A stretch of DNA of 64,000 nucleotides from Macrostomum lignano (GCA_002269645.1 NIVC01001829.1:1-64000); one strand, 5' to 3'; counted from the first letter of the stretch, positions 1-64,000 are shown. Notes: a model not told the origin generated them from the sequence alone. Program-made: numbers and translations.

Positions 1-1056
1 ACAGACTCTCTGATTCAGATTCATATTCATATCAATATCAATTAGAAGCCACAGTTATGCGGATTATTCTATCCAGTATAATATGACTTTAGTTTAGTAT
101 CTTCAGTGTACATTCTTTAGTCACAAATGTTAAATCATATTTGTGAATGAGGTAATAATAGTAATAGCTAGTTAAGCAAATTTATAAAAACAGACTAGGC
201 CTGTAGCCCTTATCATTTTATAATTTATGCACAATACATTTTACGGTAATCTTGAACTTCGTAAAGACGGTCTCTGACTGTTTTTACCCTGGTTGCCTCT
301 CTGGTAGCTTGTCTAAGGGTTGCGCGCAATCCGATTGGCCTGGCTTCGGCTAGCCCAATAACTAAGGGTCCGCCCGGAGGGGCTGTGCCTGTTCAAAAAT
401 ATACCCTATCTTTTCTAACCAATAGAATTTCGGCCTCGGCCTTGGTTTAAGGGGGGGTGCCCAGAGTGAGTAGGTACTCTGGACTGCAGTGTGGCTAGGA
501 CGGGACTGAGCCCCCGGTCGTACCCGCCCTGCAGGAAAGAAAATGACCGATTCACAAAGGTGCACGGTAGGCCCAGTAGACTGCCAGCCCTGAGGCTGAG
601 CCCCGGGTAACAGGTTGAGGGGGCCTGTGTGGTTTCAGGTGCTCCTCCAGTTATGTTTTAGTCCCATTACAGTATTGGTTTTATCAAATCCCGGCCTATG
701 TAGCCGTCCAATCTCTCGGAGTAATGAGCTCTGCCACTGCCCGGTCCACCCTGCTCTGTTTTTGGGTCCATCTACTGGCTCCTGCTGACGGTCCCTGCTT
801 GCGTGTCTCTGGCTCTCATCCTGACAGTGGATTGGTGTCCTGGGAAGGATGTTCGTCCCGTACCGGGGACAACCGGCTGAGTCTGGTGTCCTCTTGCCCC
901 TGGTGCCTCTTCTCGACCCCTTGGCCTGCCCCCAATAATGAGCTGGATAGGCGATGCCCTTGTGGCTTGCAGCCTATAGGAGGGTTTTCTGGTTTACCTC
1001 TTGATAGGAGACTCGCCCTCGGATACAAGCCTCCCAGACTCGCTCCAATAGTTAGC

Positions 1057-1136
1057 CCTTTCCAAGACTTCTGGGTTTCCCCGCTCTTGGACGGCTCCTT
1101 TCCAAGACTTCTGGGTTTCCCCGCTCTTGGACGGCT
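1057..1136. repeat. 40-bp tandem duplication (2 copies)
   Basis: cctttccaagacttctgggtttccccgctcttggacggct occurs at 1057-1096 and 1097-1136. Confidence 0.9.
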
Positions 1137-2319
1137 TAAGTAGTATATCCAATTCTGTTTTTCGCGCACTCCGAGGACCTGTCTGCTGGGGGGGGGGGGT
1201 GGCCTGGGTGGACTCGGTCTTAGCACCGTCCCTGATTCCACTGTTGGTTTGGCGGTGTCTTGTACCGTAGGTTTAGGTCCACTTCGCCTCCCGTGCTTTA
1301 TGCCGGGCCCAATCTCCATCCCAATCGGGGTATATCGGGCTCTAAAACAGCTAATGCTGTGCCCCTGGCAGTGCCTGTCGCGGCAGAGCCCTTCCATGTG
1401 GCTGATCCGCGGGTCCCCCTTAGGACCCTTTTGTTTAACAAACAAACAATCTTGAACTTTATAGTTCAATAAAATGCTTTAAATTTTGTGGAAAACATTT
1501 TTGCATATCCTAATATCTTTCTTCTGAATTCCCAAATGGCAATAATTATGTGAGTTACTCAATTGGAGCTTTGCTGTTGTTACCAATCACTAATTATTTG
1601 CCGTAACCCTTCTTGTAGAGGAAGTATTGTGCTAGTCGGGCAGAAAATGCTGTCAAACTAATGCTGAAAATGCTGATATTGACAGCAAAACCTTCCGTTT
1701 TGTGCCAATACAATATGGAAGGTCGAAGAGGGGGGGGGAGCAAAAACTACCTGCGCCAGTGGCCGACTGTGCAATCGGTGAGTCTCTTAATTTGCGTTAT
1801 TTATTTTTTAAATAAAGACGTATAGTTGTGGCAAAATCTAAAATCCAACTTTTCATGAATCGTGCTGGACTCAAAATCACTGCGACGTCAGTTAGGATGC
1901 GTCGGTGCCCGTTCTTTTATCGGCAGCATTCTAAAACGAATGATGCGGAAATCGAAATGTGACAGACAGATCGACGACGACGCAGACGTAGAGAGCGACT
2001 AATAACTCCCCCGGCTTGCCCGTCAGGCTTGACGTTTTATTCGCCGACGTAGTCCGACTTGGTCGGCCAATAAAACCTTTTTGCTACGTCTCTTTAAAGA
2101 GAAAAGAAATTGCATTGCTCAGTGAAAATTCTCAGTTGCTAATTTTTCACTTTCGCCTTTGTTATTTGTCAACGTATCAGTTCCCCAAAACTGTCAAAAA
2201 AGTCTGACATTTCAGTCAAGCAGCCAGGTCACGTGATTGCAAAACTCAAAAGTGCAAAAAGTAAGAGCAATATGCCTGTGGTGGATTGTCATTATTAAGG
2301 TCTCATAGAAGTCACCTGG

Positions 2320-2456
2320 GACCGTCCCTAGGACGTCTCAAAATTACATATCGGATACGTATCTACAACTATCAAAAGTACTATCCCTGGGACGAGACTT
2401 TGGGAATTCAGGGGGTCGTCTCCGATACGTATCGATACGAAATTTTGCGTTACGGG
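2320..2456 (+). mobile_element. Possible right end of a CACTA/EnSpm-like element
   Basis: Clustered GGACGTC/GATACGTATC motifs end in ...ttttgcgttacggg (a CCCG-type terminus on the other strand), the same architecture as the CACTA end at 13561-13731. No matching left end was found. Confidence 0.35.
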
Positions 2457-3194
2457 TAACAAGCTCAGCAAATTTACGGTGTCTCATCATTTGAACGACC
2501 GCGCCGCTACACGACTGCTCCGCTACGATTACGACTACCCTCCCCCCCAGACTAGAGAACCCGGCATTTGGAGTAAAACAGGAGAAAGGATTTCGTTGTG
2601 ATTCGTCTGCGCGATTTCCGGATTATTCGTGTGAACTCAACGCCGGCGGCAATTCAAACGTGGAATTCGCCCCACTTCATTGGTGTCAGCAACTAATTTC
2701 AATCAACCCATTTCCAAGAAAACTTTCTCAACCCCTCACGTGTCTTCAAATAAGGTTAAATAATAAATTGATTGAAAAGATAGTTTATCATAACAACAGG
2801 TGACAAGTCTTAAAAAATTCTTTTTCTCGACACAAAAAATAGTGTAGGTATGAGAGTTAAGAAATAATTAATTTCCTAGATTCTCTGTTTTTTCTTAAAG
2901 CTAAAATTCCAACAAAAATGATTTGTTAACATGCGTGTTACATGTTTTCTCACTTCTTTTTGAATTGTTACACTACTTACAGAAATTAAGCATGTGTTCA
3001 ACAGATTTTAAATAATGGTTGCTCATTGTCCATTGATCATCTGCATTTCTTTTATTTGTTTGCATAATTTAATTTTAGATAAAAGCAAGTGACAATATAT
3101 TTTTACTTTTAGTCTCAATTATAGAATCAAAAGACAGCAGTGAGCTTGAGTGAGCACGAAATTTAGGTATACTAAATAAAGAATGTCAACTCAC

Positions 3195-4510
3195 CTTTCC
3201 AGCACGGCAGCAAATGCTAGCTGGCTCGTCCTTCCAGCGTAGCGCCCTTCAGTGCGGACATTGGCGGTCCATGCGACCGAGCACATGTGGCTGGTGTGCC
3301 AGATCCAGCAGCCTGTGGCAATGAAAAAAGAGCATTTTTATCAGGACTTATCCTTGAAAATCCAGATCTACATGCAGAAAGTTTAATAGTCTCCAAGAAT
3401 GAGCAGCCGCACATAAGGTGACCGGAAATTTCGTCAAATACCCTTTTAAATAGTCATGTTTGTCATTTCGTCAAAAAGTGTGGTAAAGAGAATAGAGATG
3501 TGTGCATGGAAGGTAGGTATAATGGTTTTTTAAAGTGAAGTGTTACTAAGAAAAACATTTTAATTTTTAAAAACTTCTTTCAAAGCAAACCCATTCTTCT
3601 TTTCTTAGAAACCCATCGCTTAAGCAAATAGTTGTAAAGTCCATCTTAAATATATTTATCCTAACTTAGCAGGACATTATATTACTTAATGAGAAAATTT
3701 TTTTAACTTAAATTTAAAACAGAAATGGGCTCTGTTTTATCTACCATTTGACGAAATGACGAAATGTCTGTTTGAATAGCAGAATAAAATATAAGAACCC
3801 CTTTTAGCTATCTCCACGCCAATCTACCTGTGCGTGTAGACGGCCTTCGCAGTCGTCAGCAGACTCAGCCGCGCGATGCTGACTCTGGCGCTGCCGCTGC
3901 GCCTCCAGGCGATGCAGATGGACCGCCTCGTCCTCGGCTTCACGGCATTCAGCTGTGCGCAGTCGATTTGCTTCAAGACGATGATGGCGCTCGTCGGGTG
4001 TCTCCGACGCCCTGCGCTTCTTGGCTGCCGATGCAGCGCGTGTAGAACGGGAAATATTTCCGCGTTTCGGTGGCATTTTAAGCAAATAGTAAATATAAAA
4101 AATGAGTAAACAGAAGAAAATTGCAAAATCGGCAGATCAGATTGGAGATCACAATCGATTATGATTTGGAGAGAAATAAACCTGAATTGAAAATTCGCCT
4201 CCTTAAGAAGGACCCAGCGTACAAGATTTTTCGTCTGTAAAAATCAATAAAAAAGAGCCTTTAGCCCCGACCAGTCTGTCCGCCCAGCCAATGCAGGGGC
4301 TGACTAAAGGCGCCGATAATAAAACCAATTGAATCTCGGCACAGTCCTAGCTATCTGCTTACATTGTACAACTGTTATGTACACACAGCCTAAGCCCAAC
4401 CCCTTTTTCCGAGGGATCATTAAATTTAACTGCTCCCCAAACACGCGAGGGTTTTATTTGCGTTGAACGCAGAACACGCGCACTCCCCCTCCCCCAATAC
4501 ACAGCGACCC
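3195..4510 (-). pseudogene. Helitron relic: exons 1-2 of a Rep/helicase gene plus upstream region, inverted relative to the main Helitron
   Basis: 4076-3808 encodes MPPKRGNISRSTRAASAAKKRRASETPDE..., homologous to 45977-46386. 3312-3195 (118 nt) matches exon 2 at 46530-46647 but has TGA in place of a Cys codon, and the exon-1 donor is mutated GT>CT. 4310-4510 is the reverse complement of ~36495-36690. Confidence 0.9.
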
Positions 4511-6021
4511 GCGGGCCACATGACCCCGAAATTGCGAAGAAATTATTAATCTTATAATTTTATTACGGTTTCGTACATTAAATGCAATTTTCGTAAGGCA
4601 ATTTCATAAAATTACAATTTCGTTTTATACGAAGATTGCAATTCCTGTAATTCTCAATTTTTAAGATACTACTTGTTTGAGTAGAGGGAATAGAATTTTT
4701 AAATTACAAATCTTGCACTTCTGCTGCACACTGCAATTACAATTTATGTAATCTGCATGGGAACTGTTATTTAATGCCACTTACGTATTTATTCATTGAG
4801 TTGTTTGATCAGACTGAAATGAAACTTACATGTAATATTATGAACATAAGAAAACAAAAAGGACGTAGCGCTATTCACTGAAATATGACTTTGTTTTTGA
4901 AGAATCATGTTATAAACCCAATTTATGACTTAAAATACTTATATTAGAAAAACTGTGCACCAAATTATACTTAAAATGAAGTAAATGAATACTTAAACTA
5001 TGAAGTATAAAAAACTATATTTTGTGACTTGATTACTGTTTTATAATTTTTTTTGACGAAACTAGTATTAATTTTTGTTTATCTCAACACAATTATCCGA
5101 ATATTCTAATTGCATTCTGCATCTTCTCTTGTGCAGTATAAACATATTACCTTAGGCTTTATAGCCTAAAAAGTCCAGGTTTCATGCCTTCTAGTCTTAT
5201 TCTGCAACTGGAAAATTCTCTAACCATAATTTTCAATCAAAATTGTTTATGCCTATCTGTGCTTATGCCTATGATTTTGTAATTTAATTCAGATTTACAT
5301 TCATACTTATATAGCATAGGTAGGGCCTAAATGGATTAAAAATCATTCAGCCATTATTTTGGTTTCAGTGAGAAAACTTAATATATAATAGCCTATGGGG
5401 CTAATATTTTCATTAAGCTATTAGTTATAGCCATGGCTAATTCAAGGAAATGGGCTTTGCTTGCTTGCCGTGCAAAGCCTTTGCTTTGACCTTTCTAATT
5501 CTAGGCTAATATATAATGATTGTTGTGATACCACTGATACAGTTGGCCTATGTGCCATAGTTTGGAAGGCGAAATGTACAACAGGATTTTCCAGTGTACA
5601 AAAAGGGTAGCTAGGGGTGTAAGACCAAGATGGCCACACACCAAGATGGCCACAGCTGGGGTGGGGGTCACGGAAAATGACAGCTGGTTTACTATTGGAT
5701 AGCTTCGGGTGGGGAGATGTGGGGTTGCAATGGGGGGGTTTAGACAGGCAGTCAAAATTTTATTAGTATATTGCAGGGCTAAAGACAAAAATGGTTACGA
5801 GTCTTAATTTCCTACTTATAGTAGGCCCCAAAGAGGTGTAAACATATTTCGTATTAAACAAATCTCTTCTTCATATAAAATCTGGTGTAGCTTTTTCCAT
5901 TTCTCTTATTGGTCGAGACTAATTTACTTGTTTAAAGGAATAAAAACTGGGTAAATTTCATGCCCTGTTCAAAATTCATCTGTCTCATTCACTGACAGTA
6001 GTCTAAGCACTTAGATACAAA

Positions 6022-7050
6022 ATGGCAGGCGCATATCCATGTGTAGTCTGTCTGCAGCCAGTTTGCGAAGGACAAGAAGCAATTGAGTGTTCTCAATGCT
6101 TGAATTGGCAGCACCGTGCATGCGATAGTTGCGTCACAATCGATGAGTATTCTGCAATGAGAAATGTCGGTGAGTTTTTTTGGCTTTGCAATCAATGCAA
6201 TAGACGGGCTCCTGCAGGTAACTTAGCAGTGTCTCAAGCTGCAGATGCTGCAGAGGTACATGTACAAGCCCCGAATTCTGGACCAGCGGCTGTTCCTCTG
6301 CCTGCTGAAAATCCAGAACCAGTGCATTTGATTCCGGCACAAGCAGAAAATTTTCTTTACCAGTATCCAGATTTCAATGACCCTGATCCAGCTCTGGAAG
6401 AATCCATTCAAATTCCTCCAGCAGAGCTTGCACCGCCTCGCAGCCCACCTCCCCAGCCCTTTGAGATTCTTACAGGTGCAGGATGCAGTCACGGAAAAGA
6501 CCTTCTAGTGTAGTATGTCCAACGAGACCTTGGCCATCTGATGGATGAAAAAACGCGGCGAAATGGCAACACATACTATCGCTGCACTAAGCGTTTATCA
6601 CTGCACTGTCATGGCTCCGCAGTCCGCCGTGCTGATGGAACCATAGAATCCCTTGCTCCGCACACGTGCGATCCAGTTGATCGGCCAGCTCAGAAGAGAA
6701 AGGCAGCAAAGGAGGTATAGGAGGGAGCAAAGCGCATGTTGTTTACCTCTGCTAGAATTATCGCGGAGGAGAAGGTAAGAGAATTTTCACCTGAAGTGCA
6801 GGAGGTGCTTAGTATTGAGTCATTAAGTCGCAATGCTAATTACAGACGCAAAAAAGATCGCCCTATGGAACCTGTTGACGTACATTTCAAGTTGATCCTA
6901 GACATGTACCTGCCCAGTTTCATTTGCAGGATGTGACAGTTCCTGAGACAAACGGGCGACACTTCGTCTTCATGACGACAACTCAGCGAAAACTATTATC
7001 AACCCGACGAATCTTGAAGTGCGACGGAACGACGCTCAAATTTGGGATGG
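6022..7050 (+). pseudogene. Mutator-like (MULE) transposase pseudogene with N-terminal PHD finger and FLYWCH/WRKY-like zinc finger
   Basis: C4HC3 PHD (CVVC...IECSQCLNWQHRAC...WLCNQC). After the stop at 6511-6513 the frame gives GNTYYRCTKRLSLHCHGSA...HTC. At 6931-7047 it gives DVTVPETNGRHFVFMTTTQRKLLSTRRILKCDGT, the MULE RHxxF...DGT first-catalytic-Asp region. Stops and frameshifts are present and the C-terminus is missing. Confidence 0.72.
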
Positions 7051-7271
7051 GGGGGGGTTCATTGCGTCGCACTTACAGAGCAAGCAGCCTTTACTTGGGC
7101 TAGTCACTGCATGTATGTGTGACTTAGTGCACTTCTGCCTCCGTATTTCATCATCACCTCACCATCCCCATCATTATGCATGATATTATATTATATCGTG
7201 AATGGGTGGCAACTGATGCAGCTTTTTTAGTTTTTTATTTCCACTTCTATTCAGTTCACATACGAGCCGTA

Positions 7272-7595
7272 TTCTGTTGTTTAAGTTGAATACAAAAGGT
7301 AGGCGGGTTGCTTTCAATTCAAGCTTGAATGAGCAAAGAGTTAAATTATGGTCAAACAGTCCTCACACTGCTCTCCTAGTGGTGGTGGTACCTCACGGAT
7401 AGTTACATTCAAGCCAACCCTAGTGCAACTTTTTTCTGTTGTTTAAGTTGAATACAAAAGGTAGGCGGGGTTGCTGTCAATTCAAGCTTGAATGAGCAAA
7501 GAGTTAATTTATGGTCAAACAGTCCTCACATGCTCCCCTAGTGGTGATGCCTCACGGATCGTTACACTCAAGCCAACCCTAGAGCAACTTTTTTT
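7272..7595. repeat. ~162-bp tandem duplication (2 imperfect copies)
   Basis: ttctgttgtttaagttgaatacaaaaggtaggcggg...gcaactttt starts at 7272 and again at 7434. Confidence 0.9.
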
Positions 7596-7954
7596 TCAAT
7601 CTTGGCCTTTACTGATACGATACGATTTGAAGTCATATAAATACAGTCTAAATAACTGACTGGCTTGCGTGGAGATAGAAATCTATCTATATAAAACAGC
7701 TCACCTCAAATCAGCCATATCGTTATTTTTCGTTGCGATTTTTTTTTCAGTTTTAACATTTTTAGCTAACTGCTATGGTTGGTAACCATGATAACAATTT
7801 GGTTCGTAAATAAATAACTCAATATAGTGATTTTGCATGCAGCACTTAGCATGAAGCCTCAGATTTATTTATGTAAATATCATTTGTACTCTTTATGCAC
7901 TGAGACAAATTTGCACAGATATGAGATGCATGTATTTTTCAGCAATTACTGATA

Positions 7955-9250
7955 CGAGGGTCACTCCGAAAGTTTTTGCGTTCGACCACTTCCCCGCAAG
8001 CCAGCGCCGTAAAATTGCACCAAACCTTAATTCCAGAAGTTTTCAACTTGCTTATAAAAATTCAAGTGCCCAGCTTTAAGAGAAGCAACGCAATCTGCAA
8101 TTGAAATTCAGTTTTCAGCCGCCTGCCAGCCATGGCCGCCGAACTGTCGAGGCGCGACATCCGCGCCATAATTTTCTACAACTTCAAGCGCGGCCTCACG
8201 ACGCAGCAATGCCACGAGAAGATGCAGGCAGCTTTGGGAGATTCTGCGCCTTCGATCCGCACCATCCAGAACTGGTACCGCGACCTTCGGGCTGGACGGT
8301 GCAGCCTGGACGACGACGACCGAGAAGGACGTCCTGCGACAGCAACGACTGGAGAAAACGTCGAGCTGGCACGCAGCCTGATCGAAGAGGATCGGCGTGT
8401 GACCCACGTGCAATTGGAGCAGCAGCTGGGCATTGGATCCGGGCAAGTGCAGAAGATTTTGCACGAACACCTTGGCGTACGGCGACTGTGCGCTCGTTGG
8501 GTGCCGCATTTGCTGACGCAGCAGCAGAAGGATGAACGCGTGCGGTGGTGCCGCCAGATGCTCGCTGACTTCCAGGACGGCGCCGCACGTGGTGTTTTCG
8601 ACGTCGTGACGGGCGACGAAACCTGGGTGTTCCAGCACGACCCCGAGACGAAGCGCCAGTCGTCGGTGTGGTGCTTCTTTGGCGAGGAGTCACCAACGAA
8701 GGTTCGCTGCTCCAGGAGCGTCGGCAAAGCCATGGTCGCCAGCTTCTTCGGCAGATCAGGCCACGTGGCGACTGTGGTGCTGGACGGGCAGCGAACAGTG
8801 ACGGCGGAGTGGTACGTCACAGTCTGCCTGCCGCAGGTGCTGCAGGCGTGGCAGGAGCGGCGTCCCAAACGCGGAATCCGCGGCCTTCGCCTGCACCACG
8901 ACAACGCGAGTTCGCACACGGCGCAGCGAACCATCACGTTCTTGGCCGAAAATCATGTTTCCGTGGTCGGACACCCGCCCTACTCGCCCGACCTGGCTCA
9001 GTGTGATTTTTTTCTGTTTCCGAAGGTGAAGGCCGGGCTTCGTGGACAGAGATTTCCCACGGTTGAGGACGCGATTCGTGCGTACAGGGACGGTGTGGAT
9101 GCACTGACAAAACAGGACTGGGCTGCGGCCTTTGAGCAGTGGTTTGAGCGAATGCGAAAGTGTGTGTGCGCGCAGGGCAACTACTTTGAACAGATGTGAG
9201 GGGGTTTAGCTCTGGCGAAAGCTGAAAGTGGTCGAACGCAAAAACTTTCG
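7955..9250 (+). mobile_element. mariner element (~1.3 kb), right TIR lacking its outer 12 bp
   Basis: TA at 7953-7954 and 9251-9252. The left TIR is cgagggtcactccgaaagtttttgcgttcgaccactt (7955-7991). 9226-9250 is the exact reverse complement of 7967-7991 only. Confidence 0.93.
8132..9199 (+). CDS. mariner D,D34D transposase, uninterrupted 355-aa ORF
   Basis: N-terminal HTH-like region, WVPHLL, TGDETW, HHDNASSH and HPPYSPDLAQCDF motifs; 34 residues between the second and third Asp. Confidence 0.96.
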   Translation: MAAELSRRDIRAIIFYNFKRGLTTQQCHEKMQAALGDSAPSIRTIQNWYRDLRAGRCSLDDDDREGRPATATTGENVELARSLIEEDRRVTHVQLEQQLGIGSGQVQKILHEHLGVRRLCARWVPHLLTQQQKDERVRWCRQMLADFQDGAARGVFDVVTGDETWVFQHDPETKRQSSVWCFFGEESPTKVRCSRSVGKAMVASFFGRSGHVATVVLDGQRTVTAEWYVTVCLPQVLQAWQERRPKRGIRGLRLHHDNASSHTAQRTITFLAENHVSVVGHPPYSPDLAQCDFFLFPKVKAGLRGQRFPTVEDAIRAYRDGVDALTKQDWAAAFEQWFERMRKCVCAQGNYFEQM

Positions 9251-9354
9251 TATCCAAGAAACGCAAGGCTTCAATCAAAGTCTGACAATTCTGAAATCTC
9301 GTCAAAAAAGGCCGAACCTCTAAATACATGTACAGATACAAGTCTGATACAAAC

Positions 9355-9540
9355 AGAAGAGAGAAGAGATCAGATAGAAGAGATGAAAGAGGAGAAAGGA
9401 GAGATGAGAAAGAAGAGACGAGAAATGAGACAGTAGAGCTAGAACAGAGGAGAGAGGAGAGAGGAGAGGGAAGAGATTATAGAGACGAGTGGAGAGAGAA
9501 GAGAAATATGTGATAGCAGACATGAGAGACAATGGGAGAG
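9355..9540. repeat. Purine-rich (GA) low-complexity tract
   Basis: Almost only A/G on the + strand, same texture as the tracts in the Helitron units. Confidence 0.8.
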
Positions 9541-11157
9541 AATGGTATAAAGAAAGGTCTAGTATTTTTGGCTTTTCATGTTCCTGAGATTTGTGAACAA
9601 CTAGTTAATACTGATAATATCAAGATTCTGGTTAATATTGATGGTGTGCCTATTTATAATAGTCAGTTTGGCTTTTGGACAATTCTTGGCACTTTGGAAA
9701 AGCTTCCTGGTAGTGTTTTTCTTATTGGTGCCTACTATGGACCAGGAAAGCCAGATTCTTCTAATGAATTTTTGCTAGAATTTGTCTTGGAGATGAAAGA
9801 ACTAGCTGAGAATCAAGGATTACAGATTGTACCATGTAGGCAAAAAGTGCCAGTTACACTTCAGTGGATTGTATGTGACCTTCCTGCAAGAAAATTTGTA
9901 AAGAATACAGCTGGTCATACAGGCTATTATTCATGTGATCATTGTTCAACCAAAGGTGTGTTTGATGAACAAGCTCGAATGGTTGTTTTTCCTGAAACAA
10001 ATGCAGTTCGGCGGACTAAAGATTCATTTCGTTTGCGTTTACAAACTGAGCATCATAAGGCAACATCATCATCTTTTGAACAGATTGCTGTGGACATGGT
10101 TAGGAGTTTTCCTAGTGATTCAATACATGTTCTCTACAAAGGTGTTGCACAAAGGTTGCTTGGAAATCTTAACTCTGGACCTGCTAAGTTCCGCATTAGT
10201 CCAAAAAATAAGCTGCAGATCAATGAGTGGCTTAAAGATATTGGGAAGTTAACACCATCAGATTTTCAACGCAAGCCAAAATCTATTGCACATGTCAACT
10301 CATGGAAAGCAACTGAGCTGCGTCAATTCTGCTTGTATCTTATCCCTCTTGTGCTACCAAAATATGTGCCTAAGGAAGAAGCAACTGACTTATTTCTTTG
10401 CTTGCATCTCATCTGTATTCTTCTGAACTGTCCACGAATAGTCAACAATCAACATTCCCTACTTCAACAGTTTGTGAAGGCATTTTATAACCTTGGGCAA
10501 GAACTTTTGGGTGCAAGCCTATTTACACCAACTGTTCATGGTCTTCAGCACCTCGTTGAAGATTTCATTGCACATGGTGATATTGAACAATTCTCAGCCT
10601 TCCAGTTCGAAAACTTCAGTCGGTTTGTCAAGCGGAGCATCCGATCTGCTAATCTTCCTCTTCAACAGTTAGCAAATCGAGTCGAGGAGCAGGGGCCATG
10701 TCTAGGTCAGCACAGGAACATTCGTATATCCAAGTTAAAGGCTCGATGTGCATTTTCAGAACACTTTTCGAGCATTGCACCTGTTCCTCCAGACTATGCA
10801 GGCTTTATGCAGTTTAAGAAAATTCAAATAAGTTCAGAGATCCAGCTTGCACTTAGGCAGCGCGACTCTTATTTTTCTATTGTTGTTAGTGGTAGGATGA
10901 AAGTTTGCAAGCTTGCCAATATTCTTCGCGACACTCGAGATTCTTCTTGTCTGTTAGTGTACCAAGAATTCAAGGAAGTGTGTCCTTATTATGAGAAGCC
11001 CATCCGATCATCAGAAATTGGTATCTATCGTCTAAGGCGCCTGGACCGAAGTTTCAAAACCTGCAATGCTGGGGCTGTTAAATCGAAGTTTATGGTGCTG
11101 CCAGCAGGCCAAGAATCAAGGGACAGCTATGCTGTCACCCTTTTGCATACCATCTAG
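9532..11157 (+). CDS. CACTA/EnSpm-family transposase (541-aa open frame, probably N-terminally truncated)
   Basis: VNIDGVP, FWTILG, GPGKP, VCDLPARKFVK..GHTGYYSCDHC, FPSDSIH, WKATELRQF and FSAFQFENF motifs, typical of animal EnSpm transposases. Confidence 0.85.
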   Translation: MGENGIKKGLVFLAFHVPEICEQLVNTDNIKILVNIDGVPIYNSQFGFWTILGTLEKLPGSVFLIGAYYGPGKPDSSNEFLLEFVLEMKELAENQGLQIVPCRQKVPVTLQWIVCDLPARKFVKNTAGHTGYYSCDHCSTKGVFDEQARMVVFPETNAVRRTKDSFRLRLQTEHHKATSSSFEQIAVDMVRSFPSDSIHVLYKGVAQRLLGNLNSGPAKFRISPKNKLQINEWLKDIGKLTPSDFQRKPKSIAHVNSWKATELRQFCLYLIPLVLPKYVPKEEATDLFLCLHLICILLNCPRIVNNQHSLLQQFVKAFYNLGQELLGASLFTPTVHGLQHLVEDFIAHGDIEQFSAFQFENFSRFVKRSIRSANLPLQQLANRVEEQGPCLGQHRNIRISKLKARCAFSEHFSSIAPVPPDYAGFMQFKKIQISSEIQLALRQRDSYFSIVVSGRMKVCKLANILRDTRDSSCLLVYQEFKEVCPYYEKPIRSSEIGIYRLRRLDRSFKTCNAGAVKSKFMVLPAGQESRDSYAVTLLHTI

Positions 11158-11262
11158 GTTCGCTAACCACATTTTGCATTTATATATAAAAATATCAATA
11201 TTTTTCTGATTTACGCCATATATCATGTCATATTACAAACAAATGAAATGTTCAATTTCCAG

Positions 11263-13150
11263 ATGTTTTCCCTAATCGAGTTTTTGGACGATCTAACAGC
11301 TGTCATCCCAACTATCTGGTTGCATGGTGACCACACTGCTGCATTCCCCCCACCTTCTCAATATTCTCGGTTTCGCACAATTAGTCGAACTCAGACAGTT
11401 GCTGAAGATGATTGGCCGCGGTACAATGTCAAGGTCCTAGCGGCTCAAGGTATTTTTATGCAAATCTTTTTTTTGTTTAAATCTTTACATAAATATTTTT
11501 ATTTTAGTATCTTCTCTACTTCAGACTCTTACGACAGGCTGGAATATTTGTCACGCAAGTATGAGCAACGCGGGTCATTATCAGACAGTGAATCAGGAAA
11601 GCGAAGGAGAACAAAGACTTAGCGGTTTTTAGACGAGCCTTTACTGCCAGACCCAAAAAGGCAAAAGAAAACCAATGAGCAGAAGCAGAAGCAGTGTCTC
11701 GGCGCGAGCCTGTCAAGATTTTCACTTCCAGCCCAGCCAGCCAGACTCCTCTGAATACAATTCTTGAAGAACACATCAGGCGGTCCGATGCGCAGCGAGA
11801 CCGAGAGGGCGACATCAGGCGGTCGGATGCGCAGCGAGACCGAGAGGGCGACATCAGGCGGTCGGATGCGCAGCGAGACCGAGAGGGCGACATCAGGCGG
11901 TCGGATGCGCAGCGAGACCGAGAGGGCGACATCAGGCGGTCGGATGCGCAGCGAGACCGAGAGGGCGACATCAGGCGGTCGGATGCGCAGCGAGACCGAG
12001 AGGGCGACATCAGGCGGTCGGATGCGCAGCGAGACCGAGAAGGCGACAGCCTTCGGTCCGACCGATACGCAGCAAGACCGAGAGGGCGACATCAGGCGGT
12101 CGGATGCGCAGCAAGACCGAGAGGGCGACATCAGGTGGTCGGATGCGCAGCGAGACCGAGAGGGCGACATCAGGCGGTCGGATGCGCAGCGAGACCGAGA
12201 AGGCGACATCAGGCGGTCGGATGCGCAGCGAGATCGAGAAGGCGACAGCCTTCGGTCCCATACGCAGCGAGACCGAGCAGTCAACGGCAACAGACGGATC
12301 CAGCTTGACAATGAGCATTCGTGTCACTGTCCCTGTGTCCAAAGTATGCCATCGTTTTTACTTCAAGCTTTAACCTAAAGCTGAACACTTTATAAACACT
12401 TTTTTCTTTATACAGGGTGGTTTAATCTGCTGTTTATGCGACTTGATGATATGGAAAAGAAACAGACTGCCATCATGGAGCAGATGACCAAGATGACCAA
12501 GAAGAAGGCTCCGTTGCTGCCAAATTTGACGCCATTATTGCCCATCAAAACGAAGGACAAAATTCTTCAATTTGCAGTGCTTCTGCAAGAAAATGAAGGC
12601 GTCCAAGCTGAATTGGTAAATTTGTAATAAATGTTCTAAGTATTTGACATTACTCAATTTTGCTGGTATCTCATTACTTTTTACGCAAGTACAAAGTACT
12701 CATTACTTTTTAACACCTGTTGTAGGACGTTCTTGCCAAGCAATGCCGTTGTTCTGACGCTAGACGAACGGTGAGGGATTTCTTCGAAAAACTCGCTCCA
12801 CTCTCGGTTTGGTCCGCTTTTTCCGTTACGAGGAGAAAATGAAAGACAGCTGTGCCTAAATTAGTGACCAAAGCCATATGCGGTACGTTGTTTCACTTCC
12901 AAATGGCTTATAAGCAGCATTCTTCAAAAAGTTAAATTCTAAGTTCGCCCAATTTTTCGTTCTCAGACAGTCTAGCCGCCAGCAAGCTATTGTCCTCGCA
13001 GACTGGAAAGCAGAAATTGTCCGGATTCGTCGGCGACATCGTTAAACATTTCGGAGGAAATGACAAGTCCAAGGATAATGACAACGGGCAACTTCCATCA
13101 GTTCCATCACTTCCATCTCCAGCAACCGAGCTGCCTGATGATTTTAAGGA
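11263..13150 (+). pseudogene. CACTA second (accessory, DUF4806-like) gene, multi-exon and frameshifted
   Basis: Starts MFSLIEF...VIPTIW...FPP...W..Y.VKVL. GT-AG introns lie near 11450-11524, 12378-12415 and 12617-12725. The later exons include LLPIKT..., and stops and frameshifts are present. The domain name is inferred from resemblance only. Confidence 0.55.
11773..12277 (+). repeat. 39-bp minisatellite, ~13 copies (IRRSDAQRDREGD in one frame)
   Basis: Unit acatcaggcggtcggatgcgcagcgagaccgagagggcg; a 4-nt insertion near 12057-12064 shifts the frame. Confidence 0.97.
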
Positions 13151-13560
13151 GGGCGAGTTCAGCGATTAATATTGTCTTGCATTTTAGTTTCGTCGACTTT
13201 TTACAAACTAATCATTTAGTCTTAAAATGTCAACGTCGTTCCGATTGCTGCCTACCATTTAATCCCAATGCTGTTCTGTTTTATCGCGTTCTTTGTTGTC
13301 ATTTCATTTTCTGATTGCTGCCGGCCATTTAATCCCAATTTAATATTGCTTTAGTCAGTGTAAGATGGGAACATTAACTGGATTAGTTTAATTGGTTGGT
13401 AACAATAGATCTAGCTCTTGCATAAGGCCTAGCTCGAATGCAATGTATGCTTTTGGAAAGAAATGAACTGTTGTTTTTACTTCGACTTATTTATTTCTAC
13501 AAGGCAACATGATTTATGCTGGCAAAAAAGGAACTGATATATATCTATGAGCAGAAACTT

Positions 13561-13731
13561 CAACGTCATCGAGCGTCTCAATAGAACGTCTAATAACGTC
13601 AAAATCAGACGTTGTGTAAACGTCCATTTTAGTGTACTGTTACCATCCCACAGAGACGTTCCTGGACGTCTTGTTTAGACCATTCAGGACGTTTGGGCGG
13701 ACGTCCGCGGGACGTTAAATTGTTATTCGGG
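13561..13731 (+). repeat. CACTA right subterminal repeats and terminus
   Basis: About ten ACGTC/GACGT motifs in both orientations, ending in ttattcggg. Confidence 0.7.
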
Positions 13732-16700
13732 CGTGATTTCATGGAAAAATCACGCGTTTTCACATTAGAGAATCAGAAATTTGTCAACTATGTTACTTTA
13801 AGTAGCATAGATAAGCGACAGCAAGTGATCGCATATTTCCTAAATTAAGTATAATGAATATCTTTCTTAAACTGTTAAACTTCAAATAGAAATGCATCTC
13901 TTACTATACCAAAAATATTTTGCAGCCAATCGTTTCTCTCGCCGCTCAATTAACATTGAATAAAAAAATGAGGATATAAAAATCAAGTGAACTCATTTGA
14001 AGCCACATTGAATCAAGAACTGTGTGCTTTCGAGAGAAGACACTATAGAAGGAATGCGACTAAAATTTAGTCACAAGTAATTGTTTAACTACAATTTATG
14101 ATTTTAAAAGTACGAAAAAATCATTTTTTGTGATAACGCGATGCAATCTGCATCCACATAAACTTCTGACGCAGCTTACTTCCATCTTTGTTAAAGTAGT
14201 TATAAAGCAAAGCGGTGTAATTAAAACGCGGAAGGTTTTTTAAATGTTTAGCGCCTGGACTCTTGTTGAACGTGCATTGCATGGGCTATAGTTGAAAAGA
14301 CAGGAGACGAATAAAATAGTCAGTCATCGTGGTGCCACCCAATGATGTAGGCACCAATAGTCTATCACGTAGCCTATCAATATATATCGATTGCCTATCA
14401 CCTTACTAACTGCGCTCTATATACTACTACTGCCACAGAATTTTGATTTTTTTATTAACCAGATTATTTCTGCAGAAGAACCCCATAGATCAAAAGTTAT
14501 ATATTCTTGGTTCTTGGTATATTTCCGTCACCTTTTGTATGCCAGTATGCTATTAAATTTACTTTTAATTGGGCTTATAGCTAGATATTATAAATGCAAT
14601 CAGTTTGTGTTAATTGTGTACATTAGCTAAGTACATTAGCTATATAAAATGCAAAGGATTTGCTACTTAACTCCTAACTCTCAAATGAAAATTTACAAAA
14701 ACAAGACAGAGGACAATTATTAAGATTTCTTATTTGTTTTATTATTACAATAATGCATTCTTTTTATTTATATACTTGGCACTTAATTTATTATTAATAT
14801 TACCTTAATTACCAAAAAACGGTATACTATATTGAATTCCTAAAGAACTCCCTTTTGCTCTACACTTGTTCCTTTGTCTTATCCTACCTTTTATGTTTTT
14901 AATACTGTTTAAATTCCATACTCCAAAAACTCAAATTATAGCTATTTTGGATTCTACCTGACTTAATAGACTATATAGTAGCCATAGTCAAGTCAACAAG
15001 GTGTCTTTGGCCCAGAAAAATTCTGGCATGAAAATGAGTGAAGAAAAATTTTGGCATATAATTTCCATCGGTACACATAGGAAAAATATGTATGAAAAAT
15101 TTGAGCATTTTGGTTTATTCTATTAGGTATTAGGTCATAATGTTCAAAATGTTCACGTGCACTTTGGCATGAGCATTTTTTGTATAGACATAAAGAATTA
15201 ACACAAGCTTACTAATGCTGATGCCCAAAGTCAAGTCATTAGCAAACTGGCAGCAAAGTATTTAGTGAGTTCTAAAGAAGTTATTCACTGCTAAGCTTGG
15301 ACACTAGCAGGAGGCAAAGGAAAATTGTTTTTTTATTGTAGTTATACAATATAGCTATATTTTTCTATATACTAATAGAGCCACAAACCCTTTGCTTGTT
15401 TCTTAATACTCTGTAGTATAATAAAAAATCCCCTCAATAAAAATGTAACCTTTTTACCTATCTCTTTTCATACATTAGTATTATGACAAGCAGGTCTGTA
15501 CATTTACTGAAACATATGGAATAGACTAAAATGGACCAAAACAGGCCTAAGGGCTTGTAGTGTGATTGACACCCATGAGGGGCAAGTCCCAAGGCACAGA
15601 GAATATATAGTGCCTGACAATGAGAAAGTCAGAGCAGATGTATACCTCTGTGTGACCGTTGCCTATGTACATATCCATGTGCCTGTGTATGCTCAGAAGC
15701 CAGCAAAATGGGCAGAATTGCCTCCCCACTGGTTACAGGTTTATAAAGGCATTGCACCAGGGTGCCCATAGCCCTTAGAGCAGTTAGAAGGTTCTAGTGC
15801 AATTAGTGAACACCGCAAAGTGCACCCAAGTACTACTAGTCCGGTAGTCGATCATACGACTTTTGAAGCAAGATTTTGCAAGCTAGAAAAAATGGTAGCC
15901 GACCAATTCAACAAACAAGACCGCACGATTCGAGCGATTTATTCAAAAATTACAGCAGTACAACGATGAAGTCATACTTTGAACTGTATTTTCCGTGTTA
16001 TTAGACACAAAGCGAATATATAAAATCAGGAAAGAATCACTTCAAATACAATAATTAAAATTTCAAAAAGCAACCCTCAATGGCTCCAATAACACACTAA
16101 GGCAAGCGGCGTCCCTTAATCATTGTCTGAGTTGCATTTCCCTTTTACCATTCTAATAAACTCAAAGCAAACCTTAACACAAACTTTACTTAAAGTAATC
16201 ACAATTAAATTATCTGGATAGAGCCAGAGATTCTGCCATTCTTTTCGTGTTAGTTGTTTTTATTATCTTAGTTCGCGCTGTTAAACTGCAAGTCCCCGAC
16301 GAGACGTAAGTGTCACGTTATTGGCGTAGTGGCTAGGACCCTTAAAAAATGGCCGTTTGACGAGAATTGTCGTAAGTCGTTGTAGTCCCAAAATGAATCG
16401 AAGTCAATTCTTGCAAAACGGATTGTGTAGCGGAGCACTTGGCGTATAAGGGCAGGAAAATGCCGTAGTTAATTTATTGTTGAGATCAATATTAGAACTG
16501 GTTAATGTCAATACAAAACTTATTGCGCTTTGGGACACTGGCGGCTGCAACAATGGTTTTGAAGGTAATTTAGAATGATGAAGTCGAGTAGTAGACGAAT
16601 GATACAATGGTGACGCAACGTGGTGGGTGATGGCGATGAGCACAGTGGAAGCAGTGAGTAGCAAGTAGACGGGCAGATAAGTAGCGGCGAGAATGGCGTT

Positions 16701-17737
16701 AGCCGTGGCAGTACACAGTGTGTAACGGTGTGTAAACAGGCGGGCCCAGACAGAGGAGCCGTGGCGAGAGATAAGGAGGCTCGAGGCAGCCAGGCGAGAG
16801 AAGGAAAACGAGACGAAAACACAAGGGCCGCAAGGGAGAGAGAGCCAAGGAGAGAAAAACGTGAAGACCCCCCAGCCCGCCGCCAGGCGGGGGTTATTAA
16901 AGAGCGCAGAGGGCTAGCATAATACACGCGGAGGACTTTCATTGGCTGGCGAGAGAACTTGAAATTATCGATCGTGCTAGAATTTACAGACGAACGCAAG
17001 GCCTACCAAATACACAGTGAATTGGCAATTGATACAGATTAGTTGCATGCTACTACAAGTAAACGTTAAAATAAACTATTGGAGAAATTTAAGTGAGAAA
17101 TTGCAAGGGAAACTACAGTCCAACGGCCCTTTTGCGGGACCACTTATACTAGCAACGTCACATAAGTTTTAACCAATATTTTTTTGTTGTATTTACCAGT
17201 TTTTTTTTCGTTTGTGTATTTTAGCTTTATAATCTTCCGTTATTCAAATAATGGCAGCAAAAATGTTTGAGCTTTGTGTTAGCGTTTTTTTGTCGTTTAA
17301 TTGCTCCGTTTTTTCTTGCAAAATATACTGCACTATGTTGCAAGGTTATATAATACAGTTTTTCGAACTGTTGTATGATTTTTTACTAAAGCATTTACCC
17401 CAGCATCTTACCTCCCACAAGATAACTGGCTCCATTTTCCGAAGCTATCGATACCAGCTTTTTGCACCTTCATTATTTCAAGCCACCTTAGCTCGGTTCG
17501 CAAAACCTGTTGTATAGTAGTAACTTACTTGTCATTCTCCAATTTATTGTAATATTTTTAACTGGAAACACTCCGTCAATTGGTATTTGGTATCCGATCA
17601 AGACTCAATTGATATTGTCCCGAGTCATGATGCCCTCTCTGTAAAGACTCCTGTCAGTACCCTTTCGCAAGCGTCGCAATTAAGCCTGAGTCAGCGAATT
17701 CTGACGCCGCCATTGGCTACTGTACGGTTGCCAAACG

Positions 17738-18590
17738 ATGCCACATGCATCGCTGTTCAAAGGGCACTCATCTCAGAACGCAGACTGGAGTGAAGATTTT
17801 ATTACATACTTGACTCCTAAGCGAGATGTTGCCGCTCTTTGCTATTATTGGCAGTTACGGTCTGGAACATCCGACAAAAAGTTAAATCAGCTGTTACGAA
17901 TGGAATCTGCGTTAGGAAAGCATGGTCATGAAATACCAAAAAGCGCCAAGTCTATACAGACGACCTGCATGTCTATTGCACCAGATCTGGCGTCAGCTGC
18001 CATTGTTGAATACTTGGAGTCTTTTTCTATTCTTCAATCAAACATCGAAAACCAACTCGAACTGACGCTCACGAGGTATACATCCGAAATTCGCAGATAT
18101 GCGGAGCTGTTAAAGCGGCAAAGAAGGACTGATATTTTAAACTCTGATTTTTTTTAAACATATCTTGGTTATGCGACGATTCGTGCATGGATTTATATTT
18201 CATTATGTCCTGCGATGGTGCTGCTTTTGTAAAGACCTCAGATTTGAGTATATGGCCTCTGCAAGCAGTCTGTCTAAATCTGCCGCCAATACTACGTCAA
18301 AAAACGCTTAACATCCTTATCCTCGGTCTTATCTACAGCAAAGGCAAACCTGTAATCGAAGCCGGAACTGCAGCAATCATCAGTGGTTTGCCTAAGACAT
18401 TTAACTTTCGACAATGCGTCATTATTCGGCACTTTATTTTTTTGTTGCCGACCTACCAGTGATGGCTTCAGTTCTCAACATCAAGCAATTTAATGGTCGA
18501 TTTGCCTGTCTAAAGTGCGTGCAGCCAGGTCGACGAGCCAACGATGGAAAGGTTTGGATTTTTCCAGTGCAACATCAAAATAATGAGCAG
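17738..18590 (+). pseudogene. Second, divergent CACTA/EnSpm transposase fragment
   Basis: SCDGAAFVKTSDLSIWPLQAVCLNLPPILR...ILGLIYSKGKP and VADLPVMASVLNIKQFNGRFACLKC, spread over shifted frames. Confidence 0.8.
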
Positions 18591-19414
18591 TTAGTGCCAG
18601 ATTTTCTATTCTTTTTATTCTTGCGAAGTTTCACGCGCTCGCCGCATGAAACTCACGTGACTTTTGGGGATCCGCTCGGCTATAAATACGGAGCATCTGC
18701 GAGCCATTTTCTCCAGTTCGCGTCGTCCTGCCTGGGCTCGACTGGAGCTGCCTCTGCCTCCGAGCTCTCCTCTCTCATTTCAGGTTTTACAGGTTTTCAG
18801 GTTCGAGCAGCATTCTACTAAGACGATCGACTGTCGAGACATTTTTCAGATTTGCCTTTGCTCCGAGCGACTTCGTTATTTTATTTCAGGTGACGTATAG
18901 ACAACTCTGCCGACGCGTCGAGTCCGCGCACCAAGGTGGCAGCAACCCTACCAAGTCAGGACTAACGTTTTAAGTCCATTTTCAGGCAAATCGATAGTTA
19001 GTACAACGGTGCTATCAGATAGCTACTTCAGGAGCAGCGGGTTGGTTCAATTTCCAGGAACATCTTAAAGAACCCGAGAAAGATTAGTACTTCATGTTGT
19101 TTAAAGAAAAACGGATTTGCAGATCTCAATCTTAAAATTATTTTATTTATCAAGTTCATGGTAGCTGTAGGGCCTAGGCTGGTAGCTACTAGCTAGGCAT
19201 TATAATTATAAATAGCTTAATTCTATATTTTAAATTTATATATTTTATGTTTCTAAGTTTGAATTCTTAATTACAAAATAATGGATCTATGCATTTTGAA
19301 TATTTGCTTTCTTGATAACATGAGGTTATTTACAAATTATATTATACTTTTATAATATTTTTTAATATTAATATTGTAATATTAGTCTAGTGCAAATAAT
19401 ACAGTTTTTCCATT

Positions 19415-19620
19415 GACTATTATATTGTCTTTATTGTGTGCAAGAAAAAGGGGGTTCTATGGAAAAGAAAGAGGTGATTCTATTGTAGAGAAAGGGTTCT
19501 ATGAGAAGTAGAAAAGGTTCTGTAAGAAAAAAGGAAATTCTATAGAGAAAATAGGCTTTTATAAAAAAGAAAACAATAGGGAAAAAAAATTCTGTAAAAA
19601 ATGGATATGCTATAAAAGAG
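19415..19620. repeat. Degenerate (A/G)GGTTCTAT/ATTCTAT repeat cluster, possibly decayed transposon subterminal repeats
   Basis: ggttctat, attctatt, ggttctat, ggttctgt and attctata separated by A-rich spacers. Confidence 0.35.
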
Positions 19621-21273
19621 TTTAGAGTCTCTAAATAATTACAATGATTTGAATTTAGTAGAATTCTATTCTACGGGCATGGGTTTCAGTTTTGTGGTTT
19701 TAATTCAATGGGAATCAATATTACAATAGCTTATGCTTTATGAAGTAGTTGAACTTTTAGTAAAAAAGTAGAATTTATAGATCAATTGTTTTATCATTTA
19801 TAGATTTTTTAAAAAGCACAGTTATACTTTTTATCATATAAAATAAAATAAAATTCTTTTTGTGACAGTGTGATTCGTAGAAGCGTGTTTCGTATTTCTT
19901 TATTTTCATATGCATACCGTACTACTTCTGTATTCTTTCATTTATTTTAACAATATTCGTACGTATTATTATCGCGCTATTTTTACTGTTAATTGCTTTG
20001 TTTTTGTAGCCTCGTATGTATTTATTCTATTATTTGTATTTCATTCATATCGTTATTATTTCTCGTAAAGTAGTTCTACCTATGTACTTGTACTGACGTA
20101 TGTTATTCTTGCATGATATATTTATCGATTAATTTGTACATGTACATTGCGCGCCGCGTGGGGGGTTGTTTGTCTGGGTTTTGGATTAAGGGTGTTGTTG
20201 TTATCTGTTTACCTTTAAATATATGCTTACACTACAGTCAGCAGCCGCTCTCGCCCTTCCCCTTGCTTCGCTTCTCGACCTAGGCTTGCTAACCCTTAGC
20301 TGTGAAGCTGTCTGGCCTCCTTACACCAACTCTTCCGCCGTCTACCTTGGCACACCAATTAGTTAATTAACTAATCCAGCAATTTTAAGTAGCACTTAGC
20401 AAAAGTCTAAGGGTTGAAGCGGCTTGCCTATCTGCTAACTAATCGTGAACTATCTAAATTAACCGCTACACAAATCCGTCTTATTCGCCTTATTCGTCAC
20501 ATTTTCATCTTGCAGATGCAACCTGCTTCTAAAGCGTGCCATTTTATCTAGACATTTTAACTTGTGTACCTGTAGTTTTTTGCTACAAAAGTGCAATGTG
20601 CTACTTATATGTATAATTTTAAGCGCTATCATGGTAACTTCATGAATGAAGTTTAATTTGTACTGCCATTACTGTACAGTGTACATCTTGTTTTTTCACA
20701 GCAATTTTTTTTACCTAAAGGCTTTCTGTAATACTGAGAATATTTTTTCCTGTTTTACTGCTCATTTGCGTCTGTAACAGTAAGTTACCTATTTATTTTA
20801 TATTAACTTTATAATTTTTATATTACTGGGAGTAGAAACAGTTGCTTAAACTGCTTGAAATTTAAACCAGAAATTATAATGCAATACTGGACTGCGATTT
20901 CATCCTTTCTTTGTATACATATTAATTAAGTAAATGTTAAGTTTTTTTGGTTTGTTTTGAATTATGGAAAATTAATTGTGCTTTGCTGATAACATAAGCT
21001 GCGATTACTATGAAGCCTTTTTGACTTTGACTTTTCAATCTTAACTATATATTCTACATTTAACCCAATAATCATTTAAATTACAATTTAATTAAAAAAA
21101 ACAAGAAATTTGCGGTACTTTCTTTCACTGTTTATTTTATTGGCAACAGAGTTGAATTGATGAGTATTTTAGTCATAGATAGCTTAAGTTTGCATCTTGC
21201 ATCAAGGCACATCAGATCAGATCTTTTGCTCTTTTGCGAACCGAACCGTATGAATTTATTGAACTGGATTAGA

Positions 21274-21480
21274 CACTAACCATTAAAAAATACATGTATA
21301 TATCTTACGAATTCATATAAGATCTGGTAGCTATATCTTTCAAGATCTGCTAGCCGTCTTACAAGATCTGTTGCTATCTTACAAGATCTGACAAAATCTG
21401 GCAAGAAACTCTAAATCAATACTTATACGATCTTAAATGATCTTAAAATATAGGTAAGACAGATACTGTAAGATTTAGTA
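21274..21480. repeat. AAGATCT subterminal-type repeat cluster preceded by CACTA
   Basis: cactaaccattaaaaaa at 21274, followed by repeated (c/t)aagatctg / gatctt motifs; no partner end was found. Confidence 0.4.
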
Positions 21481-22129
21481 AGTCAAGTCTCTAGAGCGTT
21501 ATGGACAAACATACAAATATTAGAGATTTAGTATATTTAGATTGTCAACTAGAGTAAACACACAAAGAACATAAAAGTTCGCCCTAAAATTACCGTTTTA
21601 TTCAATCCATTTTTTTCAAAAAAACACAGTACGCCCTACTCTGCGCCCTGTTGCCCAAGGGCGCTCGCATTTGCTAGCATATAGTTTTTTAGATTAGTTT
21701 TTTCCAAAATAGTTGTTTGCCCTTAATACTTTTGATGAAAAGCTGAAAAGGGCAGACCGCTGTATTTGCACAGCTATACAAGAGATGGAGTGCTAAGACA
21801 GTTATTTTTTAAGCTTTTAGCTAGCTGCTTACAGTAGCCAAAAAGCATGAACGCTTTAAAGAGATAAAACTTGATTAAAATAGTTTTGTTCCTTTAATGG
21901 TGCGTACTTAATCTGCACTGGAATTTTAATTTTTTACATTAGCTTACAGATCAGAAACTGTAGATAAGCATGAAATACGTTTAAGTGGGAAAGATTCGCT
22001 TTATCCCATGGTTTCTTTCTTGCCCTCTTTTTGTATAGGCTAAAGGGAGAAAGAAGAAAGGCCTAAGCTAGATCGAACTGCAAGTGTGATATAGCGGAAG
22101 GATAGGCCCGAATAAAATCAAAGTTTTTA

Positions 22130-22380
22130 AAGTCAACAGAGAAGGGAGAGAAGAGAGAGGAGAGGAGAGAAGGGAGGTAAGATAAGGGGAGAAGAAAAGC
22201 GGAAGGAGAGAAGGGAGAATAGAGAAGGAAGATGAAATAAGGGGAGAAGAAAAGTGGAAGTAGAGAAGGGAGAGAATAGAAGAGAGAAGGGAGGAGAGAG
22301 AAGGGAAAGGAAAAGGGGGAGAAGAGAAGAGAGTGAAGAAAAGATATAGGAGATTAGAGAGAAGACAGCTGAGAAGAGGC
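22130..22380. repeat. Purine-rich (GA) low-complexity tract
   Basis: Almost only A/G on the + strand. Confidence 0.85.
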
Positions 22381-22444
22381 ACAAACCCTGCGCAGGCCGG
22401 ATTGCATTTGTGAAGTTTTAGAGGACCCAGGGCCGGATAGAGGC

Positions 22445-22491
22445 TTGGCGGGCCGCATGTGGCCCGCGGACTGGAGTTTGGAGATTCCCTG
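22445..22491. mobile_element. hAT (Charlie/Buster-like) terminal sequence, orphan
   Basis: ggcgggccgcatgtggcccgcggactggagtttggagattccctg; the reverse complement CAGGGAATCTCCAAACT...CCGCGGGCCACATGCGGCCCGCC resembles Charlie/Buster ends. Confidence 0.6.
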
Positions 22492-22919
22492 TCCCTGAGA
22501 TATAGTATACATGAATTGTATACAGTTGGGTTCACGGAAAGACACGATTTTTCCATGGAATCGTTCTGGAATTCTATAGAATGGGATTTGTTCCTATTGG
22601 TTCAAGCGCGTTCAATTGGGAGAGCACATACAGCTTCCCCCACCAAACCGCAACAGAGAGAATGACACGGTGCGGGGACAGTTGACAGTCAAAAGGCTTG
22701 TACATGCATATATTGCCAAGCTGTATCAGTAGCCTCAGCTATGGGATTCTACACATCGTTAGAGTGTGCCAGTCGGTATCACCCGCAGAAAAAATCGTGT
22801 CTCTAGATTAATCCGCTTTCCAGATATTCGAAGGCGGCGATTACGGAAAATTCTAATGCATTTTAATGGGCCAATCCAGGAAAATCAACCAGGAATTGCC
22901 AAGCTGTATCAGTAGCCTG

Positions 22920-23909
22920 AAACCTAAAACTGTAAATGACGTTAGTAGGACTATTGTGGTTTCACAGTCTGCTGTTCGACTCTATCTTATTTCTAAAAGA
23001 AGTACCATACCTCAAAGGGAAAACGAAACCAAGTGGGATTTTAAACATTCGATTTAAATTGACACCCTTATTAAGAAATCTGAGGGACGAATCTCAGTTG
23101 GTGACATCTGTCTAAAAGCAAAGTCAGAATTCGGTCTCAAAATTAGCTTTAGCACCGTTAAGAGAATAAGACGAAAGTTAGGGTGGATTAGAACAACAAC
23201 TCAATACTGCCAATGCCAAGTGATTAAAAGAAAAAATTTGCCTGTTCGGTGCCTCTGAAGCTTGACGAAATTAGCACTTAACGACTCATTTGAGAATGTG
23301 ATATTTACTGACGAATGCACAGTCTCGCCGAACGCACCGCACTGTTTTTCGGATAATGCATGCTACTCGTCCTAAAATGCAGATGCCTAAGCATTCATTG
23401 AAGGTGAAAACCCTATAGGCAATATTATAAACAAGGCTTAAGAGACGAGGCAATGCTTGGAATCATAATTTTTTCGCTAATATACATAACATGCATACTT
23501 TAGGTTCATGTGTGGGCTGAAATTGGCCGCAGAGGTGCCACTCAAATTGTAATCTTCAAAGGGATCATAAAAGCCGAGTTCTTGTCAACAAAATTCTCAC
23601 CAGAGCTCTGTTGCCAGCAATTCAGAACATGCTTCCGAATGGCCACCGACTGTTTGCAGTAAGTGTCCGCTAGATGCGTGTACGAGCGTACACGTGTACT
23701 AGTCTCGTAGTTCCTGGTCCTAGCTGTGTAAATTTTTATTCTAAAACTGATTGCCATGAAATATTATTATTGATTTGACTTGCTTTTCGCCTTAATAAGG
23801 ACAATGATCCTAAGCATACCAGCCGGCTTGCTCGGAAATTCATTGAGGAGAAAAAATCAACTGGAGTCAAACGCCTGCTGAGTCTCCAGATTTGATGTCC
23901 CTAATAGAG
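22920..23909 (+). pseudogene. Tc1-like (DDE, ~D34E) transposase pseudogene with spliceosomal introns
   Basis: RRKLGWIRTTTQYCQ, FENVIFTDEC, PKHSLK|VHVWA (intron 23404-23503), GHRLFA|DNDPKHTSR (intron 23659-23799), NWSQTPAESPDL..IE, then a donor at 23910; stops and frameshifts present. Confidence 0.85.
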
Positions 23910-24102
23910 GTGAGTGAGTAGCTAATCCTATCGTGAATGAGCCCAACAGAACTATTATTGTGCATTTAGTAACAGTCCATATTTGCAACTGTGAAGCAAA
24001 CACAAAACCTATTCATGCTTCAAAATAGAAGTTGGGGAGTCTATTGGTCTTTGTTCCTCTTTGGTTTCTCTTAGCTTAAGAAAAACATAACTTCTCGAAG
24101 CC

Positions 24103-24187
24103 TTTTTGTTCGCTTGCCAGTTTTCAACTGACATACGAAAGCGGCTTGCGAGTGGTAGCTAGTTGAAAAGTAGCAAGCGAGCAAAAA
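24103..24187. repeat. Inverted repeat, 27-bp arms with 3 mismatches, 31-nt spacer
   Basis: tttttgttcgcttgccagttttcaact (24103-24129) versus agttgaaaagtagcaagcgagcaaaaa (24161-24187). Confidence 0.8.
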
Positions 24188-26164
24188 GATTTTGCGTATA
24201 TTTGTTTAAGCTAGTCATTTATACTTAACAAGTATAGGGAGGTGTGAGATCGAACTGGCTGGCTGGGCAAAACTCCCCAGCAGCCAGACGTGCAGGGGCC
24301 TGTGTATTGGCGGGGTCCGCTCTCAGCCGTGCACCGATCTGGCCACAATACGGAAAAATAAGGTCTAAAATTACTATCGCTATCATTTGGTCTGTAGTCA
24401 AATCGTACCCATAGAGATTTCCTTTTAGTCTCTTCTGAATACTCGTACAAGTATTTAATGTGTTATATTTTTGTACGTACATGTAATCGTAATAATTTAC
24501 TACATGCATATGGCCTTCAAGAACAGATATTTAGTAATATTTAGAAATTCTCAGTTGGGGATCGTTGGTTTCCTTCAATAAAATTATGAACGCGTTTCAA
24601 TACATTGAATTAATTACTATATTCGTTTACGAAGTTAGTGAAGGGAAACTTCCAGAAATATTTTTTTTTAAAAAGCTTTAAATTGTTTGCGATATCAAAA
24701 AACTATATTGTTCCCAGTTAATGTTGTTTTTTGTTCAGCTTCAATGCAAAACTGCTATAGGCCCTGAAGCTATTGGCTAGAAATACAAGCCTCATCTTGC
24801 AAGGGGCCCAAAACCCTTGATATTTAGAAGTCTCTGGTTTCTAGCTAAAATTATTTATGCTATTTAAATATTTTTTCTCTTTTTCTAATAAACTCTTTTT
24901 TACATGGCACTTCAAAAATGTCTGCAATTTTACAAACGGACACCTGGCTTAAACTGAACGAGCCTGTATTTTCTTCCAATCATTTTACCAATCTAGAGGA
25001 AAAAATTTAGCTTTTGCAGGTTCCGTCTCGTTGGAATTCTTCCTTCTACGAGGGAAGAAAGAGACTAAAAGTAAAGGAATGGTTCGGGGCAGTAACAAAG
25101 AGTAAGGCCCCAGTACCATATACGCGATATTGAACAAAGAACAGGAAACCATATGCTCTCTCCAGGAGTGTTTTACGAGCGGGTTACTAAAGAGATATTT
25201 TACAGAGATAAAAGGCCGAATCCTTCCTTCTGTCTGTCTCTCTCTATATATATACTAAAGTTGACGCGTTGTTTGTCTGTCTGTATGTCTGTCTGTATGT
25301 CTGTCTGTCATTTCGACAACTCCTCCTTGAATAGTGCCAACTCAGCGTTGAAACTTATATGGGAAGATTGGAAATTATCCGAGGTCGGCTATAGGCTATT
25401 TTAATTCTGAAATTTTAATTTCTAAGATCCTCAAAAAAGCAGAAAACGGCGGTCTTGACCTTTGATAATCTTAATTGTCCCCTCTTTCTGCTTGGAGCTG
25501 AAAATTTGCATGAATTTCAAGTGATTGCGCCACAACTTTTCCCTATCTCTGCAGTGTATTTTCTCTCCAGTGGGGGGATGGGGCGTTCTAAATGGCTGCC
25601 TGTGTACAATCGGACCCTGGCTCACTGGCTGACTGTATAGATAATTGCGCAATGATATGGCTACTGATAAGTTTTCCTGCCTTTCAATGGGCAGCCCTGT
25701 GTATTTGTTGGACATTGAAATTCAATGCTTCAACTTGCAAGCAGGCAGTGAACGTACACTCGATACTTCAATGCTATAAATCAGACAGTTTCAAACGCTA
25801 ACTGTTCCTCGAGTTTTAAACTTTGAGAGGAGAAACTTATATTGCTGGAAAGATCTTGCAACGCTGAGTTCGGGATATAAGTTGTTTGCTTTAAATATGA
25901 AAAGAAAAAGCACAGCATTTGAAAAACTATTTCCATACTTTTAACTTTCTGCAAAGATTGTACTTTAATCTGCAAAGATTGTTGGGGGAGGGTTCAACTT
26001 CTCACTGCTGCTGTGTATTGGAGGGTCGATTTAGATTGCGCAATGTTTTTGTTAACTTTACCTGAGGCTGATACTGACTGACTGTGAAATCGGTTGCGCA
26101 ATGAATTGATTCAAATAGTTCAATATTTTTATCTGTGCCTTTTAACACAAAGTTGTGCGTAGTT

Positions 26165-26204
26165 CTAACCCTAACCCTAACCCTAACCCTAACCCTAACC
26201 CTAA
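26165..26204 (+). repeat. Telomere-like (CCCTAA)n block, unit 1
   Basis: (CTAACC)6 CTAA. Equivalent blocks lie at 28431-28454, 30641-30669, 33552-33569, 34589-34624, 37158-37185, 40183-40206 and 42542-42565. Confidence 0.95.
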
Positions 26205-26624
26205 TGAATCTGCCGAGTTGAGTTGTTTGACGGAAAAAATTCGATTAAGTCAAGTTTAGCGGAGACGATTTCAATGTTTAAATTCTGACGGAGAAGATTT
26301 CTGTTTCGTGGAGAGGATTTCGATGATGTTCAGTTTCACGAAAGGATTTCGATGATGTTCAGTTTCACGAAAGGATTTCCATGGTGTTCAGTTTCACGGA
26401 GAGGATTTCGATCATGTTCAGCTTCACGGAGAGGCTTTCTGTTTCGCGGAGATAATTTATGATTGATTTCTGTTTTATGGAAACAATTTTGATGGATTTA
26501 AGTTTCAAGGAGAGGATTTCGAAGGAGTCCAGTTTCACTGAGAGGATTTCGATGGTTTTTAGTTGCACAGACAGGATTTTTGCTTCGCGGAGAGGATCTT
26601 GATGGATTTGGCATCTTCAATCAG

Positions 26625-27330
26625 TCAGAGAAGAGAGTAAAGAGAAGACTGAAAAGAGAAGAGAGAAGAGATGCTAGAAAACAGAGTATAATTGAGTGGA
26701 GAGATTAGACATGACAGATTGGAGATGATAGGATAGAGAATAGATGAGGGATAAGAGCGTACAGAGGCAATAGAAGAGAGGGGAGAGTAGAGGAGAAAGA
26801 AAGAGTGAGATGAGGAGATGAGGGATGAGAGAGGAGGGGAGAGAGGAGACAGGAGAGAGTACAGACGAAAGACTAGGGAGAAGATATAAATAAGGTAGTA
26901 AAGATGAGAGGAGAGAGAGGAGAGAGAAGCGAAAGGAGAAGAGAGTGAGGAGAGAGGAGAGAGATGAAAGGAGCAAGGAAAGGAGAAAAGAGAGAATGGA
27001 GAGAATAGAAAAGAGAGAAGAGAAGAGACAGGGGATAGTGAAAAGGAGGAAGAAAGATGGGAGACAAGAAAGAAAGTAGGGTGTGAGAGCGTATATGAGA
27101 TATCAGAAATGAGAAGCAGATAGGAGAGAAAAGAGAAGAGAGAGAGGGTTAAGAGAGACGATAGATAAGTAAGGAGAAATGACATATGAGAGAGGAGAGA
27201 AGAGGGAGAGATAAGAGTGAAGAGAGGAGACAGAAGACAGGAGAAGGTACAGACGAAAGACGAGGGAGAAGAGATAAATAAGGGAGCAGGGGTAGAGATG
27301 AGATGAGAGAGAGGAGAGAGGAGATATGAG
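26625..27330. repeat. Purine-only tract of unit 1
   Basis: A/G-dominated + strand. Equivalents lie at ~28680-29520, 31065-32030, 34920-36070, 37845-38640, 40570-41390 and 43100-44110; absent from unit 4. Confidence 0.92.
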
Positions 27331-29745
27331 AGACTTGAGAGTCTTTAAACTATGGTCTTTGAAAGATTTTGTAAAGAATTTGGAGACGATTTGGAAGATA
27401 GGGTTAAAGACATGGAATTTCAGTTGATGGATATTTCAGGGAATAGAATTCCGGTGATGGGTGTTCTTCCCCTTTCTCCTCCGAAGGAGGAGTTCCACTC
27501 GTCTATCTATATATACTAAAGTTGACGCGTTGTTTGTCTGTCTGTATGTCTGTCTGTATGTCTGTCTGTCATTTCGACAACTCCTCCTTGAATAGTGCCA
27601 ACTCAGCGTTGAAACTTATATGGGAAGATTGGAAATTATCCGAGGTCGGCTATAGGCTATTTTAATTCTGAAATTTTAATTTCTAAGATCCTCAAAAAAG
27701 CAGAAAACTTGAATCTTGACCTTTGATAATCTTAATTGTCCCCTCTTTCTGCTTGGAGCTGAAAAAATGCACGAATTTTTAGTGATTGCGCCACAACTTT
27801 TCCCTATCTCTGTAGTGTATTTTCTTTCCAGTGGGGGTTGGGAGCGTTCTCAGTGGCTGCGTGTGTACACTTGGACCCTGGCTCACTGGCTGACTGTATA
27901 GATAATTGCGCAATGATATGGCTACTGATAAGTTTTCCTGCCTTTCAATGGGCAGCCCTGTGTATTTGTTGGACATTGAAATTCAATGCATCAACTTGCA
28001 AGCAGGCAGTCAACGTACACTCGATACTTCAATGCAATAAATCAGACAGTTTTAAACGCTAACTGTTCCTCGAGTTTTAAACTTTGATAGGAGAAACTGA
28101 TATTGCTGGAAAGATCTTGCAACGCTGAGTTCGGGGATATAAGTTGTTTGCTTTAAATATGAAAAGAAAAAGCACAGCATTTGAAAAACTATTTCCATAC
28201 TTTTAACTTGCTGCAAAGATTGTACTCAGTTTTGCGAGACGTAATAGATAAAGCTGGGGGGAGGGTTCAACTTCTCACTGCTGCTGTGTATTGGAGGGTT
28301 GATTTAGATTGCGCAATGCTTTTGTTAACTTTAACTGAGACTGATACTGACTGACTGTGAAATCGGTTGCGCAATGAATTGATTCAATTAGTTCAATCAG
28401 TTGTCTTTTAACACGATGCTGTGCGTAGTTCTAACCCTAACCCTAACCCTAACCAATGAATCCGGAGAGTTAAGTTGTTTGACGGAAAAAATTCGATTAA
28501 GTCCAGTTTAGCGGAGACGATTTCAATGTTTTAATTTTGACGGAGAGGATTTCTGTTTCGTGGAGAGGATTTCGATGGTGTTCAGTTTCACGGAGAGGAT
28601 TTCGATGGTTTTCAGTTGTACGGACAGGATTTTTCTGCTTCGCGGAGAGGATCTTGATGGATTTGGCATCTTCAATTAGTCAGAGAAGAGAGTAAAGAGA
28701 AGAATGAAAAGAGAAGAGAGATGAGATGATAGAAAACAGAGTAGAAATGAGTGGAGAGATTAGACATGACAGATGGGAGAGAAGAGGGGAGTAAGGCGGG
28801 AACGAAGGAGAGAGAAGAGAAGAGGAGAGAGGAGATGAAGGAAGAGGATATGAGAGAGAAGATATGAGATAGAAGAGAGGAGACAGGACAGAGAAGAAAA
28901 GAGGGATAAGAGCGCACAGAGGCAATAGAAGAGAGGAAAGAGAGGAGAGAGGTGAGAGTTGAGAGGAGAGAGATGAAAGATCAGAGATCAGAGATTTGAG
29001 AGAAGAAAGTAGTGAGGAGAAAGAAGAGGGTAAAGATGAGAGTGCAGAGAGGAGAGAAACGAGAGGAGACAGGTGGTAGAAAGGAGTGTAAAAACAGGAG
29101 ATAAGAAAGGAGAGAGTGAGAGTGAGAGCATATAGGAAAGTGTAAAAGGGGAGCAGAGGAGAGAGAATAGATAAGTGAGTAGAGAAGAGATATGAGAGAG
29201 GAGAGACGAGGGGAGAGAGGAGACAGGAGAGAGTAAATTTGAAAGACCTGGGAGAAGAGATAAATAAGATAGTACAGATGAGAGGAGAGAGATGAGAGAT
29301 GCAAATAGAAAAGAGATAAGTGAGAAAAGAGAGAGAGAGAGATTTGAGAAGAGAGGGGAAAAGATGAGAGGAGAAAGGAAAGGGGAGAAGAAAAAATGGA
29401 GAGGAGAGAAAAGAAAGGTGACAAGAGACGGTAGTAAGGAGGGCAGAAAGATGGAAGATAAGAAAGGAGAGGGTGATATGAAAGATATGAGATATGAGAA
29501 ATGAGAGCAGAGACATGAGAGTCCGAGTCTGGACAATGCCAGTGAGTTTTTGCAAATAGGGAAAACAAGATATCCGGTAATTGAAATGCATTGTAGAGGA
29601 TTTGGAGATGATTTGGAAGATGGGATTCAAGTCATGGAATTTCAGCTGATGGGAGTTCTTCCCCTTCAGAATTCCAGTGATGGGAGTTCTTCCCCTTTCT
29701 CCTCCAGAGGAGGAGTTCCACTCGTATATACTAAAGTTGACGCGT

Positions 29746-29777
<32 letters not shown>

Positions 29778-32700
29778 ATTTCGACAACTCCTCCTTGAAT
29801 AGTGGCAACTCAGCGTTGAAACTTATATGGGAAGATTGGAAATTATCCGAGGTCGGCTATAGGCTATTTTAATTCTGAAATTTTAATTTCTAAGATCCTC
29901 AAAAAAGCAGAAAACGGCGGTCTTGACCTTTGATAATCTTAATTGTCCCTCTTTCTGCTTGGAGCTGAAAATTTGCATGAATTTCAAGTGATTGCGCCAC
30001 AACTTTTCCCTATCTCTGCAGTGTATTTTCTCTCCAGTGGGGGGATGGGGCGTTCTAAATGGCTGCCTGTGTACAATCGGACCCTGGCTCACTGGCTGAC
30101 TGTATAGACAATTGCGCAAAGATTTGTGTTCTAATTTTCAATAGGCAGCCCTGTGATTTTGTTGAACCTTGAAATTCAATGCATAAACTTGCGGGCCTCT
30201 TTAGCAGGCAGTGAACGTACAATTGATATTTCAATGCTTTAAATCAGAAAGTTTCAAGCGCAAACTGTTGCTCGAGTTTTTAACTTTGAGAGAAAAAATT
30301 AATATTGCTGGAAAGAACTTGCAAAGCTGATTTCAGGGATATAAATTGTTTGCTTTAAATATGAAAAGAAAAAGCACAGCATTGAAAAAACTATTTCCAT
30401 ACTTTTAACTTTCTGCAAAAATTGTACTCAGTTTTGCGAGACGTAATAGATAAAGTTGGGGGGAGAGTTCAACTTCTCACTGCTGCTGTGTATTGGAGGG
30501 TTGATTTAGATTGCGCAATGTTTTTGTTAACTTTACCTGAGGCTGATACTGACTGACTGTGAAATCGGTTGCGCAATGAATTGATTCAATTAGTTCAATA
30601 TTTTTATCAGCGCCTTTTAACACGAAGCTGTGCGTAGTTTTAACCCTAACCCTAACCCTAACCCTAACCAATGAATCCGGAGTTGAGTTGTTTGACGGAA
30701 AAAAATTGATTGAGTCCAGTTTAGCGGAGACGATTTCAATGTTTTAATTTGACAGAGAGGATTTCTGTTTCGTGGAGAGGATTTCGATGATGTTCAGTTT
30801 CACGAAGAGAGGATTTCGATGATGTTCAGTTTCACGAAGAGAGGATTTCGATGATGTTCAGCTTCACGGAGAGGATTTCTGTTTCGCGGAGATAATTTAT
30901 AATTGATTTCTGTTTTATGAAGACCATTTTGATGGATTTAAGTTTTAATGAGAGGATTTCGAAGGAGTCCAGTTTTACGGAGAGGATTTCGATGGTTTTC
31001 AGTTGCACAGACAAGATTTCTGCTTCGCAGAGAGGATCTTGATGGATTTGGCATCTTCAATCAGTCAGAGAAGAGAGTAAAGAGAAGAATGAAAAGAGAA
31101 GAGCGATGACATGATAGAAAACAGAGTAGAAATGAATGGAGAGATTAGACATGACAGATGGGAGAGAAGAGGTGAGTAAGGCGGGAACGAAGGAGAGAGA
31201 AGAGAAGAGGAGAGAGGAGATGAGAGGGGAGATATGAGATAGCAAAGGGAGACAAGAGAGATAATAGGAGAGAGAATAGATGAGGGATAAGAGCGTACAG
31301 AGGAAATAGAAGAGAGGGGAGAGTAGAGGAGAAAGAAAGAGTGAGATGAGGGATGAGAGATGAGAGAGGAAAGGAGAGAGAAGAGAAGAGAAAAGAGGGG
31401 AGAAAGGAGACAGGAGAGAGAGCAGACGAAAGACCAGGGAGAAGATATAAATAAGGTAGTAGAGATGAGAGGAGAGAGAGGAGAGAGAAGCGAAAGGAGA
31501 AGAGAGTGAGGAGAGAGGAGAGAGATGAAAGATCAGAGATGAGAGAGTTAAGAGAGGAAAGTAGTGAGGAGAGGAGAGATAAGAGATGCGATGAGAAGAG
31601 ATGCGTGAGAACATAAGAGAGAAGAGATTAGAGATTAGAGAAGAGAGGGGAGAAGATCAAAGGAGCAAGGAGAGGAGAAAAGAGAGAATGGAGAGGATAT
31701 AAAAGAGAGAAGAGAAGAGACAGGGGATAGTGGAAAGAAGGAAAGAAAGATGGGAGACAAGAAAGTAGAGTGTGAGAGCGTATATGAGATATGATAAATG
31801 AGAGCTGAGAGAAGAGAAAAGAGAAGAGACAGAGAGGGTTAAGAGAGACGATAGATAAGTGAGTAGAGATGACATATGAGAGAGGAGAGAAGAGGGAGAG
31901 ATATGAGAGAAGAGACGGGACAAGAGACAGGAGAGGGTACAGACGAAAGACGAGGGAGAAGAGATAAATAAGGGAGCAGGGGTAGAGATGAGATGAGAGA
32001 GAGGAGAGAGGAGATATGAGAGACTTGAGAGTCTTTGAGCTATGGTCTTTGAAAGATTTTGTAAAGAATTTGGAGACGATTTGGAAGATAGGGTTAAAGA
32101 CATGGAATTTCAGTTGATGGATATTTCAGGAAATGGAATTCCGGTGATGGGAGTTCTTCCCCTTTCTCCTCCGAAGGAGGAGTTCCACTCGTAAATACTA
32201 AAGTTGGTGCGATGTTTGTCTGTTTGTCTGTTTGTCCGTTTGTTGCATAACTCCTCCTAGAATACTTGCAAGTCAGCTTTGAAACTTATATGGGAAAACG
32301 GCAAATTTTCCGAGGATGGCTTTAGGCTATTTTAATCTTTCATTTTTACGTTTTAAGATCCCTAAAAAAGCAGAAAACGGCGGTCTTGACCTTTGATAAT
32401 CTTAATTGTCCCCTCTTTCTGCTTGGAGCTGAAAATTTGCATGAATTTTAGTGATTGCGCCATAAAATTTTGCTATCTTGGCAGTGTATTTTCTCTCCAG
32501 TGGGGGGATGGTCGCCTTCTCAGTGGCGGCGTGTGTACACTTTTACCTTGGAGCACGGGCTGACTGACTGTATAGAAAATTGCGCAACGATATATGTTCT
32601 GATTTTCAATAGGCAGCCCTGTGTATTTATTTGTTGGACAGTGAATTCAATTTGAATAAACTTGCGAGCATCTTTAGCACGCACTGAACGTACACTCGAT

Positions 32701-35021
32701 GGTTCAATGCTTTAAATCGGGAAATTTCAAACGCTAACTGTTCCTCGAGTTTTTAACTTTATTGCTGACTTATATTGCTGGAAAGATCTTTCAATGCTGA
32801 GTTCGGGGATATAAGTTGCTTGCTTTAAATAAGAAAACTGAAAGCACTGCATTCCATAAAAGATTTCCATACTTTTAACTTTCTGCAAAGAGTGTACTCA
32901 TTTTGGATTGAATGGGGGTTCGACCGACCCCCCAACAGTTGGGGGGGGGGTTCAATTTCTAACCGCCACTGCGTATTGCAAGGGGTCAGCCTCTGAGCTT
33001 TGGAGGGTTGATTTAGTTTGCGTAATAATTTTAACTGAGACTGATACTGACTGACGGAGAAATGAATTGCGCCATCAATTTGTTTTATTATTTGTGCCAG
33101 CAGGCAGTAGTGAACGTACACTCGATATTTCAATGCTTTAAAACGGGAACTTTCAAACGCTAAATTCTCTTTGAGTATTAAACTTTGAGAGGAGAGACTT
33201 ATATTGCTGAAAAGAGCTTGCAACGCTGAGTTCGGGTATAAAAAATTGTTTGCTTTAAAGTAGAAAAATTAAGGCGGAGCAATGGAAAAAGTTTTTCATA
33301 CTTTTTACTGTCGGCAAAGATTTTATTCATTTTAGGGGTTCATGGGGGTTCCGGGGGTTGGTTTCATCTTCTAACTGCCACTGAGTATTGGAGGGGGTCG
33401 GTCGCTGTGTATTGGAGGGTTGATTTACAATAGATTGCGCAATCTTTTTGCTAACTTTATACTGACTGCCTGAGAAATCGGTTGCGCAATCAATTGATTC
33501 AATTAGTTCAATATTTTATTGGCGCCTTTCAACCCGCTGCTGTGTGTAGCTCTAACCCTAACCCTAACCAATGAATTCTGAGAGTTGAGTTTAGCTGATG
33601 GAGTTCAGGGAATGGAATTCCGGTGATGGGAGTTCTTCCCCTTTCTCCTCCGAAGGAGGAGTTTCACTCGTATATACTAAAGTTGACGCGTTGTTTGTCT
33701 GTCTGTGTCTGTCATTTCGACAACTCCTCTTTGAATAGTGGCAAATCAGCGTTGAAACTTATATGGGAAGATTGGAAATTATCCGAGGTCGGCTATAGGC
33801 TATTTTAATTCTGAAATTTTAATTTCTAAGATCCTCAAAAAAGCAGAAAACTTGAATCTTGACCTTTGATAATCTTAATTGTCCCCTCTTTCTGCTTGGA
33901 GCTGAAAAAATGCATGAATTTTTAGTGATTGCGCCAAAACTTTTCCCTATCTCTGTAGTGTATTTTCTTTCCAGTGGGGGTTGGGAGCGTTCTCAGTGGC
34001 TGCGTGTGTACACTTGGACCCTGGCTCACTGGCTGACTGTATAGACAATTGCGCAATGATATGGCTACTGATAAGTTTTCCTGCCTTTCAATGGGCAGTC
34101 CTGTGTATTTGTTGGACATTGAAATTCAATGCATCAACTTGCAAGCAGGCAGTGAACGTACACTCGATACTTCAATGCTATAAATCAGACAGTTTTAAAC
34201 GCTAACTGTTCCTCGAGTTTTAAACTTTGATAAGAGAAACTGATATTGCTGGAAAGATCTTGCAACGCTGAGTTCGGGGATATAAGTTGTTTGCTTTAAA
34301 TATGAAAAGAAAAAGCACAGCATTTGAAAAAGTATTTCCATACTTTTAACTTTCTGCAAAAATTGTACTCAGTTTTGCGAGACGTAATAGACAAAGTTGG
34401 GGGAAGGGTTCAACTTCTCACTGCTGCTGTGTATTGGAGGGTTGATTTAGATTGCGCAATGTTTTTGTTAACTTTAACTGAGACTGATACTGACTGACTG
34501 TGAAATCGGTTGCGCAATGAATTGATTCAATTATTGCAATAGTTCAATATTTTTATCAGTGCCTTTTAACACGAAGCTGTGTGTAGTTCTAACCCTAACC
34601 CTAACCCTAACCCTAACCCTAACCAATGAATCCGGAGAGTTAAGTTGTTTGACGAAAAAAAAAAATTGATTGAGTCCAGTTAGCGGAGACGATTTCAATG
34701 TTTTAATTTTGACGGAGGATTTCTGTTTCGTGGAGAGGATTTCGATGGTGTTCAGTTTCACGGAGAGTATTTCTGTTTCGCGGAGATAATTTATGATTGA
34801 TTTCTGTTTTATGGAGACGATTTTAATGGATTTAAGTTTCAAGGAGAGGATTTCGATGGTTTTCAGTTGCACGGACTGCTTTGTGGAGAGGATCTTGATG
34901 AATTTGGCATCTTCAATCAGTCAGAGAAGAGAGTAAAGAGAAGAATGAAAAGAGAAGAGAGATGAGATGATAGAAAACAGAGTAGAAATGAGTGGAGAGA
35001 TTAGACATGACAGATGGGAGA

Positions 35022-35082
35022 CTTAGCTGCAGGGCTGTCCCGGGGGGACACAGCGGGAAGGCGCGAATGCCCATTCCGCTAA
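35022..35082 (-). mobile_element. 61-bp insertion with 12-bp target-site duplication (likely an extremely 5'-truncated retroposon)
   Basis: acagatgggaga at 35010-35021 and 35083-35094; the insert is absent from the other units. Confidence 0.65.
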
Positions 35083-37439
35083 ACAGATGGGAGAGAAGAG
35101 GGGAGTAAGGCCGGAACAAAGGAGGGAGAAGAGAAAAGGAGATAGGAGATGAGAGGGGGGATATGAGATAACAGAGGGAGACAAGAGAGATGATAGGATA
35201 GAGAATAGATGAGGGATAAGAGCGTACAGAGGAAATAGAAGAGAGGGGAAAGTAGAGGAGAAAGAAAGAGTGAGATGAAGGATGAGAGATGAGAGAGGAG
35301 GGGAGAGAGAAGAGAGGAGAAAAGAGGGGAGGAAGGAGACAGGAGAGAGTAGAGACGAAAGATCAGGGAGAAGATATAAATAAGGTAGTAGAGATGAGAG
35401 GAGAGAGAGGAGAGAGAAGCGAGAGGAGAAGAGAGAGAGGAGAGAGGAGAGAGATGAAAGATCAGAGATGAGAGAGTTAAGAGAGGAAAGTAGGGAGGAG
35501 AGGAGGGATGAGAGATGCGATGAGAAGAGATGAGTGAGGACATAACAGAGAAGAGATTAGAGATTAGAGAAGAGAGGGGAGAAGATGAAAGGAGCAAGGA
35601 GAGGAGAGAAGAGAGGGGAGAAGATGAAAGGAGCAAGGAGAGGAGAGAAGAGAGAATGGAGAGGATAGAAAAGAGAGAAGAGAAGAGACAGGGGATAGTG
35701 GAAAGGAGGAAATAAGGATGGGAGACAAGAAAGAAAGTAGAGTGTGAGAGCGTATATGAGATATGAAAAATGAGAGCAGAGAGGAGAGAAAAGAGAAGAG
35801 AGAGAGGGTTAAGAGAGACGATAGACAAGTGAGTAGAGATGACATGAGAGAGAAGAGAAGAGGAAGAGATAAGAGCGAAGAGAGGATACAGGAGACAGAA
35901 GTGAAGAGGAGAGATATGAGAGAAGAGAGGAGACAAGAGACAGGAGAAGGTACAGACGAAAGACAAGAGAGAAGAGATAAATAAGGAGTAGGGGTAGAGA
36001 TGAGATGAGAGAGAGGAGAGAGAAGAGAGTCACGATAATAGCAAAGAGAGGAGAGAGGAGATATCAGAGACGTGAGAGTCTTTGAGCCATGGTCTTTGAA
36101 GGGTTTTGTAAAGAATTTGGAGACGATTGGGAAAATAGGGTTCAAGAAATGCAATTTCAGTTGATGGATATTTCAGGGAATGGAATTCCGGTGATGGGAG
36201 TTCTTCCCCTTTCTCCTCCGAAGGAGGAGTTCCATCTATATATACTAAAGTTGACGCGTTGTTTGTCTGTCTGTCATTTCGACAACTCCTCCTTGAATAG
36301 TGGCAACTCAGCGTTGAAACTTATATGGGAAGATTGGAAATTATCCGAGGTCGGCTATAGGCTATTTTAATTCTGAAATTTTAATTTCTAAGATCCTCAA
36401 AAAAGCAGAAAACTGCTTTTTTGACCCCCAATAACCTTCTTTTGCCACTCTGCCGGTTGCTTCAGCCAGTTTGTAAAAATAGCCACCCCAACCTCCGCCC
36501 GCGGGCCGCTGTGTATTGAGGGGTGGTGGGTGCGCGTGTTCTGCGTTCAATGCAAATAAAACCCCCTGCGTGTTGGGGGGTTGAGTTGAATTTAATGATT
36601 CCCCCGGAACGGGGGGGTTGGGCTTGGACTGAGTGTACATAGCTGTTTTAAACAGATAGAACTGTGCCGAGATTCAATTGGTTTTATTATCGGCCCTGTG
36701 TATTAGCTGGGCAGTGAATTTCAATGAATAAACTTGCGAGCATCTCTAGCAAGAAGTCGGGAAATCGGTAAATTTCAAACGCTAACTGTTCCTCGAGTTT
36801 TAAACTTTTAGAGGAGAAACTTATATTGCTGGAAAGATCTTGCAACGCAGAGTTTGAGGATATAAGTTGTTTGCTTTAAATATGAAAAGAAAAAGCACAG
36901 CATTTGAAAAACTATTTCCACACTTTTAACTTTCTGCAAAGATTGCACTCAGTTTTGCGAGACGTAATGGATAAAGTTGGGGGAGGGTTCAACTTTTCAC
37001 TGCTGCTGTGTATTGGAGGGTTGATTTAGATTGCGCAATGTTTTTGTTAACTTTAACTGAGACTGATACTGACTGACTATGAAATCGGTTGCGCAATGAA
37101 TTGATTCAATTAGTTCAATATTTTTATCAGTGCCTTAACAGAAAGCTGTGCGTAGTTCTAACCCTAACCCTAACCCTAACCCTAAGCAATGAATCCGGAG
37201 AGTTGAGTTGTTTGACGGAAAAAAATTCTATTGAGTCCAGTTTAGCGGAGATGATTTCAATGTTTTAATTTTGACGGAGAGGATTTCTGTATCGTGGAGA
37301 GGATTTCGATGGTGTTCAGTTTCATGAAGAGAGGATTTCGATGATGTTCAGCTTCACGGAGAGGCTTTCTGTTTCGCGGAGATAATTTATGATTGATTTC
37401 TGTTTTATGGAGACGATTTTGATGGATTTAAGTTTCAAT

Positions 37440-37660
37440 GAGAGGATTCGAAGGAGTCCAGTTTCACGGAGAGGATTTCGATGGTTTTCAGTTTCGTGGA
37501 GAGGATTTCGATGGTGTTCAGTTTCGTGGAGAGGATTTCAATGATGTTCAGTTTCGTGGAAAGGATTTCGATGATGTTCAGTTTCGTGGAAAGGATTTCG
37601 ATGGTGTTCAGTTTCGTGGAAAGGATTTCGATGATGTTCAGTTTCACGGAGAGGATTTCT
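37440..37660. repeat. Expanded 30-bp internal minisatellite in unit 6
   Basis: ttcagtttc(g/a)(t/c)gga(g/a)aggatttcgatg(a/g)tg repeated ~7 times; 1-3 copies at the same place in most other units. Confidence 0.9.
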
Positions 37661-40600
37661 GTTTCGCGGAGATAATTTATGATTGATTTCTGTTTTATGG
37701 AGACCATTTTGATGGATTTAAGTTTCAAGGAGAGGATTTCGAAGGAGTCCAGTTTCACGGAGATGATTTCGATGGTTTTCAGTTGCACGGACAGGATTTC
37801 TGCTTCGCGGAGAGGATCTTGATGGATTTGGCATCTTCAATCAGTCAGAGAAGAGAGTAAAGAGAAGAATGAAAAGAGAAGAGAGATGAGATGATAGAAA
37901 ACAGAGTAGAAATGAGTGGAGAGATTAGACATGACAGATGGGAGAGAAGAGGGGAGTAAGGCGGGAACAAAGGAGAGAGAAGAGAAGAGGAGAGAGGAGA
38001 TGAAGGGAGAGGATATGAGAGAGGAGATATGAGATAGCAGAGAGGAGACAGGAGAGAAAAGAAAGGAGGGATAAGAGCGTACAGAGGCAATAGAAGAGAG
38101 GCAAGAGAGGAGAGAGGTGAGAGAAGAGAGATGAAAGATCAGAGATAAGAGATTTAAGAGAAGAAAGTAGTGAGGAGAGGAGAGATAAGAGATGCGATGA
38201 GAAAAGAGATGAGTGAGAACATAAGAGAGAAGAAATTAGAGATTAGAGAAGAGCGGGGAGAAGATGAAAGGAGCAGGGAGAGGAGAAAAGAGAGAATGGA
38301 GAGGATAGAAAAGAGAGAAGAGAAGAGACACGGGATAGGGAAAGGAGGAAAGAAAGATGGGAGACAAGAAAGTAGAGTGTGAGAGCGTATATGAGATATG
38401 AGAAATGAGAGCAGAGAGAAGAAAAAAGAGAAGAGAGAAAGGGTTAAGAGAGACGATAGATAAGTGAGTAGAGATGACATATGAGAGAGGAGAGAAGAGG
38501 GAGAGATAAGAGAGAAGAGACGGGACAAGAGACAGGAGAGGGTACAGACGAAAGACGAGGGAGAAGAGATAAATAAGGGAGTAGGGGTAGAGATGAGATG
38601 AGAGAGAGGAGAGAGAAGAGAGTCAAGAGAGGGAGAAAAGTTTTGTAAAGGTCTTTGAAAAGGTCTTTGAAAAGTTTTGTAAAGAATTTGGAGACCATTT
38701 GGAAGATAGGGTTCAAATTATGGAATTTCAGTTGATGGATATTTCAGGGAATGGAATTCCGGTGATGGGAGTTCTTCCCCTTTCTCCTCCGAAGGAGGAG
38801 TTCCACTTATATACTAAAGTTGACGTGTTTTTTGTCTGTCTGTCTGTGTGTGTGTGTGTGTCATTTCGACAACTCCTCCTTGAATAGTGGCAACTCAGCG
38901 TTGAAACTTATATGGGAAGATTGGAAATTATCCGAGGTCGGCTATAGGCTATATTAATTTTGAAATTTTAATTTCTAAGATCCTCAAAAAAGCATAAAAC
39001 GGCGGTCTTGACCTTTGATAATCTTAATTGTCCCCTCTTTCTGCTTGGAGCTGAAAATTTGCATGAATTTCAAGTGATTGCGCCACAACTTTTCCCTATC
39101 TCTGCAGTGTATTTTCTCTCCAGTGGGGGGATGGGGCGTTCTAAATGGCTGCCTGTGTACAATCGGACCCTGGCTCACTGGCTGACTGTATAGACAATTG
39201 CGCAAAGATTTGTGTTCTAATTTTCAATAGGCAGCCCTGTGATTTTGTTGAACCTTGAAATTCAATGCATAAACTTGCGGGCCTCTTTAGCAGGCAGTGA
39301 ACGTACAATCGATATTTCAATGCTTTAAATCAGAAAGTTTCAAACGCAAACTGTTGCTCGAGTTTTTAACTTTGAGAGAAAAAATTTATATTGCTGGAAA
39401 GAACTTGCAAAGCTGATTTCAGGGATATAAATTGTTTGCTTCAAATATGAAAACTAAAAGCTCTGCATTGCAAAAACTATTTCCATACTTTAAACTTTCT
39501 GCAAAGATTGTACTCATTTTGGCGAGAGGTGAGAGATAAAGTTGGGGGTTTCGACTTCTAACTGGCGCTGTGTATAGGAAGGGGGTCAGTTGCTTTGTAT
39601 TGGAGGGTTGATTAGATTGCGCAAACTTTTTGTTAACTTTAACTGAGACTTATACTGACTAACACAGAAATATATTGCGCAATCAATTGATTCAATTGGT
39701 TCACTTTTTTATTATCGGCCCTGTGTATTAGCTTGGCAGTGAAATTCAATGTACAAAATTGCGAGCCTCTCAGGCAAGCAGTCGGGAAATTGGGAAATTA
39801 GAAACGGCAACTGTTCCACGAGTTTTAAACTTTAAGAGAAGAGACTTATATTGCTGGAAAGAGCTTGCAACGCTGAGTTCGGGGGTATAAGTTTCTTGCT
39901 TTAATCATGAAAACAAAAAGCACAGCATTTAAAAAACTATTTGCATACTTTTAACTTTGCAAAAATTGTACTCAGTTTTGCGAGACGAATAGATAAAGTT
40001 GGGGGGAGGGTTCAACTTCTCACTGCTGCTTTGTATTGGAGGGTTGATTTAGATTGCGCAATGTTTTTGTTAACTTTAACTGAGACTGATACTGACTGAC
40101 TGTGAAATCGGTTGCGCAGTGAATTGATTCAATTAGTTCAATATTTTTATCAGTGCCTTTTAACACGAAGCTGTGCGTAGTTCTAACCCTAACCCTAACC
40201 CTAACCAATGAATCCGGAGAGTTGAGTTGTTTGACGGAAAAATTTTGATTGAGTCCAGTTTAGCGGAGACGATTTCAATGTTTTAATTTTGACGGAGAGG
40301 ATTTCTGTTTCGTGGAGAGGATTTCGATGGTGTTCAGTTTCACGGAGAGGATTTCGATGATGTTCAGCTTCACGGAGAGGATTTCTGTTTCGCGGAGATA
40401 ATTTATGATTGATTTCTGTTTTATGGAGACAATTTTGATGAATTTAAGTTTCAATGAGAGGATTTCGAAGGAGTCCAGTTTCACGGAGAGGATTTCGATG
40501 GTTTTCAGTTGCACGGACAGGATTTCTGCTTCGCGGAGAGGATCTTGATGGATTTGGCATCTTCAATCAGTCAGAGAAGAGAGTAAAGAGAAGAATGAAA

Positions 40601-43600
40601 AGAGAAGAGAGATGAGATGATAGAAAACAGAGTAGAAATGAGTGGAGAGATTAGACATGACAGATGGGAGAGAAGAGGGGAGTAAGGCGGGAACGAAGGA
40701 GAGAGAAGAGAAGAGAAGAGAGGAGATGAAGGGAGAGGATATGAGAGAGGAGATATGAGATAGCAGAGAGGAGACAGGAGAGAGAAGAAAGGAGGGATAA
40801 GAGCGTACAGAGGCAATAGAAGAGAGGAAAGAGAGGAGAGAGGTGAGAGGTGAGAGGAGAGAGATGAAAGATCGGAGATCAGAGATTTAAGAGAAGAAAG
40901 TAGTGAGGAGAAAGAAGAGGGTAAAGATGAGAGTGCAGAGAGGAGAGAAACGTGAGGAGACAGGTGGTAGAAAGGAGTGTAAAAAACAGGAGATAAGAAA
41001 GGAGAGGGTGAGAGTGAGAGCATATAGGAAAGTGTAAAAGGGGAGCAGAGGAGAGAGAATAGATAAGTGGGAGAGAATGAGATATGAGAGAGGAGACAGG
41101 AGAGAGTAAATTTGAAAGACCTGGGAGAAGAGATAAATAAGATAGTACAGATGAGAGGAGAGAGATGAGAGATGAGAGATGCAAATAGAAAAGAGATAAG
41201 TGAGAAAAGAGAGAGAGAGATTTGAGAAGAGAGGGGAGAAGATGAGAGGAGAAAGGAAAGGAGAGGAGAATGGAGAGGAGAGAAAAGAGAGGTGACAAGA
41301 GACGGTAGTAAGGAGGGCAGAAAGATGGAAGATAAGAAAGGAGAGGGTGATATGAAAGATATGAGATATGAGAATGAGAGCAGAGACATGAGAGTCCGAG
41401 TCTGGACAATGCCAGTGAGTTTTTGCAAATAGGGAAAACAAGATATCCGGTAATTGAAATGCATTGTAGAGGATTTGGAGATGATTTGGATGATGGGATT
41501 CAAGTCATGGAATTTCAGCTGATGGGAGTTCTTCCCCTTCAGAATTCCGGTGATGGGAGTTCTTCCCCTTTCTCCTCCAGAGGAGGAGTTCCACTCGTCT
41601 ATATATACTAAAGTTGACGCGTTGTTTGTCTGTCTGTCTGTCTGTCTGTGTGTCTGTCATTTCGACAACTCCTCCTTGAATAGTGGCAACTCAGCGTTGA
41701 AACTTATATGGGAAGATTGGAAATTATCCGAGGTCGGCTATAGGCTATTTTAATTCTGAAATTTTAATTTCTAAAATCCTCAAAAAAGCAGAAAACGGCG
41801 GTCTTGACCTTTGATAATCTTAATTGTCCCCTCTTTCTGCTTGGAGCTGAAAATTTGCATGAATTTCAAGTGATTGCGCCACAACTTTTCCCTATCTCTG
41901 CAGTGTATTTTCTCTCCAGTGGGGGGATGGGGCGTTCTAAATGGCTGCCTGTGTACAATCGGACCCTGGCTCACTGGCTGACTGTATAGACAATTGCGCA
42001 AATATTTGTGTTCTAATTTTTAATAGGCAGCCCTGTGATTTTGTTGAACCTTGAAATTCAATGCATAAACTTGCGGGCCTCTTTAGCAGGCAGTGAACGT
42101 ACAATCGATATTTCAATGCTTTAAATCAGAAAGTTTCAAACGCAAACTGTTGCTCGAGTTTTTAACTTTGAGAGAAAAAATTTATATTGCTGGAAAGAAC
42201 TTGCAAAGCTGATTTCAGGGATATAAATTGTTTGCTTCAAATATGAAAACTAAAAGCTCTGCATTGCAAAAACTATTTCCATACTTTAAACTTTCTGCAA
42301 AGATTGTACTCATTTTGGCGAGAGGTGAGAGATAAAGTTGGGGGTTTCGACTTCTAACTCGCGCTGTGTATAGGAAGGGGGTCAGTTGCTTTGTATTGGA
42401 GGGTTGATTTAGATTGCGCAATGTTTTTGTTAACTTTAACTGAGACTGATACTGACTGACTGTGAAATCGGTTGCGCAATGAATTGATTCAATTAGTTCA
42501 ATAGTTTATCAGTGCCTTTTAACACGAAGCTGTGCGTAGTTCTAACCCTAACCCTAACCCTAACCAATGAATCCGGAGAGTTGAGTTGTTTGACGGAAAA
42601 AAATTGATTGAGTCCAGTTTAGCGGAGACGATTTCAATGTTTTAATTTTGACGGAGAGGATTTCTGTTTCGTGGAGAGGATTTCGATGGTGCTCAGTTTC
42701 ACGGAGAGGATTTTGATGATGTTCAGCTTCACGGAGAGGATTTCTGTTTCGCGGAGTTAAATTTATGATTGATTTCTGCTTTATGGAGACGATTTTGATA
42801 GATTTAAGTTTCAAGGAGAGGATTTCGAAGGTGTTCAGTTTCACGGAGAGGATTTCGAAGGTGTTCAGTTTCACGGAGAGGATTTCGATGATGTTCAGCT
42901 TCACGGAGAGGATTTCTGTTTCGCGGAGATAATTTATGATTGATTTATGTTTTATGGAAACGATTTTGATGGATTTAAGTTTCAATGAGAGGATTTCGAA
43001 GGAGTCCAGTTTCATGGAGAGGATTTCGATGGTTTTCAGTTGCACGGACAGGATTTTTCTGCTTCGCGGAGAGGATTTTGATGGATTTGGCATCTTAAAT
43101 CAGTCAGAGAAGAGAGTAAAGAGAAGAATGAAAAGAGAAGAGATATGAGATGAGATGATAGAAAACAGAGTAGAAATGAGACGAGAGATTAGACATGACA
43201 GATGGGAAAGAAGAGGGGAGTAAGGCGGGAACGAAGGAGAGAGAAGAGAAGAGGAGAGAGGAGACGAAAGGGGAGATATGAGATAGCAGAGGGAGACAAG
43301 AGAGATGATAGGAGAGAGAATAGAGATGAGGGATAAGAGCGTACAGAGGTAATAGAAAAGAGGGGAGAGTAGAGGAGAAAGAAGGAGTGAGATGAGGGAT
43401 GAGAGATAAGAGAGGAGGGGAGAGAGAAGAGAGGAGAAAAGAGGGGAGAAATGAGACAGGAGAGAGTAGAGACGAAAGACCAGGGAGAAGATATAAATAA
43501 GGTAGTATAGATGAGAGGAGAGAGAGGAGAGAGAGAAGCGAGAGGAGAAGAGAGAGAGGAGAGAGGAAAGAGATGAAAGATCAGAGATAAGAGAGTTAAG

Positions 43601-45976
43601 AGAAGGAAAGTAATGAGGAGAGGAGAGATGAGAGATGCGATAAAAAGAGATGAGTGAGAACATAAGAGAGAAGAGATTAGAGATTAGAGAAGAGAGGGGA
43701 GAAGATGAAAGGAGAAAGGAGAGGAGAGAAGAGAGAATGGAGAGGATAGAAAAGAGAGAAGGGAAGAGACAGGGGATAGTGGTAAGGAGGAAAGAAAGAT
43801 GGGAGACAAGAAAGTAGAGTGTGAGAGCGTATATGAGATATGAGAAATGAGAAGCAGATAGGAGAGAAAAGAGAAGAGAGAGAGGGTTAAGAGAGACGAT
43901 AGATAAGTAAGGAGAGATGACATATGAGAGAGGAGAGAAGAGGGAGAGATAAGAGAGAAGAGAGGAGACAAGAGACAGGAGAGGGTACAAACGAAAGACG
44001 AGGGAGAAGAGATAAATAAGGGAGTAGGGGCAGAGATGAGATGAGAGAGAGGAGAGAGAAGAGAGTCACGATAATAGCGAATAGAGGAGAGAGGAGATAT
44101 GAGAGACGTGAGAGTCTTTGAGCTATGGTCTTTGAAAGGTTTTGTAAAGAATTTGGAGACGATCTGGAAGATAGGGTTCAAGACATGGAATTTCAGTTGA
44201 TGGATATTTCAGGGAATGGAATTCCGGTGATGGGAGTTCTTCCCCTTTCTCCTCCGAAGGAAATGATTGTTGTTTGTTTGTTTGTCTGCTCGATAACTCC
44301 TCCTAAACTACTTGAAAGTCAGCGTTGAAACTTATATGGGAAAACTGCAAATTTTCCGGGTCAGGCTATAGGCTACTTTAATCTTTCATTTTTACATTTT
44401 AAGATCCCTAAAAAAGCAGAAATCGTAGAACAATAGGGGAATATGCCCATCTTGCGTAATTTGCAACGATTGCGCCACAACAGCTGGCCTATCTGTGCAG
44501 TGTATTTTTCAGCTGAAGGTGGTGTAGCTGTGCCAACTGACATAAATTTTCAGCGATTGCGCCACAACTTTTTCCTATCTCTGCAGTGTATTTTCTCTCC
44601 ACTGGGGGGATAGTGTATTTTCTCTCCACTGGGGGGATAGGAGCGTTCTCAGTGGCGGCGTGTGTACACTTGCACCCTAGCAAACTGGCTGGCAGTGAAA
44701 TTCAATGCATCAACTTGCGAGCCTCTCACTGTAGCAGGCAGTGAATGTACTGCTGTGCTTTGAACTGATTTGAACTGAACTGAACTGAACTGAACTGAAC
44801 TGAACTTGAACTGAACTGAAATGATTCGAACTGGGAAATTTCAAAAGCAAACTGATCCTCGAGTTTTGAACTTTGAGAGAAGAGACTTATATTGCTGGAA
44901 AGATCTTGCAACGCTGAGTTCGGGGTTATAAGTTGTTTACTTTAAATATCACAATTAAAAGCACAGCAGTTAAAAAACGATTTTCATACTTTTTACTTTG
45001 TTTAAAGATTGTGCTCATTTTTGCGAGATGTAGTAGATAAAGTTCGGGGGTTCAATTTTTAATTTAATTGCTCAGGGTGCTTTAGTGGGGGGTGCGGTCG
45101 CTGTGTATTGGAGGGTTGATTTAGAGTGCCCGATAATTTTAATTGAGACTCTTACTGACTGACTGAGAAATGGATTGCGCAACCAATTAGTTTTATTATC
45201 TCTGCCTATCAAAGTTTCAATAGGCTGCCCTGTGTAGTTTTGGACATTGAAATTCAATGCAGTGAACGTGAACGTGAACGTGAACGTGAGCAGGCAGTGA
45301 ACGTACACTCGATATTTCAGTGCTTTAAATCAGAAAGTTTCAAACGCTAACCGTTGCTTGATTTTTGAACTTTGAGAGAAGAGACTTATATTGCTGGAAT
45401 GATCTTTTAACGCTGAGTTCGGGGATGTAAATTGCTTATTTGGGGGTTGATTAGATTACGCGGTCATTCTATTAACTTTTAACCGAGACTGATACTGACT
45501 GACAGAGAAATCGGTTGCGCAATCAATTGATTCATTTGGTTCAATGTTTTATCATATTACCATGCTAACCTTATTTTTAACTTTAGAGATAAAAAACGTG
45601 GGGGTTGCGTTCGCACATTCAAGCCAGCTATCAGTTGAGTGTATTGGAGAGGTGGGTGACAAATTTCAATTGAATCTTTTATCGGCGCCTTCAGTCAGTC
45701 AGCCGCTTGCATTGGCTTGGCAGCTCATAAGCTGCATGTACATTATTTTAATTCTTTTAGTGTACACGAAAACCGTGTACACTGGGGCCCATACTTTATA
45801 ATAACTTAATTTCAATGGATTCATTTCAATTCAGTTTTGTTTTCTACCATATCATAAGAGATTTCTCAAAACTGACGATTTTTCTGTTTGCTTAGCTTTA
45901 CTTATTTTTTGCTACTTGCCACATTCTAAATTTCATTTCTTATATTTATTCATCAATATATTATTTATTTGTTCAA

Positions 45977-48900
45977 ATGCCGAAACGCGGCAGAGGTAAC
46001 CTGTCCCGGTCTACACGCGCTGCATCGCAAGCCAAGAAGCGCAGGGCGTCGGAGACACCCGATGAGCGTGCAGCGCGCATTGAGCGGGACCGGCAGCATA
46101 GGGCCGATAGCCGCGAGGCTGAAGACGAAGTGCATCGCCAGCATCGCCATGAAACGACTCGACTACGTACAGCCGAAAGTCGTGACGCTGAAGCCGAAGT
46201 CGAGCGCCAGCATCGCCTGAAGGCGCAGCGGCAACGCACAGCCGAAGCCCGTGAAGCCGAGGACGAGGCGGTCCATCAGCATCGTCTGGAGGCGCAGCGG
46301 CAGCGCCAGAGCCAGAATCGCGCGGCTGAGTCCGCGGACGACCGCGACCACCGTCTGCACACACAAGCAGAAAGGCGCCGAGACAGGTAAGGGTTCTTAT
46401 ATATTTTATTCTGCTATTCTTATGTGTGCTGCTCATTTTTTGAGGTTATTAAACTTTCAGCATGTAGAACTGGACAGGATTATTCAAGGATAAGTGATGA
46501 TTAAAATACTCTTTCTTTCATTGCTACAGACTGCTGGAGCTGGTCCATCAGCCACATGTGCTCGGTCGCATGGACAGCCAATGCCCGCACTGCAGCGCGC
46601 TACGCTGGAAAGACGAGCCAGCGAGCATTTGCTGCCATGCTGGAAAGGTAAGTTGACATTTTTGTTTTAGTTTACTTCAATTGCAGCCTCATTGATGCTT
46701 TTTATGCTGATCACTGTATAAAATGAATATTGTATAAAACCTTTGACCCACCAAAGGAGTCATAGACAATTGCGTGATTTGCTGCAGCCCGTCTCCGCAT
46801 AAAAGCTAATTGAGCTTTTTTTCATTCCACTGACAGACCGTCCTGGAGCCGCGCCGTAATCCGCCCGATGTCCTGAAGCGACTACTGACTGGCGAGCATC
46901 CGGACAGCTCTCAGTTCCTGAAGGACATCAGGAAGTATAACGGCGCACTCCATATGACCTCGCTTGGTTCCAGGCAGCATCAGCAGCCCGGGTGGAACCC
47001 GAGCTTCATCCTCCATGGTCAGATGCACCATCGGATCGGCAGCCTGTTGCCGAAGCTGGGGGATGCGGCCAGGTTCTGCCAGGTCTTCTTTGTGGACCAA
47101 GAGCTGCAGAACAGACTGCAATGGACAGCAGGTCTAAGCGAAGCTTTGCTGCAGGAGTTGCAAGCTGTTCTGCATGACTGCAACAGCTACGTGCGCAGCC
47201 TGAAGTCCGCAGTCGACTTGCTGCGCAGCGACCCGCAGCTGCAGAGCGCCAGGGTCATCAACCCCGATGCCCGCCCATCTGGGGAGCATGTCCGACGCTT
47301 CAACTTGCCTGAGTGCAGTGAGGTCGGCATCCTGACGGACCTTGGCGATGCTGATGGCGTAGTTCAGGCGCAATGGTGGTGGTTTGAGAGGTCTTGCGTC
47401 TGAGAGGTGGTGGTAAGTACTTTAAGCGCCTTAAAGGACTTCAACTTTGGGTTTCATTGTGAAGTTAAGATAATAAGATAACGTTTTAGGCTATTCAGGT
47501 GTACCTTTTTCTTGCTTTTGGACTGTAGTTTCAAATAAATTGCCCAACCGCATCCACAGGCCTCCAGGAGATCTCTGAGACCCATCGCTCCTACGATCCG
47601 TTGGAGTACGTGCTGCTGCTTCCGTACGGCGAGGACGGCTGGAACATTGGGCTCAAGAAGGATCGAGGCATCACCATGATGAAGTACTACGCCTACTTGA
47701 TCCAGGTGCGACCAGGCCAGTTTAACAGCCTGCTGTACGGTCGCCGGCTCTTCCAGCAGTACCTGGTGGACCAGGCTGCCAAGATTGAGTCCGAGCGACT
47801 TACGTACATCCGGCAGCACCAAACGGATCTGGTGTCTGAAAGTCTTCGGAGTCTCCGCGATGCGCTGCACGAGGACGACGGCAGGCCAGAGGAAGTCGGG
47901 AAGCGTGTCATTCTTACTTCCAGCTACGTGGGAGGTCCACGGTACCGTCTGGAGCGTCAGCAGGATGCCATGGCGTATGTTCACGCCTTTGGCCGCCCAG
48001 ACCTGTTTCTGACGATGACATGCAACCCGAAGTGGCCGGAAATTCTGGCCGAGCTGCTTCCAGGCCAGACTGCCGTCGATCGGCCGGACATCACCGCCCG
48101 GGTGTTCGAGCTGAAGAAGAAGGCCTTCCTCAACAGACTGAAGAGTCTGTCTGGAGATACTCTGGCTCGAGTCTGCTCGCTGGAGTACCAGAAGCGAGGC
48201 AAGTGTACTTTCAAGCTTTAGACTGTAGCATTATCTGTCGCCTCAAACATTTTGTTAATTTCAAAAAAATTAATTTTATCCACTTCCAGGTCTTCCCCAC
48301 GTGCACGCGCTGCTGTGGCTGGCGAACAAGCTGAAGCCGGATCAGTACGACGCCGTCATCAGCGCGGAGATCCCGGACCCTGTCGCCGACGCCGACCTGC
48401 ATCAGCTGGTGGCGGAGAACATGCTGCACGGTCCCTGTGGACAGCAGCTCAACTCTGCCGCGGCGTGCATGGAGAAAGGCAAGTGCAGCAAGCGCTACCC
48501 GAGGGAGTTCCTGGCCGCCACGAAGGTCGAAGAGGATGGCTACCCGCATTACTGCCGCAGATTCGTCGAGATGGGCGGCTTCACGGTGACGAAGCTCGCA
48601 AAGCTGCGCGGCAGTCAGAGGGTGATGTTCACCTTTGACAACCGCTGGGTGGTGCCGTACTGCCCAGCGCTGCTGCGCGAGTTTCGCTGTCACCTGAATG
48701 TCGAGATCTGCGCGACAGTTCGGGCCATCAAGTACGTGGTGAAGTACATCACCAAGGGTAGCGACATGGCAGCATACCAGATCCGTAAGGAGTCGGCGGC
48801 TGCTGCGAATGCCAGCGCTGATTCGGCCACTGAAGGACCACTGGCGATCGCCGGTCCGTCCACGTCGACTGAAACTGCTGCTGCTGCTGCGACTGCGACT

Positions 48901-51575
48901 TCCGCAAAGCGACGCAAGATCGACGAGATCGACGAATACCTACTGGGCAGGTTCATCGGTCCAATGGAGGCGGTCAACACCATCCTGGGCTTATGAGGTG
49001 CACAGCCGATACCCCCTGTGATCAGGCTCGCGGTTGATCTTAAGGACGAGCAGCGGGTCTTTTTCACTGACGAGACGACTCAGGCTGTTGCTGCTACGCC
49101 CAAGGCCACGACTTTGACCGCCTTCTTCGATGTGAGTTTTGCGGACGAAGTGCAATTTGTTCAATTTATTCCTCCTTCCTGTTTCTACCCGCCCACTTTC
49201 CTGTTCCTACCCGCCCAGCTCTGTCGCCATGACGAAATCGCCCGAGGTCTGCTGTACCAGGAGGTACCCCGGCACTTCACCTGGGACCCCAGGGCGCACC
49301 AGTGGCATCGCGCAGGTCGCGGCCGAGTCGCTGCTGATCAGCCAGCCGATGTTCTGACGACCAGCAACATCGGCCGCATCTACACAGTCAGTCCTCGGCT
49401 GGGCGACTGTTTCTACCTGCGCCTGCTGCTGGTGAATTTGCGCGGCCCGACTTCGTTCGAGGCTCTGCGCACTGTTGATGGAGTCCTGTTGCCGACCTTC
49501 AAGGCCGCCTGCCAGGCTCACGGACTGCTGGAGGATGACAGGCACTGGCAGCTGTGCCTGTCCGAAGCTGCCCAGACGCGGATGCCTGCTGCTCTGCGCC
49601 GACTTTTTGCCGCAATTTTGGCGCACGGCGATCCCAGCGACCCCGCGAAGCTCTGGGAGGAGTTTTCCCGCGAGATGGCTGGCGACCTGCTGCACCAGGG
49701 CTTGAGCGCCGAGGCTGCTATGGCCGAAGTTCTGCGGTCGCTGCAGAAGCGGCTGGAGCGGATGGGCGGATCCGAGCTGTCTGCCTACGGCCTTCCTGAA
49801 CCACCGGCAGAGCCGGATCAGGTAAATGAACTCACTGCTATGCACTGACTGTTAATATTTTTAACCTTTAATAGCTTACTGATGACAACTTCTTTTTAAT
49901 ATCCAGACTCGGCTTCTTTCTGATTGCCTGCCGACGCTGCAAGAAGCTGCTGAGCTGCAGTCTGAAGTGGATGCGCTGGTCGCTACCCTGACTGACGAGC
50001 AGCGTGCAGTCCAATCTGACGGCCGGCGGCGGCGGGCTGCATTTCATTGACGCTCCTGGCGGCACAGGCAAGACGTTCCTGCTCACGCTTCTGCTGAAGT
50101 CGGTTCGAGCAAGGCGTCAAATTGCTGTTGCCGTCGCGTCATCGGGCATCGCGGCGACTATTCTTCCCGGAGGTCGAACCGCCCACTCGATGTGAGTTTA
50201 GTGTCCGCATAAATCATTTTATAAACTGTTAGTTTTTAAGCACAGAAAGTCATGCCTAATTTATCATCACAATTGACCATCCTCGCGATACCTGCCTGCA
50301 GGTTCAAGATCCCCGTCTGCGCTGTACGGCAGGACAGCGCCTTCTGCTCCATCGGCAGGCGGAGCAAACTGGCGGAGATTCTGCGGAACGCCCGCCTCAT
50401 CGTGTGGGACGAGGCTCCGATGACGCACCGCAAAGACCTCGAGATCGTCGAGCGTTCTCTGCGTGATTTGCTGCACGGTGGGCAGCCGTTCGGGGAGCGC
50501 TGCTGGTGCTGGCTGGCGACTTTCGCCAGTTGCTTGCTGTTGTGCCCGGAGGGACGCAGGCCAACACGATCGAAGCCTGCCTGAATCGGTCGGTGCTGTG
50601 GCAGCACTTCCGGCAGCACCAGCTCACAAGGAATCTGCGGCTGGAGGGCGGCTCGGCTCTCCAAAGCTACGCAGATTTTCTTATGCAGGTGAGAATCTAT
50701 GGAGTTTCTATGCTCTAATTAAACATGAAAATTGAAGAAAAAAATTGTAAAATTTCTACTCAATAAAAATTAATATTTCTACTCATTCCACTTTTCACTG
50801 TCAGGTTGGCAACGGGGAGCTGCCAGAGGACGTAGAGGGCATGGTCTCCTTGTCTAGCGAGATCCTTCTGCCCGAGGACACAACCACTGAGCAGCTCATC
50901 CGGCACGTTTACCCGTCCTTTGAGCCGAGTGCGCAGCGTGACCAGATGTTCGCGGAGCGGAGCATCCTGGCGCCACTCAACAGGACGGTGGACGAGGCCA
51001 ACGCCGCCTGCTTAGCGCTCTTTCCCGGTGAGAGCCGAGTCTACCTGTCGGTCGACTCGATTCCGAATGACGACACGGCAGCCACCAATTTTCCGCCGGA
51101 GCTGCTGAACCGGCTGGACCCCAGCGGTATGTCGCATCACCGACTGGAGCTGAAGGTCGGCATGCCGGTCGTCATGATGAGGAATCTGGACCCACCGCTG
51201 CTGTGCAATGGGACTTGGCTGCTGCTGCGCGAACTGCGTGACAACGTCCTGCTCGCGGAGGTCGCCACTGGCATCTACCGTGGGCGGCAGGGGTTCATCC
51301 CGCGGATTCCGCAGGAGCCGAGTCCGACCGAGATCCCGTTCGTTTTCCGCCGTCTGCAGTTCCCGATCCGGCCGTGCTTCGCCATGACCATCCACAAGAG
51401 CCAGGGCCAGTCGCTGGGCACCTACCCTGTCGACCTGACGACAGCTTGCTTTCAGCATGGCCAGCTCTACGTGGCTCTGAGTCGTGCGCGGAGTGCCGAT
51501 GGCGTTAAAGTTCGGGCTCCAGGCGGATGTACGAGAAACATCGTGTTGCGTCAGCTTATCGGCAAGCAGAACTAA
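45977..51575 (+). pseudogene. Helitron Rep (HUH endonuclease)-Pif1 helicase gene, 9 exons, several disablements
   Basis: Exons ~45977-46386, 46530-46647, 46837-47412, 47560-48198, 48290-49131, 49219-49821, 49907-50191, 50302-50688, 50805-51575. Motifs CPHC..CC, DLFLTMTCNPKW, EYQKRG|LPHVH, YVVKYITKG, DAPGGTGKT, IVWDEAPM, GDFRQ, FAMTIHKSQGQSL, QLYVALSR. Frameshift near 47350-47390, TGA at 48994-48996, deletion near 50010, frameshift near 50495. Confidence 0.95.
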
Positions 51576-51640
51576 CTATTATCTGAACTGAACTGAATCA
51601 TAGGCAGGATGAAAGAATATATAGGTTTGAGTGACATATT

Positions 51641-52100
51641 AGAAGAGTGAGTGGCAAATTATGAGAGTGAGTGACAAATTATGAGAGTGAGTGACAAATT
51701 ATGAGAGTGAGTGACAAATTATGAGAGTGAGTGACAAATTATGAGAGTGAGTGACGAATTATGAGAGAATTGACAAATTTTGAGAGTGAGTAAGTGACAA
51801 ATTATGAGACCGAGTAACAAATTATTAGTGAGTGAGTGAATGAAAAATGTTAAGAGAGAGTGACAAATTATGATAGCGAGTTGGTGGAAAATTATGCGGA
51901 GTCATTAATCATGAGTGGGAGTGAAAAATTATGAGTGACAAATTTCAGTGCGATAATACTTAGGAGGGTGCAAATTCAGGCTGTCAAATTAAGCGTCACG
52001 AATTATGAGTCTGATAAAATATGAGTCATAAATTATGAGTGACAAATTTACGAGTGAAAATGCTTATGAGAGTGCTAAATTGAGAGTGTCGCAAATTATA
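51641..52100. repeat. 20-bp minisatellite (atgagagtgagtgacaaatt), ~6 clean copies then degenerate
   Basis: Near-exact units at 51661, 51681, 51701, 51721 and 51741; eroded copies continue to ~52100. Confidence 0.92.
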
Positions 52101-53640
52101 AGTGATAAATTTTTAACAAAAACGATTAGGTGGTGGCAAAATTGTTTCTTGACAGAGTTGCTAAATGAATTTCATACACGGGGAGCTTTTAAGAATGCTC
52201 AGGCTCCTATCAATTTAGATTCAATTGCCATACTTATTTTTTCTGAATTTTTTTAATGTACAAAGTGGCCGTTCGTAATTATTTATGTTAAGCTCTATAT
52301 TTTGTTACATTTGTTAATATTTATTTATTTATTTAATATTGTCAGTTCAGTTATCCGGTTTCTTCCACTGCTTTCCACTTTCTCTTCACCTTTACTTGCA
52401 CCCCTATTATAATACAAATGCATTTGCTTTATTAAAAAATATATGCCATACCGTACTCGGGGTGCGCAGGATTCTGAATACAAACAAGGCTGTCAATCAT
52501 AGGCTATTAGTAACAAGCAATAAGTAATAGAAAGGCATAAAATTCACATGAATTTAAACTTAACAAGTACTTAGCCAAAGAGACTATCCCATTTATTCGA
52601 TCGTTTCCTGCGTACCCCCAATGATGTCTTTGAATTAGTTTTTTATATTCAACAGAGGCGAAGGAAATTCGAGTACGAGTATTCAGCTAGCTGTGAAAGG
52701 AACGCAGCAACATCAGTACTTGAAGAAGTCAAGAAGTTATAACTCAGTGCAGCTATACAAAGTAGTTTTGGTACTTCTTCCACCATTTTCACTAAGATGT
52801 ACAGTGCCTGCGTGACTGCTATTGCTGACGGGCAGCCAATCAGTTTTGCACATTTAAACTGCCTTATAGTGCAGCGGCAGAGAATGAGTAGCCAACCAGC
52901 TGTTATAGAATGAATTCATTTAATTAATGATTTGCGCAAAATCTATCACAGACTTTAGATTATCACAACTTAATACTGACGACGAACTCTAAGCTCTAAA
53001 CAGAGAATGCCATAGCAGATCATTTTAAGCTGCAATCGCATCCTAACGCTGAATCATATTCCTTGAGTTGGCAGTGAGCACTTGAATTTAACACTATTGA
53101 GACTGCCAAACCCAAAACCGTAAACCCCAGACATTGTACTCTAGCCTTAAAGCTCGCTTAAAAGTTTAGCCAATCAAAAACATTTTCAGTAAGCTTACCA
53201 TTAATGTGAACTCTGTAACTTTAGAGCGACCAAAATTAACTGTGTTGCGCAACATTTAAAAGTCAAATTGAAAGGTTTCAGTTCATATGAATCTAATTAA
53301 ATTGTGAGACTCTCTACACCAGCTTATATACAATTTATTCACTCACCAATGCAGGTGCTAAGTCTTTTGAGAACTGGAATAAATCCATCTGGCAGACACC
53401 TCACCAAACCAAAAAACACCAGTTCTCACCCCAAACCGCGCCTATAAATACAAGATCGCAAACTCAGCCCCAATTATCAGTTATCAATCGACAGTCAACT
53501 GTATTGCATATAAGTCAAAAATTTCCAAGTCAACACAGTCCAACAACAACCTGGAGAAATTCGAAAGACTGCAGAAAGCCATGGAGCAGCACTTCAGTTT
53601 GTTCGTGAGAAAAACATCTGAAATGCTTCAGGAGGAGCAC

Positions 53641-56600
53641 TGCCACCAGCAACCAAATAAATAATCCGCCGCCGGCGAACCAACCTGTTAACCTGCACAT
53701 TATTCAGATCAACCTGCACCACGCCCTTGCAGCATCGAGCAACCTTTCAGGCACCTTTGCCAACAAGGAAGTTGACATCTACCTTATTCAGGAACCGTAT
53801 ACCCGCAAGGGGAAGCCGACCTGCCTGCCGCCAGGCTATCAGGTTCTGTACCTCTGCGCGAACGACACCCCCAGGGCTATCGCCCTCGTCAAAAACGACC
53901 TCCCGGCCACTATTATGCCAATGTTTTGCTCTAAAGACATGTGTACTTTCTCAGTCTTTGACTTGACCTTCGTTTCCGCTTACCTGGACATCCAGGAAGA
54001 CGTCCCTCCCCCCCTCCTGCAGGAGCTGGCGGACTTCTGTAATCTCCAGGATCGGAAGCTTATCGTTAGCTGCGATGCTAACGCCCACAACACTGCCTGG
54101 TCTAGTAGCGATACTAACAGGCGCGGTGACTTACTAATTGATTTCATTAACTCCTCCTCGTTACACATTTGCAACAGAGGCAGCAAACCCACATTTATTG
54201 TCTCTAATCGGCGTGAGGTTATCGACCTCACTCTCGTCTCCAACAACGCCCTCAATCAGGTCCACAGCTGGCTGGTTAGGGATGACCTCCCATCGCTTTC
54301 CGACCACTCGTACATTCAGTACAGCATCAGCTCCGTCGGAGCCCGTCATGAGAACCGGGACCGCCTTAATTTGAAAAAGGCCGACTGGACAGGTTTTCGA
54401 AGAGACCTGCTAAAACTCCTGACCGAAGCCAACGTACCGGACTCCAGCGAGGATCTCCCTGGCATTGAGCATCGGTGCAACTCCATCGTTGAGATCCTAA
54501 ACACCGCCATACGCGCTAACGCCCCTAAGCTGTTTTGCAGGAAGAAATACTCTCCTTGGTGGAGTCAAGAGCTCACTCGCATGAAGAAAAACACCCGCCG
54601 ACTGCAACGCCTCGCAAACGGCTCGAATACTCCAGAGGATTGGGAGAACTACCACTCTGCTCTGAGGATGTACAAAAGTACTATCCGAAGGGCTAAGAAG
54701 ACCACCTGGAAAGCCTACTGCGCCGGCCTGGAAGGGCAACACCCCACAGCCCGGCTGGTCAGGACTCTCAGGCACGACACGCTAGCTCAGTGTAACTCCC
54801 TTCTGCACCTGGATGGTAACTACACTACCAGTGTCGAAGGTTCGCTAAATCTTCTTTTCTCCACCTGCTTTCCGCAGGTTGACGAACCGGAGTACGTGGT
54901 CGATGACCACAGGCCTTGTGATCACAAGCTTTTCCAGCAGTGCGCCACCCCCAGCTACTCCAGCTGGCAGCAAATTCTTTTAAACCGTATAAATCGTCTG
55001 GCCCTGACAATATCGCCCCCTGTATCCTGCAGGAGGCGCTAAAGCTGCAAAACTTTGCTGATTCTTTCTCTAAATTGCTTGTTGACTGTTATACCACAGG
55101 TTACATTCCCACAATCTGGAGAATGTCCAGAGTCGTGTTCATCCCGAAACCTGCTAAGGGTGACTACACCAACGTGAAATCCTTCCGGCCCATCAGCCTC
55201 ACTTCCTTTTGTGTTAAGCTGATGGAGAGGCTCATCCTGTGGAGGCTTCGAGAGTGCGACCTGCGCTCCGACCCTGTCAGTAAGTACCAGTACGCCTTCC
55301 AGTCTGGGAGGACGACTGAGCATGCTCTCCACGCCATTACCTCCAAAATTGAGAGTGCCATCCTTAGCAAACAACTCGCTTGCGGGTTGTTCGTTGACTT
55401 CGAAGGAGCATTTGACAATGTCCTCTTCCGCTCCTTCAGAAATTCTCTTTCCCGCAGGAATGTAAGACACAGCATTGTTCGCTGGATTTATTTTATGATC
55501 CGCAAAAGGTTTGTGACATCCACACTTATGGGCGTTACCCTCACCCGGGCGGTGATGAAAGGCGGCCCGCAAGGTGGCGTGCTAACTCCACTTCTCTGGA
55601 ATCTCGTCATGGACGAACTTCTAACCGCTGACATTCCCAGCAGTATCACCAGGGCGGGCTACGCCGATGACGTTGCCGCGGTCGTCAGCGGACCCGACCC
55701 CGCCACTCTGCGCAACCTGATGCAGCAATTCGCCGACAAGGCGGCCGACTGGGCTACACAGCATGGCCTAAAAATCAGCGTCACTAAGACTGTCGCTGTC
55801 GTTTTCACCAAGCGCCGTAAGTGGGAGATGAAAAACCTCACTGTCTATGGCAGAAACATCCCCTTCAAGAAGGAGGTCAAATACCTCGGTGTGACGCTAA
55901 CGCATGACCTGCGCTGGACGAAGCACCTTGATAACGTCATCGGTCGGGCAAAACGCTGCTTTGCCCAGCTGCGCAGAGCCATCGGGCCGACTTGGGGCCT
56001 CTCGCCTAGAACGGTCCGTTGGATTTATACCGGCATCATCCGGCCCAGTATCACATACGCGAGTCTCATCTGGACTAGCGTGCTGGAGCAGAAGGTCGCC
56101 CGTCAGCGGCTGTACCAGCTTCAGGGCAGCATTTGCCGTGCCATCACAGGTGCGTACCCGTCCACCCCTTACGAGGGGCTGAACACTATCCTTAACCTAC
56201 CTCCGCTTCACCTATTTATTAGGGCGGAGGCTATGAAGTCTGCCTCCCGGCTTATTAGAGATAAAACGTTGAATAACGCGCCCTCTGGCTTTATGCCAAT
56301 GAAAACATTAATCCCGCATATGGACTTTGTCCGCCGCGACCTTAACAACATCCACATGGACCTGGGCAATGTGGATAGTCGACCTCCCGCCCTCAACATC
56401 AGGAGGGGCTTCAAGACCGCCATCCCTGGCCGAGACAACATTCCGCTGGATGTCGGTGTGAACCGGCGCAGCCAGGGCATTCACTGCTTCACCGACGGCT
56501 CGCTGTTCAACGGCCGCGCTGGAGCGGGTATTGCCATTTTCCACGAGGGTAAGATGCTTCTCCAGGAAAGTCTGCACCTCGGTGAGAACACCTCAGTTTT

Positions 56601-57474
56601 CCAAGCTGAAATTTGCGCCATCGAGCAGTGTGCCCAGCAACTGTTTCAGGCGAACATTAATAATTTTGACATTAATTTCTACACTGATAGCCAAGCTGCT
56701 ATTAAGGCCTTAACCACTGAGAATATCTCCGCTGCTACAGTATCTCAATGCCACCGCAGTGTGCAATCTCTCTCAGTCCTTAACAGGATTAGAATTATCT
56801 GGACACCTGGTCACAGCAACATCCTGGGCAACGAGCTCGCAGACTCTCTCGCCAAGGAGGGCAGCAACCCAGACGGCAACCACCGTCTGATGAGGCTACC
56901 CACCCCCAGGTCGCAAGTCACCCGCCATATCAACAGGTGGCTCCATCAGCAGCACCAGCTCCACTGGAACAGCTGCACCGAGTACAGGCAGAGCCGCTCT
57001 GCCATGCCTAACCTGAACAGGAAAGTCTCTGATTATCTGATTTCGCTTAACAGAACCGACCTCAGGGAGATGTGCATGGTCCTAACCGGCCACGGATTCT
57101 TCCAGAGACATATATCGTTGCAAACCGGTTGCCCTCCCACCTGCCCCTTCTGTGGCATAGGAGAGGAGACCGCGGAGCATCACGTCACCTTCTGCCCTTA
57201 CTTCAACAAGGCGCGGCACAAATACCTCGGCCACCCCCAGCGGATGGACGAGCTGACCACCGCGGACAATATCCGAGACCTCCGCGCCTTCGTCCGGGAC
57301 TCCGGCCGGATGAGGGTCGCCGATGCCTCCACTGCGGACCTGCCGACTACTGGCGGGGACTGGGCGCACCCCCAAGGCTAATCCTTGTGCTCTTTTACCT
57401 TGGGGTTGCGATAGGGGCCTCGCGGCCTATTCGCGGCGCCTGCGCCCCCCGTCAGTAGTAAGTAAGTAAGTAAG
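53641..57474 (+). mobile_element. Non-LTR retrotransposon (I-group, LOA/Lian-like), 5'-truncated
   Basis: 14-bp TSD ttcaggaggagcac at 53627-53640 and 57475-57488; (TAAG)n tail at ~57458-57474; no ORF1. Confidence 0.92.
53693..57381 (+). CDS. LINE ORF2: APE endonuclease, reverse transcriptase, RNase H and C-terminal Cys/His knuckle; one frameshift
   Basis: QINLHH, LIQEP, CDANAH, SDH; [19 protein letters not shown]; [31 protein letters not shown]; [15 protein letters not shown]. The frame switches at the C5 run 54948-54952. Confidence 0.93.
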
Positions 57475-57989
57475 TTCAGGAGGAGCACAAATCGGCACAA
57501 CATGAAGCAAAGCTCAAGTCCTCCCTCGAAAAAGTTGTAATGGAGCAACGACAGCAGCTGGAGCACTACAAGAAGCGACTGGCAGACACCGAAGCCGAAC
57601 TGAAGAGCAAGAAGAAGGAGTGCGACCGCTTGGCTGCCTTCCTGCAAGACGAGGATGCTGCTTTGCTCGCCTGCGTCAAAGACACCGCTTCGGGCCAGCC
57701 ACCTGCGAAGCGACTCTGCAGTCGGGACGACGGCTCTGCTCAGCACCCGGACGGACCGGCTGTGGAGCCGCAGCCCGGAGCGGACTCGGCGAAGGCGAGC
57801 GAAACAGACTAAGTATAACAGACTAACTATTCTATTTACTAAATATCTGTAATTAACTTATATTTTCTGCTGGAATTCTGACTGCTTATAGATACCCATC
57901 AGCTAGAAAAAAACAAGTAATAATCTACATCTTAGACACTTAAAATTTTAAAACTTGCGAAATACAATTTAACAAATTAAAAATAAAAA

Positions 57990-58405
57990 TGTCTTCTCTT
58001 GCAGTCGGGTAACCAAGCAGTCGCATTCCTTCTCCTTGCACTCCCAGTTCGTATTCGTGTTTGCCAGTAGCTTCAAGTACTTTCAGCTGCTTTCTTTGCT
58101 CTGTTACAATTTCTTTCGAAATGGACTTGATCTTTGCTTCCTGTTGTGCCCTTTTATACTCGGCAACAGTCAAAAGTTCCACAAGTACAAATCCGGTTTA
58201 GTTAGAGAACTTCTCATTTAAAATGCACAGTAAAAGGTGAATACAAATATCTTTGCTTGGCGGGTGGATCTTTTGACTGTTGTTGGGTATAATTGCTTCT
58301 CCTGATCATTCAGATGTTATTCTTGCGCTCAAACTGTAAGTGCCTTCTGTGGCTTTCTGCAGCTTTTCGATTTCTTTAAGTTGTTTTCGGACTGTGTTGA
58401 CTAAT
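57990..58405 (-). pseudogene. Inverted, decayed paralog of the coiled-coil ORF
   Basis: The minus strand reads agtcaacacagtccgaaaacaac...gctgcagaaagcc (cf. 53528-53580) and gcacaacaggaagcaaagatcaagtcc (cf. ~57494-57520); peptide AEYKRAQQEAKIKSISKEIVTEQRKQL versus EEHKSAQHEAKLKSSLEKVVMEQRQQL. Confidence 0.8.
58157..58289. mobile_element. ~130-bp MITE-like insertion flanked by TA
   Basis: tatactcggcaacagtcaaaag (58155-58176) versus cttttgactgttgttgggtata (58270-58291): 22-bp inverted repeat with 3 mismatches and a perfect 13-bp core. Confidence 0.6.
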
Positions 58406-59041
58406 AAAATGTACTGTAAATATGTCTTTGCTTATTTTTATGCTTTTAATTTCATTGCAATATTTGCCTCGCTTATGTCCATGAAAGTGCAGTTTTTTCA
58501 TGCAATTAAAAAAACATTAAGTTACTACATGTGCCAAACTTAAGCTTCAAAGCTAGGATTCTATAGGGGGTGGAGTTCTAATCAGAGCACAGATTGTACT
58601 CATTTTTGGGATAGGTCAAATATAAAGTTAAGGTGTTCAATTTCTAACTGCTAATGTGCATTGGAGGGTTGATTTACATTGCGTAACTTTATAAAAAAGA
58701 TAAGTGAGACTGATACTGACTGACTGAGATAACGATTGCGCCATCTATTGTTCAATTTGTTTTATCATCGGTGCCTTTCAAAAGGCAGCCCTGTGTATTA
58801 ACCGGGGGGTTGCTGAGTATCGGCGGGGAGTGTGCATTGGAGGGTTAATTTAGATTGAGTAATCATTTGTTCACATAATTGAAACTGATGCCGACTGCCT
58901 AAGAAATTGATTGTCAACCGCTTCGTGGGACTTTTACTGAAACTGAGTTGGGTCATGGGATTCAGCTGATGGAGTTCAGGGATTTGAATTCCGGTGATGG
59001 GAGTTCTTCCCCTTTCTCCTCCGAAGGAGGAGTTGACCTCG

Positions 59042-59870
59042 TATATACTAAAATCAAGACTAAATAACTGAGGCAGAGACCGAGAATGCTAATGCAAAAC
59101 TTGGGGCTCCGGCAAGGAAAATTATGGGGCAACCCCCACAGCCTGGGCTGCCTGGTGTGGTCTGTCAAATTAACAATTCGAGTGCTAACTGGTTTGAACT
59201 CTTGGCATTCCGTGGGGGGTTCTGTTGATTAAATGATGGTTTCAATGCGTCCGGCCGACCTAGGCACAGGCAATCCTAGTCGGTGCAATTCTCCAATAAA
59301 AAATTCAACCACTCTTCGAGAAACCCCGTGCACGGTCCGCAATGAAACGAATACGTCTTCCAATTGCACTACTAGTGGGCGATTGTCCTCTCTACGCAGG
59401 CATCCCTCGCATCATCGTCTTCCTCAGCTTCATCACTGGACTCGCTGCAAAGGGACTCAAGATCCACAAATATTTCGACGTCATCAGAAAGTCCACCTGC
59501 CAAGAAATGAATTATGAATAATAACATTAACTTAAGTGAGAGTAACACATGGTGGCAGAGTGGAGGATAAAATCATGTAAGAGGCTATATAGCTTATTGA
59601 GCGCGTTACTAAACTTGAGATGAGCGACTTACTGTTTGAAAAAGGATCTTCAGATAAAGCAACTTTTTCGGCAGCACTTGCCACTGGAACAGCCGGTAAA
59701 GAATCTTCTTGTGTGATACAGATTGATGAATTTGCTGAAGTCGTAGTGGCACTAGAACATGATAGTAAGCTACTTCGGCTATGTGCGCCATCGAATAATT
59801 TTCTTAAATGCTGGTCAGCCTTGTGTCGGGAATTCTTGGCCTTATAGACTCTCATTATTTTGTGAACATT
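59042..59870 (-). pseudogene. Decayed coding-like relic, possibly a transposase N-terminus
   Basis: Minus-strand frames give an acidic stretch (SSDEAEEDDD) and LRTVHGVSRRVVEFFIGELHRLGLPVPRS, loosely like CACTA N-terminal helices; no catalytic motif seen. Confidence 0.3.
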
Positions 59871-60038
59871 GAATGCCGTGAAAAAATAAAGAAGTTGGGG
59901 AGTTTCTCGGTTGCTAGCGGTCGGGCCGGTACGGGCTTAAGCAACCCCCCGGTCGCTAACTCTTGGCCTGGTTGTTGGGTTTGGGGTTACGGCCCAGCGG
60001 CTTCTCACCTCTAGTCCCCATTCGCCTTTCAGCGACTC

Positions 60039-61635
60039 ATGGAGTATTCACTTACATCCATCACGTCCGAGGCTGCTGGAGCACCAACCGAGGTTGGTAT
60101 CGCGGCCCAACCGGACGTTCGCAACACCGGAACCCCCGGTGCCTCTCAATCTGCCGCTGCCGCTGCTCAGGATAATACCAAAGTGGCTGGACAAGACAGC
60201 GGACCTCAGATTTCGAAAAAGAAGGCCCATAGCATTGCTTGCTACAAAGCCTTTCTCCAGCGCAAAGCGGAGGAACGGAGGAATGCGAAAGCCGCCCCTC
60301 CGGCCACCTCTGAGGAGGGTGCCGGTAACTCTGCGAACCCCGCGGAGGAGCCGACATCCGACAAGGGGGTGGACTCCGCGCACCGGTCAGATGCGTCAGG
60401 TGCCGCCGAAGCTCCTGGTGCGGCTGGCCCCTCCCGTGACCGGACCTCTGCCCGTGTGGAAGCTCCCACGGCTGTGGAGGGATCCAAAGCGGGGGGCGCT
60501 GGCCAAACCACAAAGCCGAAGCGAACCTACGCGGCTATGGCCAAGAGGCAGCCAGCCCTGGTTATCCAAGGCCAGGAGACGCCCCTTACGGCCGAACAGC
60601 TCAACCTTATCTGGCGCAGGTTGGACTCCTACCTGTTCAAGATGGCCTTGAGCGGCACCACCATTCCAGTCCAAAAGACGAAAGTAGAGGACCAAGCCCT
60701 CCATATCCAGCCCGCCGACAGCCAGTCAGGACAGCAGCTCCTCGAGCTGCTGAAGACCTTCGACTGGGGTACGGAGCTGGAGAACCTGTTCATCTACAGG
60801 GAGGATGAGCGGTCCGGACACACCGGCACCGTGCCTGGATTCCGGCTCACAGCAGCATCACCAAAGCCGACGAGCTGCGTCACCTGCTGGTGGCTTCCAA
60901 CCCGGAGCTACCGGCCAACGGTGTCGTAGTTCACGAGACCATCTCCAAGCCGGGCGGAGATGGTTTCACGGCCATTCTTGGACTGTCGGATAGCTGGATG
61001 CTCCGCTATCCGGACATATCCATTATCTCTGTCGGGCTGTTGCAGATTCAGCTCTTTAGCTTTGAGTCTGACGCCACCCGTTCACCGCCCCGGAGAAGCG
61101 TAAGCGATAATCGGGGGCTCTGCCGGGCGAAAACGCTCTGGAAAAGAAGCTCCAGGTCGCCACGACCCCTCCGAGGACGTGGACCCTGTCAGAGGGAAGG
61201 CCGCGAAAGCTGCAGCAACAGGCGGACGTGGAAAGGGCCGGAAACCCGCCCGGAACACTATCCGCTCTGGTCTGACTCAGCGCGCGAAGCAGCTGCTGGA
61301 CACAGCCAAGGCCAACAACCGCAGCAACACCCAGCCCAGTGTCACCACTGCGCCCCCCCCCGGAAAACCGGGCCGAGAGCGAAAATGCCGCCCTGGTGGC
61401 GACATCGCCCTCGACCATGGAGACCACCCGGGAGGAGCCCATGGAGCTGGAGCCTGGTGATATCGGCAAGGCAGAAGAGGCAGCTCTCCTGTACTGTACA
61501 ACTCGCCTTGAGCCGGCAGGAAGCTGCGCGGACCACTCGTGGAATCCCTGGAGTGGACATCCTGCAGCTAAACCTGCACCACTGCATCGCGGCCTCGACC
61601 AACCTGATGCGGGTGGTCAACTTTGCGAAACCTGA
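60039..61635 (+). pseudogene. LINE ORF1 (gag-like), frameshifted
   Basis: 296-aa Ala/Pro/Lys-rich frame continued in shifted frames up to the start of the endonuclease; assigned by position, no CCHC knuckle seen. Confidence 0.6.
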
Positions 61636-64000
61636 CATTATCCTACTCCAGGAGCCCTGGACAAAGAAAGGTAAGATTCTGAATATTCCTGCTTGTTTTG
61701 ACTGTTTTCAGGACCCTTAAAACCCCATAGCAGCCATGTTCGTGTCTACCCAGCTTGGCACAGACCGGACCTCTCTGACAGAGACATCTGTGTCATTCAG
61801 TCCAACATTATCACCAACCGCACGGTCATTATCGCCTCGATCTATATCCCTGGCGATGGCCCCGCGGTTCCACCCAGCCTCACCTCCCTCGTGGACTACT
61901 GCTCTAACCGTAGGTTCGAGCTGCTGGTGGCGGGCGACGTCAACGCTCACCACACCCACTGGGGCAGTAATTCTTCCAATAGCAGAGGCGAGGAACTCCT
62001 TGCTTACATATGCACCACCAACACTGAGTTATGCAACATTGGTGGAACCCCCACCTTTGACAACGGGCGATGGACGGAGGCCCTCGACGTTTCCCTCGTT
62101 TCCCATGGCTTGGCTCCTTTAGTCAAGGACTGGGAGGTGTGGGACGAAGAGGAGTCTCTGTCTGACCATCGCTTCGTTCGTTTTCGATTGCAATCCTCTT
62201 GCCCCAAGCCTCACATTCTGTGGAAAAGGAACATCCGGAACACTGACTGGACGGCTTTCACGTAGACCCTGAAATGCCAGACAGATCAGCTGACTACCGT
62301 CGCTCCAACCACCTGTCAGGAAGTCGATGACCTTGCAGACTTGCTCAGCAAGACCGTCCTGACAGCCCATGAGGCTTCCTGTCCCCTTAAAGCCTACAAA
62401 GGCAAAAAATCCGCCCCCTGGTGGCACCCGGCGCTCGGATCCCTCCGGCGCAAGGCAAAGTGCCTCCAGCGGAAAGCTCGCAAGAGCAAGGACCAGCTGA
62501 CCTGGCCGCCTATCAAGAAGCGATCCGCGACTTTAAGCGTGAAACCAGGAAAACCAAGTTCGACAAATGGCGCCAATACTGCGCGGAGTTACAAGGCACA
62601 CGCCCTACTTCGCGCGTAGTTAAGGCTCTCACCCTCGACAAAATGTCAAAGCTCTCAGTCATTAAAAGACCGGACGGCCGGCTCGCTGAGAACCCTGGGG
62701 AATCGCTGGACATTATGCTAACCAGCTCTTTCCCACGTGCCGCACCGCAGCTAGGCCCACCGGACCACCTTGCGGGCGGACAGATCCTGGCTTCGACCAT
62801 CATCACTAGAGAAAGGACGGCTCGCGCCGCAAAATCCTTCTCTCCTTTCAAGTCTCCGGGTCCTGACAACACTTATCCTGCCTTCCTTCATGAGGCAGTT
62901 GAAAAAGACAGGTATCTCGGCCTCCTCTGCAACCTCTTCAAGGCCAGCATTACCCTCGGGTACGTGCCAAAAGCCTGGCAAGAGGCTACGGTAGTCTTCA
63001 TACCCAAGCCAGGGAAGGGAGACTATCACTGCCAAAGCTTACCGCCCTATCAATCTGACGTCTTTCTTCCTCAAACTGATGTAACGGCTGGTGCTCTGGC
63101 GCCTTCTCCTCGTTGAACTGAGGAACTCCCCGCTCTCCCCTAATCAGCACGCCTTTCGTCCTGGACGTTCCATCGAAAGTGCGCTGCACGCCATTGTCGA
63201 AAAGCTGGAGCGCGCCGTGCTTGGCAGTGGATACGCGCTATTGCTTTTCCTCGACATTGATGGTGCTTTCAATAATGTGCTCTTTGAAGCCTTTAAGCGG
63301 GCCCTGGAATCCCGGGGCACGCACGAGCACCTCACCTGCTGGATCATGTAACATGGTCTCCCATCGTACTGCCACCTCGCACCTCCTCGGACACTCATAC
63401 TCCGTGAAAGTCCAGAAAGGCGGACCGCAAGGTGGAGTCCTCAGCCCGATCCTCTGGAATTTAGTCATGGACGAGCTGCTTTGCAGCCCGCATCCGGACC
63501 CAGTTCAGAAGGTCGGCTATGCGGATGATGTTACCGCCACTGTGGCTGGACCATCACCCGCGGTCCTCAGGGACCTCCTTCAAGCCTTTATCCACCGTGC
63601 CAAGCGCTGGGCACATAGCTGCGGTCTCAGGTTCTCTGAGTCTGAAACCGTGGCTATCATGTTCACCAGCCGCCGAAACTGGAGGATCGAACCGCTCTCC
63701 CTCTATGGCAAACCCGTTGCCATGGAGAAACAAACCAGATGTCTGGGTGTCACCCTTGACTACAGGTTGAGTTGGACCCCGCACGTCCAAACCAAAGCTT
63801 GCAAAGCTCTCGCGACTCTCGCGCAGATACGGAGATTTCGGTGCTACCTGGGGCCTCACCCCCCGCCGCCTCTGGTGGATCTACACTGCCATTGTTAGAC
63901 CGGCCATCTCCTTCGCCGGCTTCATTTGGAACAGTGCCCTAGATATGAAAGGGGTTCTTGAGGCTCTAAATAGGGTACAAGGCCGCGCTTGTCGAGCTAT
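61534..64000 (+). pseudogene. LINE ORF2 (endonuclease-RT), multiple stops and frameshifts
   Basis: [61 protein letters not shown]; stops at ~61720, 62265 and 63350. Confidence 0.9.

What the first reader, a model, noticed from the sequence alone, without database searches (positions are those of the whole stretch)
25243..59041. ~34-kb composite Helitron: eight complete mini-elements concatenated head-to-tail onto their autonomous parent
Seen: eight units with a TATATACTAAAG-type start and a hairpin/CTCG-type end are joined with no intervening host DNA and all point the same way. The array runs into a Rep/Pif1 gene whose own 3' end (58560-59041) carries the same hairpin-CTCG. Established: Helitrons replicate by rolling circle, have 5' TC and 3' hairpin-CTRR ends, and tandem arrays are known in some genomes. 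Inference: the units are internal-deletion derivatives amplified in place next to the master copy by terminator read-through or concatemer insertion. This would be a satellite DNA caught while forming, with eight internal start/stop signals that could release single units, multimers or the whole composite.
Basis: partly seen in the sequence, partly recalled or inferred. Interest (0 to 1): 0.85.

Follow-up and report, generated by a model that had tools for sequence, protein, structure and literature searches.

The report
Head-to-tail Helitron array in flatworm
Eight small rolling-circle transposons (Helitrons) sit end to end in front of a broken copy of the transposase-bearing element in a Macrostomum flatworm genome; it is a clean example of a kind of tandem array already reported in several other organisms, not a new kind of element.

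Summary
From 25243 to 59041 there are eight same-strand units. Each starts with T(A/T)ATACTAAAG and each ends in an invariant 7-bp-stem hairpin plus 9 nt (…CTCG). Only 0-8 nt separate neighbours. A RepHel gene (Helraiser, E=1e-162) follows, and its element ends in the same hairpin-CTCG.

- The units fall into at least four subfamilies and are 74-99% identical mosaics.
- Seven carry about 1.4 kb that the Rep copy lacks: a telomere-like (CCCTAA)n run, a 30-bp minisatellite and a GA-rich block. Only unit 4 is a deletion derivative.
- The "parent" is dead. It has an in-frame stop, two frameshifts and a LINE insertion, and its 5' end is deleted, which fuses it to unit 8.
- A second Macrostomum lignano contig has the same layout and shares junction variants, but ends at the same 3' terminus in a different flank.

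So this is an older, recombining array, and multi-unit blocks have probably moved. It is not a satellite caught forming next to its master. Tandem Helitron arrays are already reported in bat, Drosophila, plants, Xenopus and Hydractinia. I class it as a new member of a known kind, of moderate-to-low interest.

The parts
25243..27501 (+). Unit 1 (subfamily A). Left end of the array: TC(TA)5CTAAAG, with TATATACTAAA at 25249. Hairpin 27476-27492, 3' end ...CACTCG at 27501.
   Evidence: the left flank is unique
27502..29724 (+). Unit 2 (subfamily A at the 5' side; the 3' half is like unit 7). Starts with the 8-nt filler TCTATCTA, then TATATACTAAAG at 27510. Hairpin 29699-29715 (loop AGA).
   Evidence: the same junction with 99% identical flanks is in L001 1-594
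29725..32191 (+). Unit 3 (subfamily B). Precise junction CACTCG|TATATAC on its left. Hairpin 32166-32182.
32192..33670 (+). Unit 4 (subfamily D, 1479 bp), start TAAATACTAAAG. It consists of the 5' region of the Rep-bearing type plus the last ~75 nt of that type's 3' end. It has no CCCTAA run and no GA block, and is the only real deletion derivative.
   Evidence: the same junction precedes the Rep-bearing copy in L001 at 7646
33671..36238 (+). Unit 5 (subfamily A). Hairpin 36213-36229. The 3' tail reads TTCCATCTA, so CTCG is not intact.
36239..38807 (+). Unit 6 (subfamily C, 96-97% to L001 398-1400). Hairpin 38784-38800. The 3' tail is shortened to TTCCACT.
38808..41597 (+). Unit 7 (subfamily B). 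Hairpin 41572-41588 (loop AGA), 3' end CACTCG, followed by the filler TCTA at 41598-41601.
41602..44261 (+). Unit 8 (subfamily B, 98.6% to unit 7 over the first 700 nt). Its terminator is truncated after the left hairpin arm (44249-44261).
44262..45976 (+). 5' non-coding region of the Rep-bearing copy. It is homologous to the first ~1.3 kb of the units at about 70-88%. Its own 5' terminus was removed by a deletion of about 35-40 nt relative to L001 7630-7671.
45977..51575 (+). RepHel transposase gene with introns. HUH motif GLPHVHALLW from 48277, YxxxY motif KYVVKYITKG, Pif1 helicase with GGTGKT. Defects: in-frame TGA at 48994-48996, and frameshifts near 50010-50040 and near 50495.
51628..51839 (+). 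20-bp minisatellite (about 10 copies) just after the RepHel stop codon.
53581..57812 (+). Second ORF of the Rep-bearing copy (127 aa, coiled-coil-like). It spans 53581-53627 plus 57476-57812 and is split by the LINE.
53641..57475 (+). 5'-truncated non-LTR retrotransposon (endonuclease-RT-RNase H ORFs, (AGTA)n tail). Its 13-bp target-site duplication TCAGGAGGAGCAC is at 53628-53640 and 57476-57488. This is a later insertion, not part of the Helitron.
58560..59041 (+). 3' terminal region of the Rep-bearing copy. 58631-58761 and 58952-59041 are homologous to the units. Hairpin 59016-59032, 3' end TTGACCTCG at 59041.
59042..59052 (+). TATATACTAAA: the first 11 nt of a unit 5' end, joined precisely to the last 3' end and followed by unrelated sequence.
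26169..26204 (+). Telomere-like (CCCTAA)6 run in unit 1. Equivalent runs of 3-5 copies are at 28435, 30644, 34593, 37162, 40187 and 42546. Each lies at the border between the Rep-homologous 5' module and the unit-specific module.

Best explanation
This is a cluster of canonical (Helraiser-type) Helitrons in a Macrostomum lignano-like genome.

**What is there**
- Seven 2.2-2.8-kb non-autonomous elements and one 1.5-kb deletion derivative are joined head-to-tail exactly at their termini.
- A decayed RepHel-bearing copy follows. A small deletion of the junction has fused it to unit 8.

**How it most likely arose (inferred)**
1. The RepHel transposase nicks a 5' terminus (T[A/T]ATACTAAAG) and unwinds towards the 3' side.
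2. It normally stops at the first hairpin plus CTCG and joins the 3' end to the 5' end, forming a circle.
3. Head-to-tail joints of the form CTCG|TATATAC are the signature of that joining. They enter the chromosome either when multimeric products integrate or when the terminator is bypassed and several units move as one block.
4. Once two or more units lie in tandem, unequal crossing-over and gene conversion, within the array and with arrays elsewhere, expand and shuffle it. That produces the mosaic of subfamilies seen now.

**Shown versus inferred**
- Shown: the anatomy, the Helitron identity, the conserved terminator, the mosaicism, and the recurrence of the layout at a second locus with a different 3' flank.
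- Inferred: that rolling-circle products seeded the array and that multi-unit blocks have transposed.

The locus cannot currently supply transposase, because its own RepHel gene is broken.
For: **Helitron identity**
- The window's Rep region is 95% identical to an M. lignano Helitron_like_N protein.
- The conceptual RepHel matches Helraiser 7LCC at E=1e-162.
- The HUH and YxxxY motifs are present.
- There are no terminal inverted repeats.

**The termini define the repeat phase**
- The array starts at the 5' motif, next to unique flank.
- It ends at hairpin-CTCG.
- In L001 the Rep-bearing copy ends ...GGAGGAGTTGGCCTCG|TTGTTG in a flank unrelated to the window.
- In L002 a solo, related Rep-bearing Helitron begins its homology at TTATACTAAAAC with no unit upstream.

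**The terminator looks constrained**
- The stem is invariant in 13 copies while the loop varies (GAA, AGA, ATC).
- The last 34 alignment columns are 91% identical, against 66% or less further in.

**Junction evidence**
- Precise CTCG|T(A/T)ATAC joints occur at W-J3, J4, J5 and the right end, and at L001 J3 and J4.
- Junction variants are shared between the two loci. TCTATC has 99% identical flanks over 594 nt. The TAAATAC junction has 92% identity over 594 nt.

**Recombination**
- The best match switches unit every 0.4-1.2 kb.
- The block formed by the 3' half of unit 2, J3 and unit 3 corresponds to the block formed by the 3' half of unit 7, J8 and unit 8 at 96-99%.

**Literature**
- Helraiser makes circles with precise head-to-tail joints, and those circles are transposition-competent (PMC4778049).
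- Tandem Helitron arrays are attributed to this mechanism.
Against: - No solo non-autonomous unit and no empty site could be examined. A protein-database search with ORFs from the units found nothing. Mobility of single units with these exact ends is therefore not demonstrated.
- The 3' tetranucleotide is CTCG, not CTRR.
- A 5' TC is present at only some starts.
- The A|T target rule is only half verifiable.
- Junctions are heterogeneous (fillers TCTA and TCTATCTA, eroded CTCG). One concatemer from one template would not give that.
- The junctions shared with L001 could come from ectopic gene conversion rather than from block transposition.
- The left end of the L001 array lies outside the fetched 21 kb.
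Confidence: 0.6

Rival explanations
1. Arrays grow by repeated self-targeted insertion. New copies integrate at an A|T step inside the AT-rich 5' terminus (TCTA|TATATAC) of a resident copy, or immediately after a resident 3' end. Each unit would then be an independent insertion.
For: - Units of different subfamilies are interleaved.
- J2 (CACTCG-TCTA-TCTATATATAC) and J3 (CACTCG-TATATAC) are exactly what insertion of unit 2 into TCTA|TATATAC of unit 3 would give.
- The 11-nt TATATACTAAA after the last 3' end could be the remainder of a targeted resident 5' end.
- CT-rich tracts precede the 5' end both at the window's left flank and in L002. The units' own 3' ends are CT-rich as well.
- Fusarium and Metarhizium Helitrons inserted into or next to the 5' end of another copy have been reported (PMC5148889).
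Against: - J3 and J8 are copies of one ancestral junction: their flanks are 96-99% identical on both sides. They differ by just the TCTA. The TCTA gain or loss therefore looks like slippage rather than an insertion scar.
- Only one "+TCTA" partner exists for four or five "-TCTA" junctions.
- The solo related element in L002 starts at TTATAC with no TC or TCTA.
Confidence: 0.15
2. This is an ordinary macrosatellite. One chance head-to-tail pair was expanded and spread purely by unequal crossing-over, segmental or whole-genome duplication and ectopic conversion. Multimers never transposed.
For: - The units are extensively mosaic.
- Identities range from 74 to 99%.
- Minisatellite copy number varies from 4 to 14.
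- From my own knowledge: M. lignano carries a recent genome duplication that could supply paralogous loci.
Against: - The composite ends exactly at the Helitron 3' terminus in two different flanks: window 59041 and L001 11393. The array also starts exactly at the 5' motif. Duplication breakpoints would not be expected to respect the termini.
- The terminal 34 columns are far better conserved than the interior.
Confidence: 0.15
3. The composite is a single functional giant Helitron. The upstream units are an integral multi-terminus 5' region of the Rep-bearing element, and the composite always moves as a whole.
For: - The Rep-bearing copy sits at the downstream end of an array at both loci examined.
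- Inside the window, unit 4 (Rep-type) follows three units. The array can therefore be read as two composites in tandem.
- Helitrons with multiple termini are known (PMC5148889).
Against: - The number and order of units differ between the loci.
- The related Rep-bearing element in L002 has no upstream units.
- Each unit keeps a conserved terminator that should normally stop transposition.
Confidence: 0.08
4. The array is an assembly artefact, that is, a falsely expanded repeat.
For: Long tandem repeats are prone to misassembly. No reads were available.
Against: - Every unit is distinct: different subfamilies, lengths of 1479-2790 bp, and private junction variants.
- The same architecture appears in an independent contig.
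Confidence: 0.02

Closest known systems
Tandem arrays of Helibat/Helitron elements in Myotis lucifugus (Pritham & Feschotte 2007, as cited), and the Helraiser mechanism (PMC4778049)
   Same: - A RepHel transposase of the same type (7LCC, E=1e-162).
- A subterminal 3' palindrome: 17 bp, 9 nt from the end here; 19 bp, 11 nt from the end in Helraiser.
- A T follows the 3' end.
- Head-to-tail joints like those of Helraiser circles.
- Arrays explained by rolling-circle products.
   Different: - The 3' end is CTCG, not CTAG.
- A 5' TC is not consistently present.
- The units are diverged mosaics of several subfamilies.
- The array abuts a Rep-bearing copy.
- No activity data exist.
Helitron-1_DPe tandem clusters on the large Y chromosome of Drosophila pseudoobscura (bioRxiv 10.1101/2021.06.02.446622)
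   Same: Full or partial Helitron copies are joined head-to-tail. They were detected there by last-50-bp/first-50-bp junction queries.
   Different: - There the autonomous-size 7.2-kb element itself is the repeated unit and the amplification is recent (about 1000 copies).
- Here the units are mostly non-autonomous, older and heterogeneous.
Helitron-derived tandem arrays in plant centromeres/Arabidopsis, in Xenopus laevis (43 arrays, 2-7 copies, monomers 121-1996 nt; PMC12001565) and in Hydractinia subtelomeres (PMC11934779)
   Same: Helitron sequences are organised as tandem repeats and attributed to rolling-circle replication. They are possible seeds of satellite DNA.
   Different: - Most of those arrays are truncated copies or internal minisatellites.
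- Here complete 5'-to-3' elements with intact terminators are the monomers, and the monomer is larger (up to 2.8 kb).
Helitrons with multiple termini or composite Helitrons in Fusarium/Metarhizium (PMC5148889)
   Same: Several 5' or 3' termini lie in one locus. Three copies in tandem are reported in Metarhizium acridum. Both self-insertion and rolling-circle replication were discussed there as causes.
   Different: Those are fungal, non-canonical elements with few copies per locus, and no array of non-autonomous units sits upstream of the Rep copy.
Telomere-associated Helitrons (Paramecium germline chromosome ends, PMC13085455)
   Same: C-strand telomeric repeats lie in the same orientation as the element, and satellites are carried between the ORF and the ends.
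   Different: - In Paramecium the telomeric repeats flank the element, because they are the target.
- Here a short (CCCTAA)3-6 run lies inside each unit, about 0.9 kb from the 5' end, and nothing shows that the locus is near a chromosome end.

Membership tests
Helitron (canonical, Helitron1/Helraiser type) | Encodes a RepHel protein: an HUH nuclease with two catalytic tyrosines fused to a Pif1-like SF1B helicase | tested here: met
   - Helraiser 7LCC E=1e-162 and PIF1 structures around E=1e-24.
- Pfam Helitron_like_N on a 95% identical M. lignano protein.
- HUH motif GLPHVHALLW, YxxxY motif KYVVKYITKG, helicase motif GGTGKT.
- The gene is broken by a stop codon and two frameshifts.
Helitron (canonical, Helitron1/Helraiser type) | Short hairpin about 10-12 nt upstream of the 3' end | tested here: met
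   CTCCTCC-NNN-GGAGGAG lies 9 nt from the end in all 13 termini examined. The stem is invariant and the loop is GAA, AGA or ATC. Conservation rises to 91% at the terminus.
Helitron (canonical, Helitron1/Helraiser type) | 3' terminus CTRR | tested here: not met
   The terminus is CTCG, with C rather than a purine at the third base, in 10 of 13 copies. Three are eroded. Non-CTRR ends such as CTTG are known for Helraiser and maize, so this is a variant rather than an exclusion.
Helitron (canonical, Helitron1/Helraiser type) | 5' terminus TC | tested here: inconclusive
   - TC directly precedes the (TA)n at the left end and at J2, J6 and J8.
- It is absent at J3, J4, J5, J7 and the right-end remnant.
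- It is also absent from the solo related element in L002 (cccc|TTATACTAAAA).
Helitron (canonical, Helitron1/Helraiser type) | Insertion between host A and T without target-site duplication | tested here: inconclusive
   - A T follows the 3' end at window 59042 and at L001 11394.
- The base before the 5' end is A if the element starts at 25249, and C if it starts at the TC at 25243.
- In L002 that base is C or T.
- No empty site was available.
- TATATACTAAA flanks the whole composite on both sides, but it is element sequence, not a duplication. It is present at every internal junction, and in L002 it continues into homologous sequence.
Helitron (canonical, Helitron1/Helraiser type) | No terminal inverted repeats | tested here: met
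   No inverted 12-mer (up to 1 mismatch) from the first 40 nt occurs in the last 400 nt of any unit.
Helentron / Helitron2 | Asymmetric terminal inverted repeats, and often a C-terminal endonuclease domain after the helicase | tested here: not met
   There are no inverted terminal matches. The RepHel frame stops at 51575 and is followed by a minisatellite, with no ORF of 100 aa or more before 53581. The best structural relative is Helraiser.
Tandem (head-to-tail) Helitron array | Complete or partial copies in one orientation, with the 3' terminus joined directly to a 5' terminus | tested here: met
   Eight junctions have 0-8 nt between the 3' end and the 5' motif, and a ninth is deleted. The same is seen at four junctions in L001.
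Nascent satellite DNA (array just amplified from one master) | Near-identical monomers derived from the adjacent source copy | tested here: not met
   The first 700 nt are 74-99% identical between units, in at least four subfamilies. The adjacent Rep copy's 5' region is only about 70% identical to them. The units are mosaics shared with another locus.
Non-autonomous deletion derivative of the neighbouring autonomous element | The unit consists only of sequence present in the autonomous copy | tested here: not met
   Seven of the eight units contain a (CCCTAA)n run, a 30-bp minisatellite and a 0.7-1.1-kb GA-rich block that have no match in 45554-58631. Only unit 4 fits.

The most novel reading that the evidence does not exclude
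In this Helitron family the terminator is bypassed often enough that multi-unit blocks (several non-autonomous units plus a Rep-bearing copy) transpose as one piece. Ready-made kilobase-scale tandem arrays would then be seeded at new loci. That would be a direct transposon-to-satellite route in which the array, not the monomer, is the unit of spread. A further speculation: the telomere-like tract inside every unit records capture from, or affinity for, chromosome ends.
Probability: 0.25. Interest if true: 0.55.

Novelty: new member of a known kind. Interest (0 to 1): 0.35.

Why it matters
Tandem Helitron arrays are one proposed route from transposons to satellite DNA. This locus is an unusually legible example. 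Every monomer still has both termini, and the junctions can be read base by base. A second locus shares some of those junctions yet ends at the same terminus in a different flank. In a laboratory flatworm with a repeat-rich, recently duplicated genome, it could be used to test whether Helitron multimers move as blocks and how quickly recombination reshuffles them. It does not reveal a new kind of element or mechanism.

Tried and rejected
1. **Solo units through the protein database.** I searched with a concatenation of seven short ORFs from the unit ends and 5' region. There were no hits, so solo versus array copies could not be counted. This used the last of the three homology searches.
2. 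**Pif1 C-terminal domain search.** The best hits were only 52-66% identical, so it gave no further copy of this family with a readable 3' end.
3. **Exact look-up of the LINE-2 ORF1, and BLAST of both flanks against all fetched loci.** Nothing was found. I could not tell whether 59053 onwards is the 5' UTR of a LINE that splits a tenth unit, and no empty site was found.
4. **My own idea that unit 2 inserted into the 5' terminus of unit 3.** J2 has an extra TCTA and J3 lacks one. I downgraded this after one search showed that J3 and J8 are the same ancestral junction and differ only by that TCTA.
5. **An 11-bp target-site duplication (TATATACTAAA on both sides of the composite).** Rejected. The motif is at every internal junction. 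The L001 3' flank lacks it. In L002 the homologous TTATACTAAAA is the start of a longer stretch of element homology.
6. **Error corrected.** The file L001.fa holds both L001 and L002, so the listing mixed the two loci. I had briefly read an 83% Rep fragment as lying in the L001 flank. One search, run per record, shows that it belongs to L002 and that the L001 flank is unrelated to the window.
7. **Other Helitron loci of M. lignano (L002, L003).** They have no kilobase-scale arrays and neither terminal motif.
8. **Rfam and tRNA scans of the window.** Nothing was found.
9. **The original Pritham & Feschotte paper.** It could not be opened and is cited only through papers that cite it.

Full report
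**Where the window comes from.** It is eukaryotic. The Rep region is 95% identical to a Macrostomum lignano protein annotated with a Helitron helicase-like domain (BOX15_Mlig000328g25). Another dispersed repeat in the window is 95% identical to an M. lignano contig. The source is therefore M. lignano or a very close relative. The neighbourhood is rich in transposons. It holds a Mos1-type mariner transposase ORF at 8132-9199 (E=2e-39), a Helitron fragment on the minus strand at 3160-4516, and two LINEs.

**The observation.** A direct-repeat array with 1.5-2.8-kb spacing fills 25241-45600.
- The motif TATATACTAAA occurs exactly at 25249, 27510, 29725, 33671, 36239, 38808, 41602 and 59042, and as TAAATACTAAA at 32192. 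With up to one mismatch there are 12 hits against 0.87 expected.
- Nine nucleotides before each unit end lies the palindrome CTCCTCC-NNN-GGAGGAG. It folds as a 7-bp stem.
- All units point the same way.
- Between the 3' end and the next 5' motif there are 0 nt (J3 at 29724/29725, J4 at 32191/32192, J5 at 33670/33671), 4 nt TCTA (J8) or 8 nt TCTATCTA (J2).
- Two junctions have an eroded CTCG: J6 reads TTCCA-TCTA and J7 reads CACT.
- The ninth junction, between unit 8 and the Rep-bearing copy at about 44262, has lost about 35-40 nt: the right hairpin arm, the CTCG and the next 5' start. This is judged against the intact equivalent in L001 7630-7671.
- The Rep-bearing copy ends at 59041 with the same hairpin followed by TTGACCTCG.

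**Anatomy of the units.** Seven units (2215-2790 bp) have the same four-part plan.
1. About 0.9-1.3 kb homologous to the 5' non-coding region of the Rep-bearing copy.
2. A (CCCTAA)3-6 run.
3. A 30-bp minisatellite of 4-14 copies, then a 0.7-1.1-kb block that is at least 80% purine. This block explains the strong GC skew seen.
4. About 140 nt of 3' end.

None of the middle 1.4 kb has a match in the Rep-bearing copy between 45554 and 58631. Unit 4 (1479 bp) is different. It consists of the 5' region of the Rep-bearing type plus the last ~75 nt of that type's 3' end, which is 96% identical to 58961-59034. It lacks both the telomere-like run and the GA block. Only one of the eight units is therefore an internal-deletion derivative.

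**The Rep-bearing copy.** The gene runs from 45977 to 51575 and has introns.
- Its conceptual product matches the Helraiser transposase structure 7LCC at E=1e-162, and PIF1 helicases.
- It has an HUH motif (GLPHVHALLW), a two-tyrosine motif (KYVVKYITKG) and a Walker A motif (GGTGKT).
- It is not intact. There is an in-frame TGA at 48994-48996. One frameshift lies near 50010-50040 and a second near 50495. Sequencing error cannot be excluded for the frameshifts.
- Downstream lies a 20-bp minisatellite.
- A 127-aa coiled-coil-like ORF follows. It is split by a 3835-bp 5'-truncated LINE with a 13-bp target-site duplication.
- The element has also lost its own 5' terminus. The only way to mobilise it would be from the 5' end of unit 8, as a 17.4-kb chimera, or from further upstream.

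"Autonomous parent" therefore overstates what is present.

**Evidence from elsewhere.**
- *L001* (NIVC01004741.1) has at least four head-to-tail junctions followed by a Rep-bearing copy whose 5' end is intact (CACTCG|TAAATACTAAAGTTGGTGCGATG). That junction is the same as the window's J4, with 92% identity over 594 nt spanning it. The first L001 junction is the TCTATC variant of the window's J2, with 99% identity over 594 nt. The Rep copy in L001 is internally deleted and ends ...CTCCTCC-ATC-GGAGGAG-TTGGCCTCG|TTGTTGTATAAAG. What follows is unrelated to anything in the window. This gives an independent 3' boundary in a different flank.
- *L002* carries a solo, related Rep-bearing Helitron (78-88% identical). 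Its homology to the units begins at ...ctctcccc|TTATACTAAAACTGACGCGATG, with no unit upstream. This gives an independent 5' boundary. It also suggests that the TCTA fillers and the "TC" are not obligatory parts of the terminus.
- Across 13 termini the hairpin stem never varies while the loop does. Identity climbs from 66% or less to 91% over the last 34 columns. That pattern is what a cis-acting terminator would show, although gene conversion could contribute.

**History of the array.**
- By their first 700 nt the units form four subfamilies. A is units 1, 2 and 5 plus two L001 units (95-98%). B is units 3, 7 and 8 (97-99%). C is unit 6 plus one L001 unit (96%). D is unit 4 plus the L001 Rep-type 5' end (84%).
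- The window's own Rep 5' region is only about 70% identical to any of them. The order along the array is A A B D A C B B.
- A 400-nt sliding comparison shows that the best match switches between units every 0.4-1.2 kb.
- Some two-unit stretches are duplicated. The 3' half of unit 2, J3 and unit 3 correspond to the 3' half of unit 7, J8 and unit 8 at 96-99%.
- Cross-locus identity (up to 97-99%) equals within-locus identity.

This is the signature of unequal exchange and gene conversion in an array that has existed for some time. It is not a single recent in-place amplification from the neighbouring copy.

**Mechanism.** The following is what I think is most likely, at a confidence of about 0.6.
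- Head-to-tail joints were first made by the Helitron machinery. Helraiser joins its 3' end precisely to its 5' end in circles that remain transposition-competent. Bypass of the terminator is documented (PMC4778049).
- Six junctions here are precise CTCG|T(A/T)ATAC joints.
- The composites in the window and in L001 share inherited junction variants, yet each ends exactly at a Helitron 3' terminus in a different flank. That is easier to explain by transposition of a multi-unit block, with initiation at an upstream 5' end and read-through of internal terminators, than by segmental duplication. Ectopic conversion between independent arrays is not excluded.
- After seeding, recombination shaped the array.
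- The 11 nt TATATACTAAA that follow the final 3' end (59042-59052) are a precise joint to the start of another unit. They could be the stub of a donor multimer or circle. They could be a resident 5' end that was targeted. They could also be a tenth unit split by the second LINE, whose 5' boundary I could not determine.

**Rivals.**
- *Sequential self-targeted insertion.* This is suggested by the complementary J2/J3 pair. It is weakened because J3 and J8 are the same ancestral junction and differ only by TCTA.
- *A pure recombinational macrosatellite.* This is weakened because the array boundaries respect the termini in different flanks.
- *A single giant multi-terminus element.* This is weakened by the variable unit content between loci and by the solo relative in L002.
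- *An assembly artefact.* This is unlikely, because every unit is distinct and a second contig agrees.

**Comparison with what is known.**
- Tandem Helitron copies are reported for Myotis, Drosophila, rice, maize and Arabidopsis centromeres, and for Metarhizium.
- They are also reported for Xenopus, with 43 arrays of 2-7 copies, and for Hydractinia subtelomeres.
- I found no description of such arrays in Macrostomum. Only four held papers mention both terms, and none concerns this.
- The element meets four Helitron criteria: the RepHel protein, the subterminal hairpin, the absence of inverted repeats, and a T after the 3' end. It departs in its CTCG end and in its inconsistent 5' TC. The A|T target rule could not be fully checked.
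- It is not a Helentron or Helitron2.

**Verdict.** The feature is real and mostly well described. The Helitron-array reading is right. The "nascent satellite next to its autonomous master" reading is not supported. It is a new member of a known kind, with interest of about 0.35. The most novel reading still open is habitual block transposition that seeds arrays, at a probability of about 0.25.

Noticed in passing
window 26169-26204, 28435-28452, 30644-30667, 34593-34622, 37162-37185, 40187-40204, 42546-42563: Seven of the eight units carry a telomere-like (CCCTAA)3-6 run on the element's own strand. It sits at the border between the module shared with the Rep-bearing copy and the unit-specific module. 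This could mark an old capture of subtelomeric sequence.
   Followed up: partly
window 53641-57475 (target-site duplications at 53628-53640 and 57476-57488): A 5'-truncated non-LTR retrotransposon (endonuclease, RT, RNase H; (AGTA)n tail) with a 13-bp target-site duplication TCAGGAGGAGCAC. It splits a 127-aa coiled-coil-like second ORF of the Rep-bearing Helitron (53581-53627 plus 57476-57812).
   Followed up: partly
window 59053-64000: A second, different LINE: ORF1 at 60039-60929 and fragmented endonuclease/RT frames running to the window edge. Its 5' boundary is unknown. It may begin right after the 11-nt Helitron 5' stub, in which case the array would continue beyond it.
   Followed up: partly
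window 8132-9199 (+): An uninterrupted 355-aa Mos1-type mariner transposase ORF (PDB 3HOS, E=2e-39), so possibly a young mariner copy.
   Followed up: partly
window 3160-4516 (-): An inverted fragment of a Helitron of the same group: Rep exons 1-2 and upstream sequence, 82-94% identical to 46004-46682 and to 36497-36697.
   Followed up: partly
window 25220-25244; L002 8255-8296: Polypyrimidine (CT-rich) tracts lie immediately upstream of the Helitron 5' end in two unrelated flanks. The units' own 3' ends are CT-rich just before the hairpin. This may reflect a target preference that favours landing next to a resident copy.
   Followed up: no
window 11659-12366: A 39-bp tandem repeat with at least 13 copies at up to 99% identity. 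It produces long spurious ORFs in several frames.
   Followed up: no
window 9532-11157 (+): A 541-aa ORF of unknown function directly after the mariner ORF. It was not characterised.
   Followed up: no
window 26625-27185, 28680-29630, 35079-35966, 40571-41503, 43100-43990 (-): Long TTG/ATG-start ORFs (185-316 aa, rich in S/L/P) on the minus strand of the GA-rich blocks. They are most likely artefacts of low-complexity sequence rather than genes.
   Followed up: no
window 19861-20209; L003 16787-17128: A 350-bp dispersed repeat, 95% identical between the window and another M. lignano contig. It is unrelated to the Helitron.
   Followed up: no
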